Source: a virus | Reading direction: 5' to 3' (one strand) | Virus record (IMG/VR): IMGVR_UViG_3300044742_000375 | DNA: 64,000 nt | Shown: positions 1-64,000 of the stretch, piece by piece | Layout: each line of letters begins with the position of its first letter | Numbering within the stretch: the first letter of the stretch is position 1 | Notes under the pieces: generated by a model | What the model saw: only the letters and a program-made list of their open reading frames with translations | Told to the model about the DNA's origin: nothing | Databases searched by the model: none | Program-made: the position numbers and the translations under genes

Positions 1-266
1 TCCGCGTGGGTATCGACCACGAACTGGAGTTGGTCGCTGGTGGCCGAGAGGATCGTCGGGCGCGCGACCGGCGGACCGCCCTCGACGAGCGTCGTCACGC
101 GACCGCCGCCATAGGGGTCGCTACCTATCTTACCTCGCGGCCCCTCCCGCCCGAGAGCGGTATTGGCCTGCTCGACCCTGGGATGATCCGCTTTCGTATC
201 GGGTTTGGCGCGATCCGGATGATCCGCTTTCGTATCGACGGGCTTGTGTTCGGGTTCCCTGGCCAT
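1..266 (-). CDS. hypothetical protein, N-terminal part only (ORF runs off left edge)
   Basis: minus-strand ATG at 266-264, AGGAGG (complement of 272-277) 5 nt upstream, open to position 1; absent from ORF track because no stop in window; MAREPEHKPVDTKADHPDRAKPDTKADHPRVEQ... Confidence 0.5.
   Translation of the reverse strand, partial: MAREPEHKPVDTKADHPDRAKPDTKADHPRVEQANTALGREGPRGKIGSDPYGGGRVTTLVEGGPPVARPTILSATSDQLQFVVDTHA
181..237. repeat. 21-nt direct repeat GGATGATCCGCTTTCGTATCG (181-201 and 217-237), period 36 nt
   Basis: exact copies read in sequence; encodes repeated KPDTKADHP peptide in the partial minus-strand gene. Confidence 0.8.
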
Positions 267-399
267 GACGACCTCCTGAGTTGTCAACGCATCATGAGCC
301 AAAAGGTTCGTGATCACAAGATTATAATTTGAAACGTAATGTAGGTTCTGAATACAGCCTGGATTTTTCGTTGCAGTTTCAGAAGTCGTAGTCATGTAG

Positions 400-720
400 G
401 GCAAGAGTACCTAAAGGGCCGGGGCGGCGGGGGCCCCCCTTGGACAGGTCGGGGGTGGGGGCGTGGGGGGTTATGCCGGGACTAAATACCGCTCCCGCAA
501 GGTGTGGAAAGCCCCCGGCCAACGGGATGTCGCTACCAGCGTTAGCCTCCGGTCGCGACGGTTCGCGACTGGCATAGCCGCCCGGCAATCGCGGGCAGGC
601 AATCCCTTCGGCCTAAGTGTAGGGTCCGCCGCAACCTTGTTGGATTGCTATGTGGCGGATCTGAGACGAGCGACTGAAAGAGGGGACGTGCGGGTTCGAC
701 CGGGCCCGTGCTTAGCAGAA
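400..720. other. GC-rich non-coding segment with multiple stable stem-loops (candidate structured RNA or DNA element)
   Basis: hairpin GTCGCGA-CGGT-TCGCGAC 552-569; pairing 622-633 with 651-662; long-range GGCCGGGG 417-424 with CCCCGGCC 513-520; only Arg/Pro-rich implausible ORFs in track. Confidence 0.3.
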
Positions 721-1067
721 CATTAGCGCCGTGCGCTCCTAAGGTCTGCGTCGCCGCTGCGGCCCATGGTCTGACAAACCATGTGCAAGCTAACGTCCGG
801 GAATCACGTCTCCGGTAGCGGTGTGGAGTTGCTCAACTCCGGAAAGAACATGAGCAAGCCCTCACATTGGCCTAACCTTCAACGGTTGCGCCAGATCACG
901 ACAAATCACGTGACCGAATGGGTTCCGGCGGGACGCGGCGCGTTTAGCCTCTGGCGAACGCGTGAATGCGGCATACCCAGCGTGTGAGAGTTGACAAACC
1001 CCAAAGTGCCATAACGCCTACCCAACGCATTAACCCTGGCGCGCCAGACTATCGGCGCGCCAATAGC

Positions 1068-1114
1068 GTTACTCCCGCAATGCCAACATCTGGCGTTGAT
1101 ATTACGGGAGTAAC
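1068..1114 (+). promoter_or_regulatory. inverted repeat that can sequester the Shine-Dalgarno of the first plus-arm gene
   Basis: GTTACTCCCG 1068-1077 is the exact reverse complement of CGGGAGTAAC 1105-1114 (SD of ATG 1117); 27-nt spacer with inner GCCA/TGGC hairpin 1082-1094. Confidence 0.4.
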
Positions 1115-1116
1115 CA

Positions 1117-1335
1117 ATGCAAACCCAACGCACAATCACTCTGATCTGCACTCGCGAACCCGCTACCGGCCGCACCATGGTGCGTCCCGCGTGCGAACTC
1201 TACCGCACACTTGAGCAGGCAACGCGCCAGGTGCTGCGCCGCGAATATGAGAGTGGCATCATGACCTACCTGTACGCGGTGCCAATCCTACCCACCAATT
1301 GGTGCAACGTCGACAACGTGGAAACCCGCTTCTGA
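1117..1335 (+). CDS. hypothetical early protein (72 aa)
   Basis: track ORF; ATG preceded by junction motif ATTACGGGAGTAACC 1101-1115. Confidence 0.6.
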   Translation: MQTQRTITLICTREPATGRTMVRPACELYRTLEQATRQVLRREYESGIMTYLYAVPILPTNWCNVDNVETRF

Positions 1336-1350
1336 TCGTTGCTTTCGTGG

Positions 1351-1370
1351 ATGCGCCGCGCGCGGCGCAT
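1351..1370. other. perfect 20-nt palindrome ATGCGCCGCGCGCGGCGCAT after gene stop
   Basis: read in sequence; 15 nt downstream of stop at 1333-1335; no U-tract. Confidence 0.5.
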
Positions 1371-1403
1371 CTATGAGCGCACCGCTCAATACGGGAGTAA
1401 CGC

Positions 1404-1706
1404 ATGGCCAAACACAAGCGCCAGCCCAAGGCTGGCGAACTCGCGAACAAACCGAGCAAACCGTTCGCGGAACGCCCGCGCGGCGTGCCGCTGGACAATT
1501 TTCGCCCGATACATCGCGCCGCGCCTGACAGCGAAAAGATCCCGACGATCTGGCCCGAACGGATGATCATCCGACGCTTCACCGCCGGTCCCCAGACCAA
1601 CACATGGCGGATCAAGGGAAACATGATGGGCGGGAGCACGGGAGCGTGCAAAGGCATCACGTCGGCGCCGGACGTGGCGCGGGCTTTCATCGGAACGAAA
1701 GGCTAA
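1404..1706 (+). CDS. hypothetical basic early protein (100 aa)
   Basis: track ORF; ATG preceded by CAATACGGGAGTAACGC 1387-1403. Confidence 0.6.
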   Translation: MAKHKRQPKAGELANKPSKPFAERPRGVPLDNFRPIHRAAPDSEKIPTIWPERMIIRRFTAGPQTNTWRIKGNMMGGSTGACKGITSAPDVARAFIGTKG

Positions 1707-1710
1707 CATC

Positions 1711-1863
1711 ATGACGTTACCAATACTGATTGGCTTCGCGGGCGTGCTCTCACACGCCGCTGGGTTCCTGCCCGCGTGCTCCTACCGCAAGGTAGGCGGG
1801 CTGCGTTTCGTCCGCGTCGGACGGTTCGGCGCGAGTTTCTTTATCTCAAACAAGAAAGGTTGA
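1711..1863 (+). CDS. small hydrophobic protein (50 aa)
   Basis: below track cutoff; ATG 4 nt after previous stop; MTLPILIGFAGVLSHAAGFLPA...; GC3 about 70% by hand count. Confidence 0.4.
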   Translation: MTLPILIGFAGVLSHAAGFLPACSYRKVGGLRFVRVGRFGASFFISNKKG

Positions 1864-1866
1864 ACC

Positions 1867-2034
1867 ATGCGACATGATGATATCGTGCTTTCGTTCCTGA
1901 TCGTTTACGACGGTAGTGACGATAGCATACCCTCGCCGGATCAGGATGATTACGATCCGGCCGAACCCCTGGCGCCATACCCCGATGATCACGGTATGGA
2001 CGTGCTTGAATTCTTTCAACGCTACGACCGCTGA
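1867..2034 (+). CDS. small acidic protein (55 aa)
   Basis: below track cutoff; ATG 3 nt after previous stop; MRHDDIVLSFLIVYDGSDDSIPSPDQDDYDPAEP...; GC3 only about 58%. Confidence 0.35.
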   Translation: MRHDDIVLSFLIVYDGSDDSIPSPDQDDYDPAEPLAPYPDDHGMDVLEFFQRYDR

Positions 2035-2041
2035 GCTTACG

Positions 2042-2067
2042 GATAGGCGCGACGCATCGCGCCTATC
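2042..2067 (+). terminator. 11-bp perfect hairpin GATAGGCGCGA-CGCA-TCGCGCCTATC after gene stop
   Basis: read in sequence, 7 nt after stop 2032-2034; no U-run, so terminator function uncertain. Confidence 0.35.
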
Positions 2068-2269
2068 AGCAAGCGCACCGCTCGCGACGGACCGCGCCGA
2101 TACCTGACCGAAAGGAATTGCCATGCGATTATGCTAGCCCGATGGTGCGACACTAACCCGCGAGGGAGCGCACGGGGCTGTAGCGGGCGGCGCGGTCTGA
2201 TCACCCGCGCCGATTGGAACGCACGCCACGGTCTGGCATACGCCACGCCGTCGCGGTGCTTTGATGATA

Positions 2270-2306
2270 GTCCGGCATCGTCACATCGTCGCGATGTCCG
2301 GACTTT
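2270..2306 (+). terminator. bulged 11-bp hairpin followed by TTT in a 347-nt gene-free gap
   Basis: GTCCGGCATCG 2270-2280 pairs with CGATGTCCGGAC 2292-2303 (one bulged T), then TTT. Confidence 0.25.
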
Positions 2307-2381
2307 CATGAGCGCACCGCTCAACGCGGCATCGAATGATCCGCGCGCCTGTCCCAAACCTTACTACCGGAGTGAAACCAC

Positions 2382-3335
2382 ATGGCTAAAATCGTCGAGA
2401 TCGCTTCCGACCGCGTGCTTGACATCGCCTCGCGTATTCGCGCGGCTTGCGTGGCCCTCGCGGAACCCGAGGACCGCAAGTTCGAAGCGATGGAAGCCGC
2501 GCAAGGCGCGGCCAATGACGGCAACAACACCCGGCTGTCCGTCATAACCGACATCGCGGCCATGTCGCACGCGGAGGAATGGACCCACGCGGAAGTGGCG
2601 CAAGCCTGTGAACGCGCCGCGAAAATGGGCAACTCGGCCGACGGCGAACAATCCCGGTCCGCGCGGTCCGTGGGCGTGTTCATATCGGAGATGAAAACCT
2701 TCGCCTCGCCCAAGGTTCGCGGCCACCTGCCCGACCTGCGCGCCACCTGCGAAGCGGTCTGGGCCGACGAAACGGAATTGCTGGCGAGCGTGGAACGCGA
2801 GGACCGCGACGCCATCGAAACGCCCGTGCGCAAGTGGCAAAGCCGATTTTATCACCTGATCATGAACGTCTCACGCGCGGTCAAAGAGGGCAAGCTGACC
2901 GCGCCGATGAGCAAGGACGATCTGATCGCCTACGCGGTCGCGAACGATCCCGACCACAATGCCACGAAAGTGGCCGCGCGGCTCAAAACCCTGATCGGCC
3001 AGATCGACGGTTTTCACGCGGACTTCGAGATGGAAGAGCTCAAGATCGCGGCCGACTACCTGCGCACCATCAGCACCGACGAACTGATGGCCGCGCGCAA
3101 GGCCCTCGTGGCCGCGCGGGCGGCGTTGAACCCGCCTCCGGTGTGGACACCGCCCGTCCTGGTCTCGCCCGCTCCAGCCCCCATCCAGGGCGTGAGTCAG
3201 GCCGATACCGGCGAAGCCGGGAGCGGCGACGAGGTAGCTAACGGTGTGTTTGATTATGAGGACGATATCCTGGGCGATGGCGTGGCGCGTCAACAGGCGA
3301 GTCAGTTGGTCATGGCCGCGCTCGTAGCGGCGTGA
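2382..3335 (+). CDS. hypothetical protein (317 aa)
   Basis: track ORF; ATG preceded by TTACTACCGGAGTGAAACC 2361-2379. Confidence 0.75.
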   Translation: MAKIVEIASDRVLDIASRIRAACVALAEPEDRKFEAMEAAQGAANDGNNTRLSVITDIAAMSHAEEWTHAEVAQACERAAKMGNSADGEQSRSARSVGVFISEMKTFASPKVRGHLPDLRATCEAVWADETELLASVEREDRDAIETPVRKWQSRFYHLIMNVSRAVKEGKLTAPMSKDDLIAYAVANDPDHNATKVAARLKTLIGQIDGFHADFEMEELKIAADYLRTISTDELMAARKALVAARAALNPPPVWTPPVLVSPAPAPIQGVSQADTGEAGSGDEVANGVFDYEDDILGDGVARQQASQLVMAALVAA

Positions 3336-3375
3336 GGTGGTCAATCATTTACTACGGTAGTATGGGAAGCAGTGT

Positions 3376-3431
3376 GCGGGGGATTACGTCCCCCGCTCGC
3401 TTGCTCTAACGCGTGCGTTAGCTCGCACGCG
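3376..3431 (+). terminator. two consecutive GC-rich hairpins downstream of gene 2382-3335
   Basis: GCGGGGG-ATTACGT-CCCCCGC 3376-3396 and CGCGTGCG-TTAGCT-CGCACGCG 3410-3431; weak T-richness after first. Confidence 0.3.
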
Positions 3432-3479
3432 CTAGGCTAGGCGAGCAAATATAACCAACGAGCTAGGGCAAATCGAATG

Positions 3480-3960
3480 ATCCGTTACGCCAGTGCACAC
3501 TAACATTTGTTTGGCGCGCCATGAATGTCGAGTGCTGCCGAATAACTCATTGATCCGACGAGCTATAACTAAGTTTGACAGCGATTTTATCAGGGTCGAC
3601 CGCCTAATAACTTATTGATATTATTAAAATTTATATATAGTATGTTATAACTGATGTATAATTGCATCGGGACAACGATACGTGATGCGTGAGACTTCCA
3701 ATGCATGCATTACGCAATACCCCCCGCTCCCTAAGGGCCTCATGTTTGGAGCAATTATACAGCAGTGATAACATGCCGCGTATGATATCATGTTTGATCA
3801 GTCACTTATTCGGTAGTGAACTCTGTCAAATCCGTGGTCAAGCTTCTCGGAGTTTGACCGTCGAGGATGACATTTTGTCCATAATAGCATATGTCTGACA
3901 CTGACGGGCTGTATCTTGTTATGCACTCCGGTAGTAAACGATCAACCCCAACGTAAGGAT
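3480..3960. other. AT-rich intergenic island (candidate origin and/or early promoter region)
   Basis: hand count 174 G+C in 420 nt (41%) for 3541-3960, 18% for 3601-3660; iteron-like AATAACTNATTGAT at 3541-3556 and 3606-3620, ATAACT also at 3565 and 3647; sigma70-like TTGATA(3615)-17-TAGTAT(3638) and TATAAT 3657-3662. Confidence 0.4.
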
Positions 3961-3970
3961 TTAGCGTACC

Positions 3971-4432
3971 ATGAAGAAACCTGAAACACCCTCTCCGCCG
4001 CCCTTCGAGACCAATACCCCACGCTTCGACGCTAACAATCCCGGTCGCAAGTGTCGCACCTGTAGAGAATATCGGGCCAATAATGACTACGAGTCGCACC
4101 GGCATAAGATCTGTCTCTACTGTAAGGAACGTCGCGTGATGCGCTCGCTACCCGGTCGGGTGAAGTTGCTCGAAGCCGAGCGGAAGGCGAGTGGGGTTCC
4201 GGCGATCACGATGACGTACGAGGGGCGCGCCAAATACCAACGCGACCGCTACCGCGAAAAGCGCGGGCAGAAGGAGATAACCGGCCCTCGGCTCGCCGCC
4301 CGCGTGTGCCGTCGGTGCCATGTGTACAAACCAATCACCGAGTTCCTTACCGATTGGGCGCGCGTCTGCCTCGCGTGCGACAACCCCGAAGCCCGGGCCA
4401 TACGCTGGCGCAACCCACAACTGCCACGTTAA
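3971..4432 (+). CDS. Cys-rich protein with two predicted CxxC...CxxC zinc ribbons (possible regulator)
   Basis: track ORF; CRTC...CLYC and CRRC...CLAC pairs; TAAGGA 12 nt upstream; first gene after AT-rich island. Confidence 0.7.
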   Translation: MKKPETPSPPPFETNTPRFDANNPGRKCRTCREYRANNDYESHRHKICLYCKERRVMRSLPGRVKLLEAERKASGVPAITMTYEGRAKYQRDRYREKRGQKEITGPRLAARVCRRCHVYKPITEFLTDWARVCLACDNPEARAIRWRNPQLPR

Positions 4433-4447
4433 TACGGGAGTGAAACC

Positions 4448-4603
4448 ATGAACTTCGATGACGATGATGACGACTATGACGCCGACAACGATCCCATTGT
4501 CCAGGAATGGGAGAAACGTTTCGAGGGCATGACGCCCGAACAGGTCGACGCCTACATGGAGGCGGCATGGCGGCGGCTGCTGTGCCTGCCGACGTTGCAC
4601 TAA
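4448..4603 (+). CDS. small highly acidic protein (51 aa)
   Basis: below track cutoff; TTAATACGGGAGTGAAACC 4429-4447 then ATG; MNFDDDDDDYDADNDPIVQEWEKRF...; stop is the TAA of the next junction motif. Confidence 0.5.
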   Translation: MNFDDDDDDYDADNDPIVQEWEKRFEGMTPEQVDAYMEAAWRRLLCLPTLH

Positions 4604-4617
4604 TACGGGAGTGAAAT

Positions 4618-4797
4618 ATGGTTACGTATGAAATAACCTGGGTATGCACCGACGAGGACTGGATATACCGGCGTGTCGAGTGCGAGGATTTTCACGCCGC
4701 GTGCGACCTCGCCATGCGGCGCGTGTTCATGGCCGCGTCCAACCCGCACGATAAACTAAAGGACGCGCGGGTGCATCGCATCCAGCGCATCGAATGA
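4618..4797 (+). CDS. hypothetical early protein (59 aa)
   Basis: below track cutoff; TAATACGGGAGTGAAAT 4601-4617 then ATG. Confidence 0.5.
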   Translation: MVTYEITWVCTDEDWIYRRVECEDFHAACDLAMRRVFMAASNPHDKLKDARVHRIQRIE

Positions 4798-4871
4798 TCC
4801 CGCGCGTCGAGCAGGGCCGCACCGCTCTTGGGCGGGGCGAACCGCGAGGTAACTAATACAGGAGTGAAACC

Positions 4872-5057
4872 ATGAGACGTGAACTGAACATCCTCGAAAC
4901 CCTGTTCATCATCGAGCACGAACTCGATCACGCGGACGAGGCTTTCGAGGCGGACGCCAGGAGCGACGGGTTCCGGGCGCTCGGCGCCGCCCGCCACGCG
5001 GTGCGGATACTGCGGACCGTGCTCGACCACGTTTACACCATTCCGGGAGCAGAATAG
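4872..5057 (+). CDS. hypothetical early protein (61 aa)
   Basis: track ORF; CTAATACAGGAGTGAAACC 4853-4871 then ATG. Confidence 0.6.
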   Translation: MRRELNILETLFIIEHELDHADEAFEADARSDGFRALGAARHAVRILRTVLDHVYTIPGAE

Positions 5058-5058
5058 C

Positions 5059-5307
5059 ATGATGACCAGACAACACTACAAGGTGCTTGCCGCGTCCATC
5101 GCCACCATCGAGCACCCGTTGGTCAGGGGTATGGCGGCCAGGACCCTGGGCAAGGCGCTATGCGAGGACAACCCGCGTTTCGACCTCGACACGTGGCTGG
5201 CCGCGTGCGGCGTGGTCCGGTATCGCGACATGCTATCCGACGAGGCGACACCCGCCAGGGTGAAGCGTGCGAAAGTGAAGGCGGCGCTTAATACGGGAGT
5301 GAAATAA
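5059..5307 (+). CDS. hypothetical early protein (82 aa)
   Basis: track ORF; starts 1 nt after previous stop; C-terminus ...LNTGVK encoded by next junction motif. Confidence 0.6.
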   Translation: MMTRQHYKVLAASIATIEHPLVRGMAARTLGKALCEDNPRFDLDTWLAACGVVRYRDMLSDEATPARVKRAKVKAALNTGVK

Positions 5308-5504
5308 TGAACAGCGACGTGACCCAGTTGGCCAACGCCATGCGCCACCAACCCAAACCCCGGCCCAAATCGGTCATCATCCCCATGGCGCTGCCCTGGC
5401 CGTGGCGCAGGTGGACCGCCAGTGCGCTGGGCATGACCCTGATGGTCCTGGGTATATACGGGACCGCGCGCGGGTTCATATGGATAGTGAATTGGTTGTT
5501 ATGA
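5307..5504 (+). CDS. small membrane protein (65 aa)
   Basis: track ORF; TTAATACGGGAGTGAAAT 5288-5305; TAATG overlap; hydrophobic segment ALGMTLMVLGIYG; high GC3. Confidence 0.6.
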   Translation: MNSDVTQLANAMRHQPKPRPKSVIIPMALPWPWRRWTASALGMTLMVLGIYGTARGFIWIVNWLL

Positions 5505-5568
5505 CCAATCGTCCTGGCCGCTTTCACCGCGTATCCAGCCGGTGTTGGACGTGGACAGCCGGACGGGC

Positions 5569-5598
5569 GACCGAACGATACGCGGGAGGCCGGGACGT
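5569..5598 (+). repeat. 30-nt intergenic element GACCGAACGATACGCGGGAGGCCGGGACGT, copy 1
   Basis: exact copy of 5750-5779; followed a few nt later by the TTAATACGGGAGTGAAAC junction and ATG 5623. Confidence 0.85.
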
Positions 5599-5622
5599 CG
5601 ACCTTTAATACGGGAGTGAAAC

Positions 5623-5751
5623 ATGAACGTCATTGACGACAAATTCAAAAAGGACGGAGGTAACATGATGGCGCGGGCCGTGGCGTGGACCGTGGCGTGG
5701 TGCCTCGTCTGGGCCGTGTTTGGTTACCTGGTGGCGGCGATGCTCGGGTGA
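5623..5751 (+). CDS. small membrane protein (42 aa)
   Basis: below track cutoff; TTAATACGGGAGTGAAAC 5605-5622 then ATG; ...RAVAWTVAWCLVWAVFGYLVAAMLG. Confidence 0.45.
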   Translation: MNVIDDKFKKDGGNMMARAVAWTVAWCLVWAVFGYLVAAMLG

Positions 5752-5779
5752 CCGAACGATACGCGGGAGGCCGGGACGT
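5750..5779 (+). repeat. 30-nt intergenic element, copy 2
   Basis: exact copy of 5569-5598; starts within stop codon 5749-5751; followed by junction motif and ATG 5801. Confidence 0.85.
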
Positions 5780-5800
5780 AACTTAATACGGGAGTGAAAC

Positions 5801-6088
5801 ATGAGCATACGTATCGTCATCGAGCACGTGACCGCGACGGTCACCTACGAACTCAAGACCGACGACCCCGCGCACGTCACCGACTTCTTTCGGTGCGCGC
5901 TGGTCGATCACGCGGCGTTGCTCAGGCTGGAGGGCGAGGGCGGCGTGCGCGGTTTCATGGCCCGCGCCACGGTCGAAGCGACGGAGCTACGATGTCGGGT
6001 GCCAGACGGTCGCCACCGTTATGTCGACGGCGTGTGCCCGTGGTGCGACGCCGACCAGGGCTCGATTGATCACGACGGGAGTAAATAA
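5801..6088 (+). CDS. hypothetical early protein (95 aa)
   Basis: track ORF; TTAATACGGGAGTGAAAC 5783-5800 then ATG. Confidence 0.65.
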   Translation: MSIRIVIEHVTATVTYELKTDDPAHVTDFFRCALVDHAALLRLEGEGGVRGFMARATVEATELRCRVPDGRHRYVDGVCPWCDADQGSIDHDGSK

Positions 6089-6089
6089 C

Positions 6090-6263
6090 ATGGTGATACT
6101 GATGGACGAAGTGCTCGCGCTCAAAACGGTCGAGGAGCAGATCGAATTCCTGAAACCCCTGACCATGCGCGAACTAGGCGTGCTGGCGATGGACCCTCGC
6201 TTCCTCCCATGGTTCGAGAGCGTGAGCAAGATACTCGGGGAGGGCGGTGGTCATGATGCTTGA
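6090..6263 (+). CDS. hypothetical early protein (57 aa)
   Basis: in frame with track ORF 6021-6263; CACGACGGGAGTAAATAAC 6071-6089 then ATG. Confidence 0.55.
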   Translation: MVILMDEVLALKTVEEQIEFLKPLTMRELGVLAMDPRFLPWFESVSKILGEGGGHDA

Positions 6264-6381
6264 GTTGACGCTGACGACGTACCTGTTGTTGGCGCAGTGG
6301 CAACCATACGTGTTGCTGCCGCTCCATTTCCCGCCGCAACCGGGCGTCCCGGCATGGGGCGCGCCACCGCCGTGCAAGTGA
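6253..6381 (+). CDS. small hydrophobic peptide (42 aa), first member of a duplicated two-gene cassette
   Basis: below cutoff; GC3 about 83% versus about 61% for the competing frame; TGATG overlap with next gene; MMLELTLTTYLLLAQWQPYVLLPL... Confidence 0.35.
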   Translation: MMLELTLTTYLLLAQWQPYVLLPLHFPPQPGVPAWGAPPPCK

Positions 6382-6638
6382 TGGACTGGTATGTCGGGCC
6401 GGTTTACCCCGAGGATGGCGGGGCGTCGCGCTGGGTGGAGGCGGACACCGGCATCGGCGCCATCGAGGCGTGGCTACGGCTATGTCACGCGGCTGGGTAC
6501 GAGTGGAGCGGGTGTGCGATATCCGCGTGGCCTTCACTCGGCTGGGACGCGTGGCACGAGGACAAACCCGGCGGCGTCATGACGCCCCGGAACTCGCTGG
6601 CCATCATGGCCATCATCGAAACATTACGACAGGAGTGA
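6381..6638 (+). CDS. hypothetical Trp-rich protein (85 aa), paralogue of 6764-7024
   Basis: in frame with track ORF 6297-6638; shares WVEADTG..EAWLRL...AIIETLRQE with 6764-7024. Confidence 0.55.
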   Translation: MDWYVGPVYPEDGGASRWVEADTGIGAIEAWLRLCHAAGYEWSGCAISAWPSLGWDAWHEDKPGGVMTPRNSLAIMAIIETLRQE

Positions 6639-6641
6639 AAG

Positions 6642-6755
6642 ATGGGAAAATTTATTTTGCTACTGCTTGTCGCCAGTTACATCCTTATAACGATGCTGAG
6701 TCCGCCATGGTGCGACGAGCCTTACTGCGCGGACGAAATAGTCGGCGACCGGTGA
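6642..6755 (+). CDS. small hydrophobic peptide (37 aa), second copy of cassette
   Basis: below cutoff; TTACGACAGGAGTGAAAG 6624-6641 then ATG; MGKFILLLLVASYILITMLSPPWCDEPYC... Confidence 0.4.
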   Translation: MGKFILLLLVASYILITMLSPPWCDEPYCADEIVGDR

Positions 6756-6763
6756 ACTGGTTC

Positions 6764-7024
6764 ATGAGCGCCGCATACGTCGGCGGTGACGGCATGCCCG
6801 CGTCCGCCTGGGTCGAGGCCGACACGGCGACGCTCGCGCTGGAGACGTGGCTGCGCGCGTTATACGCGGACGGGTGGCGGTATCCAGGCGGGAGTGTCGC
6901 CGCCATCCCGCTCACGCGCCCAGGCGAGTTTGGGCGCGCGGCCCGGTTCGACGAGACCTCGCCGGTATTGTTGGCGATAATTGAAACCTTACGACGGGAG
7001 AAACCTCGCCGGTATTGCTGGTGA
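6764..7024 (+). CDS. hypothetical Trp-rich protein (86 aa), paralogue of 6381-6638
   Basis: in frame with track ORF 6470-7024; C-terminus extended by the 47-bp tandem duplication. Confidence 0.55.
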   Translation: MSAAYVGGDGMPASAWVEADTATLALETWLRALYADGWRYPGGSVAAIPLTRPGEFGRAARFDETSPVLLAIIETLRREKPRRYCW

Positions 7025-7049
7025 TAATTGAAACCTTACGACGGGAGTG
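6956..7049 (+). repeat. 47-bp tandem duplication of gene 3' end plus junction motif
   Basis: ACCTCGCCGGTATTG(T/C)TGG(C/T)GATAATTGAAACCTTACGACGGGAG at 6956-7000 and 7003-7047; first copy has GGGAGAAA instead of GGGAGTGA, so its stop is lost. Confidence 0.85.
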
Positions 7050-7053
7050 AGAC

Positions 7054-7077
7054 CCGCTCAGCTGGGCTGAGCGGTTT
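7054..7077 (+). terminator. hairpin CCGCTCAGC-TGG-GCTGAGCGG followed by TTT
   Basis: 9-bp stem read in sequence between the small-gene cluster and the AAA+ ATPase gene. Confidence 0.45.
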
Positions 7078-7108
7078 CGAACGACCGGGATCAACAAGGA
7101 GTGAACGA

Positions 7109-8278
7109 ATGAACCTCAATCAGGCTGTACAGGTCATCACGCGCACGCATATCGCGGCGCTGAGCGCGGGCCATCGGGCCAACGCCATCGAACTCAAGTC
7201 GGGCCCCGGCGTCGGCAAGTCCAGCGCCATCGACCAGGTATGCGCTCTGTTGGCGCGAATGCTGAACGAGCCCGTTGGGCTCACCGTCGAGATGCTCGCC
7301 ACCATCCAGAGCATCGACATACGCGGGTTCATGATCCCGCAGAAAACCAGCGACGGTAAGTTGGGCACGATCTTCTCGACCCCGCCATGGTATCCCACCG
7401 CGTTGAATACCATCGTGTTCACGCCCGACGGTAGGAAGTATCTCAAGGGCGAGTGGACCGGACCGACGCCGCGCGTGGGCATCACTTTCCTCGACGAGTT
7501 CGGTCAGGCCGACGACGACTGCAAGAAAGCCGCCGCCGAACTGGTGCTGCATGGCGAGGTGGGCAACACGCGCCTGCCCCAGGGATGGCGCGTCATCGCC
7601 GCCAGCAACCGCCTGAGCGACCGGGCCGGTGTCATGCGCGCGCTGACCTTCGTGACCAACAGGCGGATGGAGATACTCGTGGAGGGCCACCTGCCGACGT
7701 GGAACGATTGGGTGGACGGGCTCGATATCGCCGAACAGCCGCATCACCTGACCGTGAGTTTCGCGAACAAGTCCCCGGACCTGGTATTTCGCGACGCCGT
7801 GCCGCCCGGTGACGGTCCTTTTTGCACGCCGCGCACGCTCGTGCTGATGGACCGGGATCTTCGGGCACTACGTAGTAAAGAGGAGGTGGTTTCGGGTCGG
7901 CTGCCCATGGACGCCGTCGCGCGCGAGGTATGCTCGGGCTGGATCGGCGGCGGCGAGTCCGCGCAGTATTTCACTCACATCAGGTTCGCGGATTTGCTAC
8001 CGGATATCGCGGACATCGAGAAAGATCCCATGACCGCGAAACTTCCCGCCGCGCGTGACGCGCAGATGGTGTGCGCCTATATGTTGGCGCATAACGTCTC
8101 ACCAACCAACGGAGACAAAATCATCAGGTATATCAATCGTCTCAACATCGAGATGCAAACCCTGGCGGTGCAGACCATCACCAAACAGCCCCAGCGGGGC
8201 AAGATGGTGGCGAACTCGCCGATGTTCACGAAATGGCTGATCGACCACAAAGACCTTCTGATCGCGGCGCACGCGTGA
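7109..8278 (+). CDS. MoxR-like AAA+ ATPase
   Basis: in frame with track ORF 7028-8278; ATG after AAGGAGTGAACGA; Walker A GPGVGKS, Walker B ITFLDEF. Confidence 0.85.
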   Translation: MNLNQAVQVITRTHIAALSAGHRANAIELKSGPGVGKSSAIDQVCALLARMLNEPVGLTVEMLATIQSIDIRGFMIPQKTSDGKLGTIFSTPPWYPTALNTIVFTPDGRKYLKGEWTGPTPRVGITFLDEFGQADDDCKKAAAELVLHGEVGNTRLPQGWRVIAASNRLSDRAGVMRALTFVTNRRMEILVEGHLPTWNDWVDGLDIAEQPHHLTVSFANKSPDLVFRDAVPPGDGPFCTPRTLVLMDRDLRALRSKEEVVSGRLPMDAVAREVCSGWIGGGESAQYFTHIRFADLLPDIADIEKDPMTAKLPAARDAQMVCAYMLAHNVSPTNGDKIIRYINRLNIEMQTLAVQTITKQPQRGKMVANSPMFTKWLIDHKDLLIAAHA

Positions 8279-8314
8279 GCCCACGCGATACAACCTTTAC
8301 GACGGGAGTGAATA

Positions 8315-8689
8315 ATGGGACCCAAACCTCTGTCGGCCATGGCCAACATCGCCGCCCAGCTGGCCGCGCACGACGACCACATCGAGGTATATATGTTCTG
8401 GTACGATTTCCGTCGCGACTATACGAAATTTCCCGACGCCGTGCTTGAGTCTCGCTCGGAGTTCCTGAGTTTCTGGGAAGAGGACGTGTTGATGCTGGCG
8501 ACCGGGTTCATCAGAGACGTGATGAACGCGCGGGCCGACGCGCTGGATGCCGCGATTTACGCGTCCGGGGAAAGGCCCTTGTTAGGTGTTCCGCTGGCCT
8601 GTCCGGTCGATGTCGGCGACGTCAACACATGGTTTGACAATGACGACGACTATCAGGGCGGTATCGTGCTTGTCCCGGTATCCCTGTGA
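8315..8689 (+). CDS. hypothetical protein (124 aa)
   Basis: track ORF; TTTACGACGGGAGTGAATA 8296-8314 then ATG. Confidence 0.65.
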   Translation: MGPKPLSAMANIAAQLAAHDDHIEVYMFWYDFRRDYTKFPDAVLESRSEFLSFWEEDVLMLATGFIRDVMNARADALDAAIYASGERPLLGVPLACPVDVGDVNTWFDNDDDYQGGIVLVPVSL

Positions 8690-8717
8690 CTACCGTCGTA
8701 AACAACAGGAGTGAACA

Positions 8718-9653
8718 ATGGATTCTATGAGCACTGCTACCGACGCACCCGTGGATGATACACTCAGGCGCGAGGATCTGACCGAGGCGGTGCGCGCCAC
8801 CGCGCTATTGGCGGATCTCACCATCCACCTGTGGTCCGGCGAGCGCACCGACCGCGCGTTGGGTGATAAGATCAAGAACGCCGAGGGCGCGGTCGGCAAC
8901 ACCGGACGCTACCTCAAGAACCTGCTGGCCGGTTGCGACGTCGAACTGAAGGACGTGAAAGCGTCCTACATGGCCGCGCGCGCCGCGCACTACCAACTCA
9001 CGCTGCCATGGGTGAGCAACGCCACGTCGCAGCGCCAGCAGGGACCCAGATTGCTGCCGAACATGCTGTTCGACCGCTACCTCAACGAGATGAGCAAGCT
9101 GCGGCGCGCGGCCATCGGCAAGCGGGATAATTTCGTGCTCGAATACCCGCGTCTCGTGGCCCAGGCCCAGAACAATCTCGCGGGCATGGCCAAGCCCGAG
9201 GACTATCCCGATCAGGAGGAAATAAGGGCATCGTTCAAACTCTCGTTCGACTTCCTGCCCATCCCCTCGGCGGGGGCGTTCCAGGGCCTGCCGGACGGCA
9301 TGCTGGAGCGCCTGGGTAATCAGCTGAGAGCGCGCCAGCTGGCCGCCGTGAACACCGCCCAGGCGGCCATGTGGGACCGTGTTCGCGAGGCGGTGGACAA
9401 TATGATCGAGCGGCTGGACGACCCGACCGCCATCTTCAAGGTGAACACCATCGACAACGTGCGTGAACTGATCACCCTGCTGCCCGGTTTCAACTGTGCC
9501 GGGGACGACCGGGTTAATACGGTAGTGGCCGATATCGACCGCATGCTGGACGGGATCACGCCGAAAATGCTCAGGCAATCGCAGGAGGCGCGCGCCGACG
9601 TGACACGACAGGCCAAGGCCATCAACGACAAACTCACATCATGGGGATTATGA
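8718..9653 (+). CDS. hypothetical protein (311 aa) between the ATPase and VWA genes
   Basis: track ORF; CAGGAGTGAACA then ATG; no catalytic motif recognised. Confidence 0.7.
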   Translation: MDSMSTATDAPVDDTLRREDLTEAVRATALLADLTIHLWSGERTDRALGDKIKNAEGAVGNTGRYLKNLLAGCDVELKDVKASYMAARAAHYQLTLPWVSNATSQRQQGPRLLPNMLFDRYLNEMSKLRRAAIGKRDNFVLEYPRLVAQAQNNLAGMAKPEDYPDQEEIRASFKLSFDFLPIPSAGAFQGLPDGMLERLGNQLRARQLAAVNTAQAAMWDRVREAVDNMIERLDDPTAIFKVNTIDNVRELITLLPGFNCAGDDRVNTVVADIDRMLDGITPKMLRQSQEARADVTRQAKAINDKLTSWGL

Positions 9654-9654
9654 C

Positions 9655-9900
9655 ATGGTAACGAATGAACGCGCGTCCGGCGGCAGGTTCGGCATGGTGC
9701 TCGCTGGCGGACCCGGCGAGGACAACTGGTACGACATCGTGTTCCACGAGCCGGGGCGGATGGACCGCGTGCTCGCGCGCCGCGCGCTGCACGATGACGC
9801 GGTGACGATAGTGGAAGGACTCAACCTGCGAGATGACCGCCGCAGGTTTTTCGACGCGCACCCCGACGCGAGGGAGTTGCCCATTCCAGGCGTGGAATAA
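9655..9900 (+). CDS. hypothetical protein (81 aa)
   Basis: track ORF; starts 1 nt after previous stop. Confidence 0.55.
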   Translation: MVTNERASGGRFGMVLAGGPGEDNWYDIVFHEPGRMDRVLARRALHDDAVTIVEGLNLRDDRRRFFDAHPDARELPIPGVE

Positions 9901-10061
9901 TGGACGACGATGAAAAACTAATAAACGCGGCTCATGAGTTCGTGGCGAGCATGATGCCGCGAGCGGACAGCTTGCCCTCTTTGACCGCGCGCGAGTGGGC
10001 GCTGCGTGAAGCGTTCATCGCCGGGGCTGTATGGCGAGAGGAAAACTTACGACAGGAGTGA
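9900..10061 (+). CDS. hypothetical small protein (53 aa)
   Basis: below cutoff; TAATG overlap; C-terminus ...NLRQE encoded by junction motif. Confidence 0.4.
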   Translation: MDDDEKLINAAHEFVASMMPRADSLPSLTAREWALREAFIAGAVWREENLRQE

Positions 10062-10064
10062 AAC

Positions 10065-11324
10065 ATGAGACAAGCGAAGCTGACGTCCCAGCAGGAGCAC
10101 GCGCTACAGGTGGCGCGTGTCGCCTTCATGACGCAGAGCCCGTTCTACAGCCACCTCTATTACAGTCTGGGCCGGGAGGTGATAACGCGGGATATCCCGA
10201 CCCTGGCGACCGACGGTCGTAACATTCTCATCAACCCGGATTACTTCTGCGGGTTCCCCGTGTCGAAGCAGGTGTTCATGCTGGCGCACGAGATGAGCCA
10301 TCTGGTGTGCGACCACCCACGCAGGATGACGTCCTACTTCAAGGCGAACAACCTGCGCGGGCTGCCTTACGACCAGAAGCTCGGCAATATCTGCGCCGAT
10401 TACGTGATCAACGCGGACCTGGTCGAGACCGGCGTCGGCGAGATCGACGAGGCATGGCTGTTCGACAAGGACATCAAGGGAAGCGAGCTATGGGAGGACG
10501 TCTACGAGCGGCTGTTCAAACAGGGACCCTGCCCGCCGCCGCCGAAGCGCAGGGGCAAGGGCGCCAGACAGGGCGGGCAGAAGCCCGACCAGCGGGCGTT
10601 GGACGGCGATGGGTCGTTTGACGAGGTTCTGGAGTCCCCCGTGGACCCGGTGACCGGCGAGGTCGATCTGCCCGACGTGAACGAGTTCAGGGAAGCGGTC
10701 GCGCGCGCGGTGAGCGTGGCCAAGGTCATGGGCAAGCTGCCGGGTTCGGTGCAACGTTTGGTTGACGCTATCCTCGCGCCTCAAATCGACTGGCGTGAGC
10801 ATGTGCGGCTGCTTATCACGGGCAAGGTGGGTTACCGGGGCGAGACGTGGACGAAACCCAACCGCAGGCGGCTGGTGATGCGGCCGATAACGATCATGCC
10901 GGGCCGGAACGGGTATGGCTGTAATACGGTAGTGGTCGGCGTGGATACCTCGGGCTCGGTCGGCGGCGACGAGATGAAAGTGTTCATGAGCGAACTGAAC
11001 GGCGTGCTGTGCGATGTGAGACCGAAGCGGATCGTGGTCATAGGGTGTGACCACGACGTCTCTCAGGTCGAGGACGTGTACTCGGTCGATGAGTTCGAGG
11101 CCCTGCGCGAGAAGGGTATCAAGGGTGGCGGCGGCACGCGCTTCGAGCCCGTGTTCGACTACGTGAGAGAGCACGACCTGCGGCCCGAGACGCTGATCTA
11201 TCTGACCGATATGCTGGGTACTTTCCCGACCGAAGCGCCCGCTTATCCGGTCATCTGGGCGGCGACGACGGACGCGAAAGCACCGTGGGGCGATATGGTG
11301 CGGATCAACATCAATCAGGAGTGA
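10065..11324 (+). CDS. VWA-domain protein with N-terminal putative metallopeptidase domain
   Basis: track ORF; HEMSH (HExxH) near N-terminus; MIDAS-like VGVDTSGS; ACTTACGACAGGAGTGAAAC then ATG. Confidence 0.85.
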   Translation: MRQAKLTSQQEHALQVARVAFMTQSPFYSHLYYSLGREVITRDIPTLATDGRNILINPDYFCGFPVSKQVFMLAHEMSHLVCDHPRRMTSYFKANNLRGLPYDQKLGNICADYVINADLVETGVGEIDEAWLFDKDIKGSELWEDVYERLFKQGPCPPPPKRRGKGARQGGQKPDQRALDGDGSFDEVLESPVDPVTGEVDLPDVNEFREAVARAVSVAKVMGKLPGSVQRLVDAILAPQIDWREHVRLLITGKVGYRGETWTKPNRRRLVMRPITIMPGRNGYGCNTVVVGVDTSGSVGGDEMKVFMSELNGVLCDVRPKRIVVIGCDHDVSQVEDVYSVDEFEALREKGIKGGGGTRFEPVFDYVREHDLRPETLIYLTDMLGTFPTEAPAYPVIWAATTDAKAPWGDMVRININQE

Positions 11325-11331
11325 GGGGCGC

Positions 11332-11760
11332 ATGGACGAAGTGAGGACGTTCCTGGTCGCGCAGCATGAGAAGCTGCGCGACCAGATTGATATGTTGCAC
11401 ACGCATATGCGTGTCATCCAGGGCATGCTCGACGACCTGCCCGAGACGGCGCCGAAAGTTACTCCGGTACTGACCCCGACATTAACGCCGATAGCGGTCG
11501 AGAAAGCGCCGCGCAAGAGCAAGAAGCGTGGCGCCTACAGGGCCAGGAACTACGAAGTGCCGACCGCTGCCCTGGTGCGGACCGCGCTGGAAGCGGCGGG
11601 CGAGGACGGACTGACGGCCAGGGAACTGGCCAACCTGACGGACATGCCCACGGGCACGGCGTCGGGGCGCCTGTCGGTGATGAAGCAGCAAGGGATGGTG
11701 ATGCACATCACGCCGAAATACTTCGCCGTGCACTCGCAGCCGCAGGATAACAACCAATGA
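11332..11760 (+). CDS. putative winged-helix DNA-binding protein
   Basis: track ORF; C-terminal LTARELANLTDMPTGTASGRLSVMKQQGMV resembles MarR-type wHTH. Confidence 0.55.
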   Translation: MDEVRTFLVAQHEKLRDQIDMLHTHMRVIQGMLDDLPETAPKVTPVLTPTLTPIAVEKAPRKSKKRGAYRARNYEVPTAALVRTALEAAGEDGLTARELANLTDMPTGTASGRLSVMKQQGMVMHITPKYFAVHSQPQDNNQ

Positions 11761-11879
11761 TGCGACCCATGATGGACTGGCTGTCCACCGTGAGTTTCGA
11801 TGCTTTCGACGCCACCATACTGATATGCATGGGCGTGCTTATCGGCGTGGGGATAGGACAACGTTTACGACGGGAGTGA
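11757..11879 (+). CDS. small membrane peptide (40 aa)
   Basis: below cutoff; ATGA overlap; ...ATILICMGVLIGVGIGQRLRRE, tail encoded by junction motif. Confidence 0.35.
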   Translation: MMRPMMDWLSTVSFDAFDATILICMGVLIGVGIGQRLRRE

Positions 11880-11885
11880 AACCAC

Positions 11886-12701
11886 ATGCCGAATTGGGAA
11901 CTGAACGATCAGGTCAGGAAATTCCTGCGCTATCGCGTGAACCATCTGGCGGACCGCACGCGCGACTACGCGCAGGCGGACTTCCCGCTCGACCAGGAGA
12001 CGCTCCAGATGCTGGTGATGGACCGTGAGCAGGTGATGACGATGCGGGATCTGGCGTTCAAGGGCGTTTCACTCCCGGCGTACAACCAGCAACGGCTCGG
12101 TTTCCTGCGCGAGCAGCTGCCGGGATTGTTGCGCGGCGTGACGGTGATGCTGGAGACGCCGAAGAATATGTACATGGCCCTGCCTCCGGAGTCCTACGCT
12201 CGTGACATCAGGCTCACGACCAACTCGCGGCAGTTCGCGCATCTCGACTTCGAGCGTGAACCCTTGCCGGATGAGAAGCGCGAAGCCCTGGTGTCATGGC
12301 TCAACCGGGCGGTGCGGCAGAAGCGTCTGGCCGAGATAACGCAATTCGCCACCACGCTTGTCCTGGAGAAACACGCCAAGACCTGCGCGCATCTGCATCG
12401 TATATGGCCCACGCTCGCCACGCTCATCAACAGCGTGGATGGCACTCTCACGCACAGGAGCAGGACGGGGGACAGGCTCTGGCATGATACGTGGAAGGAC
12501 AGGCTGCACGCGAGGCACCGGCCCCTGGCCATGTATGATCCCGATCCGAAGGTGATGGAGGAGATACGCCCGCTCATGAAAGCCGCCGACACCGTGCTCA
12601 CGGCGGGTATGATGCTGGCGCCCTATGAGACGGAGCCCGGCACGGTGAAGGCCGTGGTTGATTACTGGGAGGCGCTGCCGACGGACAAGAGGTATCCATG
12701 A
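11886..12701 (+). CDS. hypothetical protein (271 aa)
   Basis: track ORF; TTTACGACGGGAGTGAAACC 11864-11883 then ATG. Confidence 0.7.
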   Translation: MPNWELNDQVRKFLRYRVNHLADRTRDYAQADFPLDQETLQMLVMDREQVMTMRDLAFKGVSLPAYNQQRLGFLREQLPGLLRGVTVMLETPKNMYMALPPESYARDIRLTTNSRQFAHLDFEREPLPDEKREALVSWLNRAVRQKRLAEITQFATTLVLEKHAKTCAHLHRIWPTLATLINSVDGTLTHRSRTGDRLWHDTWKDRLHARHRPLAMYDPDPKVMEEIRPLMKAADTVLTAGMMLAPYETEPGTVKAVVDYWEALPTDKRYP

Positions 12702-14575
12702 TCATTACCATCGACTTCGAAACGTACTACGACAAAGCCTACTCACTCACCAGGATGAGCGAAGTGGACTACATCCTCGACCCGCGCTTCGAAGTGATCA
12801 TGTGTTCGATGAAGCTCGGCGACCGGCCCACCGAGGTATACGTGGGTGAGAAGGCGGTTAATACCGCCTTCTCGTGTATCGACTGGAGCAAGCACGCCGT
12901 GCTGGCCCACAACATGCGCTTCGACGGTGCCATACTGGCGTGGCGTTTCGGTATCGTTCCCGGTTTGTATCTGGACACGCTGGGCATGGCCAACGCGATA
13001 ACGAGGCCGCTGATCACGTATGGTTCGCTGGCCAAACTGGCGGCGTATTACGGGCTGGAGGCCAAGGGCACCACGGTACAGGACATGATGGGGCGCACGC
13101 TCGCCAGCCTGAGCGTCATGGAACGCACCGCCTACGCGAACTATTGCGCGCACGATACGGACCTGTGTCGCGCCATCTTCGACAAGTTCATCAAGGTGTT
13201 TCCCGCGAGCGAGCTACGGGTGCTGGACCTGTCCCTGCGCATGTTTACCCAGCCTCAGGCGAGACTCAATCCAAATAAACTGGCTGAGTATCTGAACCTG
13301 GTACAGGCCGAGAAGGCCGCGTCGTTCGCCCGCATGGCGCATATCCCGGAGGAAGTGTTCTCCTCGAACATTAAGTTCGCCGAGTTACTACGGTCGTATG
13401 GCGTCGAGCCGCCGATGAAGACGTCGCCCGCGACGGGGCAGCCCACCTTCGCGCTGGCCAAAAACGACCGGGAATTCAAGGATCTGTGCGCCGACCCCGA
13501 CATACCCCTGGACGCGCAGGTGGCGCTGGCGGTGCGCCTGGGTGCCAAGTCCACCATCGACGAGACACGCACCCTGACCCTGCTGAAGCTGGCCAGCTGG
13601 AACTGGGGGCTGGAGGGGGAAGCCTGGATGCCGGTGCCCTACAAATACTATGGCGCGCATACCGGGCGCTTCTCTGGCGACGGCGGGTACAACTTCGCCA
13701 ACCTGCGCCGGGGCTCACCCATAAGGGACGCCATCGAGGCCCCTGATGGTTTCCGCGTCGTGCACCGGGACTCATCGCAGATCGAGGCGCGCATGGTCGC
13801 GTGGCTGGCCGGGTGCGACAAGCTGGTCAAGGCGTTTCGCGAGGGACGCGACGTTTATTCCGAGTTCGCATGGAAGTTCTACGGTCGTGAAATCACCAGG
13901 GCCGACACGCTCGAACGCTTCACCGGCAAGACCGCGATCCTGAGCCTCGGCTATGGCGCGGGCCATGTGAAGTTCCGCCATGCCTTGTATATCGGCAATG
14001 GCGGCGTCAGCGTCGCCCTCGACATGGAGGAAGCCGTGAAGCTGGTGGACTTCTACCGGGAGGAGTACGCGCCGATCAAACAGTTATGGTGGCGCGGCAA
14101 CGCCGCGTTGAAACGAATGATCAACCCGCGCGACGTGCCCGACCCCGGCATCCCCGCCATCGAGATCGGCGCGGAGTGTGTCTACCTGCCCAACGGCATG
14201 GCCATCTCCTACCCGGATCTGAAAGAAGAGCCGGACGATGGCGTATGGGGGCGTAAGACGACTTATCGTGGCGTGTTCGGTGGCCCGCGCAAAATATATG
14301 GCGCTAAATTCATCGAGAATATCACTCAGGGCTTGGCACGGATCGTCGTTACGGACATCATGCTCCACGTGGACCGTGACACGGGGCATCGTCCGTTCAT
14401 GTCCACGTATGACAGTCATGACTACATCGTGCCGGAAAGCGAAGCGCGTGACTTCGATGCGGTATTGGAACGTGCTTTCGCCGTCGCCCCCACATGGGCA
14501 CCGGACCTTCCGCTGGCGAGCGAGGGGGGTTGGGGGCGCACATTATTGGAAGCCGAGAAAGGAGTGAACCAATGA
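12698..14575 (+). CDS. family A DNA polymerase with 3'-5' exonuclease domain
   Basis: track ORF; Exo motifs IDFETY, HNMRFD, YCAHD; pol motif A DSSQIEARM, motif B KTAILSLGYGAG; ATGA overlap upstream. Confidence 0.92.
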   Translation: MIITIDFETYYDKAYSLTRMSEVDYILDPRFEVIMCSMKLGDRPTEVYVGEKAVNTAFSCIDWSKHAVLAHNMRFDGAILAWRFGIVPGLYLDTLGMANAITRPLITYGSLAKLAAYYGLEAKGTTVQDMMGRTLASLSVMERTAYANYCAHDTDLCRAIFDKFIKVFPASELRVLDLSLRMFTQPQARLNPNKLAEYLNLVQAEKAASFARMAHIPEEVFSSNIKFAELLRSYGVEPPMKTSPATGQPTFALAKNDREFKDLCADPDIPLDAQVALAVRLGAKSTIDETRTLTLLKLASWNWGLEGEAWMPVPYKYYGAHTGRFSGDGGYNFANLRRGSPIRDAIEAPDGFRVVHRDSSQIEARMVAWLAGCDKLVKAFREGRDVYSEFAWKFYGREITRADTLERFTGKTAILSLGYGAGHVKFRHALYIGNGGVSVALDMEEAVKLVDFYREEYAPIKQLWWRGNAALKRMINPRDVPDPGIPAIEIGAECVYLPNGMAISYPDLKEEPDDGVWGRKTTYRGVFGGPRKIYGAKFIENITQGLARIVVTDIMLHVDRDTGHRPFMSTYDSHDYIVPESEARDFDAVLERAFAVAPTWAPDLPLASEGGWGRTLLEAEKGVNQ

Positions 14576-14751
14576 TCGACGTTCCCGAAGGTTTCGAGGA
14601 CTGTGCATGGGTATGCGAGTGTCGTAAGCCTGATGGTAGCACCGAAACGACTTTCTGGATTACCCAGGATGGGGCTTACGAGATGGAGACCGAGACGGAG
14701 CGGGCGTTCCCCGGAACGGTATGTGAGGTATTCCCCATAGTTGCATATTGA
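14572..14751 (+). CDS. hypothetical small Cys-containing protein (59 aa)
   Basis: in frame with track ORF 14494-14751; GGAGTGAACCA then ATG; ATGA overlap with polymerase stop. Confidence 0.45.
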   Translation: MIDVPEGFEDCAWVCECRKPDGSTETTFWITQDGAYEMETETERAFPGTVCEVFPIVAY

Positions 14752-14801
14752 CATTGCGCGAAATCTCCACGACGCTACTACCGTCGTAAAAGGAGAACCC
14801 A

Positions 14802-15848
14802 ATGCCCGATGCCGCTATTACCAACGTCCCACTCGACAAGATCGACATCAACCCCCACCGACGGCTCGGCGACTATCCTTATATCGAACGTAAGGTCGAG
14901 ACCCTCATGCGGTCCTACGCGGACATCGGCATGTGGCCCGGCGGGGTCGTCGCCCGTAAAGCAGGCAGCCGTTACCAACTGGCGTTCGGCCACCACCGTA
15001 AGGAAGCAGCGCGCCGTTCGGGTATGAAGACCATGGCGTTGACCATCATGGATCTGAGCGATGAGCAAATGCTCGGTTACATGGGCCGGGAAAACATGGA
15101 GGACTTCAACGCTGACTTCCTCGTGATGCTGGAAACCTGGGAAGCGGCACGGGACTTTTTACTAGGCCAGCCTAGTAAACCAACCCAACCCACTGAAATC
15201 GCGCGAGTTTTGGGTTGGACAGTGGTGAAAGCGAAGCAGAAAACAAACTTTCAGAACGACACCGCCACGGCATGTGTCGCCGCTTCTGAACTAATCGCCG
15301 AGAAGTTGATCCAGCGATCCGCTCTGGAGGGGCTGACGGTCAAGGAAGCACGTGAGGTGTGTGGTGGAGCGCGGAAGATCGCGCGGCAGATCACCGAGAT
15401 CAGTGAGCAGGTCGGCGCGAAAAAGGAAGACATCGCGGCGGCTCGCAAACAAGTCGGCAGGGCCGTGACGCGCACAATCGCGGACCTAAAAGACAAACAG
15501 GTTAAGGGCGTGACAGGGAAAAACCTGCGCGAGACCGTGGCCGTCAATACATATCGTTTCGCGAAAGAGGCCAGGAAGGAAAGCAAGGTCCCCTTGTTCG
15601 CCGTGTTCGCGAAATCGTTGGTGGAACAGATCGCGCGCTGGAACAACAGCGACACGGTTAAAGATAAGATCGACGAAATGGTCAAGGCATTGCCAAACCT
15701 CGAACTGTTGGAAGATCTTCAGGCACTCGACCGTGTGGTTCTGGCATTGGAACATTCCGTTATGCGTAATGAGGCCAGCATCAAGAAGTTGCGCGCCAAA
15801 CCGGCGGCGGTCGTGAAACTGCGCGCCATCGAGGGAGATCTGAAATGA
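14802..15848 (+). CDS. ParB-like nuclease-domain protein
   Basis: track ORF; ParB/Srx motif AFGHHRKEAARRSG in N-terminal domain. Confidence 0.8.
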   Translation: MPDAAITNVPLDKIDINPHRRLGDYPYIERKVETLMRSYADIGMWPGGVVARKAGSRYQLAFGHHRKEAARRSGMKTMALTIMDLSDEQMLGYMGRENMEDFNADFLVMLETWEAARDFLLGQPSKPTQPTEIARVLGWTVVKAKQKTNFQNDTATACVAASELIAEKLIQRSALEGLTVKEAREVCGGARKIARQITEISEQVGAKKEDIAAARKQVGRAVTRTIADLKDKQVKGVTGKNLRETVAVNTYRFAKEARKESKVPLFAVFAKSLVEQIARWNNSDTVKDKIDEMVKALPNLELLEDLQALDRVVLALEHSVMRNEASIKKLRAKPAAVVKLRAIEGDLK

Positions 15849-16342
15849 GCACCTACCTGCGCCGCACCGTGGCGGAACAATCCAAAATCTATCAGGCGAT
15901 CAAGGACCGGGCCGCTGAATATCTGGTGTTGCACACATGCTTTCGTAAAAGCGCCGTGATCGCCGACCTGAACCTGGAAGCGTTCGCCGACTCGATCCGC
16001 TGGGATTACATCCGCGATATGCTTCAGGATATACACAAGGACGTGGAGATCATCCCCATGGCCGAAGCCTTTTTCAAAGGTTACATCGAGGTGGATGGCG
16101 TCAAGCGGCAAAATACACCAGCGTTGCAGAAGCGGTTGCCTGAACGGTTCATCGCGTCGGGACACGGTAAGAAAGCCGCTGGTTATGTTCTGGCCGTGCC
16201 TGACAACGGGCACTTCGTCCTGAAGGTCATGAGCCATAAAAACGCCGTGGCGACGGGCACTCGCAAGGCCGCTGATAAGTTCACTCGCAACGCTCGGTTG
16301 GCTGGTGTACCCATGCCGGAACGCATCGAGGTATCGCGATGA
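15845..16342 (+). CDS. hypothetical protein (165 aa)
   Basis: track ORF; ATGA overlaps at both ends. Confidence 0.65.
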   Translation: MSTYLRRTVAEQSKIYQAIKDRAAEYLVLHTCFRKSAVIADLNLEAFADSIRWDYIRDMLQDIHKDVEIIPMAEAFFKGYIEVDGVKRQNTPALQKRLPERFIASGHGKKAAGYVLAVPDNGHFVLKVMSHKNAVATGTRKAADKFTRNARLAGVPMPERIEVSR

Positions 16343-17016
16343 GCACTACGGTCGTAAATCCCGAGAGGTTCTCCTGGAGCTACACGGCGCTGAAGAATTT
16401 CGAGACCTGCCCGCGCCGCTACTACGCCTACAACGTCTCCAGGGACGTCAAGGAGCCCGAGGGCAAGGCCCTGGTCGAGGGCAAGCGCATCCACGAGGCG
16501 TTCGACGCCCGCGTGGGCCGTGGCACGCCCCTGCCGCCCGATCTGGTGCCGCACGAGGGCTTGCTGAACAAGCTGGCCAACGCCGAGGGGACGGTGCGCA
16601 CGGAACAAAAACTGGCGCTGGACAGCGGGCTGACGCCGTCCAAATTCTTCGGAAGCGGCGCGTGGTTCCGCATGGTGCTGGACTACACCAACATCAACGG
16701 CGAGAACGCCACCGTCATCGACTACAAGACGGGCAAGCCGACCGAGGATATGACGCAGCTTCAGCTGGCGGCGGTCATGACTTTCGCCCACTCGACCAGG
16801 ACCAAACGCATCCGCGCGGCCCTGGTGTTCATAGCGTATGATCATATCGAACGGGCGACGTTCACCCGTGAGAGCGTGACCGAGATCTGGGGGGATATCC
16901 TTCCCCGCGTGAGGAAAATGATCGATGCCAGACAAACCCAGGAGTATCCTCCAAACCCTGGCGGGCTATGTCGGCGTTGGTGCGCCGTTACTTCCTGTCC
17001 CTTCCATGGAAAATGA
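16339..17016 (+). CDS. Cas4-like PD-(D/E)xK exonuclease with four-Cys cluster
   Basis: track ORF; N-terminal FETCPRRYY, IDYKTGKP, C-terminal CRRWCAVTSCPF. Confidence 0.8.
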   Translation: MSTTVVNPERFSWSYTALKNFETCPRRYYAYNVSRDVKEPEGKALVEGKRIHEAFDARVGRGTPLPPDLVPHEGLLNKLANAEGTVRTEQKLALDSGLTPSKFFGSGAWFRMVLDYTNINGENATVIDYKTGKPTEDMTQLQLAAVMTFAHSTRTKRIRAALVFIAYDHIERATFTRESVTEIWGDILPRVRKMIDARQTQEYPPNPGGLCRRWCAVTSCPFHGK

Positions 17017-17246
17017 AAATGAAAACACTCCTCGTCGGCCTCGCCCTGGTCTCCCTTTCGGCGTGCGACCACGAGACGACGGTGGTGACCCAACAGCGGG
17101 ATCTCGACCAGAGGTTCTTCCAGGTGGAAACCCTGAGACTCCAACGGGATCTGCTGGAAACCGAGCGATTGAAGCTATGGACGGCCCCGGCCCCAACCTA
17201 TCTCGCGCCCAGGGGGTACCCGGCTCCCAGGCCCAGGCGTCGGTGA
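17013..17246 (+). CDS. small lipoprotein (77 aa)
   Basis: in frame with track ORF 16968-17246; ATGA overlap; MKMKTLLVGLALVSLSAC with lipobox LSAC; high GC3 throughout. Confidence 0.55.
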   Translation: MKMKTLLVGLALVSLSACDHETTVVTQQRDLDQRFFQVETLRLQRDLLETERLKLWTAPAPTYLAPRGYPAPRPRRR

Positions 17247-17617
17247 ACTACGGCAACTACAACAACTACAACAACCTGGGTCGGGCGATGGCGACTCAGG
17301 CGGCTATCGACCAGCAGAGTGTCAACATGTGGAACGCCCAGAACGTCTACCAGAAGAACTCCGCTCTGGGACCCGCGTTACAGACGCCGGTCGCTTCGCT
17401 TGATCCGATGCGTATCGCTTTCGACGAGCGGGTAAAACGCCTCACGGTACAATTGTCGTTGCGCGCGCTGTCGCGCATAGTCCGCGTCGAGTATATGAAA
17501 GAGGTCCCGCCTCGCATCGTCATACGTTACGATAACATGCGTGAACTGGACTTGTTCGACGTGGAGCATTTTCCATCGGACGAACATATCTCCAGGATCT
17601 TACTGGAACTACCTTGA
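17243..17617 (+). CDS. hypothetical protein (about 124 aa; start uncertain, GTG 17243 or ATG 17288)
   Basis: C-terminal part of track ORF 16925-17617; GTGA overlap with lipoprotein stop; N-terminal NYGNYNNYNN. Confidence 0.45.
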   Translation: MNYGNYNNYNNLGRAMATQAAIDQQSVNMWNAQNVYQKNSALGPALQTPVASLDPMRIAFDERVKRLTVQLSLRALSRIVRVEYMKEVPPRIVIRYDNMRELDLFDVEHFPSDEHISRILLELP

Positions 17618-17636
17618 TTCACGACGGGAGTAAAAG

Positions 17637-17951
17637 ATGCCGACACCGGAAGGCAGGGTAAAAAATAAAATCAGAAAATTGCTTGACCGATACGAAAATA
17701 ACATATATTACTTCATGCCGGTGCCGATGGGTCTCGGCTCGCGGACGGTGGACTTCCTGTGCTGCGCCAATGGGCGCTTCTTCTCCATCGAGGCGAAGGC
17801 GAAGAAGGGCCGCGTGACGCGGTTGCAGGACGTGGTCATGACCCGCATGCGTGACGCGGGCGCCGTGACGTTCCTGATCGTCGGCGAAGACGACGTCGAG
17901 GGCTTCGGCGAACTGGAAGAATATCTGGAAGGAGTGATGGTACAAGGATGA
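17637..17951 (+). CDS. VRR-NUC family nuclease
   Basis: track ORF; VDFLCC...FFSIEAKAKKG (D...ExK); TCACGACGGGAGTAAAAG then ATG. Confidence 0.75.
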   Translation: MPTPEGRVKNKIRKLLDRYENNIYYFMPVPMGLGSRTVDFLCCANGRFFSIEAKAKKGRVTRLQDVVMTRMRDAGAVTFLIVGEDDVEGFGELEEYLEGVMVQG

Positions 17952-19522
17952 ACGTCGAAACACCGATCACATTCATCACCAGGGACGGCCAGCACGTGGC
18001 CGTCCCCTGGGATCAGGCGCTGGCCTCGGCGGTGCCTCACGCCCGCCCCTTCAAATGGCAGGGGTCGCGGATGCTCCTGCTGCCCAACCAGCCCGACGAG
18101 GCTCGTATCGCCCGCAACGTGGGCATCCCCGTCCCGGCGCCCATCCTGACCCGCTACGACTGGCTGAACACCAAGCCGTGGGATATCCAGCGCACCACGG
18201 CGGCGCTGCTGGTCGAGAGCCCGCGCTGCTATGTGCTAAGCTCGATGGGGACGGGCAAGACACGGTCGGTCATCTACGCCGCCGACTATCTGATGCGCGC
18301 GGGGATGGCGAAGCGCATGCTGGTGGTGGCGCCTCTGAGCACGCTCACCCCCGTGTGGGAAAAGGAATTATTTCAGCTTGTCATGGGCCGCAGGGTGGTT
18401 GTTCTCTACGGCTCCCGTGAGAAACGTCTGAAACTGCTGGAATCATCCTCTGACATATGTGTGATTAACCATCATGGATTACGGGTCCTTGGAACGGCGG
18501 TCCAGGAAGCTGGCTTTGATATCGTTGTTCTTGATGAGCTTGCTATTTATCGCAACCGTCGTACGGAGTTGTGGAACACCGCGCGTGCCCTTATAGCCCG
18601 GTCCGACGTCCGATTCGCCTGGGGGCTTACCGGCTCTCCCACGCCAAACGCCCCGACGGACGCCTGGGCACAGGTACGTCTGCTTACGCCGGAACGCACC
18701 GTGAGATCCTTCACGGCGTTCCAGGACATGACCATGCGGCGCATCAATCAGTTCCGCTGGTATCCCAAACCCGAGGCGCACGCCCTCGTGCGTCAGGCCA
18801 TGTCGCCGTCCGTCAGATATACCCGCGACGACGTCATGGAACTACCGGAGTGCTCGATTGTCGACCGCGCCGTCATGCTCGACGCGGACGCGAAGAAAGC
18901 CTATGGCCTGTTATACAACAAGGCGCATATGCTGACCCAGAAAAACGAGAACATCTCGGCGGTCAACCAGGGCGTGTTGCATAATAAGCTACTGCAGGTG
19001 TCGTGCGGCTATCTCTATACCGATAATCACACCGTTTACGAGATGGACGCGACGACGCGCCTGTCGGCGCTGACCGAGGTGCTGGACGAGACCGACCGCA
19101 AGGTACTGGTCATGGTGCCGTTCATGCACGCGTTGCTGGGTGTGTCCACGTATTTGCGCAAGAACCATTACGACATAGCGGTGGTTCACGGGGGCATAGG
19201 AAGGACCGCGAGGGATATCATATTCGGTGACTTTCAAAATAAACCGAACCCAAAGATAATTGTTGCGCACCCTCAGACACTGGCGCATGGTCTGACGCTT
19301 ACCGAGGCGGACACCATCGTATGGTATTCACCGACGACGTCTCTTGAAATCTACGAACAGGCGAACGCGCGTATCAATCGACCGGGTCAACTCCATAAGA
19401 CGATGATCGTCCACATGGTGGGCACCCCCGTCGAACAGGCGACGTACACCAAGTTGCGCTTCAAGCAGCGCATGCAGAACTGTTTGTTGGAGTTGTTCCA
19501 TCAACAGAAGAAGGCGTTCTGA
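17948..19522 (+). CDS. SNF2-family helicase
   Basis: track ORF; Walker A MGTGKT, DELA box, C-terminal QANARINRPGQ. Confidence 0.9.
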   Translation: MNVETPITFITRDGQHVAVPWDQALASAVPHARPFKWQGSRMLLLPNQPDEARIARNVGIPVPAPILTRYDWLNTKPWDIQRTTAALLVESPRCYVLSSMGTGKTRSVIYAADYLMRAGMAKRMLVVAPLSTLTPVWEKELFQLVMGRRVVVLYGSREKRLKLLESSSDICVINHHGLRVLGTAVQEAGFDIVVLDELAIYRNRRTELWNTARALIARSDVRFAWGLTGSPTPNAPTDAWAQVRLLTPERTVRSFTAFQDMTMRRINQFRWYPKPEAHALVRQAMSPSVRYTRDDVMELPECSIVDRAVMLDADAKKAYGLLYNKAHMLTQKNENISAVNQGVLHNKLLQVSCGYLYTDNHTVYEMDATTRLSALTEVLDETDRKVLVMVPFMHALLGVSTYLRKNHYDIAVVHGGIGRTARDIIFGDFQNKPNPKIIVAHPQTLAHGLTLTEADTIVWYSPTTSLEIYEQANARINRPGQLHKTMIVHMVGTPVEQATYTKLRFKQRMQNCLLELFHQQKKAF

Positions 19523-19534
19523 ATGTAATGTAGG

Positions 19535-19556
19535 TTCGCGGACCACCCCCCGCGAA
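19535..19556 (+). terminator. hairpin TTCGCGG-ACCACCCC-CCGCGAA after SNF2 gene
   Basis: 7-bp stem read in sequence; overlaps the repeated 13-mer GTAATGTAGGTTC (19525-19537); no U-run. Confidence 0.3.
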
Positions 19557-19588
19557 ACGAAAATGGGGTTTACGACGGGAGTGAAGGA

Positions 19589-19786
19589 GTGAGTACTCAA
19601 AAGAGGATACGTGAACTTGAGAAGAAGGGTTACGTGGTCACCAAGACCAACGGCCAGCATCTCAGACTGACCAAGCCCGGCGTGACCGGCGTGGTCTTCA
19701 CGAGCAGCACGCCGGGCGATGGCGCGCGGGGTGACAAGGAGCTTCAACGAAATCTGCGGCATGTATTCGGTAGGAGTGAAACATGA
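19589..19786 (+). CDS. HicA-like small protein (possible mRNA interferase fold)
   Basis: track ORF, GTG start after TTTACGACGGGAGTGAAGGA; RIRELEKKGYVVTKTNGQHLRLTKPG matches the HicA pattern ...G..........GSH.... Confidence 0.4.
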   Translation: MSTQKRIRELEKKGYVVTKTNGQHLRLTKPGVTGVVFTSSTPGDGARGDKELQRNLRHVFGRSET

Positions 19787-20223
19787 GCGAGGCAGCCGAA
19801 CGTCCACGCATGACGATGGACAACATGATAGAAAAATACGTTAAAATTCGTGACAAAAAGAAGGTGCTGGAGGACCAGCACAAGGAGGCGATGAAGCCCT
19901 ACACCGACACGCTCGACAGACTGGAAGCATATATGTTGGAGGCGATGAACCAGTCGGGGCTGAAGTCGATGAAGTCACCGCACGGCACCGCTTATCAGGC
20001 TGTGCGCACGTCCGCCAAGGTCACGGACTGGGCGGCGGCGTTGGGGTACATACGTGAACATCAGGCATGGGATCTGTTGGAGGCGCGGATCTCCAAACTC
20101 GCGTTACAGGAGCTAACCGCTACGACGAAAGACGTCGTGCCGGGTGTTGAAACTTCATCGGAGGTGGTAGTCAATGTGCGACGCGCCACCGATACTAAAA
20201 CTTTATCCACAGACAGGGAGTGA
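19783..20223 (+). CDS. hypothetical coiled-coil protein (146 aa)
   Basis: track ORF; AGGAGTGAAAC then ATG; ATGA overlap. Confidence 0.6.
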   Translation: MSEAAERPRMTMDNMIEKYVKIRDKKKVLEDQHKEAMKPYTDTLDRLEAYMLEAMNQSGLKSMKSPHGTAYQAVRTSAKVTDWAAALGYIREHQAWDLLEARISKLALQELTATTKDVVPGVETSSEVVVNVRRATDTKTLSTDRE

Positions 20224-20228
20224 TACCC

Positions 20229-21281
20229 ATGGACAATCAGTTGGTTACCCTCGGTGCCGCGCCACGTCATTTGATGGGCGCCGCCGGGCTCAAGCTCAAT
20301 CAGGCGGCGCGCGCCAATCTGCAGGCGTCGTTCGCGGTTCTGAAAATTCGTGGCAAGAACTGGCGCGTGCGTTATCGGGGTGACGAAACCCTGATCGCGA
20401 TGTCGGCTGGCACCGATCACAACGGCAGGCCGCTGCCGGAAACGCCCGTGCAATACGTCGACATGGTGGTCGTGGGTATCGCCACGGCGATCAGCAAGAA
20501 GTGGTATCAGTCGGGCTTCGCCAGCGGTGAAGCGAAAGCTCCTGATTGCTTCAGCGTGAACGGGGTATCACCCGATCCAGCGTCGGCGCTGGTGCAGAAC
20601 ACCATGTGCGCGACATGCCCGCAGAACATCTGGGGCTCGGCCACGACCGAGAACGGACGCAAGGCGAAGGCGTGCCGCGACGGTCGCCGCATCGCCATGG
20701 TCCCAAGCGGCGATGTGCATAACGATACCTTTGGTGGACCCATGCTGCTGGACATCCCGCCGACGTCGCTTGCTAATCTCGACCGTTACACACGTCATCT
20801 GGAACGCCTGGGCGCCGACATTTCCCAGGTGGTCACCCGCATCGGCTTCAATCCGCAGGTGACGCATCAGGAACTGACGTTCAACAGCATCGGCTGGATC
20901 GAGAGCGCCGAGGACTACTCGACCGTCATCGAGCATGGTCGTTCCGACATCGTGCAGCGCATGCTGGAGGACGCGACGGTGGAGGTGACGTCCGAACCGG
21001 CGGCGCTGGGGGCGCGTCCGGCGCACCTTCAGATCGTGCGTCAGTCCCCGGCGGCGCAGGTCGCTCCGGACCAACCGGAGGAGCCCAAACCACAACCGGC
21101 GCCCATGCCCATGCCGACGCCTACCCCGCCGCCCCCGCCAGCGCCACCGGCAGCGGCGACCGCGACGCCGCGCAAGGCGACGGGGTTCACGGCGCCGACA
21201 ACGCCGTCGCCCACCGTCGTCATCCAGGGTGCTCCCGCCTCGCTGGAGGACGAGATCAGTTCCCTGCTCAGCGATAACTGA
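20229..21281 (+). CDS. hypothetical protein with Cys cluster, Pro-rich linker and acidic C-terminal tail (possible ssDNA-binding protein)
   Basis: in frame with track ORF 20220-21281; GGGAGTGATACCC then ATG; CATCPQ...KACRDG; ...PPPPPAPPAAATA...SLEDEISSLLSDN; function is inference only. Confidence 0.65.
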   Translation: MDNQLVTLGAAPRHLMGAAGLKLNQAARANLQASFAVLKIRGKNWRVRYRGDETLIAMSAGTDHNGRPLPETPVQYVDMVVVGIATAISKKWYQSGFASGEAKAPDCFSVNGVSPDPASALVQNTMCATCPQNIWGSATTENGRKAKACRDGRRIAMVPSGDVHNDTFGGPMLLDIPPTSLANLDRYTRHLERLGADISQVVTRIGFNPQVTHQELTFNSIGWIESAEDYSTVIEHGRSDIVQRMLEDATVEVTSEPAALGARPAHLQIVRQSPAAQVAPDQPEEPKPQPAPMPMPTPTPPPPPAPPAAATATPRKATGFTAPTTPSPTVVIQGAPASLEDEISSLLSDN

Positions 21282-21295
21282 GGCCGACCTTCCTG

Positions 21296-21329
21296 GGGGG
21301 CGCGGCTGGCACCGCGCCCCCTGTTTATT
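21296..21329 (+). terminator. rho-independent-type terminator
   Basis: GGGGGCGCGG-CTGGCA-CCGCGCCCCC (10-bp stem) followed by TGTTTATT. Confidence 0.6.
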
Positions 21330-21341
21330 CGGGGGTCAACA

Positions 21342-24287
21342 ATGAGAACGGCAGCGGATACAGAAGGCTTTTTAACGCGCGTGGTTCCCGGTCAGGGGAA
21401 TTATCTGACGATCACATGGAAGGGCGAGGGGCGGGGCTGGACGGTACGGAGCTTCCCTCCGTCGAGCATACCCCAGGCGGCGAGTTGGTTACGCTGGGCG
21501 GTGAAGGTCAAAGCCGACGCCTACTTCGCCGTCGCCGCCTACAACATGGCCGAGATCGGCACGTCCCAGAAGGGCGAGCCCACGGTGCGGGCCAAGCGCG
21601 AACAGACCAACGTCCACCTGATACGCACGTTGGTCATGGACGCCGACGTCAAGCGCGACGGCGACAACAAAGATCCCACCAAGGTTTTTCACGACCGTAG
21701 TAAAGCCGTTGAGTGGCTCAAGGCTTTCACCAAGGCCACCGACATGCCGATGCCCAGCGTGTGGGTGAACAGCGGCTACGGGTTCCACTGGTACTGGGTG
21801 CTGGAGGACGCCGTCGGGCTCGACGCGTGGCAACCCATGGCGTTCGCGCTGCGCGAGGCGATGATCGCGCATGGCTGGGTGGGCGACACGGCGCCCACGG
21901 TGGACGGCGCGCGCATCATGCGCCCGCCTGGAACATACAACTTCAAGTCGGGTATCCCCGTCCCGGTCGAGGGGTTCCCGAAGCTCTCCCAGGGTGACTA
22001 CGCCAACCAGGATATCCTGACCAAGCTGACGCCCTGGATGGGGGCGCAGAAGGCGCGCGCCACCGGCACGCATGGCGGCGCCACCGTCACGTCCATCGGC
22101 CCACGCCCCTCCCACATCCCGCCGGGTGGGTCGGGGCTGAACCAGTCGGCTCGTGTCGAGAGCCGGTTCCTGTTCGCCGAGATCGCCAAGAGATGCGAGC
22201 AGATCAAGCAGTCCCTGGCCGTGGGGGGCAACGGTGACCCCTATCCGATCTGGTATCTGGGCCACGTCTCGACCGCCGTGCACACCAAAGACGGCAAGGA
22301 CTTCATCCACCCCATCAGCCAGGGCGACCCTCGTTACGATGCCGGGAAGGTCGACGAGGCTTACGCGCGGGCCGAGAAGGAGACGGACAGCAAGATCCTC
22401 GGCGCGCCCACCTGTAATCATTACGACAAGAACCGCCCCGGCGTGTGCGGGAATTGTCCGTTCAACGGCAAGGTCACATCGCCTCTGTCGCTGGGCGTGG
22501 ACGTGACCGACCTGCCGTATAAGTACAGACGGACGGTGATAGCGGGTGAACCGGCCATCCAGCGCATGGACGGCAAGGGCGAGGACGCCGAGTGGGTGCC
22601 TTTGTTCCTGGGCGACGTGGCGCACCCCCGGTTGGACGAACTCGCCACGGGCGGGCACCGGCTGAGCTTCACCTACAGGTTGGCGGGGCGGGATCACTCG
22701 GTCGGCGCCAACGAAGCCGACATGACCTCGCAGATCCAGGTGGGCTACTTCTCGAAGCAGGGCGTGGCGGTCACGCGGCATAGTGTCGCGCACGCGGGAG
22801 ACTTCGTAATGGCGTGGATATCGCAGCTGCGGCTGCAACAGACCACCAAGAACGAAGTGGTGCGCCCCTTCGGATGGAACATCGGCGTGAAGGGCGAGCG
22901 GATCGGCGTGGCCATCGCGGGCACGCTCTACAAGGCCGACGGTAGTATCGACCGCGTACCGGGTGGCGACCCCAAGATCGCCGCCATGTACCGGCCCGCC
23001 GGGACCATGGACAACTGGCGCAAGGCGGCGGCGCTGTTCGAGAATGGCCGCGCCGATCTGCAGACCGTCATCGGCACGTCGTTCGGCGCCCCGCTCATAT
23101 CCCTGTCCGGTGACATACGCGGCATGACCATGAGCTTCTGGTCGACCGAGAGCGGCATCGGCAAGAGCACCGCGATCAAGGTGGGCCAGTCGGTGTGGGG
23201 CGACGCCAAGGCGATGCAGTCGATGCAGGACACGCCCAACGCGGTGATGCGCTCGCTCAGCGAGCCGCGCATATTGATACGCTATTGGGATGAGCTACGC
23301 GTGAGCAAGGAGTATCAGGAAGCGTTCGTGAACATGATCTTCACCATCCCGCAGGGTAAGGAGCGCGCTCGTTTGCAATCCGATACCACGCTGCGCGAGG
23401 TGGGCGAGTGGGAGACCATGCTGGTGTTCACGAGCAATCGTCCATGCCAGGACTACCTGCTCGCGCGCGACGACGGCACCGACTCGGGTCTGGCCCGGCT
23501 GCTGGAGGTCGAGATGGCGAAGGTCCCGACGGTGTTCGATCCGCTCGCCGGTCAGTCCATCAAGCTGTGCGAGAACAACTACGGGCACGCCGGTCGGGTC
23601 TACCTGCAGTATCTGGCGACGCACCTGCCCGAGGTGCAGTCCAAGCTGGCTTCGGTCATGAAGTCGCTCAGCATCGGACTGAACATGCAACGTGACGAAC
23701 GGTTCAGCGTGACCGCCATGACCTGCGTGCTGGTGGGCGCGTCCATCGCGCGCAAGCTGAACCTGTTCAACTTCGATCTGGCGGGCATCCACGACGTGCT
23801 CAAGAGGGCGTTCCTGGCGCAGCGCGAGGCGCGATCCAGCCGCACCATGGTGTCGGCGTCGGGCGGGCTGGACGTGGAGGAGATCGTCAACAACTACGTC
23901 TACGCCATGGCCGACTACCGGCTGCGCACCGACAACTTCGCCGGGTCCGGCGCGGGCAAGGTTGGGTTGCTGGGCGTGCCGAGGGGCAACGTGGTGCGCC
24001 TGCAGATCGCGGTGGCGGCGAAGGTGCTGCGGGTGAACCGGGCGTCGTTCAACGAGTGGCTGCACTCGCGCGGCCTTCCGGCCACCGTCATCATCAAACA
24101 ACTGGTGGAGAAGATGGGGGCGAAGGATTATCGTAAGACATTGGGTGGCGGCACTGGTTTCGGTGGCGGAACGGGCCATGTGCTGGACATCCCGTTGACC
24201 GGAAGGCTGGCCGACATAGCCAACCCGATCAGCGACGACGAGGTCGCGGCCATGCTGCGTAAGTCCCCGGCGGACGCGACGAAGTAA
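21342..24287 (+). CDS. bifunctional primase-polymerase / SF3-type helicase
   Basis: track ORF; prim-pol motifs VMDADVK and SGYGFHWYW; P-loop ESGIGKST about 600 aa in. Confidence 0.85.
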   Translation: MRTAADTEGFLTRVVPGQGNYLTITWKGEGRGWTVRSFPPSSIPQAASWLRWAVKVKADAYFAVAAYNMAEIGTSQKGEPTVRAKREQTNVHLIRTLVMDADVKRDGDNKDPTKVFHDRSKAVEWLKAFTKATDMPMPSVWVNSGYGFHWYWVLEDAVGLDAWQPMAFALREAMIAHGWVGDTAPTVDGARIMRPPGTYNFKSGIPVPVEGFPKLSQGDYANQDILTKLTPWMGAQKARATGTHGGATVTSIGPRPSHIPPGGSGLNQSARVESRFLFAEIAKRCEQIKQSLAVGGNGDPYPIWYLGHVSTAVHTKDGKDFIHPISQGDPRYDAGKVDEAYARAEKETDSKILGAPTCNHYDKNRPGVCGNCPFNGKVTSPLSLGVDVTDLPYKYRRTVIAGEPAIQRMDGKGEDAEWVPLFLGDVAHPRLDELATGGHRLSFTYRLAGRDHSVGANEADMTSQIQVGYFSKQGVAVTRHSVAHAGDFVMAWISQLRLQQTTKNEVVRPFGWNIGVKGERIGVAIAGTLYKADGSIDRVPGGDPKIAAMYRPAGTMDNWRKAAALFENGRADLQTVIGTSFGAPLISLSGDIRGMTMSFWSTESGIGKSTAIKVGQSVWGDAKAMQSMQDTPNAVMRSLSEPRILIRYWDELRVSKEYQEAFVNMIFTIPQGKERARLQSDTTLREVGEWETMLVFTSNRPCQDYLLARDDGTDSGLARLLEVEMAKVPTVFDPLAGQSIKLCENNYGHAGRVYLQYLATHLPEVQSKLASVMKSLSIGLNMQRDERFSVTAMTCVLVGASIARKLNLFNFDLAGIHDVLKRAFLAQREARSSRTMVSASGGLDVEEIVNNYVYAMADYRLRTDNFAGSGAGKVGLLGVPRGNVVRLQIAVAAKVLRVNRASFNEWLHSRGLPATVIIKQLVEKMGAKDYRKTLGGGTGFGGGTGHVLDIPLTGRLADIANPISDDEVAAMLRKSPADATK

Positions 24288-24307
24288 CCAACCAAGGAGT
24301 GATCGAC

Positions 24308-24691
24308 ATGAGTGCCGAAAGTGAAGACCGTATGCGGCGGGCCAAGGCTATCCTGGCCAGGATGCGTGGCGAAGACGCCGAGGGGTTGGCCCGGTACACC
24401 GACCCGGATACGTCCCACGAAGCGGCGCGTGGCGTCAGCACGACGCTTCTGAAGCAAATAATATTGCTCACCCTCAAAGACTATGGCCACCCCATGGCCA
24501 TGATGGAACTCGCCACCGCGAACGCGATGGGGCGTGACAGCCTGTCTCCCCGACGTCCGGCCATGATCGAGGAAGGCACCGTCGTGGAAATGGGCAGGCG
24601 TAGCTGCGTTAACGCCAACGGCAACGTGCGTAGCATGATCGCCATCGGTCTGCCCGAATGGGTCATCGAACTGCCTGTCGCGGCGGAATAA
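24308..24691 (+). CDS. putative winged-helix DNA-binding protein
   Basis: in frame with track ORF 24299-24691; AAGGAGTGATCGAC then ATG; last gene of plus arm. Confidence 0.55.
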   Translation: MSAESEDRMRRAKAILARMRGEDAEGLARYTDPDTSHEAARGVSTTLLKQIILLTLKDYGHPMAMMELATANAMGRDSLSPRRPAMIEEGTVVEMGRRSCVNANGNVRSMIAIGLPEWVIELPVAAE

Positions 24692-24707
24692 CTACCGTCG
24701 TAAACGC

Positions 24708-24977
24708 CTAATGATTGAATTTTGAACGGTTCGCCTTGCCGCTCGTGAGCCTGAGATTGCTCATCGCGTTCCCGCCACCCTTGGACAGGGGCTTCACGTG
24801 GTCCACGGTTAGTTTCGAGTGCGGGGATATCTTCCCCGCCTTGATCTCCTTGGTCCGCGCCTGATCCCGCTCCACGCGTTTCTTCACGCCCTCGGGCGAT
24901 GCCTCGCGGGCCAGGTACCAATCCCGGTTGCGCATGTAGTTCGCGTGAGACTTGCTGACCACGGCGGCTTCCTTCAA
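24708..24977 (-). CDS. HNH endonuclease
   Basis: track ORF (TTG start, weak RBS, start uncertain); DHVKPLSKGGGNAMSNLRLTSGKANRSK. Confidence 0.75.
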   Translation of the reverse strand: MKEAAVVSKSHANYMRNRDWYLAREASPEGVKKRVERDQARTKEIKAGKISPHSKLTVDHVKPLSKGGGNAMSNLRLTSGKANRSKFNH

Positions 24978-25024
24978 TATCTGGAGCGGTTATCAACCGA
25001 CTGATATACCCCAATGCGAACTTC

Positions 25025-25058
25025 CCCCCGGTGTTCAGAACACCGGGGGTATTTTTAT
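25025..25058 (+). terminator. 10-bp hairpin CCCCCGGTGT-TCAGA-ACACCGGGGG followed by TATTTTTAT at the convergence of the two arms
   Basis: read in sequence; U-run only in plus orientation. Confidence 0.5.
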
Positions 25059-25073
25059 GCCGTTGGTAAAACC

Positions 25074-25244
25074 CTATCCCTGAATGACAAACCCGAAGAC
25101 GCGCCACCCCAACAAGAACATGAGAACGACGAACACCCATCCATTGTAGTTCGTCCAGTAGACCTGCCCGCCGGGCGTGCGCCCCCAGGCTCCGAAGATG
25201 ACGGCGATCACGAAGATCACCCAGAACAACAGCCCGATGCTCAT
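25074..25244 (-). CDS. small two-TM membrane protein (56 aa)
   Basis: below cutoff; AGGAG 8 nt upstream; MSIGLLFWVIFVIAVIFGAW...WVFVVLMFLLGWRVFGFVIQG. Confidence 0.45.
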   Translation of the reverse strand: MSIGLLFWVIFVIAVIFGAWGRTPGGQVYWTNYNGWVFVVLMFLLGWRVFGFVIQG

Positions 25245-25256
25245 CACATGCTCCTG

Positions 25257-28200
25257 TCAGTGGTTGGCGAACGCGCCGTACTCCATGAGTTGACGCTCGC
25301 TCGACTTCGGCAACCTCAGGCCGAACGCGCCCGGATGGAGCTTGCCCTTCCGCCGCTCGTTGAGTTGCTGCAACAGCTGGTCCCTGGTGATCTTCGACCC
25401 CAGGTTGACCTCCCGGCTCGCGTTGTACTGGGCGATCTCGGACCATACCGCCGCGCGGTCTCCAGGGTCCGCCTCCAGCCAGCGTCGCACGAGCCTGCTC
25501 CGCGTGTCGGCCACCTGCTGACGGGCCTGCACGATGGCCTGACGGCCCTCCCGTGCCTCGGTCACGCGCGAGGGGGCGAAACCCAGGGCCTGATAGCCGA
25601 CGTCCAGGGGACTGATCTTTTCCGGGGCCAGGATCTCCTTGCCGCGCGGGTCGACCACGCCACGGTCGGCCAGCAAGCCCGCCTTGATCGGATCACGGAC
25701 GATACGCGGGAGAGCCACGGCGGCACCCGAGGCCATGTCGTGAAGCCCGCCGGACAACCCGCCCTGGAGCATCTTCATGAACCCGCTCGCCACGTTGACC
25801 GCCGCCCCGCCGGGCGAGCCGAGGACGAAGGTTCCGGCGGCTTCCACGAAGTCCTTGGGCGCGTAGCCGTTCAGTTGCGGCAGGTTGAACATGTTGTTCA
25901 CGCCCAGCCGGTGCTGCATGTCCACGCCGAACGCGTGCGGCACGCCCGCGCCGACGACCTCGCCCAGCGTGGGACCCATGGTGTCGGCCAGCCACGACCG
26001 CATCGCGGACATGCGCTCCTTGGGCGTGTGTCCCGTCATCAGATCGTAAGCACCGCCGAGGTAGCGGACCGGGTCCGCCAGCCACGTCAGCGCGCCCGCC
26101 GCCAGCGAGTGCATCATGATCGTGCCAGCGAACTGCTTGGCCGCTTCGATACGCACCGCCTTGTCGACGCCTGGGCCGAACGAGTTGCGCATCATGTTGG
26201 CGATCAGCCAGCTTTCGTTCAGCCCGTACATCTTGAACTGCATGATCGCCGGGGCGGCTCCCTTGAGCGAACCTTTCTCCGTGGTGATGCGCGCCCGGTT
26301 GGTGGACGAGTAGTTGGGGGCCTTGCGCAATGTGTCCTCCGCGAAGTTGATCGCGTCGGGGACGGACACGCCCTTGCCACGCGCGGTTCTGAACGCGGCC
26401 ATCGTGCCCGCGATGCGGCCCATCTCGTCGGTGGCCTGGGTCAGGGCGCTGGAGATTTCCAGGAAGCGGTCCCACGCCCCGCCCAGCTTGGTGGGGCGCG
26501 ACAACTCCCGCAGGAACCCACCCTCGGTGTTACCCCATAGCCCGTTCGCTTCGAAGTGTTTGAACAGCGCGTCGACTTCACTACGGTCGTAACCCCTGTC
26601 CAGGAACCGTTGTCGGGCGATCTCGGTGAACTTGTAGTTGGCCGAACTGAGCGGCTTGCCGATCAGCGCGTCGATGGTGTTCTTCCCACCCTTGCCCACC
26701 AGCTGGGGGCCGATGGCCGTGAGCGCCCGGCCCAGTTCCAGCGCGCCGCGCCCGTAACCATATCTCGCCCCGATGAACGTGAGCATCTTCGACGTCATCT
26801 CGTACGTCTCGACCGGGGCGCGAGACAGGCTCAGCAGGTTTTGCGCGTAACCGAACTGCGCGAACCGCCGCGCGATACCCCACCCGCCGGTCTGGTCCAG
26901 TTCATCGCCGCGTTGGAACCGCTTCTGTAATTCGTGGTAGATCCGGTCGCGCGTCGTGTTGTCGGGGTTGCCGGTGTCCCGCCCCTTCTCATCGACGAAA
27001 TGTTTCATCTTCTCGAAGGCGGCGTCCCGCTCACCGCCGTGCATGATGGTGCCGATGCGGCGGCTGGTCGCGCTGACATCGGTGTTGATGGCGCGCGCCA
27101 CGTCCTTGGACGCGCCCGCCACGTAGCGGCGTCTGGCCGTGGCCTTCTCCCAGCCGGACGCGTAACGAAGCTGCAGGTGTCCCGCCATCTCCTCCAGTTG
27201 ATCCGCTTGCGCGCGCGAAAAAGCGGGGTCTCTCCTGACCGCGTCGATCATGTCCTCGACCACGGGCGACAGGCGCCCCTTGTTCTGGGTCACGATCTCA
27301 TGACGTTCGCGCACCGAGCCCACGTCGGCCACGTTGTCGGCGATCTGCTGGGCGCGGAACGCCGCCGCCTCGCTGTGCTTCTCGAAAAACTGCACGCCGT
27401 ATTCGGGGGTGCCGTGCGCGCCGCCATACTCCACGGCGAAGTCACCGTAGCGGCGCATCGGGAAGTAGTCCCCGTCGACGAACCCCATGCGGGTCAGTTT
27501 GGCCATGCCTTTCGCTATGCGTTTGCGCTCGTCGGCGATACCGGCGTTGTCGGGGTCGGCCAGGAACGCGTCGAGGCGGGTCTTGCTCGCCATGGTCATG
27601 CGCATCAGCGCCTTCTCGGCGTCGGTGGCGTTGGGCATGAAGCGGTTGACCAGATTGTCGGCGACCGCCTGACGCTCGAAAGCATATTTCTTGGTCAGGA
27701 AATCACGCGTCTTCGTATACAGCGCCTGCTTCTCGGCGGGCATGGTGTCGAACCGGGTCTGCAACGCCGCCAGCTGGGCGCGATCCTCGGCGCTGGTCAA
27801 ATGTGCATTTTGGGCAAGTTCGCGCGTGCCCAGGGCGGCACGGGCATAGCCCGCGTCGTTCATCAGCGCGGCCACGTCGTCGTGTTTGACGAGTTCGCGG
27901 GTGATCTCGCCCGCCTCGCCAGCGAAGTCCTTGAGGAACCGCTGGCCCGCCACGTCGGCGCGCTCCATCACCGCGCGCACGTCCTTGATGTGGTTGACGT
28001 CACCGTCCTGCATCACGTGACCGAAACTATCGACCATCCGGTCCAGGTGGATGCTCTGCAGCAGGACATGCGCCTTGGCCGCGCCGAGCCGGTCGCCCAC
28101 GGCGTGGTACGCGCGTTCGGCCAGACGGCCCGTGCGCTCCCCGAACGCGTCGCTGGCGGTGCGCGCCATCGGTTCCGCCGCTTCGCGCAACCTCGGTTCC

Positions 28201-31200
28201 ACTGGCAGATGTTTAGCGGCGTCACGCGCCTTCTGAAATTTGGCGCCGTGCTCTATGACTTCCTGGATCGGACGCAACGCGTAGTCGAGCAACGTGTATT
28301 CACTGGCGCTCTTGGGCGCTCCGAAGCCCAGGGACTTACGCACCCAGTGGGTGAAATAGGCCCAGACCGACTTCGCGCCACGCGGTTCGAAGCCAAAGAA
28401 CTTCATGCCCTCGCGGAATCCCGGAGATAAACTTCCCGTCGTCGCCGCCGCCTGGACATGCGGGTTGGTCATGAGTTCCGATACGAGTTCGTGATTATTT
28501 GTCACGGCGTAAGCGACATCGCCAGCTTCAGCCAGATGCGAGTTTTTTGCGCCTCCGATTCGTTTGGCAAGCTCTTCGCGAATAAGATCCAGTGCCTGGA
28601 TATGAAAATGCCACGGCTCGTTCCGTTCCAGATGATGGATATAATTTTGCGTGGCCGAGTGTAACCCCTCGTGGACCATGGTCATGGCCGCGTGCGAGGT
28701 GTTAATTGGTATGTTCTCCACGCTCAACATTATGTGAGGCGGTACGCGTCCTGGTACCCCAGAGACGTCGCTGTATCCCTGTAATTTACCCGTGAAAAAG
28801 TCGTCCCTGAGATCTTCCCCCATCCATTTGAGTCTGAATGTTTCAGCACCGCTGTGCACCGGAAGGTTTGGCGCGAGGCTTATGAGTTTATGCGCCAGTG
28901 TCGCCAGTTCCGGCGCCTCGGCGCGGACCACCGGATCGTTGGCGATGATCCGGTAGGCGTCGTGCGACATGGGCTGCACGCCATTGAATACGGCGTTATC
29001 AAACCAGGCCAGCAGGTTGGCGCCGAGTCGGTGATCGGTCGCCATCTTGTAACCGCGTGACGAACGCGGATCTATTCCGTTGGTGATTGGTAACGGTGGT
29101 TCCGGCGCGGACGAAGTGTCGCGCATCGACGCCTGGACGTTACGCCTACCCATCGCCCCCTTGAGCGCGGCGCGGTCGGCCATGGCCTTGGCTTCGTCGG
29201 AAATAACACCGACAGGATCGACGAGTTCCCTGCGCGCCGCCCTCAATTGTTCAACGCGTTCGAGAGCGAAATCAGCCAGCTTCGCTTCCAGTTTGGCTTC
29301 TCTCGCGTCTTTCCGCGCCACCGCGCGATCATACGCGTCGGTTCCCGGCGTGCCTTTTATCTCCACGCTGACCGACTTGCGCAGAGCTTCCCGATCCTTG
29401 CTCGCGTTCTCTTCGTTGGTGACACGGTTGATCTCGGTATCGAGCGCCTCGGCCATCGTACGGAAACCTTCCGAGCGGGGCCGTCCCATGTTGTTCTTCG
29501 GATCATACTGGGAGGCGGCTTCCGTGGCCGTCGTCGGGTCGGACGTATCGAGGATCTTCTTGATCCAGTCACCCGACGTACGATTGACGTCGGTAGCCTG
29601 GGTAACCTCCTTGTTCTTGGTCTCCAGGCCCATGGTCAGCCCGGCGCTCTCCCCCTCCCCACCACCTACCGCTTTTGTTTCTACGTCTTCGGCTTTGGCC
29701 GGACCCTCCGTCGCGCCGCGTGTTTGTTCTTCTTCGCGAACAACGGAAACTTCGCCGCGCGTGGGCTCCGCGTCGGGGTCGACGACGGCTTCGCCGAACT
29801 TCTTACCGATGTTCTTCTCGTAGTACGCCCTGGCGACTTCCTGCCGCGCCTGAGTAGCGACCTCGGGCTCTCCCGCCCGTGGCTCCATCAGCGCGTGCGT
29901 CATCCTGGTGATGTCTTCGCGCGAACCGTCGGTCAGGTTGACCAGCCGCCCAAGATCCTCGACCGCTTTACGCATGGCCGCGCCCTTGGGCGTGCCGGGC
30001 GGAACCTCGCCAACCACGGTCCGCGTGACGAAACTGATATCTTCCAGCGCCTGATCGCGCGCCAGTTCCGTGGAGCGCGCCGCCTGGGCTTCTTCCGCCG
30101 TCGGCTCGGCTTTCACTTCTTCGGCGACATACGGCTTCGGCTCGTTGGCTTTCCTCTCGATTACTACCGTCGTTGTCTTGGGTGGCTGACGACCCTTGGG
30201 TTTCTCAGCCGCTTTGGGGCCGACCTTTTTTACCGGCGCCTCGACCTCGGTGGAGATGACCGCCTTGGTGGGCGCGGGTGCCTCGACGGGGGGTGGGACG
30301 TGCCCTCTCGTTAGTTCTTCTTGCTCCCGCATGACCCGGTCATAGGTCTCGTTAAGCTCGGCGAGCTTCATCTTACCGGCGTTTTTCACGCCCAGGGTCC
30401 GCAGTTCCTCGCGCTTCCTCTGTGCCTCCTGGGTCTTCGTCTCTTTTCTGGGCGCGGGCGCGCTAACGTTTCGCACTTCTTGACGGGGCTCGGCGACGAG
30501 CGTGGACAAAACCTCTGGCTCAGCGCCGGGTCTGAAATCCCTGGTCGCCGCCGCCTCGCCTTCCAGTTCGGTGACACGGGGCTCGGGGCCAACCCCCGCC
30601 GCTTTATTCTCGGCAACACGGCGTGTAATGCGCAAACCTTCTTTGCCGGTACCGTCCGTGGCCAGGGATGCCGTGCCCCAGGCTTGCCCTTTGGCATCAG
30701 CCAACATGCCATTTTTTATATGCGTTATAGGAACGGTCTTACGACCTTGGTCGGTGACAAGCTCGACCGTGTGCCCGGCGGCGAGCGCCTTCTCGGCTTC
30801 CGCCGTCAGCGCGTCGGCACCCTTTTTCATATCGTAGCCGGTCCCGGCGAACTTACCCTCGCCCTCACCAGCGCTGCCCGCTTTAAGCAGCCATGCCCGG
30901 TCCAGGACAGTGGTGGCGGGCTCAACCCCCGCCGACGCCGAAGGGAGTGAATTCTCCGTCGCCGACGGGGCACTACTGTCTCGCCGGGGCGTGACCGCTT
31001 CGCCAGTAGTGGAGGTTACTCCTGTAGTATCCGGAGGAGTCCCTGTCGATGCGCCGCGCTCGGCTTCGACGCGGGCCAGACGTATGCGCAGCCGGTCCGC
31101 CGACTCGTTGGGGTTGACGGTCTCGCCATGCGTTCTCAGCGCGTCGATCAAATCGGTCTTCTTCATCGACGCGTAGGCGCTGATGTCGGGCGCGGGCGTG

Positions 31201-32906
31201 CGTGGCGGCGGGGGCGTGGGGCCTGGGGGCGGCGGCGTGGGGCCTGGGGGCGGCGGCGTGGGACCTGGGGGCGTGGGACCTGGGGGCGGCGGCGTGGGAC
31301 CTGGGGGCGGCTCGACGGCCGTGGTGGGTGGCGGTGGCTCACGCGGGAACATCTCACCCTGCGTGGGCGGCGGTTGCGTGATGCGCACACCGGGATCAAA
31401 CAGCCCGCCTTGTTGCGCTTCGGGCGGCATGCCCGGCTGGACACCCGTGATGATCGGCTGGCGCGGAGCCAGACCAGTTTCGGCGCCGCTGAACATCTCT
31501 CCTTGCGGAGACATGCCGGAAAACTCCATCTGGCCGGGCGTACGCGGGTCGGGTGGAGGCGGCGGGGGCATGGGTGACGTGGGCGGCTCGGGCGGCTCGG
31601 GCGGCTCGGACGGCGGCAACGCCGCGTCCAACGCCCCGGCCACGTCGGGAGACACGTCCGGCGTGGGCCGGGCACGCGGTCTGGGCGGATGGATGGCACC
31701 GAACACCATGCCAAGACCCGCGCCGCCAAGACCCGCCGCCACGGCGTTGGCGCGGATCGCGTCGGTGTCGTAACCTTCACGGATACCAATGCCCTGCTCG
31801 GCCTGTTGGCCCAGCGCGGTGGTGACCCCGGCCTGCCCGGCCATGAGCCCGCCCATCTCGGTGGCGCCCACGGCGGCGCCCAAAGCGCGGTTCCTGAGAC
31901 CCGTGCTGGCGATGGGCGACGCCGCGCCGCGCGCCAGGATGCTGGTAGCGCCCGCGCCCGCCAGCCCACCCACTCCAAACGCCTGGAGCGCCATGGGCGG
32001 GATGGTTTGCTTGATGAGTTCGGCCTTGGCCGCTTCGTCGGAGTAACCGCCACGCCGGAATTCGGCGTAAGCGGGCGACTTCATCATCTCCGCTTCCGAC
32101 GCGTGCTTCACCACGTCGGCGACACTGTTGTAAAGCACGCCCATGTTCTGCGCGCCGCCCTGCAACGCCGACTCGCCGACACCGAAGCCCGTGCCCACCG
32201 CCTTGGCGGTCTTCGCCACCGCGCCCAGCGACGACATGACCTTGGTGGCGAGCTTGGCGGTGACCGTGGCGGGGAGCAGCGCCAGCACGACCGTCGGCAC
32301 CATCGCCATCGTATTGTAATGGAAATAGTTGAACCACCCGACTTCGCCGGGGGACGGGATGTGATTGCCCTTGGCGTCGGTGCCGCCGCCGAACAACGAC
32401 ATCAGGCTGGCGGACATGATCTTTTGCAGTTTCGGGTCCGAAAACCCCCTGGCGACCTCCGCGTCCAGCGACTCGCGCTGCCGTTCGATCCAGGTTTTCG
32501 TTTCAGGATCGGATGAGAGTTGCTGCTCCGCGAACCGCGCCGCGCCCATGATGTCGGCGGCGTTGGACAGCACGCCCTGCCACATCACCGAGCCGGTATT
32601 CTCAGCCAGTTGCCCGAGCCAGCCTTTCTCGGGCGGCGGTGGCGCGGGCCGTCCGTACACCGCCAAAGGTTTCGCGTTCGGATCAATGTCGGCGAACGAC
32701 GGGCGCGGCTGCGCGCGAACCGCCAGCGGCGTCGGCGGCGCGGCGCGCGTCAGGCCAGTGCGTTGCGGCAGCGCGTAACCACCCGGAGAAGGCTGGATCT
32801 GTTGGAGTTCTCGCCGGTCCGCGAGATCCTGTTCCTGGGCCAGGGCGGACCCACCCTCTTCCGGCGCGTTTAATACGGTAGTATCGCCCTCGTCATCATA
32901 TGCCAT
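25257..32906 (-). CDS. giant (2549 aa) virion-associated polyvalent-type protein with zincin-like HExxH motif
   Basis: track ORF; HEGLH at 28659-28673; N-terminal Gly-rich hydrophobic segments; PGPTPPPP repeats; two HeH/SAP-like motifs (MKKTDLIDALRTHG, KMKLAELNETY); position after the SLT protein. Confidence 0.85.
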   Translation of the reverse strand: MAYDDEGDTTVLNAPEEGGSALAQEQDLADRRELQQIQPSPGGYALPQRTGLTRAAPPTPLAVRAQPRPSFADIDPNAKPLAVYGRPAPPPPEKGWLGQLAENTGSVMWQGVLSNAADIMGAARFAEQQLSSDPETKTWIERQRESLDAEVARGFSDPKLQKIMSASLMSLFGGGTDAKGNHIPSPGEVGWFNYFHYNTMAMVPTVVLALLPATVTAKLATKVMSSLGAVAKTAKAVGTGFGVGESALQGGAQNMGVLYNSVADVVKHASEAEMMKSPAYAEFRRGGYSDEAAKAELIKQTIPPMALQAFGVGGLAGAGATSILARGAASPIASTGLRNRALGAAVGATEMGGLMAGQAGVTTALGQQAEQGIGIREGYDTDAIRANAVAAGLGGAGLGMVFGAIHPPRPRARPTPDVSPDVAGALDAALPPSEPPEPPEPPTSPMPPPPPPDPRTPGQMEFSGMSPQGEMFSGAETGLAPRQPIITGVQPGMPPEAQQGGLFDPGVRITQPPPTQGEMFPREPPPPTTAVEPPPGPTPPPPGPTPPGPTPPPPGPTPPPPGPTPPPPRTPAPDISAYASMKKTDLIDALRTHGETVNPNESADRLRIRLARVEAERGASTGTPPDTTGVTSTTGEAVTPRRDSSAPSATENSLPSASAGVEPATTVLDRAWLLKAGSAGEGEGKFAGTGYDMKKGADALTAEAEKALAAGHTVELVTDQGRKTVPITHIKNGMLADAKGQAWGTASLATDGTGKEGLRITRRVAENKAAGVGPEPRVTELEGEAAATRDFRPGAEPEVLSTLVAEPRQEVRNVSAPAPRKETKTQEAQRKREELRTLGVKNAGKMKLAELNETYDRVMREQEELTRGHVPPPVEAPAPTKAVISTEVEAPVKKVGPKAAEKPKGRQPPKTTTVVIERKANEPKPYVAEEVKAEPTAEEAQAARSTELARDQALEDISFVTRTVVGEVPPGTPKGAAMRKAVEDLGRLVNLTDGSREDITRMTHALMEPRAGEPEVATQARQEVARAYYEKNIGKKFGEAVVDPDAEPTRGEVSVVREEEQTRGATEGPAKAEDVETKAVGGGEGESAGLTMGLETKNKEVTQATDVNRTSGDWIKKILDTSDPTTATEAASQYDPKNNMGRPRSEGFRTMAEALDTEINRVTNEENASKDREALRKSVSVEIKGTPGTDAYDRAVARKDAREAKLEAKLADFALERVEQLRAARRELVDPVGVISDEAKAMADRAALKGAMGRRNVQASMRDTSSAPEPPLPITNGIDPRSSRGYKMATDHRLGANLLAWFDNAVFNGVQPMSHDAYRIIANDPVVRAEAPELATLAHKLISLAPNLPVHSGAETFRLKWMGEDLRDDFFTGKLQGYSDVSGVPGRVPPHIMLSVENIPINTSHAAMTMVHEGLHSATQNYIHHLERNEPWHFHIQALDLIREELAKRIGGAKNSHLAEAGDVAYAVTNNHELVSELMTNPHVQAAATTGSLSPGFREGMKFFGFEPRGAKSVWAYFTHWVRKSLGFGAPKSASEYTLLDYALRPIQEVIEHGAKFQKARDAAKHLPVEPRLREAAEPMARTASDAFGERTGRLAERAYHAVGDRLGAAKAHVLLQSIHLDRMVDSFGHVMQDGDVNHIKDVRAVMERADVAGQRFLKDFAGEAGEITRELVKHDDVAALMNDAGYARAALGTRELAQNAHLTSAEDRAQLAALQTRFDTMPAEKQALYTKTRDFLTKKYAFERQAVADNLVNRFMPNATDAEKALMRMTMASKTRLDAFLADPDNAGIADERKRIAKGMAKLTRMGFVDGDYFPMRRYGDFAVEYGGAHGTPEYGVQFFEKHSEAAAFRAQQIADNVADVGSVRERHEIVTQNKGRLSPVVEDMIDAVRRDPAFSRAQADQLEEMAGHLQLRYASGWEKATARRRYVAGASKDVARAINTDVSATSRRIGTIMHGGERDAAFEKMKHFVDEKGRDTGNPDNTTRDRIYHELQKRFQRGDELDQTGGWGIARRFAQFGYAQNLLSLSRAPVETYEMTSKMLTFIGARYGYGRGALELGRALTAIGPQLVGKGGKNTIDALIGKPLSSANYKFTEIARQRFLDRGYDRSEVDALFKHFEANGLWGNTEGGFLRELSRPTKLGGAWDRFLEISSALTQATDEMGRIAGTMAAFRTARGKGVSVPDAINFAEDTLRKAPNYSSTNRARITTEKGSLKGAAPAIMQFKMYGLNESWLIANMMRNSFGPGVDKAVRIEAAKQFAGTIMMHSLAAGALTWLADPVRYLGGAYDLMTGHTPKERMSAMRSWLADTMGPTLGEVVGAGVPHAFGVDMQHRLGVNNMFNLPQLNGYAPKDFVEAAGTFVLGSPGGAAVNVASGFMKMLQGGLSGGLHDMASGAAVALPRIVRDPIKAGLLADRGVVDPRGKEILAPEKISPLDVGYQALGFAPSRVTEAREGRQAIVQARQQVADTRSRLVRRWLEADPGDRAAVWSEIAQYNASREVNLGSKITRDQLLQQLNERRKGKLHPGAFGLRLPKSSERQLMEYGAFANH
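31205..31311. repeat. tandem 24-nt-type repeats encoding (P)PPGPTPP units
   Basis: GGCGGCGTGGG(G/A)CCTGGGGGC iterated about 4-5 times on plus strand. Confidence 0.8.
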
Positions 32907-32909
32907 GGT

Positions 32910-35900
32910 TCATGCCGCCCTGGATAAACCCTGCCTCGGTAACGCCGACATATTACCCATCGGATCAGTAAGCGGCACGGAAGGCGCGTTGGTGTTCATG
33001 GGTGGCGGCGGTTTCGCTGGCGTCAGCGCGGGCGCGGGCGATGGGACGGGCGGCGCCACGTTGGGAGCACCCTGTAAGGGCGCCGACCCGGCCAACCCCA
33101 GCAACGGTTTGATAAGTTCGCCCTGCTCATACGAGAGCGGCGCGGTGCCCACGTTCTTACCCTGCTTGTCTCTGACGGCGTACACGGGGGGCTTACCGGG
33201 CTGGGTCGCCATGAGGGCCAGGTCGTATTTACCAGCGGCCAGCCCATCCGCGTACATCTTGGCGGATGCCTGGCTCATATCGCCGCCGCCTTGCGATGGG
33301 ACCTTACGGATCTGCCGGTAGATATCAGCCGCGCGTTCGTATTCACCTTCGGGCGCGTCTTTAGGACGTTCCGATGGCGGATAGGCTTTTTCAACATCCG
33401 CTTCAAGCGCGGTGTTACGTTCGGCCCTGAGCGCGGCTGTTTCCTGCTGATGCCGTTCGGCCTGCTCGGTTCGCTCCCGTATGCCCTGCTGACGCAGATG
33501 CTCTTTCTCGATACCGGCGCGGACCTGTTCCTCCTTGATGCCCGGCAGTTGCTTGTAATACTCCGTATGCGCCCTATCCAATTCCATCTTGGCGTTTTCT
33601 TTTTGGTGGGCCTGCAATGTTTTCACGTAGGTGACCGGGTTCTGCAATCCGATGATCTGCTTCGCGATGTCTTCGTGCGTGACCTGGAACGGCTGACCCA
33701 CGGGGGTTCCGTTTCTGTCCGACAACCGATAAGCCCAGATGTTGCCTTTGTTGTCGGCACCGAAACGAGCATAGGTGCCGTCGGGGAAGAACGCGTGCGC
33801 CTTGGCGAGGTAGCCAATCGCCGTCTGGGGGTCCTTGCTCATGATCGCCTGATCGGCGGCGATCAGGTTCGACACCGTGCCCTGCTGGCTCATTTGCGCG
33901 ACCCACTCGCCCGCCATGCCCGCCTGTTCGGGATGCCCGCTGATGATGAGGTAGCTCTCCAGAGCTGATTGAGCCGCGCGCCAGCGGTCGGACATGCCCA
34001 GTCCCGCCGGTCCCGTCTCGACCAACCCACGTAACAACCCGTCGGGCCCCTCGGCCTGAGCGCGCTGGTACAAGGCCACCGCGTCATAATTTTTATGGTT
34101 GCCACTGACCGCCGTGATGGGGATGTCCGCCAGTTTCGAACCGGGGAACATTTTCATCATGTCGACGACCTGACTTTTTTGTTCCGGACCCTGCGCGGCG
34201 TAACCATCGAAACCGTGTTTGGCGACACCGTTCAGGAAATCATAGCCGCCACGGTACACCATGGCGTTTTGCAACGTATCGGAACCCAGGCCCTGATCGA
34301 GTGCCTGTGTCTTATAGAGCCGCACGCCCAGCCGGATGTTCTGCTCCGGGTCGCGCCAGTCCAGTTCTCCACGGGGGTCTATGCTGCGTCGCGTACCGTC
34401 AATGATTTGTACAAGCCCCTTGGCGCTGGATGTGTATCCCGCCGCGCTCGTGCCGTGACTGATGGCGTTGTTCCAACCGGCGTTCTCCCGCCCGATGGTG
34501 GCGAGCATGAATTCGGGGGAGACGATACCCTGGGCGCCTTCCGCCGCGATGGCGCGCTCGACCATGGCGAGGCGTTCCGGATACCGCGTCTTCGTGTTGT
34601 TGTAGTGGCTCATGTCCACGGGCGGGGCCAGCGCGGGCGGCGTCCCCTCGGATTGCAGGACCTTGCCGCCGGTCCCCGCCACGGCGACCGGCGCGGGCGG
34701 CGGATGCGTGGGTGGGTTCTTATCCACGGTGGGGGGTTGCGCGGGCGTGATGCCCGTGGGTTGCGCGGGCGCGGGCGCGGGGGGTTGCCCGTACGCCGAT
34801 TGCGTCGGCGTCGGCGCGGGCGCGTTGGGGTCGCCCTGGCCCACCGGACGGGCGGGCGTGATCTCGGCGGCCTGGGCCGAACCCATGGGGTTGATCATGC
34901 TCAGGATGCGCCCACCCAACGAGGACGCTCCACCCATCGGCGTGGCCGGTGACGGCGCGGGGGGCGGGACCGACGTGGGGGGTGTCGCCTGGGCCGGGGA
35001 GTAAGGCTGGGGCGGCGGCAGGCCGCGTGGGTCTTGCTGTTGGGGTGGTGAGATAAACCCGCCGGGCTGGCGGCTCGGGATGGGCTCGGTACCGGGAGCC
35101 ATGACGGGCGGCGGGGGTTGGTAAGGTTGCGCGACGTCCGCCGGGGGAACGGCGGGCTGCGGCATCGTGTATGACGGAACACGCGGGTCTTGCTGTGGCG
35201 GCGGCGTATAAGGTCCGCCTGGCTGACGGCTCGGTATCGGCTCATTGGTGGGAGCCATGACGGATGGAGGCGCGGGTACGGGCTGCAACGAAGCTCCGAC
35301 CGGCTGGTTGGTTATCGCGCTGGGACCGCCACCCGCGCCCACGGTGGCGCCAACCGGCCTGTTGGTAGGCGTCATGGGCCAGGGCGGCGTACGTGTCGGG
35401 TCCGGCACCGCCCCGTGCGCGTCCACATCGGACTGTACGCCGGGGGACGGCGCGTTGAACTGACGCGCGTAACCAAGCGCGGCACGGTCAGGCATCTGAG
35501 CGGGGCCGGTGGGCTGCGGCTGAGTAGGCCCGTAAGCCGGGTCACGAGCCATGGCGCGCCGCGCCTGATGTTCCGCCAGCGCGCGGTCGACATCGGCTTG
35601 CGACGTCTCCTGGGGATGTAATGTCTGCGTACCGACGGGATTATACGGGTCCCATGGGTAGAGCGCGCGCGGCACGCCACCCACCATGGGCGTGCGCGGA
35701 TACCCGCCTCCCGTGATCCACGGATCGTTCTCCGTGCCCGCCGCGCTACGGTTTTGCCCCCGGAACGACGGGGCGATATCGCCCTCGGTCAGGGGTGCCG
35801 GTGGGTAAGCGGGTTCGGGCGGACGCGTCAGGATATCCGGTTTGGCTTCCGGCGCCGCCGTGGGCGTGGGGGCGGGCGTGGGGGCGGGTAGCGCCGTCGT

Positions 35901-36125
35901 TCCGGGAGCCCTGGTGAAATCCTGCGTGCCTGGAACCTTGCTGGCCCCGGTTCCAGCCAGACGTTTTTTCTCGTCTTCCTCGCGCGCCAGCCGACGCTGC
36001 TCGTCATACTCGTCCAGCTTCACCTGACGACGCACACCCTGGTATTCTTTGTACAGACTGAAGATACTCTGCGCGCCGCTGAACAACCCGCCAGCGAACG
36101 ATCCCAGATAAATCCCACCAGCCAT
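32910..36125 (-). CDS. internal virion/ejection protein with lytic transglycosylase (SLT) domain and about 430-aa Pro-rich region
   Basis: track ORF; SLT motifs IGRENAG (Glu about 34485-34487), GLVQII, YRGG at about 34236-34583; N-terminal hydrophobic segment. Confidence 0.85.
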   Translation of the reverse strand: MAGGIYLGSFAGGLFSGAQSIFSLYKEYQGVRRQVKLDEYDEQRRLAREEDEKKRLAGTGASKVPGTQDFTRAPGTTALPAPTPAPTPTAAPEAKPDILTRPPEPAYPPAPLTEGDIAPSFRGQNRSAAGTENDPWITGGGYPRTPMVGGVPRALYPWDPYNPVGTQTLHPQETSQADVDRALAEHQARRAMARDPAYGPTQPQPTGPAQMPDRAALGYARQFNAPSPGVQSDVDAHGAVPDPTRTPPWPMTPTNRPVGATVGAGGGPSAITNQPVGASLQPVPAPPSVMAPTNEPIPSRQPGGPYTPPPQQDPRVPSYTMPQPAVPPADVAQPYQPPPPVMAPGTEPIPSRQPGGFISPPQQQDPRGLPPPQPYSPAQATPPTSVPPPAPSPATPMGGASSLGGRILSMINPMGSAQAAEITPARPVGQGDPNAPAPTPTQSAYGQPPAPAPAQPTGITPAQPPTVDKNPPTHPPPAPVAVAGTGGKVLQSEGTPPALAPPVDMSHYNNTKTRYPERLAMVERAIAAEGAQGIVSPEFMLATIGRENAGWNNAISHGTSAAGYTSSAKGLVQIIDGTRRSIDPRGELDWRDPEQNIRLGVRLYKTQALDQGLGSDTLQNAMVYRGGYDFLNGVAKHGFDGYAAQGPEQKSQVVDMMKMFPGSKLADIPITAVSGNHKNYDAVALYQRAQAEGPDGLLRGLVETGPAGLGMSDRWRAAQSALESYLIISGHPEQAGMAGEWVAQMSQQGTVSNLIAADQAIMSKDPQTAIGYLAKAHAFFPDGTYARFGADNKGNIWAYRLSDRNGTPVGQPFQVTHEDIAKQIIGLQNPVTYVKTLQAHQKENAKMELDRAHTEYYKQLPGIKEEQVRAGIEKEHLRQQGIRERTEQAERHQQETAALRAERNTALEADVEKAYPPSERPKDAPEGEYERAADIYRQIRKVPSQGGGDMSQASAKMYADGLAAGKYDLALMATQPGKPPVYAVRDKQGKNVGTAPLSYEQGELIKPLLGLAGSAPLQGAPNVAPPVPSPAPALTPAKPPPPMNTNAPSVPLTDPMGNMSALPRQGLSRAA

Positions 36126-36863
36126 CTACGTTATCCCCGCTTCGTGACGGAGCAGGGCCAGCGACGGGGCGACGGCGTCTATGACCACCTGCAACCGCGC
36201 GTCGTACTCGGCCCATATTTCCGGATGATACTTCTTCAGGTAGGCGGCGCGCCCCTCGCCCCACCACGCCGAGCATCGCGCGCACTCGGGCGAGTTCGTT
36301 ACATAATCATAGACCCTGGGGAGCGGGACGTTCCGCTCCCTCAGATAGGCGAACACCCGGTCGTGCGACCAGTTCAGCAACGGATACCATAGCTCGACGC
36401 CATCGGCGACCGCGCCGTCCTCGGCTGGCAGCCTGGGCATGTCCACCCGCTTGGTGCCGCGTATGAGCAGGGTGTTCTTGTCGTCGTACACGCGCTTGAA
36501 GAGCGGCCACATCAGGTTCGCGTAACAGCAATCGTATCGCCCGACCAAACGAGCGGTAGCCTGTCCGAGATGATGTCCAACGACATGACTATGAAAAGGG
36601 AGCAGGTCCGTCGGCAACCCGTTGGCTTCAATCCATTTGGAAACATCCGTCTCAACACGAACGAAGTGAGGCGCGAACGCCTCCACGCGCGCCACGCTTT
36701 CGCGCATCTCGGGCAGCAGGTCACCTGTGTCCAGGTGGTAGATCGTGATCCCGTCGAGATACTCCCGTAGTAACTCCACGACCGCCATGGAGTCCTTGCC
36801 CCCCGAGAACGAGAGCGCCCGCTTGCCGGGCGCGTGCCTCAACAGGGGCGCGAGGTCGATCAC
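36126..36863 (-). CDS. PAPS-reductase-like PP-loop ATPase
   Basis: track ORF 36126-36881; SFSGGKDS PP-loop; preferred start GTG 36863 (GTGA overlap with upstream stop), alternative GTG 36881. Confidence 0.8.
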   Translation of the reverse strand: MIDLAPLLRHAPGKRALSFSGGKDSMAVVELLREYLDGITIYHLDTGDLLPEMRESVARVEAFAPHFVRVETDVSKWIEANGLPTDLLPFHSHVVGHHLGQATARLVGRYDCCYANLMWPLFKRVYDDKNTLLIRGTKRVDMPRLPAEDGAVADGVELWYPLLNWSHDRVFAYLRERNVPLPRVYDYVTNSPECARCSAWWGEGRAAYLKKYHPEIWAEYDARLQVVIDAVAPSLALLRHEAGIT

Positions 36864-37519
36864 CGCCTCACCGCTTTCCACAGGATCGGACGCAGCCCCT
36901 TGAAGATCAGGTTGTACAGATGCTGGTTGGGCATCAGGGAGCGGAACACCGCGTCGCTGCCTCGGGGCAACACGAACGACTCCAGGTCCCAGTCGCCCGC
37001 GCGCGCCACCGCGCGGAGCATGTCGAAGGGGATGAACCGGGCGTTCAGATGCTGGTGCGCCAGCGCGTCGTCCCCATCGAAACGAACGTAGTCGTAGACG
37101 AACAGCTTGCCGCCGGGCCGCACCACGCGCGCCGCCTCGCGCAGCGCGACGACGAAATCATCCGCGTGGCACAGCGAGTACAGGAACATCGCCCCGTCGA
37201 ACTCGCCAGGATCGAACGGCATGTCGTGCATGTCGCAGCAGAACGTCGGCATGTCGGGAGGGCACTTGGACAGCTGAAACGTATTGTTGTTCACCAGCCA
37301 GAACATCAGGTCGGGGCGTAGCTCCTTCATGAGCTTGGCCGGTTCGCCGAAGCCGCAACCGAGATCCACCCATTTGGTGCCACGGCCAGGAGCCATGAAC
37401 GCGAGCAACGCCGCGACGTGCCCCTGGTCGGTGTCCTCCAGGCGGAACCCCTGCAGCACGCGCAGACCCTTTTTCAGCGCGATCTCGGAAGCGGTGGTGA
37501 GCTTGTCCTGGTCGGTCAT
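36860..37519 (-). CDS. class I SAM-dependent methyltransferase
   Basis: C-terminal 219 aa of track ORF 36860-37693; ATGA overlap at 37516-37519; motif I VDLGCGFGEP, VVRPGGKLFVYDY; no DPPY/NPPY DNA-MTase motif. Confidence 0.8.
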   Translation of the reverse strand: MTDQDKLTTASEIALKKGLRVLQGFRLEDTDQGHVAALLAFMAPGRGTKWVDLGCGFGEPAKLMKELRPDLMFWLVNNNTFQLSKCPPDMPTFCCDMHDMPFDPGEFDGAMFLYSLCHADDFVVALREAARVVRPGGKLFVYDYVRFDGDDALAHQHLNARFIPFDMLRAVARAGDWDLESFVLPRGSDAVFRSLMPNQHLYNLIFKGLRPILWKAVRR

Positions 37520-38385
37520 ACCGCGATGGCCATCACGCCGATGCCAGCCGCCGCGCCGACCATGCTGCCGATACCCGAGGAGGTGTTCTGCGCGATGGCC
37601 GCGTTGGCGTTGAACCCGGCCATCTGGTTTTGATAGCCCGCGTTCGTCGCGCTGATACCCGTGGCCTGCGAGGCGTTGGCGGCGCTCGCCCACTGCGTCG
37701 GGTTGCCCATCATGGAGCCATAGACGTTCGATGTGTTGATCCCGGCGTTGATGCCCGCCCCGCCTTGCCCGGCGGCTCCGGTGCCAGCCCCCACGGACCC
37801 GCCATATTCGGTGGTGACCTGACCAGGGTAGCCTCTGCCCACGTTGACCGCCGCCGTCTCCAGCCCGCGCCCCACCGCTTCGGTCTGCAGCCTGGACTGG
37901 GTGCCCGCGCTGGCCTGCGCCGCCGCCTGGGAGATGCGCGCGCCCAGGTCCAACGCGCCGTAGCGGGTTTGGCTGGGGTCTATGTTGTACCCCTCCAGGG
38001 TCTGTAGCGCGGCGTTGCGCTGGCCCGAGAACGCCGCCGACACGTCGCCTTGCGCCATCGCCGATTGCTGCGCCGCGCGTTGGGGCGAAGCGTAAGCTTG
38101 CGCTTCGGACGCCAGCCGGGCCTCGATGGGCTGATAAGTGCTTTCGTAGAAACCTTGCGCCTTGCGCGCGTTGGCCAGCTGTTCGTCCTGCGCGGCCCTG
38201 GACTGATCGGACGCCAAAAGCATCTTATCCATGAACGCCTTGGTCTGCGGCGCCTGATCGGCGTATTGTTGCTTGGCCCAGTCCAGTTGTTCCCTGGAGA
38301 CCTCTCCTTGTATCCTCGCCGCTTCAGAGGACGACTGCGCTATCGGCGAATAATCCGGAGCCTGCGGCGCGCTACCCTTGGCCAT
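37516..38385 (-). CDS. putative internal virion protein (289 aa, Gln/Ala/Gly-rich, C-terminal hydrophobic segment)
   Basis: track ORF; TAATG overlap upstream; composition and position only. Confidence 0.6.
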   Translation of the reverse strand: MAKGSAPQAPDYSPIAQSSSEAARIQGEVSREQLDWAKQQYADQAPQTKAFMDKMLLASDQSRAAQDEQLANARKAQGFYESTYQPIEARLASEAQAYASPQRAAQQSAMAQGDVSAAFSGQRNAALQTLEGYNIDPSQTRYGALDLGARISQAAAQASAGTQSRLQTEAVGRGLETAAVNVGRGYPGQVTTEYGGSVGAGTGAAGQGGAGINAGINTSNVYGSMMGNPTQWASAANASQATGISATNAGYQNQMAGFNANAAIAQNTSSGIGSMVGAAAGIGVMAIAV

Positions 38386-38843
38386 TACACATGCTCCGGT
38401 GTGTTACTGCGATAGTGTTTCGGTGTCAGGGCCAACCATTTGCACTGGGATCGCTCCATGGTCAGCACGATCAGGTCGGAACCGTCCGAATAGGTGTCGG
38501 TGATGCGCGCGGCGGGGACGAACCCCAGACGTACATTCACCGCCATGGCCCTCGCGTTGGCTGAACTGACGAGACCGATGACTTTCCGGCAACCCAGTTG
38601 GACGAACGCGTAATGGAACACCATCCACAGGAAGTCCCGTGTCGCCCAGTTATCCTCCGATCCGGCCATGTGCACCGTGATCGACGCGCCCAGGTAACCC
38701 GTGAACACCACGCCCCCGGCGATCTTGCCGTCACGATGCAACGCCACGGTGTGATCGGTCTTCTCGTTGAACACGCCGCCCACGCGCAGCATGATCCAGT
38801 CGCCGTCGCCGGGGTGGTTCACGCGGACTTCGCGGTGGCTCAT
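38385..38843 (-). CDS. GNAT-family N-acetyltransferase
   Basis: track ORF; VQLGCRKVIGLVSSANARAMAVNVRLGFV resembles GNAT motifs A/B; ATGA overlap upstream. Confidence 0.65.
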   Translation of the reverse strand: MSHREVRVNHPGDGDWIMLRVGGVFNEKTDHTVALHRDGKIAGGVVFTGYLGASITVHMAGSEDNWATRDFLWMVFHYAFVQLGCRKVIGLVSSANARAMAVNVRLGFVPAARITDTYSDGSDLIVLTMERSQCKWLALTPKHYRSNTPEHV

Positions 38844-39043
38844 CTGAGTTTGGCCTGGATATCAGCCGCGCTGACCAAACCCAGATCGACCAAATCCCGC
38901 AACGTGACCGCCCGGTCGAGTGTCCCGCCACGGAACCCGGCCAGCGACTCGACGCCCTGACGCAGCTGCATGACGACCGACACGAGCGCGTTGACGTCGG
39001 CCTGGGGTGACGAGATGGCCGGGATGTTGGGGTTCTTAGACAC
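38840..39043 (-). CDS. hypothetical virion-module protein (67 aa)
   Basis: track ORF; overlaps both neighbours. Confidence 0.55.
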   Translation of the reverse strand: MSKNPNIPAISSPQADVNALVSVVMQLRQGVESLAGFRGGTLDRAVTLRDLVDLGLVSAADIQAKLR

Positions 39044-41249
39044 CTTTCAACTCCCTCATCGTCGATGCGAGTTCGACACTGTGAACGGCCACGCGCGCGA
39101 TGATCTCGAATTGCCAGTTGAACGCTTTACGACCGGACGGCAGGCGGAAGATACACCTGGGTTGCTGCAGCCACTCCTCGTGAACCAGTTGCTGAGACGG
39201 CCCCGCGAATATCCGGAAGATGGCGTTCACGCCGTTAGGCAGGTTCAGGGTGCTCATGCCGTCGGTGGGCGGCGGGATCGCGTCCTTGGGCTTGGGGAGG
39301 CTCACGTCGGGATCGAGCGATATCTGGCACGCGCCCAGTGATACGGGAGCGGGGAAGTAGAATTCCCGCGACCGCCACCGGTATGTCAGGACCGGCGTCT
39401 CCATGCTGTCCCAGCGGTAGACCGTCTGGTCGCCCACCATGTAGGTGTCGCCCGTGTAGACGTCGTTCCACACGCTCACGATGCCGACGAAGGGGCTCAG
39501 CGAGCAGATACCCAGACGCTGTTCCGTGTAGTCGATGACGAAACCCATGCCAGTGCCGTTGACCGCGAGGTATTGCGCGCGGTGCCGGGCGGCGACGAGG
39601 CTGTCGCCATGGAATCGTTTCAGCCAGATCTCACGGGTGAGGTTGCTCAGGGTCTGGTTCTGCGCGCCGTAGTAATTGATCGCCACCAGACCGTTGGGCG
39701 AGGAGTAGTAAATCCCCGCCAGATCGGTGACCAGCGAACCACGCGAGATGCACGGCTCGGCGGTCTGGATCTGCGCGAAGGTGAACTGATCGGGGCGGTT
39801 ACCCACCCCGGCGCTGGGGAACCCGGACGTGAGCACGATGAGTTGCTGCTGCCACACGCCCATGGCGACGATCTGGTAAAGCAGGCTCTGATCGTAACCG
39901 GCGGGCCACGCGTTGGGCCGGTTGGGCTCGCAGAAATGCACGGTGTTCTCGGTGAACGCCACCATCATCCCACCGGCCATGGACAACAACCCGTCCAATC
40001 CGTCGACGGGGGGAGCGAAACTCACGCTCTGCAGGATGTTGTTGTTCACGACCGTCGTATTGGGGATGCGGTCGTCGTAGCTGGTCGTGCCGAAGGGCAG
40101 GTCCACCACGAAGTAGAACTGCGCCCCCGCCGTGGCGGCGACCAGCGTGCGATACAGGCGTGTCTTCACGGGCGGCGGGTAGTATCTGCCCGTCGGCGCG
40201 ACGGGCGCGGTCCTGGGCAGGTTGGTGACATGCCACACGCCGTTACTCGGACCAGCGACGACCAGGGACGGCGCGGACGGAGAACTCTCGGTGCCGTACT
40301 GGTCTATGAACGTGTAGCAGTAGGACCGTTCCTCCAGGGGCGGCGCGCCGGTACTCTGCCACGTCACGTCGAGCAAACAGAGTTGCCCCGGCCCACCACC
40401 GACGACCCGGGTTTGCACGGGGTTCGGCGGCAACACGGTATAAGACCCCGCGTTGACCATCGCTACGTCCCGTACGCCCATGGTCAAGGTGATGGCGGCG
40501 CCCGTGAGTCCGCCTCCCGCCACCGGCTCGATATCGACGTTGGTGGGGTTCGTCGTGTAGGCGCCGGGATCGGCTATGCCATCCACCGAGTACAGTGTCC
40601 CGCTGGATATGATGCCCCGCACCTGGGTCAGCACGCCGACCCCCGTCGTGCCGGTAAGCGTCACCGGCCCGTCGGTGCCTCCCGTCCCCGCCGTGCCGAA
40701 ATGACTGCGGGCGCTGATCGCGAACGTATGCGCGATGCTGACGACCATCGGCTGACCGCCCTCGGCGAGCGTCCCGCCAAAAACAGACAGTTGCTGCCCC
40801 GGTATGTATCCGGTGCCCGCGTCGACGATGGTCGCTCCATACCCGGTCATCGCCGGAAGGGTCCCACCCGATACCGTGACCACGGGCGCGGCCCCGGCTG
40901 ACGAGTCGGGCGGTAGGAACCCCATGCTCCAATGCGCGTCGGTTCCCGAGTTACCGGCTTTAATACGGTCGTAAGTATTCCACCACGCGCCCGCGTCCGG
41001 CGAACCGGGCGGGTTGGTCCAGAAGATCCGGTGCAGTGTGTCATTGGCCAAAGGCGACACGCACACCGAGGAGAATTCGCTCGGCAGGGGTAGCCACACA
41101 TCCGGATCGCCCGACTCGGGACCGGGTATCCGATAGGCTTTGCGTACCGGCCAGGGCGCCATCCCGGCCAGGTTGATGATCGGCTCGGGTTGGGGGAGCC
41201 CGTCCAACGGACCATGCGCCAGGTCGGTGTTGGTCGCGCGCGTGGCCAT
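39036..41249 (-). CDS. large tail protein (737 aa), possibly nozzle/tail-tube type
   Basis: track ORF; size and position in a podovirus-like module; no SD seen at 41249, start uncertain; function is inference. Confidence 0.6.
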   Translation of the reverse strand: MATRATNTDLAHGPLDGLPQPEPIINLAGMAPWPVRKAYRIPGPESGDPDVWLPLPSEFSSVCVSPLANDTLHRIFWTNPPGSPDAGAWWNTYDRIKAGNSGTDAHWSMGFLPPDSSAGAAPVVTVSGGTLPAMTGYGATIVDAGTGYIPGQQLSVFGGTLAEGGQPMVVSIAHTFAISARSHFGTAGTGGTDGPVTLTGTTGVGVLTQVRGIISSGTLYSVDGIADPGAYTTNPTNVDIEPVAGGGLTGAAITLTMGVRDVAMVNAGSYTVLPPNPVQTRVVGGGPGQLCLLDVTWQSTGAPPLEERSYCYTFIDQYGTESSPSAPSLVVAGPSNGVWHVTNLPRTAPVAPTGRYYPPPVKTRLYRTLVAATAGAQFYFVVDLPFGTTSYDDRIPNTTVVNNNILQSVSFAPPVDGLDGLLSMAGGMMVAFTENTVHFCEPNRPNAWPAGYDQSLLYQIVAMGVWQQQLIVLTSGFPSAGVGNRPDQFTFAQIQTAEPCISRGSLVTDLAGIYYSSPNGLVAINYYGAQNQTLSNLTREIWLKRFHGDSLVAARHRAQYLAVNGTGMGFVIDYTEQRLGICSLSPFVGIVSVWNDVYTGDTYMVGDQTVYRWDSMETPVLTYRWRSREFYFPAPVSLGACQISLDPDVSLPKPKDAIPPPTDGMSTLNLPNGVNAIFRIFAGPSQQLVHEEWLQQPRCIFRLPSGRKAFNWQFEIIARVAVHSVELASTMRELKGV

Positions 41250-41314
41250 GTTGTCGGGTAGGAGCCGGGGCTCCCGCCGAGGTATCTCGCCGCCGAAATC
41301 CTTTACCGCGAACG

Positions 41315-41482
41315 CTACGATTTTCGTTTACTCCCACCTCGCCGGGCCGCGCTAAGAGCGATGGCTATCGCCTGCTTCTTGTCCTTCACGACGGGTCCGC
41401 CCTTACCGGAGTGCAGACGCCCATGCGCGAATTCATGAAACGCCTGCTTCTTCTTGTCCTCGGGCGTGCCTTTGAGCGGCAC
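41315..41482 (-). CDS. small basic protein (55 aa) resembling bacterial DUF6496-type proteins
   Basis: below cutoff; GTG directly after upstream stop; MPLKGTPEDKKKQAFHEFAHGRLHSGKGGPVVKDKKQAIAIALSAARRGG; family assignment from memory. Confidence 0.45.
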   Translation of the reverse strand: MPLKGTPEDKKKQAFHEFAHGRLHSGKGGPVVKDKKQAIAIALSAARRGGSKRKS

Positions 41483-41812
41483 CTACTTCACCCACACCCA
41501 CGCGGTGCCGACGTACTGCATGGTGACCTTGGTGTTGGCCACCAACGCCGTCGGCGCGCCCGCCACGGCACCGCCCGTGGCCGTCTGCAGCGTCAGCGCG
41601 GTCACCGCCGCCGTGGACACGATGGACGCCTGTTCGCCCGCTGATGGGCTGGGCGGCAGCCTTACCGTCAACGTGGCGAGCGTGCCCGCCGGGGTGAGGA
41701 ACAGGCTGGGCCCCGACATGGAGACGGTCGCTCCCGCGACCGGCGCGCCCGTCTGTGGCGCCAGATTGGAGTCGGGAAAGAACGATCCGTTATTGAACAG
41801 GAAGCTGGGCAT
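41483..41812 (-). CDS. hypothetical virion-module protein (109 aa)
   Basis: track ORF. Confidence 0.55.
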   Translation of the reverse strand: MPSFLFNNGSFFPDSNLAPQTGAPVAGATVSMSGPSLFLTPAGTLATLTVRLPPSPSAGEQASIVSTAAVTALTLQTATGGAVAGAPTALVANTKVTMQYVGTAWVWVK

Positions 41813-41825
41813 GGCGTTTATCCTT

Positions 41826-42032
41826 TCAGCGGACTTTACCAGGGAAGCCGGTGGCCAACCCCTTGGGTGACTTCTTCGCCAGGGCTTTCTTCATCGAACT
41901 CGGCTGGCCCGACGACGTGGGACCGGCGAAGGGTTGCTGGGCGAAACTGTGCCCCGGCCCACCCGCCACGCCATGCGTGGGCGAGCTTCCTTTCGAACTT
42001 GGATTGACGTTCTTCGGTCCGGTTTTAGACAT
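41826..42032 (-). CDS. hypothetical Gly/Ser/Pro/Lys-rich protein (68 aa)
   Basis: track ORF; AGGAG 8 nt upstream. Confidence 0.5.
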   Translation of the reverse strand: MSKTGPKNVNPSSKGSSPTHGVAGGPGHSFAQQPFAGPTSSGQPSSMKKALAKKSPKGLATGFPGKVR

Positions 42033-42060
42033 GCTGCTCTCCTGTTACTCTCACGTTTTC

Positions 42061-42513
42061 CTAAGCGGTCGAGGAGTCGGTTACGAGGCCGTAACTGGCC
42101 AGCGCGGTCAACAAGGACGCCAGCGCGGCGTTACCGCCCCTTGATCCTGCCACGGTTGGTTTCGCCGGGGGTGGAAAGCTGTTGAAGCCGACATTGCAGG
42201 TGAACCTCAATCCGGCACCGACAACGCCAATCGTGGCCGGGCTAGAGAATGACGAACCAGCGGTGAGGGCTATCGGACTGCTGGTGCCAACCGGTCCGAT
42301 ATTCACCTGGCCCAGGAACGTCATGCCGCCAGTGCCGCTCTGAGCGAACTCGATGGTGTTCGCCGCCGCCGCGCCAGGCGTGATCGTCAGCGCGTTACCT
42401 GGTGCCGCGCCAATGGTCAGCGGTCCGGTTAGCGTGCCACCGGTAGTCGGCAACGAACCGAAGGTCGCGCCTTTCTCTAAAAAACTGGTACCGGATACCG
42501 CGAAAGTAGGCAT
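42061..42513 (-). CDS. small fibre-like protein (150 aa)
   Basis: track ORF; GGGAG upstream; LPTTGGTLTGPLTI fibre-type motif. Confidence 0.6.
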   Translation of the reverse strand: MPTFAVSGTSFLEKGATFGSLPTTGGTLTGPLTIGAAPGNALTITPGAAAANTIEFAQSGTGGMTFLGQVNIGPVGTSSPIALTAGSSFSSPATIGVVGAGLRFTCNVGFNSFPPPAKPTVAGSRGGNAALASLLTALASYGLVTDSSTA

Positions 42514-42533
42514 TTACGTGCTCCCGATCTTGC

Positions 42534-45020
42534 TCATTTGCGGCTCCTTAGTTGGTGAATCTGCTCCTGCAACTCTCGCACCGCGTTCACCAGCGCGGCG
42601 ACGATGGGATCAGTGCGAACGCCCATTATCTTGCCGTCACCGACCAGATCTCTCCACGCGGCGTCCGGCGGGTCCATGTCTGTCACCGCTTCCGGTAAAA
42701 CCGTTCTGATCTGTTGCGCGGAGAAACCGATCTCGGGCCGCTCGGCGCGAACTTTGGTCGCCGGGTTCCAACGATGGAACACAATCGGTCTGATGCCCAG
42801 GATGGTGGCCAGACCGTGCTGAGCATCCGTGATATCGCGCTTGCTGCGTTCGTCCGATACCGTCACGAAAGAACCCAGCCCGCCGACCGCCCCGGCGAAG
42901 TTGACCGAACTCCAGTCGGAGCCGTTGAACTGCCAGTTGGTGCCGCCGCCCGAGGCGTACGTGAGAGCATTAATGGCGGTGGTGAAATACCAGTTATACT
43001 GCGGGGTGTATTGGATCAGGTAGAGACCGGACCCGGAGAAAATCCGGAAGTTCGTGTCCGGGCCTGGATAGAAACCCGCTCCCGCCTGCATGCTTTGGGC
43101 GGCCTGGGCGTCGCCCGTCGGACCAATCCTGAACGTGGCGACGCTGGCTTCGACGAACTCCCATGTCCTATTGGCCGGATCGCGCGCCAGATAATAACCG
43201 TTGTTGTCATTGACGATGAACTTGCCCGTCGAGTTGTTCATGGCCTGACAGGTCAGGTTACGGCCCACGACCACGTCGGTGTCCGCGAAAATCGTCGGTG
43301 CGTGGACACCCGCGCCGAACGTGACTTTCTCCAGCAGCACCTCGGACCCAGGATAGCGCGTCACCGTGATCCACGGCCTGACCAGGACTCCGTTGTCGCT
43401 GATCGCCCGCCCGATCAGTTCATGGTTCACGATGGAAAAATCATAAGCCCGGCTGTCCACCGCGCCAGCCGTGTTGTTCAGGAAGAACCGGGGCGTGGCG
43501 TAACTGATATTCAAACCCCCAGATAACGTCCCACCCGTCAAAGGCAGATAGCTGCCAGTTATGGCCATGGCCTGTTTGACGAAAGCCGTGGTCGCGAGTT
43601 GTGTCGTGTCCGTATTAGCCGGTGCCGTGGGCGCGGCTGGTATGCCCGTGAACGTGGGGCTGGCCACGAGCGCGCCGCCAACGTCGGTGACATCCTGAGT
43701 CGTCAGCGTGACCGCGCCAGAGCGGCCATTGAAGGTGCTTACTCCGGTAGTGGACGCGACGACGGCCGACGTGACGAACTCCGTGGTGGCGAATTGTGTC
43801 GTCTGCGTGCCGGGCGCCGCCGTGGGGCCCGCCGGAACGCCCGTGAACGTCGGATTGGCCAGCGGCGCGCCACCCACGTCGATGACGTCCTGGGTCGTCA
43901 GCGTGACCGCGCCCACGCGGGTGTTGAACGACACCACGCCCTTGGTGGAGACCGTGTTCACGGCGTCGGTGACGAACGCCGTGGTGGCGATGGATGTGTC
44001 GTTGTCTCCCGGCGCGGGCGTGGGAGCGGTTGGGTTGCCCGAGAACGTGGGCGAGGAGAGGAGAGCGCCGCCCACGGATGAGATATCAGCGGAGAGAAAC
44101 GTGACCGCGCCAGAGCGGCCATTGAAGGTGCTTACCCCCGTGGTGGACGCGACGATGGCGGACGTGACGAACGCCGTGGTGGCGAGTTGTGTCGTCTGCG
44201 TGCCGGGTGCCGCCGTGGGCGCGGCGGGGGTGCCCGTGAACGTGGGGCTGGCCACGGGCGCGCCGCCCGCGTCGGTGACGTCCTTGGTGACCAGCGTGAT
44301 CGCGCCCACGCGGGTATTGAACATCGTTACGCCAGCGTTGGCGGCTTTGCTGTCCACGTACCATTTGGCGACGGCTTCGAACTGACCCACTGGCGTGGCC
44401 TGGGACAGGGTGAGCAAGCTGCTGCCCATGTGCACCGGGCCGGTGAACGTGCCGCCCGAGATTGGCATGAACGATCCGCCGGGCGCCGCCCCGGCCACCA
44501 CGCCATCCACGTAAGCCTTGGTCGCCGCCTCGGTCGGATAAAGCGGATCATGGAAGAGATAGAGTTCCCCCTCCATCATGCCGCCCAGGATGTTCAGATA
44601 CCGGTCACCCGGCTGCTGCCCCGCTCCCCCGGATGGTGGCGGCGGCAACGGCATGGGTTGTTCCGGCGGCACGCCCGTGACCTGGACACCGACCTCGAAC
44701 GTGATGCGGCGGTTCGTCGAACCGTCCAATATGAATTGCAGCGTATAGGCCACGCCGGACGTGCCGAACTCGACGAAGATGATCAGCTGCCTGTGCGTCG
44801 CGTCCAGCAACACCTCGCGCAGTATCAACGGCGTGGGATCATACGGCGGCGGACTGTCGGGCGGCGGATAGGGGGCTTCCGACCAGCCCGACATGCCCTG
44901 GATGACCTCGGACGAAACGATCTGGGTAATGATCTCGTTCACGTCCAGCCACCACGCCATGTCCACGACGATGCGCGTGATGTCCGGCGGTTCTTTATAT
45001 ACCCGCGCTTGCAGTGTCAT
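42534..45020 (-). CDS. tail fibre/spike with C-terminal intramolecular chaperone (S74-type) domain
   Basis: track ORF; AGGAGA upstream; four about 65-aa fibre repeats; C-terminal SDERSKRDI...ELQEQIHQLRSRK (about 42537-42866). Confidence 0.85.
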   Translation of the reverse strand: MTLQARVYKEPPDITRIVVDMAWWLDVNEIITQIVSSEVIQGMSGWSEAPYPPPDSPPPYDPTPLILREVLLDATHRQLIIFVEFGTSGVAYTLQFILDGSTNRRITFEVGVQVTGVPPEQPMPLPPPPSGGAGQQPGDRYLNILGGMMEGELYLFHDPLYPTEAATKAYVDGVVAGAAPGGSFMPISGGTFTGPVHMGSSLLTLSQATPVGQFEAVAKWYVDSKAANAGVTMFNTRVGAITLVTKDVTDAGGAPVASPTFTGTPAAPTAAPGTQTTQLATTAFVTSAIVASTTGVSTFNGRSGAVTFLSADISSVGGALLSSPTFSGNPTAPTPAPGDNDTSIATTAFVTDAVNTVSTKGVVSFNTRVGAVTLTTQDVIDVGGAPLANPTFTGVPAGPTAAPGTQTTQFATTEFVTSAVVASTTGVSTFNGRSGAVTLTTQDVTDVGGALVASPTFTGIPAAPTAPANTDTTQLATTAFVKQAMAITGSYLPLTGGTLSGGLNISYATPRFFLNNTAGAVDSRAYDFSIVNHELIGRAISDNGVLVRPWITVTRYPGSEVLLEKVTFGAGVHAPTIFADTDVVVGRNLTCQAMNNSTGKFIVNDNNGYYLARDPANRTWEFVEASVATFRIGPTGDAQAAQSMQAGAGFYPGPDTNFRIFSGSGLYLIQYTPQYNWYFTTAINALTYASGGGTNWQFNGSDWSSVNFAGAVGGLGSFVTVSDERSKRDITDAQHGLATILGIRPIVFHRWNPATKVRAERPEIGFSAQQIRTVLPEAVTDMDPPDAAWRDLVGDGKIMGVRTDPIVAALVNAVRELQEQIHQLRSRK
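43535..44324. repeat. four about 65-aa fibre repeats arranged as a duplicated two-unit (about 393-nt) block
   Basis: FN(T/G)R.GAVTL...GGA..(S/N)PTF(T/S)G.P.APT.....T..ATT(A/E)FV x4; long near-identical DNA at 43708 and 44101. Confidence 0.8.
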
Positions 45021-45691
45021 TGTTTTCTCCTGCCGTGCGCGAAATAAGGATACGTCCTGCGGGGCGATTGCTGATGAGAGTGTAACCGCTCGGCGATGTC
45101 TCGCGCGCGCCCCATACCCTGGCGGTACCGCTGACCGTGATATTGCGCCAGTTGCGGCGCGGACCAGGGCTTGGCGGGCATGGCGTAGAGCCGCGCCAGG
45201 GTCCCGTCCAGCATGGTTTCAAACCAGGTGGTGAACAATTCCGGGATCGCGCCCAGCTTGACCACGTCGAACCGGAGAGGACGCAACGCCACCAGGGCCC
45301 AGCCCGAACGGCCCGCCAAGGGCGGCAGGAAATCCACCAGTTGCGCTGGCGGGTTGATCTCCCAATGGGTCAATCCGTGCGTGTACAAAACCCACACCAC
45401 GCTCATGTCGGCGTTGAACGGATTGAAATCCACCGTGCTGACGCCCGGCCCCATCTCCCAATGAATTTTACTACGGAAGTAAGTGCTCCGGATGCAGAAC
45501 TCCTGAACCGTGTTCCACAACTCCATCTCGATCACCGGCAAGGTGATCGCCGGAAGCATGGTCTGGATGTTGTCGTAGAGCCGCTCCACGTCGCCGCCGG
45601 TCGGCGCGGGCATGCCGAACACGCCCTCTATCGGGCTGAACCCGATGACGAATTGTCCAATGGCGGAACTGTAGGTGAGCGACCCCGACAT
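45017..45691 (-). CDS. virion structural protein (224 aa)
   Basis: track ORF; ATGA overlap with fibre gene. Confidence 0.65.
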   Translation of the reverse strand: MSGSLTYSSAIGQFVIGFSPIEGVFGMPAPTGGDVERLYDNIQTMLPAITLPVIEMELWNTVQEFCIRSTYFRSKIHWEMGPGVSTVDFNPFNADMSVVWVLYTHGLTHWEINPPAQLVDFLPPLAGRSGWALVALRPLRFDVVKLGAIPELFTTWFETMLDGTLARLYAMPAKPWSAPQLAQYHGQRYRQGMGRARDIAERLHSHQQSPRRTYPYFAHGRRKQ

Positions 45692-45703
45692 AAGCGTGCC
45701 CCG

Positions 45704-46078
45704 TCAGGTTGCGGGAGTATACGGGAAAGGAGGCACCGGATCGGGCACGAACGGTATTTCGTTCGGACCCGGAGGCCCCCCGGCTATGTCCCACGCGAGC
45801 CCGCACACGGAGCAGGCCCCACGCGGCAACGACTGCACGTACAGAACCGGTCGCGCCACGCCGTCACCGGAATTCACGGCCGAGGGGATCGGATTCCGCA
45901 CGGCCTGCCTCGTCACGGTGATACGGCAATCCTGCGCCGTGTTCGGACAGGCGGGCGCGCGCATCCACTCGGAAGATCCCGCCACCATCGGCATCGGAGT
46001 CGGTCCCAGCAAGGGGACCGCGTCGGGATCGTTTACTACCGGATTAAAATGGAACTCCGGGATGGACATATCCGTCAT
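45704..46078 (-). CDS. hypothetical protein (124 aa, Pro/Cys-containing)
   Basis: track ORF; ATGA overlap upstream. Confidence 0.55.
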   Translation of the reverse strand: MTDMSIPEFHFNPVVNDPDAVPLLGPTPMPMVAGSSEWMRAPACPNTAQDCRITVTRQAVRNPIPSAVNSGDGVARPVLYVQSLPRGACSVCGLAWDIAGGPPGPNEIPFVPDPVPPFPYTPAT

Positions 46079-46302
46079 GACTGCGTTTCTTTCATCTGTC
46101 GCAGCGTGGACATGCCGTTGCCCTGGCCGGTCTGCGCGTTCACCGCGTCCTGTAACTGACGATGAATGTCGATGATGGCCGGGTTGATCTCGCGCCAGGG
46201 CTGCTGGCCCAGCACTTCCAGGACCTGGTTCCAGCGCGAGATGGGCATCGTCACCATGGCCATCAGGGTCGTGATGTCTTGTTGCGGCTGTGTTCCACTC
46301 AT
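46075..46302 (-). CDS. hypothetical protein (75 aa)
   Basis: track ORF; minus-strand TAATTACGGGAGTAAAATC then ATG (junction motif). Confidence 0.55.
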   Translation of the reverse strand: MSGTQPQQDITTLMAMVTMPISRWNQVLEVLGQQPWREINPAIIDIHRQLQDAVNAQTGQGNGMSTLRQMKETQS

Positions 46303-46318
46303 GATTTTACTCCCGTAA

Positions 46319-46672
46319 TTACATTGACGACGAGCCGTTATCCAACTGATTGATAGCGGCCTCGGCGGCGGTCCAGAACGTGGTCCAATGACCGGCCAGG
46401 GTGTTCATCGCGAACTCGTAGTCGGTACCGTTTTTGCCCGGCGTGACGCCGTCGGGAACGATGCCGAAATTGTTCTGCACGAACATGTTACCTGGCGTCG
46501 TCATATTACCCGCCTCGTACTGGGTGCCGGGAGTACCGACGTAACCAGCCGAAGCCGTGGCCAGGGCATCCTGCAGCCGCGCCATGGTGGTGTTCAGGCC
46601 GAGCAGCCTGCCCACGGTCTGGTTGGTCATGCTGCCGAAAGTCGTATTGGTCGGAATGATAAGAGCGGCCAT
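46319..46672 (-). CDS. hypothetical protein (117 aa)
   Basis: track ORF; TGATG overlap with fibre stop. Confidence 0.6.
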   Translation of the reverse strand: MAALIIPTNTTFGSMTNQTVGRLLGLNTTMARLQDALATASAGYVGTPGTQYEAGNMTTPGNMFVQNNFGIVPDGVTPGKNGTDYEFAMNTLAGHWTTFWTAAEAAINQLDNGSSSM

Positions 46673-49600
46673 CAGTGTATCCTCTGTTCAAGTGTTTCGA
46701 GACGCGCCGTCAGTTGTCGCACGGAACCGATCAGGGCCGCGATGAGCGCCTGATCGTTGAGTTGCCAGTAGCCCTCGCCTTCCGGGCCGTTCAGCCCCGG
46801 ACGCGCGCCGACGGGGTAGACTTCACCGACTTCCTGGGCGATCAGCCCGACCGGGATGATGATGGTGTCGTCCACCTCCCGCGTGTTCCCCTCGACGGTT
46901 CGGGGCTCGGACGGTTTCCGCCAGCGATACTGTTTCAGTGGTATCGCGTTGATCGCCGCGAGACAGTCAAACGTCGAGGGTGCGATGTCCTGTTTAAGTC
47001 TCCGGTCGCTCCAGGACCCCACCGCGTAGTCGGTCAAATAGTTGCCATCGACCCGGCCCCACACGCCGGTGAGGCCGTCGAAGTAGAACGCGTGGCTGGC
47101 CACCGGACCCAGGTTCTTATAATACATGCCCGCCCCCGAGACGGACGCCGTTCCGGGTATCGACAAAATTCCGGTGTGGGTTAGCGTCAGGATGCCGACG
47201 GTGTTGTCGATGATCATCCAAACGCCGTCGGATGACTGACGGCCCATCCAGTAGTTGGGGTTGTTGGCGACATACACGCGACCGCTGATGGTCATGATAT
47301 CGGCGCAGGTGAAGTAGCCGTTCACGGTAAGCGCGCCCGTGCAGGTATCCCCCGCTTTGTAAAGATAGCGCCCGTCAGCGGCGGGAGTGGTATAATAATT
47401 ACCCTGGACCCAGGCCCGCGAGGCTATTGTTCCCTGGAACGAATTATCAATGAAGTAGTTCAGAGCCCCGTTGGGACCGTCCCAGCCAAAGCCGATGACG
47501 TTGGCGGACAGGCTACGGTAGATGATGCCGCTGGTAACGCTCGCGACACCACTCATGTAGACGGTCGGCGCGACCAGGGCCAGTTGAGTCATCCCCGCGT
47601 CGACCGCGAACTCCACGGTCGTCGCGGTGGCGTTGCCGATATAGCCGTGTCGCGTACCGTCGGGCGTGTGAAACCCGAGGTGGCCGCTGTTGGTGGCGCT
47701 ACCCAGGTCCAGCCTGGAATAACCCACGCCCGTCCCGACCTGGAGCGCGCCGGTCATGGTGTCGCCGGTCTTCTTGACGTAATCGCCACCGGTTATCGCG
47801 ACGAACTTCGCGTCCACGTATTGTTTCGTTGTCGCGTGCATGGGTTGAGTAGGATCACGCGCCAGCCACGCGTCACCGACGTGCAACGACATACCGCCAT
47901 CATCGAAGTGCGCCCAGTCAGTGTTTGAACTGCTGACCATGTAGACCGAACCGCCGACGACATTCATCCGTCCGCCCGAGATCGCCAGCCCGTAGGCCCC
48001 GCCATACATATTGAGGCCATGGGTCACGTCGTTCGATGCACCCACGAAGTTATTCATGTAGATGCCGTTCTGGAACGTCGCCTGACCAGAAACGGCGAGC
48101 GTTGAACTGATACTGACTGACGATCCACCAAAATACAGCGGCTGATACGAAGCGTTTCCGGTGTTGTCTACTCCTTCAATATATGATCCGGCCCCGTCAA
48201 TTCTGAAACGAACGCCCTTGGTGTTTCCATTGATGAGGAGCGCGATTGAAGACCCGTCAGGAACAGACATCCTCACGCCGCTCTGCGCGGTCATCGCGAT
48301 TGTGTGCGCCAACCCGTCGATGCGGATGCCTAGCGCGGAGTTGCTCCATGGCGCGATGGTGATCGCGCCCGTGTCCGGTGCGTATCGACTGGCGACGATC
48401 AAAGCGTCGTTGGTCTGCACGATGGCGTTATACGCACCCGACCCCGCCCCAGGCAGCAACGAGACAGCGGTTCCGGCATAATTGACGTTGATCTGTGGCG
48501 TCACGTTCAACGTGCCGCTCAGATCGCCGCCCGTGAGTTTGAGATACCGCCCGTCCTGCTGCGCGGGCGTGTAGTAGTTCGCCTGGAGATACCCCAGGTT
48601 GACGATGCCATACGCCCCATTTGGAGCGTTGGCGACGTAGCCGTAGCCGTTGATCGTGGTGTCGCCGCCGGTCGCGGAACGCGTGATGTAGAACGGCTGG
48701 CCAAGGAAGGCGCCATCATTACGGTAAGCGAATATCGCGAATGCCGATCCGCCGGTCCCGGTGATCGGATCGCCACTCTGGTCATTGCTGCCGCCCAGCC
48801 GCATGATCCAACGCAACGAGCCGTTGTTGTATCCCATGGCATCGTTGACACCGCCACCGCCACCATTGTTGAGAACAAGGACCGACGACGCGCCAGACGC
48901 GCCGTCTATCTGGACGGTGTTCCTGGCGTAAACAGGCAGGTAAGATGTGACCCTGTCGCCGCCCTTGACGCGGAACAACAGGTTGCCACCGGTATAAAAG
49001 TCATGTGCGTCGGTGGTGTTCTGGGTTGTGTAGTTGAGCGTGTAGCTTGTGACGAGGAACCCATAACCCAGGCCGACCCTTGGGCCGTAGAGGGTGATGC
49101 CGCGCGACCGGTCGTTTGGATCAGCGCCAATGTAGCCGTTGTCAAGGTCGATGGCGCCGTGGACGGTAAGGTCCGTCGCGACATTGAGCGCATTGTAGAA
49201 CGCCGCGTTCCCGTTAGTGTCGATACGAAACCGAACCGCCGGGACGCCCTCGTCGGTGACGACGTAATGACCCCCTGGCTCAAGCCCCGCCCCCCAGGTT
49301 CGCGTGCCGGTGACAGTGTAGAACGTGCGCGCCCAATTGTTATTTGGCACCGTGATGTAAAGCGGGTCCACGCCGTAGTTGATCGTGAGCCGTCCGGTCA
49401 TCGTGTCGCCGCCGACGTTCACCCAGCGAGCGTCACCGGCTACTGGCGTGATGAAGTTGGCGTTGACCCAGCGCGTGTTCGCGACCGCGTCGTCGTTGCT
49501 CGCCGCCGCCGGGGTCACCGTCGTGGTGTTCACCGGGTAGACACCGCCGCCGTCGGTCCAGACCGTCTGGTTACCCCCCGCCTGCACCGTGATCGTGCCG

Positions 49601-52600
49601 CCGCTCGCCCCCGCGAGGGTTATCGGCTGGTTGGTGATGTTCATCGCCGCCCATATCTTCGTGGGGACCGTGGCGACGGGCATGGTCAGGGTCACCGGAC
49701 CAGTCGGTGAGCCCCACATATACAGCCCGTGGGCGGTTATTTCGCCGACGCCCACCACGCGGCTGGTGTTGGCGTCCAGAAGGGCGGTCTGAAACTGCGT
49801 CGGATGGACGTGATCGCCTTGGGCATAATACCAGACATTTGATCCGGCGCTGCCCGCGCCGTCCATCGGCGGCGGGTTCGTGTAGACGACAGGGAGCGCG
49901 CCCTTCATGGCGAGCGCACCCTGATCGCCGCCGTCTATGAACAGGTGAGCCGTGTTGTCGGGAAACCATGTGATGCCGGTCGTGTGCCCGCCGTTCGGCA
50001 GGCCGTCGTAAGAAATCCCGGTGGGGTGGATGGACGCGGCGTCGGTCGTGCCAATAACGAAGTAGTGCCGGGCGTCACCCGCCGCCACATGGTTCATGCG
50101 GAAACTGGTGACCGACTGACCGTAACCCGCGTAATGAAAACTGATATGCTTCGTCAGGTCCCACGGCACGCTGGCGACCGCGCCACCGAAGTCGATGCCG
50201 AGGTTCTGTGGACTTAGACCGCCATGCGTGAAGAACCGGCCTGTCTTACGCTCCATGGCTATTGAGGAGCCGAGATAACCACCCGTGTCACCGTAACGGT
50301 GCAACACGAGATCGACGCCTCTGTCTGTGCCATCCTCATCTGGATAGTTTGAGACGCCCATGTGCCAACGCTGGATGCTACCAATCAGCCAGCTATAACC
50401 AGCCGCGCCCTGCGTGATGCCGCCCGCTACATCGACTTTGCGTGAATTCACATAGACAACGCCAGATGTGCCCACCGACGTACCGACGTTGATGCTCGTG
50501 TTGACGGTCAGATCACCGGTCATGGTGTCGCCAGTGATGTTCACCCAGCGCGTGTCACCCGCCGCCTGCGTGACACTGTTCTGGCTGACCCAGTATTGCG
50601 TGGCCAGAACGCCAACCTCGTTGCCGTCTACCCATCCATGGATGGCGTTGTCACCGCCCCATGAAAAGCCCATGACGTTCGTTCCGGCACCGCCCAGAGT
50701 GTAAACGACCCCTGGCCCACTCAAACTTAGAACGCCGTCGAACCGCAGGAACATCGTGCGTTTCCAGCCGCTCGGGCTGAGCACGTTATACCAAGAGAAA
50801 CCAGCCGGAATCCAGTTGCAGCCGTTGACGAACGCGACATCGCCCGCGCCGTCGGTATTCCATGTCAGATAACCGCCGCCGACGGATGGCAGTGGCCCGG
50901 TGTTCTGCTGCGTGAACAGAAACTCGCCCCGGTTCCATATGCCGTTGTCAACGGTCAGATGGCCGGTGATCGTGTCGCCGGTCACGTTGACCCACCGGGC
51001 ATCGCCCTGTGTGTTGGTTGAGTAGTTGTTCGTCAGGTATTGCAGCGGCACCGCTTCCATCGCGCTGCCGGGGTCCCGGCCAAGCGTGACGGACTGACTG
51101 TTCATGACCACGACCGGCGCGGCCAGACCGATCTGTGAGCCGCCCAGCCAGAGCGGCTGGTAGCTTGTTACTCCGGTATTATCGACCCCCTCGATCATGA
51201 AATAGTCAGGGCCGGAGTTCATCCGAACGCCTTTGGTGGAGCCCCGGAGCATCAACTGGGACTGACCGTCGGGGTGCGAAATGTTCAACGGGCCGGTCAT
51301 GTTGTCGCCGGTCACGTTGACCCAGCGCGTGTCACCTCCGCTGATGCTGATCGTGTTGTTATCGACATACTGCTTCGTGGCGATCCCAAGAGGCGCGGTT
51401 GGATCGTGGCTGACAGTGAGTTCGTTGGCGGCGGTCATCGCGATGGTGCCAGCCGGTGCGTCGATGCGTATGCCCAACGGCACGTTGCCCCACGTCGTCA
51501 ACGTAAGCGCGCCCGTATCCACCGCGCCTCGTGTGAAGATCAACGCCGTATCATTGGACTGGGTGATGCCGTTCCACGCGCCCGGTCCAGTGCCAGGGTA
51601 GATCGTGAATGATGATCCGGCCTGATTGACGTTGATCGAGGCGTTGACGTTCAACACGCCGCTCATCGTGTCGCCGGTCACGTTGACCCAACGCGTGTCG
51701 CCCTGCGTTTGTGTCAGATAGTTCGCCGTCAGATACTGCAACGGCACCGCGTGCAGCGGCGCGGTCGGATCGCGAAACAACGTGGCGTCGCCATTGGTCA
51801 GGCTCAAACCGCCGTTGACCTGTAGCAGCGCCGTCCCAATGGGAGCGGTCTGGCCGATCATGACGATGCCAGAGTGGTCGATCCGCAGCCGCTCCAGGTG
51901 CGCCGTGGTTCCGTTTGGCACAGTCCACAGCGAAGTCCGACGCCCGTTCGCGGTCGCCGTCCAGGCTTCCTCCGCGAACACCGAGACCCCGATCTGTTCG
52001 AGCGTCCAGGCGGTGCCGTTGTATCCCGCCGTGCGGAATGACATGAGCGCGTCGCCAGAGGCGATGGCGAGCGGTGCCCCCGCCGTCCCGTTGGCGCGGC
52101 GATGGATGACCTGGGTGCCGCCCGCGTAGGCTTCCAGCGTGATGTTGGCCGAGCCGCCCGCCGCCGGTCCGACAACCTGGAGGTCGGTGTTTGGCGAGGC
52201 GACAGCCGCCGTGGTCGCGCCCCGGCCCACCGTCGTCTTCGCGCCGACGATCAGCGCCCCGGTCATCGTGTCGCCAACGGTGGCCACGCTGCGCTGCCAC
52301 GCGCCTGTTTGCAGCCGCCCGAACGTTCCGGCCCCGACAGGCTCGGCTATGAAACCATCATCGCCATCAACGCCGGGGACACCCTGAACGCCCTGTGGAC
52401 CCTGCGCGCCGGTCGCGCCGACAGGACCCTGCGCCCCCGTGGCCCCGGTGGGGCCCACGGGCCCCGGCACCGTGCTATCGGCACCCGTGGCGCCCGTCGC
52501 GCCTATCGGCCCCTGGACGCCCTGTGGACCCTGCGCGCCGGTCGCGCCGTCCACACCCGCCGGTCCGGTGGCACCCGTGGAACCCGTCGCGCCCACGGGT

Positions 52601-53403
52601 CCCTGAGTGCCCGTGTCGCCTTTGACGCCCTGCGGTCCGGTCGGGCCTGGGATACCTTGTTCACCCTGCGGCCCTTGTATGGGCCCGGCGTTTATCCAGA
52701 CACCCGTCTCGGTGTCCCAGATCCACATATCGCCGGTATCCTGGACGATATACGCGTCGCCGTCCGAATTGCCCGTGGGCGGAAGCGAGCCGACATCGGG
52801 CACCTGGCCCTTGACGTTGATGCCCGTACCGGCGGCGCCGGTCTCGCCCTGAATACCTTGTGGTCCCTGCGGCCCAACGGGACCCTCCGCGCCGGGCGTG
52901 CCTGGCACGCCCTGAGGCCCGGTCGCGCCGTCCACACCAGCCGTGCCGGGAACGCCCTGGATACCCTGGGGGCCGGTGGCGCCCGTGTTGCCCGTGTCGC
53001 CCTTGGCGCCCGCCGGACCGGCCGGACCTTGAACACCCTGCGAACCCGTGGCGCCATCCGCGCCATCGTCACCCGGAACACCTTGCGGCCCTTGCGGCCC
53101 GGCGGGGCCGGGAACTGTACTGGCGGGCCCCTGAGGCCCCGTCGGACCGGTAGGACCCACCGGCCCCTGAGGCCCCGTACCGCCCGACGGTCCCATGTCG
53201 CCCGTGCTGACGTCGATCTGGACCGGTTCGGGAGTGAAAATGTCGATATCCACCGACCAGACCGGCGGCGTCATGACAACGTCCACCAGGATCGGATCGG
53301 CGTCGTCGGTCTGGATATCCACCGACATATTCACAATCGGATAGACGTCCACCTGGGTGGGCGTCGGCTCCGTGGATACGTCGATGGACACGATGTCGTT
53401 CAT
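46672..53403 (-). CDS. giant tail fibre (2243 aa) with collagen-like Gly-X-Y tracts and C-terminal intramolecular chaperone domain
   Basis: track ORF 46672-53496 trimmed to ATG 53403 (ATGA overlap with upstream stop); Gly-X-Y tracts; repeated GDT(M/L)(T/S)G and DPT.P....TKQYVD motifs; C-terminal SDRRLKQDI...LETLEQRIH (about 46675-47019). Confidence 0.85.
52357..53193. repeat. collagen-like Gly-X-Y coding repeats (two tracts split by an about 49-aa insert)
   Basis: [17 protein letters not shown]... and [16 protein letters not shown]...; 33-nt exact DNA repeat near 52389 and 52518. Confidence 0.85.
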
Positions 53404-53741
53404 GTTAATACCGTAGTGACGTCGGAGGTCGTGTTCACCTGTCCGGCGAGCACCGTGGCGACGTCGCCCCAGGCGTACGTCACCTGCAGATCCCACACCG
53501 ACGAACTGGGCAGTTTCGCCGAGTCGTGCGCCGCCAGCACCATCACCACGGTGTTGGGCACGTTGATCGTGCAGGCCATGCCCGCGATGAACGATCCACC
53601 GCCCCTGTCACGTATTTGCGCCACCACTTTCGCGCCGTTCAGATCGGCGGGCACGGTACGCTCCGTGTCCAGCCACAGCTTGAACCGCCAGCGATACGTG
53701 TCGCCACGGTAGATCAGCAGGGGCATCTTCCCCGGTGTCAT
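53400..53741 (-). CDS. hypothetical tail-associated protein (113 aa)
   Basis: track ORF; ATGA overlaps on both sides. Confidence 0.6.
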
Positions 53742-55051
53742 TTCCCCGCCTTCAGCGCGGCGACTTCCGCCGCCAGTTCCTTCATCCCGTTCACCAGGGC
53801 GACGATGATCGGCGTCATCGTGATGCCCAATATCGGATCGTCGGTGTCCAGTTTGTCGAAAGGACGCACCGCCAGCGGAATGACCTCGCGCAGGGCCTGC
53901 GCGGCGAAACCGATCTCGCGCGACCCGTCATGGTCGATACGGGTGAATTCGATGGGTTCCAGTTTCAGTATGTCCGCCAGACCGCAGGACGCCGGAACCA
54001 TGTCGGTTTTAAGCCGTGTGTCGGAACCGACGAAGTAATCGACGATCCCGCCAAACCCGCCAATCAAATTGATGCAGTTCTTATCCGACGTGCGCATCTG
54101 GAAAAACGTGGTGAACGGCGCGGGCAACGGACCGATCCACGTCATGTCCCCGGTGGTGGTCGACCAGTGCCAGGCCCAGTTCGGGTCCATCTGCAGAACA
54201 CGCCCGCTCACGTTCGCCGCCAGCGCCATGCTGCCGCCAGCGGCGGTCACCGCGCCGTTGGCGGCCACGTTGTTCCCGGAGTTGAGTTGTCCGGTGTTGA
54301 TCCCAGCCGTGACGTTGAGGACACCGCCTCCGGTCAGGGACATGACGGGGACGCCACCATTGACCCATGTCCGCTCCCCGCCCGCTATCGCCCACTTGTT
54401 GGACCAACCCGGCGTGAACTCCTGGACGAGACTCACGCCGTCGTTATAAAATACCCACGAACCCAGACCCAGGGCCTTGCCGAAAACGCCGTTGGCGGCG
54501 ATGAGTTGATCGGCGAACAGGTTACCGGCGCTGGAGATGGTGCCCGCGTACAACGTGCCCTTGACGCTGAGATTGCCGCCGCCATCCAGGCTCATCAGGC
54601 CGTCATTGGCGCCGATCCAGTGCCGCGCGCCGCCCGCGCTCACCCACACGTCGGACCAACCCGGACGATAGGTCTGGAAATGGTCGCCGTTGGCCGCGAC
54701 CGTCATATACCACTCGTACTCATTAAATTTGTTGATGAGCAGAAAATCCTCGGCGTACAGATTCTTCGCGGTCAGCGACCCGTCGATGCCCATGTCGCCG
54801 CTGATATTTCCGCCGGTCCCGCTCATCTTGGTGTCGGCGTAAGCTTTGTTGACGGCCTGGGACGGCGTGGTGGGATTGTCCACCAGATGCAACGGTCCGG
54901 TCATGAAACCGCCGGACAGGGACAGGAACGGCGCGCCCGTGAACAGCACGTTACTCATGTCCACCTTGCGGCCCCACCACGAATTCCACTCGTTCGCCGA
55001 GGGTACGTACCCCGCCGTCCAGTTCGGTGTTTCCCCCGTGCTGCCGCTCAT
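53738..55051 (-). CDS. tail fibre protein (437 aa) with C-terminal intramolecular chaperone domain
   Basis: track ORF; LSLSGGFMTGPLHLVDNPTTPSQAVNKAYAD fibre motif; C-terminal SDTRLKTDM...[11 protein letters not shown] (about 53741-54028). Confidence 0.8.
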   Translation of the reverse strand: MSGSTGETPNWTAGYVPSANEWNSWWGRKVDMSNVLFTGAPFLSLSGGFMTGPLHLVDNPTTPSQAVNKAYADTKMSGTGGNISGDMGIDGSLTAKNLYAEDFLLINKFNEYEWYMTVAANGDHFQTYRPGWSDVWVSAGGARHWIGANDGLMSLDGGGNLSVKGTLYAGTISSAGNLFADQLIAANGVFGKALGLGSWVFYNDGVSLVQEFTPGWSNKWAIAGGERTWVNGGVPVMSLTGGGVLNVTAGINTGQLNSGNNVAANGAVTAAGGSMALAANVSGRVLQMDPNWAWHWSTTTGDMTWIGPLPAPFTTFFQMRTSDKNCINLIGGFGGIVDYFVGSDTRLKTDMVPASCGLADILKLEPIEFTRIDHDGSREIGFAAQALREVIPLAVRPFDKLDTDDPILGITMTPIIVALVNGMKELAAEVAALKAGK

Positions 55052-55060
55052 GGTCTGTCC

Positions 55061-55429
55061 CTAGCTCTGGATGGAGAGAAGTTGGCTGACCGCCTTGTTC
55101 ATCATGCTGACGGCGCGCGAATCCTCGCTGAACGTATCCTCGCGCAGTTCCGCCCGCCCAACGAGATAATACACGAACGCGGAATAACAGCTGGTATCCA
55201 ACGGAAACGAAGTGCTCATGTCGGTGGCGGCGGTATAGAACGCCAACGGTTTGCGCAGCCCCAGGGGCAGGAACAAATCAGGACGCTTGGTGCGTACCTC
55301 GGCCAGCATGGAATTGATCGCTTCGAACATCTCGTCGTCGGTGTATCTCAGCGCGCCGCCGGACGTGCCGATCTTGTCCTGCAACATCGTGCGGGCCTCA
55401 CCGATGAGCGTGCCGAACGTCCGGCCCAT
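55061..55429 (-). CDS. virion protein (122 aa), possibly head-tail adaptor type
   Basis: track ORF; position only. Confidence 0.6.
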   Translation of the reverse strand: MGRTFGTLIGEARTMLQDKIGTSGGALRYTDDEMFEAINSMLAEVRTKRPDLFLPLGLRKPLAFYTAATDMSTSFPLDTSCYSAFVYYLVGRAELREDTFSEDSRAVSMMNKAVSQLLSIQS

Positions 55430-55776
55430 TACCTGCGTTTCCTCTTACGAACGGGGATGACTTTCTTGACCTTGCCGCCGCGTGCCAGACCTAGTTCCGT
55501 ACGGGGCGGGGGCGCTTCCGAAAGCTCTTTCATCTTACTCCGCGTCGTCCCCGCCGTACCCGATACCACCATACGATCCCTGGGGTCCGTCACGGGGCGC
55601 GTCAAAGCCATCTTCGTCTCCCAACTCAACCCCCGCGAGTTATGCACGCCTCGGTATTTCTTGGCTTCCTCGTCGACGTCGATCTCTTCGTCCGGCTCAA
55701 GCTGCTGCCCCTCGACGAGACCGCCATCCTGAAACCCCCTGCGTTTAACAGGCGCTTTGCGAACCGGCTTTTTCAC
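55429..55776 (-). CDS. Lys/Arg-rich small protein, GGKVKK family member 5 (115 aa)
   Basis: track ORF, GTG start with GTGA overlap; N-terminal RGFQDGGLV, C-terminal ARGGKVKKV. Confidence 0.6.
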   Translation of the reverse strand: MKKPVRKAPVKRRGFQDGGLVEGQQLEPDEEIDVDEEAKKYRGVHNSRGLSWETKMALTRPVTDPRDRMVVSGTAGTTRSKMKELSEAPPPRTELGLARGGKVKKVIPVRKRKRR

Positions 55777-56042
55777 CGGCCCTTCCTCTTGGCTTTGAGA
55801 ACCTTCTTGACGGGAACAACCTTTTTCACCTTACCACCCTTGGCCATCTCCTTGCCGTCGGCGAGATCGCTCATGGACCATGAGTATCCGTCTCTGTTGT
55901 CCAGGTCTCGGAGAGGTTTGCCGGTGTACTGAGCGGTATCGCGCGTCAAAGCGGATGGATCTCTCACCATCTTGTCGTCACCACTAAGCCGCATCCTCGG
56001 AGGAGGCGGACCTCGTGAACTGATTATACCTCTCGGTGCCAT
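55773..56042 (-). CDS. Lys-rich small protein, GGKVKK family member 4 (89 aa)
   Basis: track ORF 55773-56045 trimmed to ATG 56042 (ATGA overlap); C-terminal MAKGGKVKKV. Confidence 0.6.
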   Translation of the reverse strand: MAPRGIISSRGPPPPRMRLSGDDKMVRDPSALTRDTAQYTGKPLRDLDNRDGYSWSMSDLADGKEMAKGGKVKKVVPVKKVLKAKRKGR

Positions 56043-56500
56043 CAACGCCCCCTCTTCTGAGGTAGCTTGCCCTTGTTGATCTGACCCATCGCCGCGTTAC
56101 CCAACTTCTTGACCGCTGACTTGCGTATGACCCACTCGCCCTTTTGCGCGGGTATCAGCCCGTCGTCCTTGCCGATGGGTTTGCCCGCCACGCGTTTGAT
56201 CTTGCCGCCGCGCGCGTTGCCGCCCGCCAGGTCGCCCGGCACGCCGGGCAGACCGCCCGGCACCCCACGCACGTAATCGTTGCTGGCCGAGGGCAATTTC
56301 GGACTGGACGTGTTCTGCGCTTTGTCGCCCGGCTTATCTTCCGGCTTTTTCTCCGGTTTGCTCGCGTCTTTGTAAGCCGAGCCGAGGTCCATGCCGGTTT
56401 TGAAACCACCGGAGATGCTACGCCCCAGGCTGTCCGTGCTCAGCACCTGCCCGCCGTAATCATACCCGCGCACGCGCTTGAGGATCGGTTTCCTGGGCAT
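56042..56500 (-). CDS. Lys-rich protein, GGKVKK family member 3 (152 aa)
   Basis: track ORF; N-terminal RGYDYGGQV, C-terminal ARGGKIKRV. Confidence 0.6.
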   Translation of the reverse strand: MPRKPILKRVRGYDYGGQVLSTDSLGRSISGGFKTGMDLGSAYKDASKPEKKPEDKPGDKAQNTSSPKLPSASNDYVRGVPGGLPGVPGDLAGGNARGGKIKRVAGKPIGKDDGLIPAQKGEWVIRKSAVKKLGNAAMGQINKGKLPQKRGR

Positions 56501-56760
56501 CAGCGTTTCTTCTGAAACGGAAACGGTTTCTTCACCTTACCCCCCTTCTTAAACCCCATGGGCGGCACGGGCCCGCCGGGGTTGGTCGAGGCGCTGGGCG
56601 CGCCGGGACCGCCCGAGGCCAGCGTGGGAGGCCCGGCGGCCGCCGCTGGTGGCGGCGCCGGGGTCACGTTGGTGGGGAGCTTGGCGGCTTTCTTGCTACC
56701 CAACCCGAGCGAGGGCGGCACGGACCTGCCCTTAGCTTTACCGATGGATGGAGGTCTCAT
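56500..56760 (-). CDS. Pro/Lys-rich small protein, GGKVKK family member 2 (86 aa)
   Basis: track ORF; C-terminal FKKGGKVKKP. Confidence 0.55.
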   Translation of the reverse strand: MRPPSIGKAKGRSVPPSLGLGSKKAAKLPTNVTPAPPPAAAAGPPTLASGGPGAPSASTNPGGPVPPMGFKKGGKVKKPFPFQKKR

Positions 56761-57239
56761 TTGCGTTTCCCGAACATCTGACGTTGACCCGCTTTGTCCT
56801 GAGCCTTGTCCTTGGGCGTGCGCTCGTACGCCTTCATGGAGACGCCCATTTTCTTCGCGCCCGCCTTGTCCTGTTTGAGGTCTTTTTTGGAACCTTCGAA
56901 CAGCGGCTTTTTCACCGGGCCTCCCTTGGCGAAGCCGGGATAATCCGCCCGTTCCTGCGCGAATTTTCTGCCCGAGACCACGCTCCGGTCACCCACGGCC
57001 GTGTTCATCCGATTGGTATCTTCCAGAAAACTCTTCTGCCCCTCCGGACTCATCCGGTTGTAAAGCGCGGACGTTTCAGCACCACGCGCGGCTCTGAACC
57101 TTTCCCTGTCGCTATCGGTTTTGGCGGACCTGTCGAACGTCTCTCCTAGCTGATCGTCTTTGTCGATTTGAAATTTGTAACCACCAACCGAGCCGCCCTC
57201 GGCATAACCCTTGCGTTTGGGTACTGGTTTTTTCACCAT
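56757..57239 (-). CDS. Lys-rich protein, GGKVKK family member 1 (160 aa)
   Basis: C-terminal part of track ORF 56757-57641 from ATG 57239 (GGAGG 6 nt upstream); N-terminal KGYAEGGSV, later FAKGGPVKKP. Confidence 0.6.
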   Translation of the reverse strand: MVKKPVPKRKGYAEGGSVGGYKFQIDKDDQLGETFDRSAKTDSDRERFRAARGAETSALYNRMSPEGQKSFLEDTNRMNTAVGDRSVVSGRKFAQERADYPGFAKGGPVKKPLFEGSKKDLKQDKAGAKKMGVSMKAYERTPKDKAQDKAGQRQMFGKRK

Positions 57240-57253
57240 GCGAACCTCCGTCA

Positions 57254-57273
57254 CCGCTGGCCGAAGCCAGCGG
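57254..57273 (-). promoter_or_regulatory. post-capsid stem-loop with UUCG tetraloop (attenuator or RNA-stability element)
   Basis: CCGCTGGC-CGAA-GCCAGCGG on plus strand (loop UUCG on the transcript) between capsid stop 57290 and next start 57239. Confidence 0.4.
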
Positions 57274-57289
57274 TTACTACGGGAGTGAA

Positions 57290-58231
57290 CTAACCCCGAA
57301 CGGCGTAGAGTTCGGTGATGGCGATACCGTCCAGGACCTTGGACGAGTACACCTGCAGACCCCGCAAGAGGGTGGAGAACGACCGCTCGGAGCGCATCTG
57401 CTCCAGCTTGGTGATCTGGCTCGCGAAGGTGAGCCCATGCGGGTGACCGGCGAAGATACGGAACGCGGTGGCCGCGCCCTCGGTCGCCGTCGGCAGCAGG
57501 TTGGATGAGTACAGCGTGAACCGGTCGATCATGCCCAGGCGACCGTTGCGGGTCATGGACACGCCGTCGCCCGAGATGGACGCGTTGCGCAGATCCGACT
57601 TCTTGATCAGCGCCGCGATCCAGGGCGGGATCACCAGCCAACGTCCCGTTTCCGGGATGTTCTGCTCGTCCAGCACGGTGCCCAGGTCCACGATGCTGTC
57701 GATGATGTTGAGCGGCGTCACCGCGATGGGCGTGCCCGTGGCGCCGAGGTTGATGTTCAGCGAGATGCGTCCCGCCGTGGCGCCCTTGTTCGCCGCGACG
57801 ATACCGGCGTCGATGGTGGTGAGCACGTCGGTGTCGATGACGATCTTCATCTGTTCGGCGGCGTCATCCGACCACAGGGAGAGCAGGTTGATGTCGGACT
57901 GCACCTCCATGATGTCGTCCAGGGCTTCGTTGAAGTACTTCGCCTTGTCGATGGTGAAGTCCACGATGTTGGACGACGGACGATCAATGAGCAGGTCCTG
58001 GTTGACCTGATAGTCCCTGATCGTGATGGTCGGTTTGGTGCGGATGTGAACCACGTCGCCCTGGTTCTTGATCTCGCCTTCGTAGTCCGTGTTGGCGATG
58101 GCGCTCAGCACGGTGGCCGAGTAGAACTTCTCGATCAGTTTACCCGACCAGATCTCCGGAATGAACGTGCCGTGGTACGCGGGGGTTTGATTTGCGCCAG
58201 CCCATGGGGTGGCCGCGATTGTGATGGCCAT
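57290..58231 (-). CDS. major capsid protein
   Basis: track ORF (313 aa); strong GAGGAG RBS; directly downstream of scaffold-like gene and portal. Confidence 0.8.
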   Translation of the reverse strand: MAITIAATPWAGANQTPAYHGTFIPEIWSGKLIEKFYSATVLSAIANTDYEGEIKNQGDVVHIRTKPTITIRDYQVNQDLLIDRPSSNIVDFTIDKAKYFNEALDDIMEVQSDINLLSLWSDDAAEQMKIVIDTDVLTTIDAGIVAANKGATAGRISLNINLGATGTPIAVTPLNIIDSIVDLGTVLDEQNIPETGRWLVIPPWIAALIKKSDLRNASISGDGVSMTRNGRLGMIDRFTLYSSNLLPTATEGAATAFRIFAGHPHGLTFASQITKLEQMRSERSFSTLLRGLQVYSSKVLDGIAITELYAVRG

Positions 58232-58261
58232 TGGAGGCCGCTCCTCTCACATATGGGGATG

Positions 58262-59278
58262 TCATGACTGACGGAAGCGTCCTTCGAGCGGAGCCAGGAT
58301 GATATCGCGCTCCAGACGTTCAGCTTCCGCTTCACGCCCGGCCCAATAGCCACGCTGTTTCTGTCGATAGAACGCGTTGACGTCCGCCGTCGTCCAAATG
58401 CGTGCCTCGGGAGCGCCGGGCGCCGGGGATGAGACACTGCGGCCTCGTCCAGGCACCGCCAGATCGGCGAGGGGTAGCCGTTCCGCCGAATCGGTCTGGA
58501 ACGTCTGTGTCCCTGGCTGCTGGCCAACCACGGTCTGCTCGTTCTTGTACGCACGGAAGAACGCGATGGTCCGCGCGGCATCGCCCGAATTGTAAGCGTT
58601 GTCAATAAGAGTTTTACGCGTTTGGCCGCTGAACATGTCCGGCTGGTTCAGCCACGCGATGAAATTCGGGTCCACGTTGATCTGTTCCCAGTCCGGCACG
58701 GCCTGGGACAACGCCACGTCCACGCGTTGCTGCGTCGTGTACGTCGCGAGTTGTTGATTATTTCCCTCCACCGCCAACAGACGCCGCTCGTAATCCTGCA
58801 GGATGGGTGCGTAACGCGCGTCGGCCCATCGCTGCGACGCCTCGATCAGGTCCTGGCCATAAGCTTCGACGTCTTCCGGGGGCACCTCCCGCGTGGGCGG
58901 CGGCATGGGACGTACACGGGGCACGTTCTCGAACGTCTCCTCCGCGCGCCGGGGCTGGTTCATTTGCGCCACCATGTTCCTCAGGGAGTTCAACTCCCCG
59001 CGTAGCTCGGGGACCTCGGTGTTATATTTGCCCTGCAGCGTGTTGTACCGTTGCTCCCAGTCGTTGACGGGTTGTTGCGGAGTCGGTTGCTGGGGCCGGT
59101 CACCCAGGTCCAGCTGTTGCTGGACCGGTTCCTGGTCGCCTTCGCCGTTCGCCACGGGCGTGTCACCCTCGGGCGCGTCGGGAACATTGGCCACGCCCGC
59201 CTCGCGCGCCAGTTCATCGGCGCGCGCCGACGCGCGGCGAACGGCTTCGGGCAGGTATGGTTGATGCGTGTCAGACAT
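58262..59278 (-). CDS. scaffolding protein
   Basis: track ORF (338 aa); Gln/Glu/Ala/Pro-rich, between portal and capsid. Confidence 0.65.
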   Translation of the reverse strand: MSDTHQPYLPEAVRRASARADELAREAGVANVPDAPEGDTPVANGEGDQEPVQQQLDLGDRPQQPTPQQPVNDWEQRYNTLQGKYNTEVPELRGELNSLRNMVAQMNQPRRAEETFENVPRVRPMPPPTREVPPEDVEAYGQDLIEASQRWADARYAPILQDYERRLLAVEGNNQQLATYTTQQRVDVALSQAVPDWEQINVDPNFIAWLNQPDMFSGQTRKTLIDNAYNSGDAARTIAFFRAYKNEQTVVGQQPGTQTFQTDSAERLPLADLAVPGRGRSVSSPAPGAPEARIWTTADVNAFYRQKQRGYWAGREAEAERLERDIILAPLEGRFRQS

Positions 59279-59543
59279 TGGTGGCTACCTTCTTGCCTGG
59301 AGCCGGAAGTTTGGCCTGGCTCATGTGCACGTCGGCGTAAGCGGCGTGCATGGCCTGCCAGACGTGATACATGCCCCTGGCGTACGCTGATTTGTCCACG
59401 CGCGTGGTCACGTCGGAATCCATCGCGGAGATGTACATATTCTGCGAGAACACGCCCAACGCGGCGATCAGGGTCTCGAAATGATTATTCCCACGCAGTT
59501 CCTTGATCGCCGCTATCGCGTCGTTGCCCAGATTCACGCTCAC
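59271..59543 (-). CDS. hypothetical head-module protein (90 aa)
   Basis: track ORF; GTG start after GGAGTGAAAC (junction motif on minus strand); GTGA overlap. Confidence 0.55.
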   Translation of the reverse strand: MSVNLGNDAIAAIKELRGNNHFETLIAALGVFSQNMYISAMDSDVTTRVDKSAYARGMYHVWQAMHAAYADVHMSQAKLPAPGKKVATNV

Positions 59544-59701
59544 GTTTCACTCCATTTCCTCAATGCGTCCGCGATCAGGTCACGCTCTTCCACGGTGAGC
59601 CAGTGCCATGGTGTCACGATGCGGTCGATACCCTGCTCCCACACGCGCGCGTAAAGCAGGTCCTTGATCAGCTTGTCCCGCAGCGCGTCTTTAGAACTCA
59701 T
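59540..59701 (-). CDS. hypothetical small protein (53 aa)
   Basis: below cutoff; MSSKDALRDKLIKDLLYARVWEQGIDRIVTPWHWLTVEERDLIADALRKWSET. Confidence 0.4.
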   Translation of the reverse strand: MSSKDALRDKLIKDLLYARVWEQGIDRIVTPWHWLTVEERDLIADALRKWSET

Positions 59702-60017
59702 TTTTCATACTGTAATCGCCGCTCGGACCAGCCACGCCCTTCTTGCCCGGCCCAAGCCCGCCACGCGCGCGCCTGATCCCGCCGCCACCGCCACGGATCT
59801 GCGACAGCGGGTTGCCGGGGCCACGCTTGCCGTAATGGCCCATCGCGCGGTGCAACGGGTCACCCGGCGTCATGGTGTTCTTCAGCCCCGTGTGCGGCGT
59901 GCTCAATTGTTGGTGTTTGGCGTTTTTACCGCCACCGACATGCGTGGTTTCGGCGCCGCCACCACCCATGCCGAACAACATGCCGCCCACGCCAGAGCCA
60001 AATGACGGGAGTGCCAT
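59691..60017 (-). CDS. Gly-rich basic protein (108 aa)
   Basis: track ORF; GAGGAGGG RBS 5 nt upstream. Confidence 0.5.
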   Translation of the reverse strand: MALPSFGSGVGGMLFGMGGGGAETTHVGGGKNAKHQQLSTPHTGLKNTMTPGDPLHRAMGHYGKRGPGNPLSQIRGGGGGIRRARGGLGPGKKGVAGPSGDYSMKNEF

Positions 60018-60018
60018 A

Positions 60019-60228
60019 TCAACCCTCCTCTTTGAATAACTTCGCGCGCACGGCGGCGTCCTTGGATTCCAGCAGCTTGCGTAGCGCCACGGTGCGCTCC
60101 GGGTTGCGCGGCAGGTCCCTGACCATATCGTCGGCCAACGCGGAAAACCGCTGACTGATCGCCGCGAGATGCGACGGCAGATGCGCGTAGGTGAAAAACT
60201 GCAGAATCCGCTCCGTGACCTCGGGCAT
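60019..60228 (-). CDS. hypothetical small protein (69 aa)
   Basis: C-terminal part of track ORF 60019-60351 from ATG 60228; the upstream extension is Arg-rich and implausible. Confidence 0.5.
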   Translation of the reverse strand: MPEVTERILQFFTYAHLPSHLAAISQRFSALADDMVRDLPRNPERTVALRKLLESKDAAVRAKLFKEEG

Positions 60229-60229
60229 G

Positions 60230-60424
60230 TCAGGTCCCGCAGATGCCGTAGGTGCTGGCTGGCTTCTTCTCCGGGTTCCAGTCCGTGCGGCGGATCGACT
60301 TACCCTTGGGGTAGTGGCGAGATGATCCGGTGGGGCCCGAATTCTCGCCACCCGATCCGCCGCCGGATGCTTTCATGCTGGTACCGGAGCCCGACGACTC
60401 CGTCTTATCGCCTGAATTAACCAT
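60230..60424 (-). CDS. Gly/Ser-rich small protein (64 aa)
   Basis: C-terminal part of track ORF 60230-60637 from ATG 60424; 8-nt overlap with portal stop. Confidence 0.4.
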   Translation of the reverse strand: MVNSGDKTESSGSGTSMKASGGGSGGENSGPTGSSRHYPKGKSIRRTDWNPEKKPASTYGICGT

Positions 60425-62651
60425 GTGGTGCTCCTGATCCTTGTGAGAACGCGTTGAACGACGGTGGCCGGGCGGGTCCCGGCTGGCGTGACTGGCCTCC
60501 CTGGGCCTGGCTCCCGGTTGACGGTCCCGCTGGCCCTTGCGGCCCAGGTGGGCCTTGTGGCGCCTTCTCCTCGCCGGGTTTCGGTTGCTGCTCCTGCCCC
60601 GGCGGACCCGGTGCCGGGGCGCCGACGGACTGGGCATGCGCCTGAACGGCCATTCCCGCCGCCTGGAGGCGCTTCTGGGCGTCCATCTGGGCTTGCAGGG
60701 TCTGGTCGTCGGGCACGATGTCGTCGGGCAGCCCCATGCCCTCGGAGATGGCGCGCAGCAGGCGCGCCCTGCCGATCTCGCCGATGATGGGACCGTCGAT
60801 GGGGTTGGCGGTGATCTGCAGGAACTGTAGCTGACGCTGGCGCTCGGTTTCTTTTTGAGCGGAAACCTTACTCCCCAGGACCTGGACCTGCTCCTGACCC
60901 GTCAACAGGTCCGAGGTATCGGTCAGCATGATCATCTCATGCAGCGCCTCGATCAGCGGCTCCAGGACGTTGGTGTCCACGTTCGCCGCCACGGTCTGCA
61001 ATACCTTGGCGGCGTTGTTCATGAGCATGGACAGGCCCGAGGCGGTACGTCCGGCGCCGCCTGACAGGCTTTCGCCCGTCAGATACCTGGGAATGGCCGA
61101 TTGTTCGTCGGCCATCACGTTCATCGCGTTGATCACACCCAGTAACTCCTGGGTGTTCGACGTGGGTTGGAAGAACGTGACGGGTTCGCGCTGGTTACCG
61201 AGGGGATCGCCCTGCACGTGCCAGCGTTTCCAGGGATACAACTCGTCGCCGTTCTCGGTGGGCGAGACCATCTCGTCGTTGACGATGACCTGGGGGCCCG
61301 AGCTTATCGAGAGGTTGTTCACCAGCGCCCGGTACGCCGCGTTGGCGACCTCCTGGATATCCTCCAGGATATCCGGCAGGGCGTGCCCGGCGATGGTGCC
61401 GGGGACTTTCTCGAAACTGGTGAGATAAAACGGATGGCGTTGCCTTGGAGACGGGTTGATCTGCGTCTTGATGGTCCACCGGCCCACCACCCAACTCTGG
61501 ATCATGTATTCACGGTCCGAATCGGGGATGAGTTTGGGACTCACGCCCTCGTCGAGCAGGGTCTGACCCTGCACGTTGCCGTGGAACTCGATGCCCTCGA
61601 TGTACTGAGATCTATTAAGGCTAGGATCTTCCCGACCTTCGTTGATGGCCTGCTCCGGGTCCGGCGCGTCCAACCACTCGCGTAACCCATGCGCGTAATC
61701 GGTCAGCGCGTTCCTCACGGCGGGCTCGTCATAGCCGGGCACGCCCAGCACATCGTTCAGATCGGCGCGCGTGTATCTCACACGCTGGATGATGGCCGCG
61801 TCGGACAGCGCCGAGGCGCCGGGGGACCAGTAGATATCGAACGGATTGACCCGTTCCCAGAACATCACCGGCTTGTTCTGCAGGCTGGGTCGCTTATCCA
61901 GCCAGGTCAGCCGGGGCACCATGCGCACCACGGGACCTTTCATCACCGCGTAGGGGAACAAAGGCAGATCTTGCAGGAATTCCCCCATGGCCTCGTAAAA
62001 ACCGCCCGCCTGGAGGATATCGTCCATCTTGTCGGTCGCCGCCTGGGCCTGGGTCATGGCGTTGCGGCGCGACGCCTGTTGCGCGGCGTGCAACAGGTTC
62101 ACGTAGCGCATGTGAACCTGGTTCTCCTCGACCGGCTGACCCGCCATCTGGAGCGTCTGGACCTCGGTGGATATCAACTGGAGTATGCTGGTGCGTATCT
62201 CGGGCGGGATCGGCGGGTCGGCGATGGCCCGGAGTTGCCACGGGCGCTCGGTGCCCAGGTAGACATCCCTGAGCAAGGCGGTGGCGCCGCGACATTTATT
62301 CGCTACCTGCCTGGAATAGACCTCCGAGCCACCAAAAGCCTGGATCTGGGACAGTTTCTCGGCGTCGTACTTGCCCTCGAACATGCGTTGGGCGCGCAGG
62401 AGCCGCTGATTGAGCGGATTATTACCCTGATTGCGATGGTTTCTGAATATGAACCATTGCTGGCGTATCCAGGACCCCAGATCGGGCGTCTCCAGGCGTT
62501 TGGAGCCGCTTATTCTTCGAGTATTCGCCTCCTGGTCGCGTCGGTCCAGTTGCGAGGGGGAGATGACACGCAGGAAGCCGCCGTTGTCGCCCGCCGAGCG
62601 CGCCTGGGCGGGGTAAGACGACGATGACAAACCTGCTTGGGCCAATGGCAA
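60417..62651 (-). CDS. portal protein
   Basis: track ORF (744 aa); TTG start 8 nt after GAGGGGG; conserved-looking GRTASGLSMLMNNAAK region; first gene of the virion arm. Confidence 0.88.
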   Translation of the reverse strand: MPLAQAGLSSSSYPAQARSAGDNGGFLRVISPSQLDRRDQEANTRRISGSKRLETPDLGSWIRQQWFIFRNHRNQGNNPLNQRLLRAQRMFEGKYDAEKLSQIQAFGGSEVYSRQVANKCRGATALLRDVYLGTERPWQLRAIADPPIPPEIRTSILQLISTEVQTLQMAGQPVEENQVHMRYVNLLHAAQQASRRNAMTQAQAATDKMDDILQAGGFYEAMGEFLQDLPLFPYAVMKGPVVRMVPRLTWLDKRPSLQNKPVMFWERVNPFDIYWSPGASALSDAAIIQRVRYTRADLNDVLGVPGYDEPAVRNALTDYAHGLREWLDAPDPEQAINEGREDPSLNRSQYIEGIEFHGNVQGQTLLDEGVSPKLIPDSDREYMIQSWVVGRWTIKTQINPSPRQRHPFYLTSFEKVPGTIAGHALPDILEDIQEVANAAYRALVNNLSISSGPQVIVNDEMVSPTENGDELYPWKRWHVQGDPLGNQREPVTFFQPTSNTQELLGVINAMNVMADEQSAIPRYLTGESLSGGAGRTASGLSMLMNNAAKVLQTVAANVDTNVLEPLIEALHEMIMLTDTSDLLTGQEQVQVLGSKVSAQKETERQRQLQFLQITANPIDGPIIGEIGRARLLRAISEGMGLPDDIVPDDQTLQAQMDAQKRLQAAGMAVQAHAQSVGAPAPGPPGQEQQPKPGEEKAPQGPPGPQGPAGPSTGSQAQGGQSRQPGPARPPSFNAFSQGSGAPHG

Positions 62652-62739
62652 CGGATTTGCCCCCTCTATGAACTACCATTAGCGTATAAATCGCTTATGT
62701 GGCAACCATATAGCGGGTCAACCCCCCGCGAGGACCACC

Positions 62740-63465
62740 ATGGGTAGCGAAACCAACCCTTTCGGTGCCTGGATCAGGCATGAAAAACCCATGCTGGTGT
62801 CCGAGACGCCAGTGGAGATGGATATTACTACCGGAGTGAACGACGAATACGGGTTGAGCGCCGCCGCATCCGCCGAAGGCGGGGCGAAGGGCGAGGTGGA
62901 TGAAGAGGAGCGGGCGGACCAGGAGGTGATCAATGGGGTCGTCGACGCCACGTCCGTCCTCGCCGAGGTTCCGGCTTTCACGCCCCAGGTATTATATGCG
63001 TTTTGTACCGACGTGGCCCAGAATGTGCACACCTACGCGCAGATCGCCCTCAGGTATGGGTTCGTCGACGTGGCGCAGATGGCGGAATTTCTACGCGATC
63101 AGCACGTCATCCGCAGGCGTATCAAGGAGTACAAGGCGGTCTGGGAAAGCGACACCAACGTACGCGAGCGGATACGCGAGCTATCTGGTCACGCGGTGCT
63201 GGCGGCGCTGCCGACGACGGCTCAGATCATGCTGGACGCCAAACAACCGGCGAACACCCGCATCGACGCGGTGAAGCAGCACGCGATCATGGCCGGGGCC
63301 CAGGCGAGCGGGATCGGCGCGGCGGCGGGCGCGGGTGGCGGTCCGAGCGCCGCCAGGTTCTCCATCCAGATCATGTTCGCCAATTCGGGCAAGACCGAGA
63401 CGTTCACCACCATCCAGGCCGAACCCGCGAAACCGGACGACCGCGACATCGTCGTTCCGCCCTGA
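62740..63465 (+). CDS. hypothetical DNA-binding-like protein, possibly small terminase subunit
   Basis: track ORF; GAGGA 7 nt upstream; divergent from portal; HTH-like YAQIALRYGFVDVAQMAEFL; function is a guess. Confidence 0.55.
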   Translation: MGSETNPFGAWIRHEKPMLVSETPVEMDITTGVNDEYGLSAAASAEGGAKGEVDEEERADQEVINGVVDATSVLAEVPAFTPQVLYAFCTDVAQNVHTYAQIALRYGFVDVAQMAEFLRDQHVIRRRIKEYKAVWESDTNVRERIRELSGHAVLAALPTTAQIMLDAKQPANTRIDAVKQHAIMAGAQASGIGAAAGAGGGPSAARFSIQIMFANSGKTETFTTIQAEPAKPDDRDIVVPP

Positions 63466-63476
63466 GGAGTAAAACC

Positions 63477-63650
63477 ATGAGCCCATTGGCGATCATACTC
63501 ATCGTGCTGCTCATCGTGTTCCTGGTCGGCGGCGGGTGGGGCTGGAACACCGGATGGTACGCGAACAGCCCGCATTATGGTTACGGTATGGGAATTGGCG
63601 GAATCATCATCCTGGTGTTGCTCGTATTGTTGCTCATGGGCCGGATATGA
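63477..63650 (+). CDS. small membrane protein (57 aa) resembling bacterial DUF3309-type proteins
   Basis: last 57 codons of track ORF 63003-63650; GAGGAGTAAAACC then ATG; MSPLAIILIVLLIVFLVGGGWGW...GGIIILVLLVLLLMGRI; family assignment from memory. Confidence 0.55.
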   Translation: MSPLAIILIVLLIVFLVGGGWGWNTGWYANSPHYGYGMGIGGIIILVLLVLLLMGRI

Positions 63651-63949
63651 CTCGTTTACCGGGAGGGCCGATCACCAGGGATCGGGCGCGGGGGACGCAA
63701 AAGGATCATTACCCGCTCGATCCGGCGATGATGGCGCGATCATGCCGGAAACTGGCGCGGGACATGCGGACGGAAGCGGCGCTGGGGTACCCGCCCATTT
63801 CATTACGCTCGTTCCACGGCGAGGTCAGGCGCTATATCAGCCGGGCCGACGCGGCGGCGAGCATGGACAAACAGGCGGAACGGTGGGAGCGGGAAGCCTC
63901 GGGCGGCGAGCGCAACACCGAGGACCGCGACAAACTGGGAATGTATTGA
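63647..63949 (+). CDS. hypothetical protein (100 aa)
   Basis: in frame with track ORF 63536-63949; ATGA overlap with previous stop. Confidence 0.5.
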   Translation: MTRLPGGPITRDRARGTQKDHYPLDPAMMARSCRKLARDMRTEAALGYPPISLRSFHGEVRRYISRADAAASMDKQAERWEREASGGERNTEDRDKLGMY

Positions 63950-64000
63950 AGCGCGGGTCGAGCCGGGCCGGTACCACCGGAGGTGGGAACGGCGGCGAGG

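Follow-up and report, generated by a model that had tools for sequence, protein, structure and literature searches.

The early genes of this virus (IMG/VR record IMGVR_UViG_3300044742_000375) raise the question of why a conserved block, reaching well beyond a Shine-Dalgarno sequence, stands before so many of their starts. We analysed the whole 64,000-nt stretch of DNA, hereafter the window, and compared it with related phage genomes. The junction block is the ribosome-binding-site (RBS) form of a larger dyad element. An earlier note on this DNA described the block and overlooked the dyad, of which the block is one arm-modified form.

A degenerate dyad and its placement

The element is a degenerate 15-bp, 7-1-7 dyad, T-Y-A-M-K-M-C-S-G-K-M-K-T-R-A (for example, TTACTACCGTAGTAA). 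Across the whole window, 20 sites match the consensus exactly and 41 match with at most one mismatch, compared with 0.0 and 0.4 in dinucleotide shuffles. Positions A3/T13 and C7/G9 show little or no variation (41, 40, 41 and 41 of the 41 sites), and T1/A15 is strongly conserved. At RBS-type sites, the right arm GGAGTRA doubles as the Shine-Dalgarno sequence and the left arm is TTAATAC, TTACGAC or TTACTAC. The motif also occurs without GGAG, within genes and in the minus-strand late region (Table 1).

Both versions of the block described earlier were recovered. TAATACGGGAGTGAAA is exact at 4430, 4601, 5289, 5606 and 5784, with 19 matches at up to three mismatches (0.13 expected), and TTTACGACGGGAGTGAA is exact at 8296, 11864 and 19569, with 22 matches (0.11 expected). 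The block precedes all 16 starts that had been credited with clear copies, and upstream open reading frames (ORFs) take their stop codons from it as described (Table 1). Among the supposed weaker copies, the one before 46302 (minus strand) is a near-complete block with two mismatches, but those before 7109, 8718, 14572, 19783, 20229, 24308 and 59543 (minus strand) comprise only the right half, GGAGTGA. The RBS-type copies, with their exact 16–17-mers in two flavours, resemble one another more than a degenerate operator would demand, which points to an additional constraint or to recent copying.

Seventeen dyad sites lie 11–24 nt ahead of start codons, almost exclusively those of plus-strand early genes; such sites precede 16 of 41 plus-strand genes versus 1 of 35 minus-strand genes. 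The zone within 30 nt before a start makes up 3.6% of the genome and holds the centres of 17 of 40 sites (p ~ 1e-14). At RBS-type sites, the centre-to-start distance is fixed at 11–14 nt. Site density is about three times higher in the early arm, and seven further sites are intergenic, outside the pre-start group. Extra sites follow the capsid gene and occur at operon ends.

The claim that nucleotide-level conservation exceeds what ribosome binding needs was borne out. [TG]AC-N precedes 18 of the 40 GGAG motifs located 4–13 nt from a start and 25 of 421 elsewhere (Fisher 2e-10), and T[GA]A follows 26 of 40 versus 18 of 421 (Fisher 6e-21). The context GGAGT[GA]A is found at 22 of 27 early GGAG sites, and late genes mostly show other contexts (GGAGCA four times). 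GGAGTGA has a strong sense bias (24 versus 4). The left arm is unstructured and rich in A and U, in a genome of 62% GC.

Table 1 Dyad sites, single arms and associated features in the window. Coordinates are those of the whole window; numbers after 'before' are start codons, SD denotes Shine-Dalgarno, and mismatches are to the dyad consensus.
Feature	Position	Strand	Context
RBS-type, ATATTACGGGAGTAA	1099..1113	+	before 1117; 2 mismatches
RBS-type, TCAATACGGGAGTAA	1386..1400	+	before 1404
Non-SD, TTACGACGGTAGTGA	1905..1919		within weak ORF 1885-2034
RBS-type, TTACTACCGGAGTGA	2361..2375	+	before 2382
Intergenic, TTACTACGGTAGTAT	3349..3363		just past stop of 2382-3335; then hairpin 3376-3396
Intergenic, GCACTCCGGTAGTAA	3923..3937		end of AT-rich promoter-like region; 34 nt before start 3971
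RBS-type, TTAATACGGGAGTGA	4429..4443	+	before 4448; TAA = stop of 3971-4432
RBS-type, CTAATACGGGAGTGA	4600..4614	+	before 4618; TAA = stop of 4448-4603
RBS-type, CTAATACAGGAGTGA	4853..4867	+	before 4872; 2 mismatches
RBS-type, TTAATACGGGAGTGA	5288..5302	+	before 5307
RBS-type, TTAATACGGGAGTGA	5605..5619	+	before 5623
RBS-type, TTAATACGGGAGTGA	5783..5797	+	before 5801
RBS-type, TCACGACGGGAGTAA	6070..6084	+	before 6090
RBS-type, TTACGACAGGAGTGA	6624..6638	+	before 6642; TGA = stop of 6297-6638
47-bp tandem duplication	6956..7047	+	2 copies, 95% alike; holds two orphan sites
Orphan, TTACGACGGGAGAAA	6989..7003	+	no start codon after
Orphan, TTACGACGGGAGTGA	7036..7050	+	then terminator-like hairpin 7054-7074 + TTTCG
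Right arm only, GGAGTGA	7098..7104	+	SD of 7109, MoxR-like ATPase gene
RBS-type, TTACGACGGGAGTGA	8297..8311	+	before 8315
Non-SD, TGACTACCGTCGTAA	8687..8701		6 nt upstream of separate SD GGAGTGA (8708-8714) of 8718
In-gene, TTAATACGGTAGTGG	9514..9528		frame 1, VNTVVA; kept in L001
RBS-type, TTACGACAGGAGTGA	10047..10061	+	before 10065; TGA = stop of 9900-10061
Right arm only, GGAGTGA	11318..11324	+	SD of 11332 (winged-helix candidate)
In-gene, TTACTCCGGTACTGA	11459..11473		
RBS-type, TTACGACGGGAGTGA	11865..11879	+	before 11886; TGA 11877-11879 = stop of 11757-11879
In-gene, TCACTCCCGGCGTAC	12069..12083		kept in L001 as TCACTCCCGTCGTAT
In-gene, DNA polymerase	13385..13399		TTA CTA CGG TCG TAT (LLRSY); kept in L001, L002, L006
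Right arm only, GGAGTGA	14561..14567	+	before ATG 14572
Non-SD, CTACTACCGTCGTAA	14775..14789		directly upstream of SD of 14802
In-gene, PD-(D/E)XK exonuclease	16343..16357		codons 2-6 (STTVV); kept in L001, L006
RBS-type, TCACGACGGGAGTAA	17619..17633	+	before 17637
Right arm only, GGAGTGA	17931..17937	+	before 17948 (helicase)
RBS-type, TTACGACGGGAGTGA	19570..19584	+	before GTG 19589
Right arm only, GGAGTGA	19773..19779	+	before 19783
Right arm only, GGAGTGA	20217..20223	+	before 20229; TGA = stop of 19783-20223
In-gene, primase/helicase, TCACGACCGTAGTAA	21689..21703		identical in L001
Right arm only, GGAGTGA	24296..24302	+	before 24308
Dyad site, TAACTACCGTCGTAA	24689..24703		convergent junction of + and - gene blocks
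In-gene	26578..26592		2549-aa virion protein gene
In-gene	32870..32884		22 nt into 2549-aa gene
In-gene	36759..36773		kept in L090, L091, L092, L097
In-gene	40046..40060		L097 orthologue TTACTACCGTCGTAT; changes within consensus
In-gene	40960..40974		identical in L092, L094 although flanks 76-85% alike
In-gene	43739..43753		kept in L097
In-gene	45468..45482		kept in L091, L092, L097
Site near 5' end of ORF	46033..46047		- strand ORF 45704-46078
RBS-type, TAATTACGGGAGTAA	46307..46321	-	before 46302; 2 mismatches
In-gene	51168..51182		tail-fibre gene
Site abutting ATG, TTAATACCGTAGTGA	53405..53419		ATG 53403, 2243-aa fibre gene; L020 orthologue TTACTCCCGTCGTAA, 5 differences, all consensus-allowed
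Site after major capsid stop	57274..57288		right after stop (57290); then hairpin 57254-57273 on - strand; kept in L020
Right arm only, GGAGTGA	59547..59553	-	before 59543
In-gene	62825..62839		85 nt into first + strand gene (62740-63465)
Right arm only, GGAGTAA	63466..63472	+	before 63477

Selection within genes and dyads in relatives

Within genes, the dyad element is shown to be under nucleotide-level selection: 16–17 in-gene sites are present, compared with 2.0 +/- 1.3 in synonymous-codon shuffles (maximum 6 in 300). These sites occupy all three reading frames, are skewed to the 5' portion of their genes (KS p = 0.014) and, by inspection, have no clear orientation preference. The DNA polymerase site is built from the rare Leu codons TTA and CTA (2.7% and 3.6% of all Leu codons); distant relatives have CTG or CTC there. 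Orthologous sites vary only inside the degenerate alphabet, as at 53405 (Table 1).

The search of related phage genomes that the earlier note proposed revealed their own versions of the dyad. IMG/VR contigs carry lineage-specific dyads at equivalent places (TTACAACSGTTGTAA, TTAACAGSCTGTTAA, CACTAGCTAGTG and TTACTCCSGGAGTAA), and the cultured Rhizobium phage RHph_TM3_14A has GTTACCT-N4-AGGTAAC, also found at the same post-capsid position as window site 57274..57288. The relatives' dyads adjoin or overlap early-gene Shine-Dalgarno sequences. In relatives, perfect palindromes stand ahead of a Shine-Dalgarno sequence that is separate from them, and in L156 the palindrome TTACTCACGTGAGTAA turns into TTACTCAGGAGAGTAA at ribosome-binding sites.

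Recognition as DNA or RNA

At the variable mirror positions of the 41 sites, Watson-Crick pairs numbered 11, 27, 22 and 16, versus 19.7, 28.3, 24.3 and 19.3 expected, indicating no covariation. Nor was the minimum free energy of the sites clearly better than that of shuffles (-1.8 versus -1.4 and -1.45 versus -1.46 kcal/mol). Half-sites that vary independently of each other agree with a protein dimer bound to duplex DNA. Together with the reverse-complement symmetry, the in-gene copies without GGAG and their lack of a clear orientation preference, the missing covariation and hairpin stability favour recognition of double-stranded DNA.

We propose, with a probability of roughly 45%, that the dyad sites form an array for a dimeric, sequence-specific, putatively phage-encoded protein that binds double-stranded DNA. 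Protein binding to the dyad, its phage origin and its effect are what we infer from these patterns. The dimer would read the 15-bp element as duplex DNA at sites concentrated at early-gene 5' ends. Because in this compact genome that position is already held by the RBS, the gene-proximal arm would have evolved to GGAGTRA, serving also as the Shine-Dalgarno sequence, and the distal arm would have stayed a plain half-site. The likely outcome is that the genes of the early regulon are controlled one by one, for example by a transcriptional roadblock or early shut-off. On the other side, neither the two winged-helix candidates (11332-11760 and 24308-24691) nor the zinc-ribbon protein (3971-4432) shows family-wide conservation, and the model obtained for the family-wide protein 8718-9653, though confident, matched no informative fold. 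A further counterpoint, to a single binder, is the unusual diversity of tolerated half-sites (TTAATAC, TTACGAC, TCACTCC).

The fixed distance from RBS-type sites to starts is compatible with an RNA-level role too. A block in early-regulon mRNA might be bound by a RegA-like translational repressor or activator, or cut by a RegB-like endoribonuclease, as a joint off/on switch; the GGAGT[GA]A context, the sense bias and the AU-rich left arm also agree with this. We nevertheless consider it unlikely: reverse-complement symmetry is meaningless for a single-stranded RNA site, copies lacking GGAG are under selection in genes and in the late region, the relatives' perfect palindromes stand upstream of distinct Shine-Dalgarno sequences, orphan copies precede terminator-like hairpins, and no RegA or RegB family match was found among 39 proteins scanned against Pfam. 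Among the roles suggested earlier, that of a site bound by a co-regulating factor is still the most plausible, with its RegA-like RNA version not favoured; an RNA processing site is likewise disfavoured by the symmetry, the in-gene excess and the absence of a fold signal. Very improbable is a folded palindrome, either as a hairpin that hides the Shine-Dalgarno sequence, with effects on mRNA stability or translational coupling, or as an extruded cruciform. Perfect arms in relatives could give 6–8 bp stems (for example, L142, TTCCCTAC-NN-GTAGGGAA), and RHph_TM3_14A has 7-bp arms, a 4-nt loop and its Shine-Dalgarno sequence within the 3' arm, but departures from that dyad are rarely compensated and the window sites neither covary nor fold better than shuffles.

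That the block is only a strong extended Shine-Dalgarno sequence, copied along with duplicated genes, is scarcely credible. GGAG is properly spaced from starts and the exact 16-mers form a local cluster at 4.4–5.8 kb, but unrelated genes follow the cassettes and the element recurs without GGAG and within genes. With the conserved 16S rRNA 3' tail, a comparison also suggested earlier, the two cassettes form duplexes of -9.1 and -10.9 kcal/mol, GGAG alone one of -8.8 and a fully matching sequence one of -25.4; the block improves on bare GGAG by no more than 2 kcal/mol, and no extended anti-Shine-Dalgarno pairing emerged. These energies, the excess over synonymous shuffles and the conservation flanking GGAG contradict this explanation.

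A DNA-level mark without regulatory role, merely tolerated at ribosome-binding sites, would also account for a dyad-symmetric motif that occurs genome-wide and in genes. Such a mark could be recognized by phage nucleases or nickases, by enzymes that modify bases, or by factors for replication priming or loading. Core proteins of the family include VRR-NUC, PD-(D/E)XK and HNH nucleases along with a large primase-helicase, and some podoviruses carry sequence-specific nicks. This is quite unlikely, as a uniform mark would lack both the early-start enrichment and the denser early arm, a symmetric nick site would lead to double-strand breaks, and no methyltransferase or modification gene was found among the proteins scanned. 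Little probability also falls to a portable linker, in which repeated 15–18-mers at gene borders offer short homologies for early-cassette swaps, like T4-type promoter-stem-loop cassettes. Blocks of similarity to L001 begin or end within a few bases of sites 2361, 4429, 6070, 8687, 10047, 16343 and 17619, and the variable region at 4.4–6.7 kb retains the cassette while many genes differ from L001. Yet mosaic breakpoints coincide with gene junctions, where sites also occur, so they are expected there anyway. The sole clearly recent transfer, 14710-17016 versus L006 (88% nt, 92–99% aa; flanks ~70%), does not end at sites: its left end lies ~65 nt upstream of site 14775 and its right end is the end of the next gene. 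A linker, proposed in the earlier note and left without specific support, would also leave the selected in-gene copies and lineage-specific dyad symmetry unexplained, and few rearrangements were seen at Cluster O repeats by the authors who described them.

Comparison with known repeat systems

The best-studied roadblock model is an immunity repressor, which does not transfer directly to this virus because no lysogeny genes were found here. The window dyad has its closest analogues in the Cluster O dyad repeats, the Cluster K start-associated sequences and stoperators. For such analogous repeats, published reasoning likewise infers a dimeric DNA-binding protein (PMC4351075, PMC3203893).

A 15-bp dyad at early-gene starts

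The block that precedes many early genes of the window is real and highly non-random. A gene map built from codon usage and ribosome-binding sites (RBSs), with upstream regions aligned on GGAG, places it before 16/16 of the starts that the earlier note had given as clear copies. As claimed there, TAATACGGGAGTGAAA occurs exactly at 4430, 4601, 5289, 5606 and 5784 and TTTACGACGGGAGTGAA at 8296, 11864 and 19569, and the stop codons drawn from the block also agree. At ≤3 mismatches TAATACGGGAGTGAAA has 19 matches (0.13 expected), and TTTACGACGGGAGTGAA has 22 (0.11 expected). Conservation extends to both sides of the GGAG. When 40 GGAGs located 4–13 nt before a start were compared with 421 elsewhere, [TG]AC-N preceded 18/40 versus 25/421 (Fisher 2e-10) and T[GA]A followed 26/40 versus 18/421 (Fisher 6e-21).

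A loose-pattern search returned matches on both strands and far beyond 1101–24310, the interval to which the block had been assigned. All matches fit a 15-bp dyad, T-[TC]-A-[CA]-[TG]-[AC]-C-[CG]-G-[TG]-[AC]-[TG]-T-[AG]-A, with consensus TYAMKMCSGKMKTRA. It has 20 exact sites and 41 at ≤1 mismatch, compared with 0.0 and 0.4 in 30 dinucleotide shuffles. Positions A3, C7 and G9 are invariant, T13 is present in 40/41 sites, and T1 and A15 are strong. The half-sites TTACTAC, TTACGAC, TTAATAC, TCACTCC and TTACTCC are found in either arm. Counting dyads with exact arms misses the motif because its half-sites are degenerate, so that a degenerate pattern is required. The cassette described earlier is this dyad with GGAGT[GA]A as its gene-proximal arm. 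Intermediate forms bridge the site classes, and both forms interconvert at orthologous positions; the site in the DNA polymerase gene, for example, reads TTACTACGGTCGTAT in the window, TTACTACGGGAGTAT in the relative L006 and TTACTCCGGTCGTAT in the relative L001.

Setting aside site 19671 as a probable false positive, we analysed the positions of 40 of the 41 sites. Of these, 17/40 have their centre within the 30 nt that precede a start; such stretches cover 3.6% of the genome (binomial p of about 1e-14). These start-proximal sites serve 16/41 genes on the + strand versus 1/35 on the - strand (Fisher 1.7e-4), and at 14 + strand genes the site centre lies 11–14 nt before the start. A further 7/40 sites are otherwise intergenic, and 16/40 lie inside genes, skewed to their 5' part (KS p = 0.014). 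Early genes that overlap the previous stop are without a site; those with a gap of ~10 nt or more have one. Three sites (3349, 7036 and 57274, the last directly 3' of the capsid stop) are followed by terminator-like hairpins rather than starts. GGAGT[GA]A is used in 22/27 early GGAG RBSs, and late RBSs are mostly of other types. Four late genes share a GGAGCA flavour, which hints at class-specific RBS contexts for early and late genes. The small genes that follow one another from 3971 probably have their main early promoter region in the non-coding stretch just before that position.

Features of the window, with positions and strands as assigned
Feature	Position	Strand	Remarks
Early/replication block	62740 across window end to 24691	+	MoxR-like ATPase, DUF2201 metallopeptidase/VWA, family A DNA polymerase, PD-(D/E)XK exonuclease, SNF2-type helicase, primase-helicase
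Virion gene block	62651 down to 24708	-	portal, capsid, internal virion proteins, 2549-aa DarB-like protein, 2274-aa collagen-repeat fibre
Giant virion protein, 2549 aa	25257–32906	-	DarB-like antirestriction and LPD39 similarity in C-terminal part
Giant fibre, 2274 aa	46672–53496	-	collagen repeats and Peptidase_S74 chaperone domain
Non-coding, locally AT-rich stretch, 630 bp	3336–3970		several sigma-70-like hexamer pairs, e.g. 3596–3643; flanked by dyad sites 3349 and 3923
47-bp tandem duplication, two copies, 95% alike	6956–7047		orphan cassette (TTACGACGGGAG...) without start codon at the end of each copy; just before the hairpin and ATPase gene below
Terminator-like hairpin	7054–7074		
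MoxR-like ATPase	7109–8278		
DUF2201 metallopeptidase/VWA	10065–11324		
65-aa early protein	19589–19786		sub-threshold HicA-toxin match, 21.5 bits versus cut-off 27
GGAGCA RBS flavour	25074–60424	-	before 25244, 38385, 42513 and 60424 (four late genes)
ParB_N-like protein (348 aa), 165-aa protein and exonuclease gene	14710–17016		88% DNA identity to L006 15760–18072

Related phages and their versions of the dyad

The window represents a podovirus-like phage of ~64 kb with 62% GC, and its start corresponds to a point ~565 nt short of the end of the relative L001 (64,310 bp). Neither an integrase nor an RNA polymerase was found among the window proteins scanned, no gene of the window was recognisable as a terminase large subunit, and tRNA and Rfam scans of the window were empty, with no Rfam family up to threshold. 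Megablast of 24 kb against GenBank phages returned no close DNA relative. The nearest cultured relatives are the Rhizobium phages RHph_TM3_14A, TM27A, TM27B and TM29, which share the gene order and a portal that is 49% identical; a literature search on the Rhizobium phage names found no paper, and none mentioning the motif. IMG/VR holds >587 relatives for the capsid and >490 for the DUF2201 protein. Among early genes, those for the MoxR-like ATPase and the DUF2201 protein are conserved most widely across the whole group (20/20 loci compared), and a 311-aa gene between them is present in 13/20.

Contigs related to the window were also found in Bradyrhizobium assemblies, some within long bacterial contigs. 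Capsid relatives among genome contigs (loci L102, L104, L107/L108 and L114) include ~60-kb contigs of two Bradyrhizobium isolates, a stretch at 140–161 kb of a 167-kb Candidimonas nitroreducens scaffold and two copies on one 465-kb Pseudolabrys MAG contig. Because such capsid relatives lie inside long contigs, some family members may be integrated or carried. In the relative L007, the small protein at 12333–12758 has an N-terminus that appears GcrA-like by eye (…IKRLWETTDTSMTQIALQFGMTRGQVGGMIRR…), which would point to an alphaproteobacterial host.

The dyad trait runs through the family, and its sequence is lineage-specific. L001 and L006 have a motif identical in type to that of the window, and L004 and L005 have TTACTCC-S-GGAGTAA. 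L007 carries CACTAGCTAGTG 16 times within 17 kb, each 5' of a Shine-Dalgarno (SD) sequence that is separate from it. In RHph_TM3_14A, which is cultured on Rhizobium etli, the dyad is GTTACCT-N4-AGGTAAC (written out, GTTACCTCGAAAGGTAAC), with 41 sites at ≤2 mismatches in both gene blocks; many end 1–6 nt before an ATG, departures are rarely compensated, and here too a site of its own type lies directly 3' of the capsid gene. Further versions are TTACAACSGTTGTAA in L158, TTAACAGSCTGTTAA in L148, ACACACASTGTGTGT in L167, TTCCCTAC-NN-GTAGGGAA in L142, TTGTCCAGNCCGGACAAG in L174 and TTACC-N6-GGTAA in L146, L147 and L150; in these loci the motif mostly abuts the SD of an early gene on its 5' side. 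L146 and L147 have their own motif where the window's clade has its polymerase site. In L156 a plain palindrome, TTACTCACGTGAGTAA, becomes TTACTCAGGAGAGTAA at RBSs, so that a dyad modified to accommodate the SD is seen independently for a second time. A different start cassette, AAGGAGTAAGCCAATG, occurs seven times in 13.7 kb of L003 (IMGVR_UViG_3300036869_000018).

Recognition on DNA or RNA and candidate binders

The dyad does not behave as an RNA structure. Watson–Crick pairs at variable mirror positions numbered 11, 27, 22 and 16, versus 19.7, 28.3, 24.3 and 19.3 expected; varying mirror positions show no covariation, and 104 pooled sites from relatives agree. Folding of 21-mers gave -1.8 versus -1.4 kcal/mol in shuffles for the GGAG type and -1.45 versus -1.46 kcal/mol for the others. 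Since folding is not clearly better than in shuffles and compensatory covariation is lacking, an RNA hairpin was rejected. An extended SD that mirrors the 16S 3' tail was likewise rejected on duplex energies: with GGAUCACCUCCUUUCU, the conserved bacterial tail, which is assumed and may not be the host's, cassettes reached -9.1 and -10.9 kcal/mol, bare GGAG -8.8 and a perfect complement -25.4. The earlier interpretation is partly supported: conservation outside GGAG is at the nucleotide level, and the block does not mirror the anti-SD. The earlier suggestion of recombination at the sites finds no match in the end points of one recent exchange (14710–17016), which lie off the sites.

Copies inside genes are maintained at the level of nucleotides. 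After synonymous-codon shuffling, 17 in-gene sites compare with 2.0 ± 1.3 (maximum 6 in 300 shuffles) and 5 exact ones with 0.16; all three frames are used, and by inspection there is no orientation preference. The polymerase site is read as TTA CTA CGG TCG TAT, in which TTA and CTA account for 2.7% and 3.6% of Leu codons, respectively. It is kept in the relatives L001, L002 and L006, and distant relatives have CTG CTC or CTG there. At orthologous sites of the late region, changes are confined to the degenerate alphabet: site 53405 reads TTAATACCGTAGTGA in the window and TTACTCCCGTCGTAA in the relative L020, with flanks 77% alike, and site 57274 changes from TTACTACGGGAGTGA to TTACGACGGGAGTAA in its orthologue. 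Reverse-complement symmetry, independent half-sites and the lack of a hairpin together suggest a two-fold symmetric protein on duplex DNA.

We favour, at a probability of about 0.45, the reading that a dimeric DNA-binding protein encoded by the phage occupies the sites and controls each gene of the early regulon separately. With no non-coding DNA to spare elsewhere, the gene-proximal arm would double as the SD. In the most concrete version, the protein would form a stoperator-like roadblock to RNA polymerase; by analogy, the blocking of elongating polymerase by a DNA-bound protein appears the most likely mechanism here. RNA-level control of early translation remains the main rival because the spacing from site to start is fixed and GGAGTRA is early-specific; we consider it unlikely. 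No Pfam or PHROG match to a RegA- or RegB-like protein was obtained among the proteins scanned, in which small proteins of unknown fold remain. The whole podovirus group, which is very large, mostly uncultured and includes cultured Rhizobium phages and contigs of Bradyrhizobium assemblies, might share an unrecognised regulatory system. In such a system, which we regard as rather doubtful, one fast-evolving dimeric DNA-binding protein would occupy 15–40 dyads, set before early genes one by one, as a lytic-phage counterpart of stoperators, with the operator merged with the SD in several lineages. One stretch of 15 nt would then serve the regulator as DNA and the ribosome as RNA, and the shut-off of transcription would be coupled to that of translation.

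No binder could be named among the winged-helix, zinc-ribbon, ParB_N-like and family-wide candidates examined. The winged-helix candidates (11332–11760, with sub-threshold MarR/IclR matches, and 24308–24691) and the zinc-ribbon protein (3971–4432) are clade-restricted, and PDB sequence searches with 20229–21281, 11886–12701, 24308–24691 and 3971–4432 returned nothing informative. The only ParB_N-like gene in the window (14802–15848) scores 22.5 bits versus a Pfam cut-off of 26.3. It belongs to a cassette of two genes that has a counterpart in L006 alone, at 92–99% amino acid identity between flanks of ~70% nucleotide identity; the 88% DNA identity of the cassette region versus ~70% in the flanks, and its absence from L001, indicate recent horizontal exchange between lineages. 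A ParB/KorB/Noc-type binder was rejected on these grounds, L001 having the motif without the gene. The family-wide protein at 8718–9653 has 81 homologues, of which one bears the JGI label 'predicted DNA-binding protein'; its AlphaFold model (pLDDT 80.8) had no Foldseek match in the PDB at E ≤ 0.001. A conserved HTH gene upstream of the polymerase was discarded, as lineages carry different, apparently unrelated small HTH-like proteins there (compared by eye only).

A promoter for a phage RNA polymerase (T7 or N4 type) was also rejected, there being no polymerase among the proteins scanned; for the 2549-aa virion protein, the only family matches are DarB-like or LPD39, and the PDB yields none. 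Of the known host-factor boxes compared (CtrA TTAA-N7-TTAA, LexA types and parS), none fits the consensus, and TTAA occurs in a minority of arms only.

Comparison with known systems

Dispersed short phage repeats, such as the start-associated sequences (SAS) of Cluster K mycobacteriophages and the dyads of Cluster O, have been described for >10 years, and their function is still unknown. Of the systems compared, these two mycobacteriophage families come nearest to the window element. The window element joins both kinds, a dyad repeat of which one arm is an RBS, in a very large phage group that is unrelated to the mycobacteriophage clusters and has lineage-specific versions. Its presence in cultured Rhizobium phages makes the binder and the effect of binding directly testable, and comparing motif type with protein sequence across relatives offers a natural co-variation data set for nominating it. 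In annotation, the motif marks true start codons and early-gene boundaries of these phages.

T4 RegA translational operators and RegB cleavage at GGAG provide a shared signal at many early RBSs and joint shut-off, acting on RNA only. The window motif is likewise common to many early-gene RBSs, but it is dyad-symmetric and also occurs inside genes; we know of no dyad symmetry in the T4 signals and of no copies in genes or on late genes. KorB OB sites of IncP plasmids, Noc-binding sites and P1 C1 operators comprise 10–70 sites of 13–17 bp per replicon, through which one protein coordinates many operons or marks DNA. The window's dispersed palindromic sites are similar in number and size; unlike ParB/KorB/Noc arrays, they have no ParB-family binder conserved with the motif in the window's relatives.

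Among the systems compared, the stoperators of Cluster A (L5 gp71 type) have the best-tested mechanism. They are dozens of short sites distributed genome-wide, mostly in short intergenic gaps, at which a DNA-bound protein blocks elongating RNA polymerase; they lack symmetry, point in the direction of transcription and are recognised by the monomeric immunity repressor of a temperate phage (PMC9283540, PMC6550527). The window also has dozens of short sites across the genome, but these are symmetric, and the copies in genes have no preferred orientation by inspection. No recognisable repressor or integrase was found in the window proteins scanned, and some family members look integrated in bacterial contigs.

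Cluster O mycobacteriophages carry >30 copies per genome of a 17-bp dyad repeat, TGTTCGG-N3-CCGAACA (7-3-7), about a third of them inside genes, often near the 5' end, and denser in the non-structural arm; these phages are without lysogeny genes, and the repeats, of unknown function, are predicted to bind a dimeric DNA-binding protein (PMC4351075). The window resembles them in having >30 copies, 7-bp inverted arms, higher density in the non-structural arm, about one third of copies in genes with a lean to the 5' part, a predicted dimeric binder and no lysogeny genes found among the proteins scanned: its 41 sites form a fixed-spacer inverted repeat (7-1-7), with 16–17 in genes. Cluster O arms are invariant around a 3-bp spacer, whereas the window's half-sites are degenerate around 1 bp. 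Moreover, Cluster O repeats are not tied to translation starts, whereas 17/40 window sites lie on or just before an RBS with one arm as the SD, and phage group and host phylum are unrelated.

The Cluster K SAS, GGGATAGGAGCCC, is a GGAG-containing 13-mer located 3–7 bp before the starts of non-structural genes; it is conserved beyond 16S pairing, sometimes contains upstream stops, and is accompanied by inverted repeats for which RNA pairing is unsupported and which differ between subclusters (PMC3203893). The window shares the GGAG block before non-structural starts (16/41 early versus 1/35 late genes), conservation beyond 16S pairing, upstream stops in the block, repeats without support for RNA pairing and differences between lineages. 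The SAS, however, is asymmetric, has one orientation only and is essentially never found in genes, and the extended form (ESAS) is a distinct element, made of two 17-bp repeats whose spacer varies (PMC3203893). By contrast, the window consensus is dyad-symmetric, has 16–17 in-gene copies and reads TYAMKMCSGKMKTRA rather than GGGATAGGAGCCC, and its one compact dyad includes the SD and also occurs without it. The window element unites properties of Cluster O and Cluster K in a single site, and its sequence, symmetry and spacing set it apart from either family.

Follow-up and report, generated by a model that had tools for sequence, protein, structure and literature searches.

The 64,000-nucleotide window analysed here, from IMG/VR virus record IMGVR_UViG_3300044742_000375, raises the question of what a short word repeated throughout a phage genome is for. 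The 15-base near-palindrome TTAC(G/T)AC-S-GT(A/C)GTAA is scattered over the genome in about 45 copies, upstream of early genes and inside genes, on either strand, and it is kept in relatives. A sequence-only reading had described its recurrence in genes on both strands and both arms, and had offered three hypotheses: operators of a dimeric DNA-binding protein, recombination hot spots, or nick or modification sites. The sequences it quoted were all found where it had placed them.

Enrichment and form of the dyad

Every site in the window departs from the strict consensus TTACKACSGTMGTAA by at least one mismatch, so that matches number 0, 10, 27 and 44 at up to 0, 1, 2 and 3 mismatches; simulations with Markov models of order 1–5 gave 0–0.01, 0.005–0.03, 0.15–0.5 and 1.9–4.0, respectively. 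Strictly within genes there are 6, 14 and 22 matches at up to 1, 2 and 3 mismatches, compared with 0.05, 0.5 and 3.6 in synonymous-codon shuffles (n = 300). These controls confirm the recurrence on both strands and both arms, and with it that the motif is real and non-random. TTTACGACGGTA and its complement occur 4 times where an order-2 Markov model expects 0.003, the window has 4 copies of ACTACGGTCGT and 5 of ACTCCGGTAGT, and the top over-represented 8–12-mers all derive from the dyad family. The dyad takes both orientations on both arms. In-gene sites lie in all three reading frames and use rare codons: 12% of all TTA codons fall in these sites, as do 11.6% of GTA and 10% of ACT codons, against 0.47% of codons overall. 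The two-sided symmetry that had been proposed holds in that a dyad is present, but its halves are not equally informative, with tTTA-M-K-AC-S-GT-M-GT (the left TTA and the core) strong and the final AA weak.

Nicking or modification at these sites is possible but less well supported than protein binding. The likeness to the nick of phiKMV-like phages is not borne out: the nick consensus CGACNNNNNCCTACTCCGG has 8 matches at 3 mismatches in the window against 9.9 expected, and TACTCCGG has 3 against 1.4. Moreover, the directional core shows no strand bias (8 on the + strand, 6 on the − strand), unlike known nick motifs, which occur on one strand only (PMC3517423, PMC11780129).

Ribosome-binding cassettes

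In about 16 early or replication genes the dyad is fused to a ribosome-binding site, and the left half is common to dyad and cassette, as had been noted. SD-type cassettes on the + strand lie at 1099–1113 (5′ of gene 1117), 1386–1400 (gene 1404), 2361–2375 (TTACTACCGGAGTGA, gene 2382), 4429–4443 (gene 4448), 4600–4614 (gene 4618), 5288–5302 (gene 5307), 5605–5619 (gene 5623), 5783–5797 (gene 5801), 6070–6084 (gene 6090), 6624–6638 (ATG at 6642), 8297–8311 (gene 8315; identical in L001), 10047–10061 (gene 10065), 11865–11879 (gene 11886), 17619–17633 (gene 17637) and 19570–19584 (between the SNF2 helicase gene and gene 19589). The sole late-arm cassette, TAATTACGGGAGTAA, is on the − strand at 46307–46321, 5′ of gene 46075–46302. 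Two cassette-like sites without a start codon (6989–7003 and 7036–7050, + strand) sit in a 47-bp tandem repeat, the second followed by a hairpin. All 16 cassettes are sense and keep a constant spacing to the start codon, which makes a translation-level role for them at least as natural as an operator. Ribosome binding is not enough to explain the motif as a whole, in agreement with the sequence-only reading.

Sites at junctions and within genes

Some 20–29 further copies occur in either orientation at gene junctions and in genes on both arms. By a hand count from the site table, 8 of 29 non-SD sites are no more than 30 nt away from a gene boundary against 2.9 expected (binomial p ~0.01); the other 21 are in genes, far from any junction.

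On the early/replication arm, T-type dyads include TTACGACGGTAGTGA (1905–1919, + strand; 1 mismatch), present in flipped orientation in L088/L091, and TTACTACGGTAGTAT (3349–3363, + strand), 13 nt past the stop of gene 2382–3335 and 5′ of a GC-rich hairpin, whose L088 orthologue is TTAATACGGTAGTAT. The GGAGT-type dyad TTACTACCGGAGTGC (− strand, 3923–3937), in the non-coding region 3336–3970, and the sequence flanking site 1905 form an inverted pair of 21 nt. Within genes we find the T-type dyads TTAATACGGTAGTGG (9514–9528, + strand, gene 8727–9653), which is TTAATACGGTCGTAA at the orthologous position in L001; GTAATACGGTAGTGG (10921–10935, + strand, gene 10065–11324; 3 mismatches to consensus), with GTAATACCGTAGTAG as its L001 counterpart; and TTACTACGGTCGTAT (13385–13399) in the DNA polymerase gene, where the codons TTA CTA CGG TCG TAT include rare Leu codons and the counterparts are TTACTCCGGTCGTAT in L001 and TTACTACGGGAGTAT in L002. 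The T-type − strand site at 16343–16357 occupies codons 2–6 of a PD-(D/E)XK nuclease gene and becomes GCACGACGGTAGTAA in L001 and GCACGACGGTCGTAA in L002 by synonymous changes inside the K/M degeneracy. In the primase-helicase gene, T-type TCACGACCGTAGTAA (21689–21703, − strand) is identical in L001 (flanks 87%) and has GTCGT for GTAGT in L002 (flanks 77%).

Three reverse copies had been described as directly following stop codons. Two overlap them: T-type TTACGACGGTAGTCA (− strand, 8687–8701) at the TGA of gene 8315–8689, just 5′ of the next gene's SD, and the − strand T-type site at 24689–24703, in the 16 nt that separate the convergent arms, at the TAA of the last + arm gene. The third, T-type TTACGACGGTAGTAG (− strand, 14775–14789; identical in L002), lies 24 nt past a small ORF's stop and 12 nt 5′ of the start of a ParB_N-like gene.

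On the late arm, the 2549-aa gene contains T-type dyads at 32870–32884 (TTAATACGGTAGTAT, + strand, 22 nt inside its start), 30161–30175 (TTACTACCGTCGTTG, + strand; 2 mismatches) and 26578–26592 (− strand; 1 mismatch, compared in close relatives only). In internal virion protein coding sequence, T-type TCACGACCGTCGTAT (40046–40060, + strand) is partly kept, as TTACTACCGTCGTAT in L117, and degraded in more distant loci; T-type TTAATACGGTCGTAA (40960–40974, − strand) is identical in L112–L116 (flanks 80–83% identical) and lost in L117. TTACTACGGAAGTAA (45468–45482, gene 45017–45691) has the orthologues TTACTCCGGTAGTAA or TTACTCCGGAAGTAA between flanks that are 77–90% identical. The T-type dyad at 53405–53419 (+ strand) takes the SD position of the 2243-aa fibre gene, which has an ATGA-overlapped start; L091 has TTACGACCGTCGTAA there and L090 has TTACTCCCGTCGTAA, an SD-type cassette on the gene strand. 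GGAGT-type dyads are found at 57274–57288 (+ strand), antisense and directly 3′ of the capsid gene stop, adjoining a hairpin (57255–57273) and replaced in relatives by TTTACGACGGGAGTAA or, in L103, by T-type TTTACGACCGTCGT; at 36759–36773 (TTACTACGGGAGTAT, − strand) in a PAPS-reductase-like gene, identical in L117 and L112 (flanks 84–90%) and absent from L113–L116; and at 62825–62839 (+ strand) in gene 62740–63465, where no start codon follows, present in L101 and L108 and absent from L085 and L086.

Some of the variants listed earlier are weak. TTACTCCGGTAGTGG (43739–43753, + strand, fibre gene; 3 mismatches to the strict consensus) is not conserved in most comparisons and is possibly a chance match, and site 7866 is not conserved in relatives. 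Also weak are site 11459, TTACTCCTGTAGTAT (31016–31030, + strand, 2549-aa gene; 3 mismatches, near-identical relatives only) and in part TTACTCCGGTATTAT (51168–51182, + strand, fibre gene), kept in close relatives and lost in L112. The dyad-like TTACTACCGGATTAA (46033–46047, + strand; 2 mismatches) has one close relative for comparison.

Conservation in related phages

Relatives carry 1–8 matches per 10 kb, and distantly related phage loci (957 kb) 0.06 per 10 kb. A motif-compatible word is kept at orthologous positions, in-gene sites included, in 24 of 40 comparisons versus 13.6 under neutral drift, with raw identity equal at sites (0.79) and flanks (0.81). Orthologous sites drift within motif space, flip orientation (1905) and switch between SD type (GGAGT) and T type (GTAGT/GTCGT); a compatible word is kept at 53405, 45468, 16343 and 21689, among others. 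The dyad sites are under selection at the DNA level. SD and T types replace each other at one position in these comparisons, and GGAGT-type and GTAGT-type halves are interchangeable variants of one element, antisense strand included.

Rhizobium phage RHph_TM3_14A, the nearest cultured relative, has its own dyad, TTACC[TC]-N3-5-[AG]GGTAA, in 22 copies, with 13 exact TTACCT-N4-AGGTAA against 0.001 expected. The outer TTAC...GTAA is common to both dyads, and the right half of the RHph dyad is that phage's own SD word. RHph copies follow the capsid gene stop, lie in gaps between convergent genes and mark the start of the giant gene; several of these junctions are homologous to those of window sites 57274 (RHph 5844, also L136 and L149), 24689 and 32870. 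A further RHph copy is at the end of the SNF2 gene, which site 19570 follows in the window. The RHph type recurs in L125, L126, L129, L130 and L135, and L125, L136 and L149 have dyads 3′ of the capsid stop. Related phages carry a cognate dyad, and the element class extends to phages with a different dyad word. Neither this spread nor the interchangeable halves had been picked up by the sequence-only reading.

An RNA-level role of the dyad is possible and less supported than one in duplex DNA. RHph dyads could fold (−6.6 kcal/mol) whereas window dyads cannot, and the common feature is therefore the dyad symmetry of the duplex. The window dyads have no hairpin stability (mean −1.8 kcal/mol versus −1.5 for shuffles), and 197 unique clade sites show no Watson–Crick covariation at positions 5/11 and 6/10, their two halves combining roughly independently. 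Coding regions hold 36 GGAGT-type halves in sense and 39 in antisense orientation.

A possible operator role

The orientation independence, the independent halves and the missing hairpin covariation are best fitted, among the three hypotheses, by operators for a dimeric DNA-binding protein; recombination at the sites is a possible, less probable alternative, weakly supported at best. We put at slightly under an even chance the reading that the sites are double-stranded DNA operators of a sequence-specific, probably dimeric and phage-encoded protein, acting at gene and transcription-unit junctions and with early-gene RBSs built in; binding, the protein's identity and the effect of binding are what we infer from the DNA. 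Each half-site reads, outward to inward, TTA-(C/A)-(G/T)-(A/C)-C, mainly as TTACGAC, TTACTAC, TTAATAC or TTACTCC, and a single central G or C separates the two opposed halves of a dyad. TTACTCC complements GGAGTAA, so that a half-site can also serve as a Shine-Dalgarno. The putative bound protein would be a roadblock or boundary element, likened in this proposed action to the stoperators of mycobacteriophage L5, and would control read-through 3′ of the capsid gene, where the convergent arms meet, at the beginning of the giant gene and before every early cistron. Enrichment over both controls, the frames and rare codons, orthologous retention, independent halves without covariation, the sense/antisense and +/− balance, the boundary excess and the RHph dyads all argue for operators. 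Against them count the asymmetric information of the halves, unusual for a homodimer site, the 21 of 29 non-SD sites far inside genes, where it is hard to see what a transcription regulator would do, and the sense-only, fixed-distance placement of the cassettes.

Candidate reader proteins

For the ParB_N-like gene, its absence from the syntenic position in motif-rich contig A (contig A minus ~7 kb) counts against a reader role. A candidate reader may be the 142-aa product of 11332–11760 (+ strand), which combines a long N-terminal helix with a winged helix at the C terminus. It matches Pfam MarR_2 and IclR HTH below cut-offs, its wHTH core is invariant in the family alignment, and Foldseek searches with an AlphaFold2 model gave generic wHTH matches (E>0.004). 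A further phage group, which carries a dense palindrome of its own, has homologues; RHph has none, and the recognition helix is nearly invariant across phage groups with different palindromes, both of which count against it. The other candidate would be the basic 153-aa product of 3971–4432 (+ strand; K+R 36, D+E 17), which has no family match, contains four CxxC pairs and is conserved in L001 (79%) and L097 (36%).

Genome organization and relatives

The window (G+C content 62.6%) looks like most of a podophage-type genome, with an early and replication arm on the + strand at ~1100-24691 (MoxR-like ATPase, DUF2201/VWA protein, DNA polymerase A, PD-(D/E)XK nuclease, SNF2 helicase and DUF927 primase-helicase) and a virion arm on the - strand at 24708-62630 (2549-aa polyvalent protein, SLT-domain protein, internal virion protein, fibres, capsid protein and portal). 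A megablast search with 6.8 kb of the window returned no near match among GenBank phages. Among cultured phages, those nearest to it are the Rhizobium phages of the RHph_TM3_14A group (RHph denotes that phage hereafter), with a capsid identity of 63%. Closer uncultivated relatives in IMG/VR are contig A (our loci L001, L090 and L117), contig B (L002, L094 and L116) and the loci L083-L118. Scanning the window for Rfam families and tRNAs gave no hits, and the results of sigma-70 promoter and terminator scans of window positions 1-20000 were at shuffle level and unlinked to the dyad sites.

Enrichment of the dyad and selection on its sites

The most over-represented 8-12-mers of the whole window belong to a single family, comprising the RBS cassette TTA(C/A)(G/T)AC(G/A)GGAGTGAAA, in which the dyad is fused to the ribosome-binding site of early genes, and its relatives TACGACGGTAGT, ACTACGGTCGT and ACTCCGGTAGT. 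All dyad strings quoted in an earlier, sequence-only reading of this DNA were confirmed in place. We counted 10, 27 and 44 matches to TTACKACSGTMGTAA in the window at up to one, two and three mismatches, respectively, where simulations with Markov models of order 1-5 gave at most 0.03, 0.5 and 4.0. Within genes, the corresponding counts of 6, 14 and 22 fell to 0.05, 0.5 and 3.6 after synonymous-codon shuffling. Dyad density is 1-8 per 10 kb in relatives versus 0.06 per 10 kb in 957 kb of distantly related phage loci. All three reading frames are used by the in-gene sites, as in TTA CTA CGG TCG TAT in the polymerase gene, T CAC GAC CGT AGT AAA in the primase-helicase gene and AC(T/G) ACG GT(C/A) GTA at site 16343 (sites are named by their start in the window). 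Although the sites make up just 0.47% of codons, they account for 12% of all TTA, 11.6% of all GTA and 10% of all ACT codons.

The sequence-only reading had allowed that some coding hits may be chance. This may hold for a few weak and unconserved variants (43739, 7866 and 31016), and a repeated peptide, T-T-V-V, is present at three sites. For the core set, an origin in chance, codon usage or a repeated peptide has next to no probability, as counts exceed the Markov and synonymous-codon controls 20- to 1000-fold, the three frames are used and the word is missing from distant phage loci; a chance origin of this set is refuted by these controls.

In 40 orthologous comparisons restricted to flanks ≤92% identical, a motif-compatible word was kept in 24, versus 13.6 expected under neutral drift, an excess that is indicative rather than a formal probability because the comparisons are phylogenetically non-independent. 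Raw identity is not higher at the sites (0.79) than in their flanks (0.81), and the sites therefore move within motif space; the orientation of site 1905 is inverted in L088 and L091. Reading-frame use, codon content and these comparisons together indicate that the dyad sites are under DNA-level selection. In all, the dyad is a real, conserved and clade-specific element.

Two half-sites and no hairpin

Dyad sites were divided into T-type, with a GTAGT or GTCGT half-site, and SD-type, with a GGAGT half-site. A logo of 65 unique T-type sites shows a strong t-TTA-(C/A)-(G/T)-AC-S-GT-(A/C)-GT, in which the last two bases carry little information, although part of this asymmetry is a product of the site orientation procedure. 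Across 197 unique sites of the clade there are four main half-site types, TTACTCC (plus TCACTCC), TTACGAC, TTACTAC and TTAATAC, and their pairing is close to independent draws, the only clear exception being a depletion of TTACTCC/TTACTCC pairs. Positions 5/11 show exact independence, and at positions 6/10 Watson-Crick combinations are depleted. The mean folding energy of window sites is -1.8 kcal/mol versus -1.5 for shuffles; neither the compensatory changes nor the stability above shuffles of a terminator or an SD-sequestering stem was found in the dyads. With no covariation and with folding at shuffle level, the dyad is therefore not a hairpin.

The dyad reads instead as two half-sites that would be recognised independently on duplex DNA. 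Of the proposals in the sequence-only reading, an operator set for a dimeric DNA-binding protein appears to fit best, given independent half-sites, free orientation and no hairpin. The dyads are most likely protein operators that absorbed the ribosome-binding site of early genes.

Genomic positions and orientation

The SD cassette and the dyad are one element. TTACTCC is the complement of GGAGTAA, and in the 16 early-arm cassettes the GGAGT half is sense and lies 3-6 nt before an ATG; cassettes are almost restricted to the early arm. At the start of the 2243-aa fibre gene, SD-type and T-type words interchange, with TTAATACCGTAGTGA in the window, TTACGACCGTCGTAA in L091 and a true SD-type cassette in L090. 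Among the 29 non-SD sites, 8 have a gene boundary within 30 nt versus 2.9 expected (counts from a hand recount of the site table), and the remaining 21 lie deep within genes. The 8 include site 24689, in the 16-nt gap separating the convergent arms; site 3349, at the end of gene 2382-3335 and ahead of a strong hairpin; and site 32870, 22 nt into the giant gene. Site 57274, also among the 8, at the capsid gene end and adjoining a hairpin, is GGAGT-type and antisense, directly 3′ of the capsid stop, and a T-type word stands there in L103. Window dyads occur in both orientations on both arms.

The uniform sense placement of the cassettes on the early arm and the interchange of words at the fibre gene could also be read as an extended translation-initiation signal of early genes, recognised by the ribosome or an RNA-binding regulator, with non-SD dyads as decayed or by-product copies. 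A precedent is the SAS of cluster K phages, which is placed alike and whose reader (the protein that would bind the element) is likewise not known (PMC3203893). We regard this explanation as doubtful, since T-type sites lack GGAG, occur in both orientations relative to transcription (clade-wide 10 sense, 28 antisense and 18 symmetric, a count that is redundant by phylogeny) and are kept at orthologous in-gene positions. Furthermore, GGAGT halves in coding regions across the clade are antisense as often as sense (39 and 36), neither hairpin nor covariation is seen, and conservation across lineages extends to antisense sites at junctions, 57274 among them.

The same orientation counts bear on a promoter or start signal of a phage-specific transcription system, an explanation that we consider very unlikely. 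The word is similar to TAATGTTACAGGAGTA, the promoter of the KP34 RNA polymerase, and to the complement of the phiKMV nick consensus; TTAC...AGGAGT is common to the strong KP34 promoter (PMC6834552) and to cassettes such as TTACGACAGGAGTGA, and cassettes stand ahead of nearly every early gene. However, no RNA polymerase or sigma-like gene was detected among the proteins searched, T-type sites are not in the majority sense, GGAGT halves are split between the strands, and many sites follow stop codons or lie in convergent gaps. Two further resemblances were considered. That of TTACGAC/CTACGGT to the complement of 16S rRNA helix 44/45 was judged coincidental, given that the rRNA is base-paired there, and the alphaproteobacterial CtrA box, TTAA-N7-TTAA with an unspecified spacer, was rejected because the conserved inner ACSGT of the dyad falls in that spacer.

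Possible nicking, modification and recombination

Podophage genomes carry other short, conserved and clade-specific words in and between genes, namely the nick-associated motifs CGACxxxxxCCTA/CTCCGG of phiKMV-like and TACT/RTGMC of tf/LUZ24-like Pseudomonas phages (PMC3517423, PMC11780129). The dyads might similarly be targets of a phage nuclease or DNA-modifying enzyme, for site-specific nicks (as in T5, phiKMV and tf) or sequence-directed modification. Nick motifs too are dispersed, conserved and family-specific, in and outside genes (PMC11780129), a palindrome suits an enzyme acting on both strands, and candidates for such an enzyme are present in the window, which has a PD-(D/E)XK and a VRR-NUC-like nuclease as well as a PAPS-reductase-domain protein that might act as a pair with the ParB_N-like protein. 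The sub-word TACTCCGG, common to nick motifs and some window variants, has 3 matches in the window versus 1.4 expected. However, the likeness to the phiKMV-like nick consensus that the sequence-only reading had noted, 5′-CGACNNNNNCCTACTCCGG-3′, was at chance when counted, with 8 matches at three mismatches and none better, versus 9.9 +/- 3.2 in shuffles, and no match to the tf motif TACTRTGMC was found in the window. Known nick motifs are non-palindromic and strictly single-stranded (PMC3517423, PMC11780129), whereas the directional core TTA[CA][GT]AC[CG]GT[AC]GT is found 8 times on the + strand and 6 times on the - strand, which also speaks against a strand-specific nick site. No methyltransferase turned up in the window, the ParB_N-like gene is syntenically absent in the motif-rich contig A (all but ~7 kb compared), and the tie to ribosome-binding sites is left unexplained. 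Nicking fails the sequence-level tests that define it; two-strand modification at the dyads is possible, and taken together we consider an enzyme target unlikely. The gene for the PAPS-reductase-domain protein (PF01507, E=1e-13) lies amid the virion genes, at 36126-36881 on the - strand; with the ParB_N-like protein, its product is reminiscent of IbrA/IbrB-type prophage pairs.

Many ends of homology blocks between the window and contig A coincide with cassettes (2357, 6075, 8677, 10044, 16339, 17623 and 53405). Recombination or module shuffling, in which boundary words would promote gene-cassette exchange as T4-type PeSL cassettes do, would account for these ends, but since cassettes sit at gene starts the coincidence is expected anyway. 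The ParB_N-like gene (14802-15848) and the 165-aa gene that follows it encode proteins 93-99% identical to those of contig B, versus 69-77% for their neighbours (window 14710-16500), and the pair is missing from the syntenic position in contig A (all but ~7 kb compared). By this contrast in identity, the module looks like a recent horizontal exchange, and it is bracketed by sites 14775 and 16343. Yet its left edge lies ~40 nt upstream of site 14775 and its right edge fades gradually past 16343, and conserved in-gene sites of core genes (21689, 40960 and 13385) lie within continuous homology blocks. The sole module checked at base level is not broken exactly at the sites, and we find the recombination hot spots proposed in the sequence-only reading quite unlikely.

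Lineage-specific dyads in the phage family

A dyad of another sequence is found in the cultured relative. RHph (L081 and L082, MN988472.1) has 13 exact copies of TTACCT-N4-AGGTAA versus 0.001 expected, and 22 copies of TTACC[TC]-N3-5-[AG]GGTAA, for example at record positions 5844, 12719, 45676 and 54423, all unannotated in the record. Its outer TTAC...GTAA is as in the window, and its right half is the SD word of RHph itself, AGGTAAC. Copies are found 1 nt off the end of the capsid gene, within the convergent gap at terL, where the two arms join, ahead of the giant gene and where the SNF2 gene ends, and SD-type copies precede several starts. On the sense strand of RHph, the T..G and C..A forms, which are mutual reverse complements, are about equally frequent by inspection, and there is therefore no G-U wobble preference. 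RHph-type dyads would be able to fold (-6.6 kcal/mol) and window-type dyads are not; the property common to both is duplex dyad symmetry.

The RHph-type dyad also occurs in L125, L126, L129, L130 and L135, with contigs binned with Bradyrhizobium, Xanthobacteraceae and others, while L136 has ACTAC-N-GTAGT and L124 has TTGCTC-N4-GAGCAA. In three loci (L125, L136 and L149) the capsid stop is directly followed by a dyad. By these occurrences the element class is family-wide. In an unrelated phage group (L119-L121), the perfect palindrome GGAAGT-N-ACTTCC reaches ~25 copies per 16 kb (L119:686-13210), within genes, between genes and directly abutting start codons, with some overlap of gene starts.

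We tentatively advance, as one possibility, a family-wide operator inside the ribosome-binding site, in which one phage protein reads a dyad and the Shine-Dalgarno word of that phage forms the half-site, the word having diversified by lineage. All early cistrons could thereby be gated, and the junctions of transcription units on both arms marked, by a single factor. The lineage words, TTAC-KAC-S-GTM-GTAA in the window, TTACCT-N4-AGGTAA in Rhizobium/Bradyrhizobium-associated members and ACTAC-N-GTAGT or TTGCTC-N4-GAGCAA in others, would look like the pattern expected of a specificity or immunity code co-evolving with its reader.

Candidate DNA-binding proteins

Pfam and PHROGs searches of ~45 proteins identified none of the small early ORFs as HTH or Cro-like, and PDB sequence searches with four candidate readers gave nothing significant. 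The candidate gp11332-11760 combines a long helix at its N terminus with a winged helix at its C terminus, and its structure model gave generic winged-helix matches only. It has homologues (39-41%) in the different phage group L119-L121, rich in GGAAGT-N-ACTTCC. No homologue was found in RHph and its recognition helix barely varies between phage groups, which makes the link to the dyad suggestive only. A second candidate, at 3971-4432 on the + strand, is a basic protein of 153 aa with four CxxC pairs, conserved in L001 (79%) and L097 (36%) and with no family match; its ORF was not called by the codon-score gene caller. In the case of the ParB_N-like protein, the family match (E=1e-4) is below the Pfam cut-off, the best PDB match is Spo0J (E=0.005), and it was rejected as reader since it is syntenically absent in contig A (all but ~7 kb compared) and has no BLAST homologue in the L119-L121 group; over the sequence compared, a cognate ParB-family protein does not accompany the sites wherever they occur. 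The g308 protein (8727-9653) was also rejected, having homologues in many distant phages without the motif. A homologue search with gp24308-24691 returned only 4 proteins, and HMM and phmmer searches of RHph for wHTH142, wHTH127, Zn153, g317, g271 and the ParB-like protein returned none.

Comparison with known repeated elements

The dyad element is closest in kind to stoperators and SAS/ESAS, yet it is palindromic, orientation-free and maintained inside genes. Stoperators are a precedent for many protein-binding sites that block elongating RNA polymerase. Those of mycobacteriophage L5 are, as Brown et al. 1997 are said to have found, 13-bp sites of the repressor gp71, asymmetric, in one orientation with respect to transcription and almost all intergenic. 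The role of stoperators (L5, cluster A) has been named as transcription regulation (PMC3203893). Like them, the dyad has dozens of copies of one short family-specific word on both arms. Stoperators often overlap start or stop codons in short intergenic gaps; of the dyads, the 8 boundary sites and the 16 cassettes at starts lie close to gene ends, and the other 21 of the 29 non-SD sites do not, being inside genes. Unlike stoperators, the dyad is near-palindromic rather than of fixed orientation and is fused to a Shine-Dalgarno sequence, and no gp71-like repressor or lysogeny module was seen.

The cluster K SAS is an SD-core word 3-7 nt before the ATG of non-structural genes, conserved beyond the needs of rRNA pairing, non-palindromic, start-bound and almost always in one orientation; its reader is not known, and the inverted repeats of ESAS are regarded as sites for a protein, since their departures do not support RNA pairing (PMC3203893). 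The 16 window cassettes match this description, being SD-core words in one orientation before non-structural gene starts. Unlike SAS, the window word family also occurs without GGAG, antisense, in genes and on the structural arm; the ~29 other sites depart from the description, and the complete element is thus no SAS.

ParB/parS and KorB/OB systems have palindromic sites of 13-16 bp scattered over a replicon, a feature that the window dyads share. The KorB operators of plasmid RK2 (OB, TTTAGCSGCTAAA) are odd-length palindromes that have TTTA...TAAA ends around a central S and bind a dimeric protein of the ParB family, with about a dozen copies over a ~60-kb replicon, some far from promoters, and prophage N15 likewise has dispersed centromere sites. 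The window differs in that its ParB_N-like gene is below the family cut-off and missing from its syntenic position in a motif-rich relative, and in that dyads overlap ribosome-binding sites; a partition ATPase was not found. Finally, T4-type PeSLs are reportedly (Arbiol et al. 2010) units of ~50-70 bp that join a promoter to a stem-loop and are confined to intergenic positions. A repeated regulatory word before many small early ORFs, a plastic region and block boundaries at repeats are common to both; the window unit is 15 bp, without a stem-loop, and conserved inside core genes too.

If a protein reads the sites, the whole phage genome would be controlled compactly by one word, with ribosome-binding site, operator and junction marker all in the same 15 bp, which limit codon choice in essential genes. 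Such an element would be a palindromic, orientation-free counterpart to stoperators and SAS, themselves partly understood in their readers and roles, and the lineage words would offer a natural system in which to follow how a DNA-binding specificity and its dozens of targets co-evolve. Because the cultured RHph_TM3_14A has a cognate dyad, the question is open to direct tests. In practice, such words help to classify uncultivated phage contigs and to correct gene starts.

Other sequence features

A 635-bp non-coding region at 3336-3970, kept in contig A at 70% identity, may serve as an early promoter region or an origin. Its core (3580-3800) is very rich in A+T, the arms of a 24-nt inverted repeat occupy 3642-3665 and 3751-3774, and besides the dyads 3349 and 3923 it has a half-site match of lesser strength at 3805. 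At 6953-7046 there is a 47-bp tandem duplication (94% identical, with a degenerate copy at 6588-6634), each unit of which closes with the cassette TTACGACGGGAG without a start codon downstream; it is followed by a GC-rich hairpin and then the ATPase gene. An exact 21-bp direct repeat, GGATGATCCGCTTTCGTATCG, lies at 181-201 and 217-237 (spacing 36 bp) inside a small - strand ORF at the window start, and a 47-nt inverted repeat (130-176 / 4806-4852; 81% complementary, arms 4.6 kb apart) brackets the first early-gene block. Capsid homologues (55-69% identity) are present on bacterial contigs of 137-465 kb (L124, L130, L132/L133 and L139), including one Pseudolabrys contig with two, and some members of the phage family may therefore be integrated prophages.

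Follow-up and report, generated by a model that had tools for sequence, protein, structure and literature searches.

In our comparison of related phages, the PP-loop gene and the self-cleaving Peptidase_S74 chaperone domain of the neighboring virion protein (vsp, 37516–38385 in the window) strictly exclude each other, and we regard this as our main new result. The window, a 64,000-nucleotide stretch of viral DNA, belongs to a Bcep22/Mx8-supergroup podophage, in which genes for a GNAT-fold protein, a methyltransferase and a PP-loop enzyme are embedded in the late operon and are apparently cotranscribed with genes for internal or ejection virion proteins. Our leading interpretation, held tentatively and at a little less than even confidence, is that vsp is matured by enzymes encoded here, which are expressed late and are non-structural, and that these form neither a metabolic module nor a three-enzyme DNA-modification module.

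The three enzyme genes, their motifs, coordinates and overlaps, as described in a sequence-only reading of the region, can all be read from the DNA, and the genes lie on the minus strand together with their neighbors. Upstream, the conserved block is anchored by a 737-aa virion protein (39036–41249; phrog_511, E=3.3e-85) homologous to Bcep22 gp67, and gp67-like homologs stand upstream of the GNAT gene in those related loci that have a detectable homolog. This protein goes by the names “head closure,” “internal virion protein” or nozzle-like. A 67-aa protein (38840–39043), the positional equivalent of Bcep22 gp68 with homologs in the same slot of related loci, follows and overlaps both neighbors, with GTGTCTAA upstream and ATGA downstream. 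Next come the GNAT-fold protein (38385–38843, 152 aa; phrog_4470, E=2.6e-37), vsp (289 aa; phrog_8003, E=4.3e-47), the class I SAM methyltransferase (36860–37519, 219 aa; Methyltransf_11, E=1.4e-13) and the PAPS-reductase-superfamily PP-loop ATP pyrophosphatase (36126–36863, 245 aa; PF01507, PAPS_reduct, E=1.2e-13). The stop codon of the PP-loop gene is followed at once by the gene of a 1071-aa ejection-type protein (32910–36125), which has a long Pro-rich N-terminal half and an SLT domain at about 34311–34541 (E=1.7e-4), and keeps its position in relatives. The last operon gene encodes a 2549-aa giant polyvalent-type protein (25257–32906; phrog_10089), which is homologous to DarB-like giants in its C-terminal part only (residues 2152–2520 against profile positions 4256–4617) and gives only a weak LPD39 match in Pfam. 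The arrangement thus follows the ejection-module order of the supergroup: gp67-like protein, small protein, GNAT, vsp and, further on, large ejection proteins.

The junctions are, in order, GTGTCTAA, ATGA, TAATG, ATGA, GTGA and TAG/ATG. From 32 to 42 kb the sequence shows no promoter-like sites, and sites resembling terminators are only as frequent as expected by chance, which is consistent with a single operon and bears out the earlier statement that the enzymes are embedded among internal and ejection virion protein genes. The interleaved gene at 37516–38385, previously called a putative virion protein, is indeed one by its match to phrog_8003 (“virion structural protein”). GC3 values of 0.79–0.82 for the GNAT, vsp and PP-loop frames, the three covered by this screen, are typical of coding sequence in this genome. 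The position of the enzyme genes is constant in every lineage examined; together with the overlapping start and stop codons and the promoter and terminator results, this rules out a classical phage moron, which would have its own promoter and terminator and a sporadic presence. The window has its own replication module and no integrase among the open reading frames examined, suggesting a virulent lifestyle.

The window's vsp has no S74 domain and ends in a Gly/Ala-rich hydrophobic tail (...AAAGIGVMAIAV), exactly where relatives carry the Peptidase_S74 autoprocessing domain. Nine of ten isolate phages lacking the PP-loop gene have a vsp in which S74 directly follows the hydrophobic tail, at a junction of the form ...GLGxxAGxGxMAF/SSKxxKExK; S74-bearing forms are found in Mx8, LASTA, Itty13, Parlo, Pavtok, POI1126, Atu_ph08 and Skulduggery. 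In all 15 PP-loop-bearing phages inspected, vsp ends 0–1 residue past the tail, and the methyltransferase or PP-loop gene comes next. Among 125 loci, 95 carry the PP-loop gene, 29 carry S74, one has neither and none has both; dereplication to 87 lineages leaves 63, 23, one and none. Roughly half of these loci were gathered by means of the PP-loop itself; in a sample chosen via the upstream gene, the first scan gave 39 loci with the PP-loop gene, 16 with S74, none with both and three with neither. Of the last three, L157 carries a canonical S74 overlooked by the first profile.

Lineages bearing the PP-loop gene and lineages bearing S74 interleave on trees of three different proteins. Parsimony on these trees, which are neighbor-joining only, counts 4–5 switches for the gp67-like protein in all (100%) bootstrap replicates and three or more for vsp in 99%, pointing to at least three to four independent switches between the two states. 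The exclusivity gives new comparative support to one option raised before, that these enzymes may modify virion proteins. It is from mutual exclusivity only that we infer a functional equivalence of S74 and the PP-loop unit. In endosialidase and tail-fiber proteins, as in these relatives, S74 is a cis-acting, self-cleaving folding domain that needs no cofactor; in the slot it takes right after the vsp tail, the window has a stop codon and then genes for separate ATP- and SAM-dependent enzymes.

The assignment of the 36126–36863 product as a PP-loop enzyme with an SGGKDS motif holds: it scores 51.9 bits against PAPS_reduct (cutoff 22.5), and SGGKDS occupies residues 20–25 (36789–36806), in agreement with the SGGxDS P-loop of PP-loop ATP pyrophosphatases. 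The family consensus (M-x-D...) favors a GTG start at 36863 over a start at 36881. Invariant and catalytic-looking in the family are SGGKDS, DTGD (36720–36731) and four cysteines, arranged as CC (36525–36530) and CxxC (36273–36284). All 37 sequences compared have these cysteines (C112, C113, C194 and C197), whose counterparts in 7lhr are its CC/CxxC; they may hold a [4Fe-4S] cluster, as a probable Fe-S site. Structural comparison, which the sequence-only reading had suggested as a check on the three enzymes, agrees: the PP-loop model (pLDDT 95) has the PAPS-reductase fold, with APS reductase 2goy as its best PDB match (Foldseek, E=4e-9).

CysH-type APS/PAPS reductases (2goy, 1sur and 7lhr) give the best structural matches (TM 0.55–0.61). 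The window protein has their DTG motif, and its CC...CxxC cysteines are spaced as in the Fe-S APS reductases, but it differs from them in other respects. The catalytic C-terminal cysteine (ECGLH-type tail) is missing: there is no cysteine after CxxC in the window protein, in Bcep22 gp73 or in Gervaise gp26, and just 2 of 37 family members have a sporadic one. The P-loop keeps its ATP-type form. In an alignment to the Mycobacterium APS reductase (7lhr), other residues stand where the APS-binding Arg-Lys would follow the CC pair. NCBIfam equivalog scores are below cutoff throughout (PRK02090, 35.3 bits against 154; cysH, 23.2 against 165; APS_reductase, 21.3 against 235). Lacking a conserved catalytic cysteine, the protein is not CysH, its PAPS_reduct fold notwithstanding.

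Membership of the superfamily, the SGGKDS loop and conserved cysteines that may suit an Fe-S cluster are also shared with DndC, SspD and BrxP. However, a PADLOC search of the PP-loop protein found no DndC match and only weak partial matches to SspD (residues 21–72 only, E=2.4e-5), BrxP (E=8.9e-5) and the C-terminal 50 residues of QueC; similarity is confined to such short stretches, and no model of a DndC/SspD phosphorothioation enzyme matches the whole protein. No desulfurase, DndA/D/E, DndD/SspC ATPase, SspA/B/C, DndE/SspB or DNA-binding partner was found by PADLOC or PHROGs among the neighboring genes and roughly the 25 largest open reading frames of the window, a scan that took in only part of the small ones. 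The context also differs, being a structural operon and not a defense island, and the subfamily turned up in phage or prophage structural contexts only.

The methyltransferase scores 51.7 bits against Methyltransf_11 (cutoff 21.2). It has, as described earlier, the sequence VDLGCGFGEP as its motif I (residues 51–60, 37340–37369) and no (D/N)PP(Y/F/W) DNA amino-methylase motif. Residues D52, G54, G56, D96 and D108 are invariant in the family alignment, as befits a class I Rossmann-type domain, and the nearest solved relatives are small-molecule and natural-product methyltransferases. These relatives and the missing motif rule against a DNA N6-adenine or N4-cytosine methyltransferase. Neither this protein nor the PP-loop protein has a DNA-binding domain, and both are acidic (median pI values of 5.9 and 5.3).

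What the methyltransferase does have is a constant neighbor. Its homologs, of which there are none in 50,697 isolate phage records, are found only beside the PP-loop gene, in either order, and even the most divergent lie directly upstream of a PAPS_reduct gene. The two adjoin each other in 21 of 48 PP-loop clusters, again in both orders, and 12 of the 150 best family representatives are single-chain fusions, in both orientations; one fusion lies, like the window's pair, between vsp and the SLT protein, and another is found in locus L033. The two enzymes thus appear to form an obligate pair on the methyltransferase side and to act together, the methyltransferase being a dedicated partner of the PP-loop enzyme. 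The co-occurrence check suggested before therefore singles out these two and not all three genes. A co-conserved three-enzyme module does not survive it, given that 37 of 63 PP-loop lineages lack the methyltransferase and that at least ten isolated phage genera have GNAT and vsp without the other two enzymes.

The GNAT gene is universally paired with the downstream vsp, also in phages without the methyltransferase and PP-loop genes, and the pair is present in Mx8, Skulduggery, LASTA and other phages. That its product is a GNAT is confirmed at the level of fold: the AlphaFold model (pLDDT 92) matches many GNAT structures at a TM of about 0.65 (range 0.6–0.7; SpeG, RimI and RimL-like), in addition to phrog_4470, while Pfam GNAT models stay below threshold (14.9–15.7 bits against cutoffs of 25–27). 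Sequence likeness to RimI/RimL/SpeG-type GNATs extends over the alpha3-beta5-alpha4 core, but in place of their canonical Q/RxxGxG/A acetyl-CoA pyrophosphate loop it reads S-E-D-N-W-A-T, where an invariant Trp takes the position of Gly; this residue, W66, is the sole invariant one in a broad alignment. Lacking the canonical loop, the protein may not be catalytic. Against the profile of Mu Mom, a DNA-modifying acyltransferase, the hhalign probability is 0.3%. In adjoining late structural genes, the protein resembles the solo GNATs reported beside such genes (Iyer et al. 2017, PMC5512222).

Much of this block is known from Bcep22-like phages (Lessievirus and Gervaisevirus), where gp67, gp68, the acyl-CoA N-acyltransferase gp69, the virion protein gp70, the PAPS reductase-like gp73, gp74 and the DarB-like gp75 follow one another. 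Annotation of GNAT and PAPS-reductase genes at this position is thus not new. Gene order and families are the same as in the window, with the PP-loop proteins 41–45% and the GNATs 31–34% identical, and vsp likewise ends at the hydrophobic tail. The window differs in that a methyltransferase gene, absent from all isolate phages searched, lies in addition between those for vsp and the PP-loop enzyme, that SLT sits in the separate 1071-aa protein, and that the giant protein has neither the methylase nor the helicase domain found in Bcep22 gp75.

The maturation reading involves two units, the GNAT-fold protein and the PP-loop enzyme with an optional methyltransferase, a partner in some lineages. 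The GNAT, encoded always immediately upstream of vsp, would most likely acylate vsp or otherwise assist it. Genomically and, by extension, functionally, the PP-loop unit would stand in for the self-cleaving intramolecular chaperone that vsp has at its C-terminus in related phages. With vsp made ending in its hydrophobic tail, the PP-loop enzyme would spend ATP on adenylating one of its oxygens, most plausibly within or at that tail, and would put sulfur or nitrogen in the place of this oxygen; the methyltransferase, where present, would methylate the product, and the enzymes would stay out of the virion. The choice of vsp as the substrate, of the modified atom and of the chemistry is our inference. 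We consider it doubtful, if worth stating, that the PP-loop enzyme and its fused or adjacent methyltransferase specifically modify the tail in repeated replacement of S74, possibly by adenylation of the terminal carboxylate, thio- or amido-substitution and methylation. We know of no PAPS-reductase family member that acts on a protein, and the characterized members acting on macromolecules (DndC, SspD and BrxP) act on DNA. The exclusivity could partly be structural, with the S74 segment and the “stop codon plus PP-loop gene” as alternative alleles recombined between the same flanks with no shared function. S74-bearing phages, moreover, presumably end in an ordinary free carboxylate, and a need for modification where S74 is lacking is puzzling.

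A role in DNA modification or anti-defense, suggested by analogy, is a serious rival, though on balance we think it rather unlikely. A DndC/SspD-like PP-loop enzyme and a methyltransferase could mark progeny DNA late, before packaging, or interfere with phosphorothioate-based defense of the host, and the position by a DarB-like giant, which Bcep22 relatives also have downstream, would make this an antirestriction cluster. The fold, SGGKDS and the four-cysteine pattern do resemble Fe-S members of the PAPS-reductase family, with weak PADLOC matches to SspD, BrxP and QueC. There is also a precedent in a Vibrio podophage, where transfer of a gene for a PAPS domain fused to a Dam methylase, along with an adjacent gene specific to the phage, allows escape from Dnd (Piel et al., bioRxiv 10.1101/2021.05.05.442762). 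As in the window, a phage PAPS-reductase-like domain is functionally joined to a methyltransferase, and taken with the fusions in our family, this indicates that the association recurs in phages. However, the Vibrio enzyme is a Dam-type DNA adenine methylase from a variable early region, whereas ours is a small-molecule-type class I protein (Methyltransf_11) in a late structural operon and not a replication module. Two acidic proteins without a DNA-binding domain, DndC match or scanned Dnd or Ssp partner are hard to reconcile with this role, which also leaves the S74 exclusivity across at least three to four switches unexplained.

That exclusivity weighs on other alternatives as well. The pair might make or destroy a metabolite or signaling nucleotide late in infection, such as a thiolated methylated nucleobase or an adenylated cofactor, with its operon position incidental. 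The acidity of both enzymes, the natural-product relatives of the methyltransferase and the fold matches to enzymes acting on nucleotides (APS/PAPS reductases, CysD and FAD synthase, and the PP-loop enzyme YcfA from outside the PAPS-reductase fold) speak for this, but it is quite unlikely given the fixed slot after vsp, the restriction of the subfamily to structural contexts and the lack of other pathway genes nearby. The enzymes could instead be low-copy virion cargo, injected with the DNA to hit host targets early like polyvalent-protein domains, as their place among ejection-protein genes and the capsid deployment proposed for RimI-like GNATs within polyvalent proteins or alone by late structural genes (Iyer et al. 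2017, PMC5512222) might suggest. Mass spectrometry of JC1 virions, however, detected gp64 (the vsp homolog), gp68 and gp69 but neither gp63 (GNAT) nor gp65 (PAPS reductase), which goes against the earlier suggestion that the enzymes are packaged and injected and, with S74 exclusivity again unexplained, makes cargo very unlikely; the JC1 PP-loop protein is only 44% identical to that of the window, and low-copy packaging could be missed. Finally, names in GenBank records and two papers, along with the Pfam PAPS_reduct match, would have these be auxiliary metabolic moron genes, with a CysH-type PAPS reductase serving sulfate assimilation and the acetyltransferase, a RimL-like one, benefiting the lysogen. 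The sequence contradicts this, and we think it extremely unlikely: the active-site cysteine tail and Arg-Lys are gone, the P-loop is a canonical ATP-pyrophosphatase SGGKDS, the CysH models fall below cutoff, separate promoters or terminators are wanting, and the replication module and the lack of an integrase among the open reading frames examined suggest a virulent lifestyle.

“PAPS reductase” genes are among the most often reported auxiliary metabolic genes of phages. The subfamily found in the window cannot be a sulfonucleotide reductase, and comparative genomics links it to one neighboring virion protein, which yields a concrete hypothesis for cultured phages (JC1, Bcep22 and the Ralstonia GP4/Gervaise group). 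If the link to vsp is true, hundreds of phage gene annotations would be corrected, enzymes acting in trans would be recognized as an alternative to intramolecular chaperone domains in virion assembly, and PP-loop/PAPS-reductase chemistry would extend to proteins. Should the DNA-modification alternative be right, the methyltransferase–PP-loop cassette would be a new phage antirestriction system. Modification of the vsp tail, if it occurs, would be a new kind of post-translational modification of a virion protein and would give the PAPS-reductase family its first protein substrate.

The late genes of the window lie on the minus strand; the series opens near 62.6 kb with a portal-like gene and closes at 25.3 kb. 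Among its products are a major head protein as well as tail-fibre and internal virion proteins, and the enzyme block lies near the distal end of this operon. The block (all minus strand) encodes a 737-aa homologue of Bcep22 gp67 belonging to phrog_511 (39036-41249), a 67-aa protein (38840-39043), a GNAT-fold protein of 152 aa (38385-38843), a 289-aa internal virion structural protein of phrog_8003, here called vsp (37516-38385), a class I methyltransferase of 219 aa (36860-37519), a 245-aa PP-loop or PAPS_reduct protein (36126-36863), an SLT-domain protein of 1071 aa (32910-36125) and a giant protein of 2549 aa (25257-32906). The junctions between these genes read, in order, GTGTCTAA, ATGA, TAATG, ATGA, GTGA and TAG|ATG, and this readout bears out the positions and overlaps that the sequence-only reading had assigned to the three enzyme genes. 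The motifs it reported, VDLGCGFGEP in the methyltransferase and SGGKDS in the PP-loop protein, are both present, and the methyltransferase does lack a (D/N)PP(Y/F/W) motif. No sigma-70-like promoter was found between 32 and 42 kb of the window, and terminator-like hairpins occur at the rate expected by chance (8 observed, 7.1 expected); without promoter or terminator signal, moron status was rejected for the enzyme genes.

Other features of the window provide the setting. On the plus strand, the early region (1-24.7 kb) has a replication module of its own (a DNA polymerase, a helicase, a primase/helicase and an exonuclease), and no integrase was found among the large ORFs scanned; the phage may be virulent, whereas the Bcep22 group is temperate. 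No tRNA gene is present in the window and nothing ties the enzyme genes to translation, and a role in tRNA modification was rejected. Only the C-terminal ~400 residues of the giant protein are shared with DarB-like polyvalent proteins, whose SLT, methylase and helicase domains it lacks; its sequence includes a zincin-like HExxH motif (MTMVHEGLHSATQ; HEGLH at 28659-28673) as well as a (PPPPGPT)n repeat, the Pro-rich repeat beginning near 31310. A second very large gene of the structural operon (46672-53496, minus strand) encodes 2274 aa, and its collagen-like and tail-fibre repeats match over 30 tail-fibre families in PHROG. An 828-aa tail-fibre protein (42534-45020, minus strand) has internal repeats (…TTQLATTAFVT…), and at its C-terminal end it matches the corresponding ends of several tail-fibre PHROG families; judged by eye, this end resembles an S74-type chaperone. 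If it is truly of that type, this phage uses S74 on a fibre and not on vsp.

The window has no close DNA-level relative among 50,697 isolate phage records. Its PP-loop protein, however, has matches of 40-45% identity in Burkholderia phages of the Bcep22 group and Ralstonia phages of the GP4/Gervaise group, annotated there as "PAPS reductase-like", and in those genomes the same block reads gp67, gp68, acyl-CoA N-acyltransferase, virion-associated protein, PAPS reductase-like protein, virion-associated protein and DarB-like giant. The presence of GNAT and PAPS-reductase genes at this position is therefore not new, and published papers label them "moron" genes for acetylation and sulfur assimilation. 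In one such phage, JC1, mass spectrometry of virions picked up the vsp homologue gp64 along with gp68 and the giant gp69, and neither gp63, the acetyltransferase, nor gp65, the PAPS reductase, was detected. Two IMG/VR contigs, UViGs 3300005294_000068 and 3300005295_000064 (L009 and L010), encode a PP-loop protein 100% identical to that of the window in the same gene order and probably represent a single phage, sampled in one study. Relatives of the PP-loop gene in assemblies of Rhodospirillales, Reyranella, Neoroseomonas and Hyphomonadaceae (genome contigs L066-L070) suggest that part of the group has alphaproteobacterial hosts and prophage forms.

The three enzyme genes had been proposed to form a single module, but their co-occurrence across loci splits them into two units, methyltransferase with PP-loop and GNAT with vsp. 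The latter pair occurs without a PP-loop gene in Klebsiella LASTA, Rhizobium TM3_14A, Myxococcus Mx8, Pseudomonas Skulduggery and Itty13, Serratia Parlo, Erwinia Pavtok, Ochrobactrum POI1126, Agrobacterium Atu_ph08 and Ruegeria 45A6. A possible exception to this otherwise universal pairing is metagenome contig SRR30224782_19474 (L074), where an unrelated 165-aa protein fills the GNAT slot (2838-3335). The GNAT fold of the window protein is confirmed by its model and by structure matches, with Pfam scores under threshold; the canonical Q/RxxGxG/A loop is replaced by one with a Trp that is the sole invariant residue across the broad family. A Mom-like role in DNA modification was rejected, there being no profile similarity to Mu Mom. 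As for N-terminal acetylation of vsp by the GNAT protein, a candidate role, the vsp N-terminus is not conserved as such, because Bcep22 and LASTA carry 60-residue extensions. In their annotated form, the vsp genes of Bcep22 (gp70, 10955-11950 of locus L001) and LASTA (gp04, 7367-8626 of locus L008) begin roughly 60 codons before the conserved "KGGxAPxPD" start region; the extra stretch includes a hydrophobic segment and is either a real signal-like sequence or a mis-called start overlapping the GNAT gene.

All PP-bearing phages inspected have a vsp that stops 0-1 residue past a Gly/Ala-rich hydrophobic tail, whereas in PP-less phages it continues for 24-91 more residues. In nine of ten PP-less isolates the extension is a Peptidase_S74 domain, an autoprocessing intramolecular chaperone (below threshold in one of the nine), and none was found on the vsp of four PP-bearing controls. 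S74 starts directly after the tail: the Itty13 junction reads ...GLGTVAGLGMMAF|SSKELKEDK and Bcep22 gp70 ends ...GLGTIAGAGIMAF-stop, so the mature proteins are colinear. We scanned with local profiles 56 IMG/VR loci found via the PP-loop protein, seven from bacterial genomes (mostly alphaproteobacterial prophages), several metagenome contigs and 80 further loci gathered via the gp67-like protein (336 gp67-like loci were found; the alignment used was narrow, a broad one being too divergent). Among 125 loci with a GNAT gene and enough downstream sequence, many of them found through the PP-loop protein itself, 95 have the PP-loop gene (34 with the methyltransferase), 29 have S74, one has neither and none has both. 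Dereplication at 90% GNAT identity leaves 87 lineages, distributed as 63 (26 with the methyltransferase), 23, one and none. These S74 counts use a second profile, a first having been too narrow: it missed canonical S74 domains and gave three false "neither" loci. The one lineage with neither is Rhizobium phage RHph_TM3_14A (L007, 2417-3505), whose vsp has a differing 91-residue C-terminal extension (…VDDVPANLNVGEFVIPEDVVSWYGEKHMYGLIDKA…), possibly a third solution. PP-bearing and S74-bearing lineages interleave on simple neighbour-joining trees of the gp67-like protein, vsp and GNAT; over 100 bootstrap replicates, parsimony gives 4-5 switches on the gp67-like tree in 100/100 and at least three on the vsp tree in 99/100.

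The PP-loop family, with 616 relatives detected, has as invariants SGGKDS, DTGD..PE, C112-C113 and C194-x-x-C197 followed by AWW. For the AlphaFold model (pLDDT 95), the nearest fold is that of 2goy, an Fe-S APS reductase, with CysH, TtuA, TilS and GMP synthetase next. A fold search against BFVD brought nothing specific. In a profile alignment with the mycobacterial reductase 7lhr the CC and CxxC pairs line up, but the Arg-Lys after CC is Asn-Leu in the PP-loop protein. The family has no conserved cysteine past CxxC, and therefore no catalytic ECGLH-type tail. With the low scores against CysH and APS-reductase NCBIfam models (far under cut-offs) and the SGGKDS motif, its sequence marks it as an ATP-pyrophosphatase-type member of the superfamily and not a sulfonucleotide reductase. 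PADLOC gave only short, weak matches to SspD, BrxP and QueC.

The methyltransferase clearly belongs to Methyltransf_11, conserves every SAM-binding motif and has natural-product methyltransferases as its nearest solved relatives. It has no homologue in isolate phages (50,697 records). It occurs in 21 of 48 PP-loop clusters, always adjoining the PP-loop gene on the same strand in either order, and even its most divergent homologues keep the overlap with a PAPS_reduct gene. A profile search of 1.8 billion representative proteins returned 193 members at E<=1e-30; among the best 150, 12 carry methyltransferase and PP-loop on one polypeptide, in both orientations, and long representatives have extra domains, none informative. 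One fusion (locus L075) sits where the window has the two genes, between those for vsp and the SLT protein, and locus L033 has another; because such fusions exist, the two window proteins match separate parts of the 460-column phrog_424 profile. Locus comparison did not support the small methyltransferase as a stand-in for the methylase domain missing from the giant: the 10 kb downstream contain no DarB-type methylase or helicase in any of the metagenomic loci, with or without the small methyltransferase, and thus no correlation speaks for compensation.

We rank first, at a little short of even likelihood, the reading that these are late, unpackaged maturation enzymes of vsp. The PP-loop enzyme would provide in trans what S74 provides in cis for the vsp C-terminal end, assisted by the methyltransferase where present; judging by the usual reactions of PP-loop enzymes, an oxygen might be adenylated, substituted by S or N, and the product methylated. 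A strict one-or-other pattern that recurs several times at a single junction is what such a replacement predicts, and this reading also draws on the placement within the operon, the enzymes' absence from JC1 virions, the acidic pI of the PP-loop enzyme and the methyltransferase, the non-DNA type of the latter and the universal GNAT-vsp pairing. Nevertheless, the PP-loop and S74 states could be recombinational alleles with no common function. We know of no PAPS-reductase-family member that acts on a protein.

The family analogy with DndC, SspD and BrxP, and a PAPS-Dam fusion from a Vibrio phage, which allows escape from Dnd, point instead to DNA modification or anti-defence by the PP-loop protein and methyltransferase; this does not predict the exclusivity with S74, the expected partner genes were not found among the neighbouring genes or the roughly 25 largest ORFs scanned, and we consider it unlikely, though the strongest competitor. 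Small-molecule chemistry seems improbable, and injected effectors still more so: the earlier suggestion that the enzymes may be packaged is not supported by the JC1 virion data. We give hardly any credence to the published reading as a CysH "moron", which three things contradict: the catalytic cysteine is missing, the ATP loop is intact, and the operon structure does not fit.

GNAT and PAPS-reductase genes were already known in this block of Bcep22-like phages. What is new is the dedicated methyltransferase partner of the PP-loop protein, including fusions in both orientations, the division of the three genes into two separate units, and the finding that the PP-loop gene and an S74 domain on the neighbouring virion protein strictly exclude each other, a pattern that has evolved repeatedly. 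If a protein substrate is confirmed, the finding could be categorically new.
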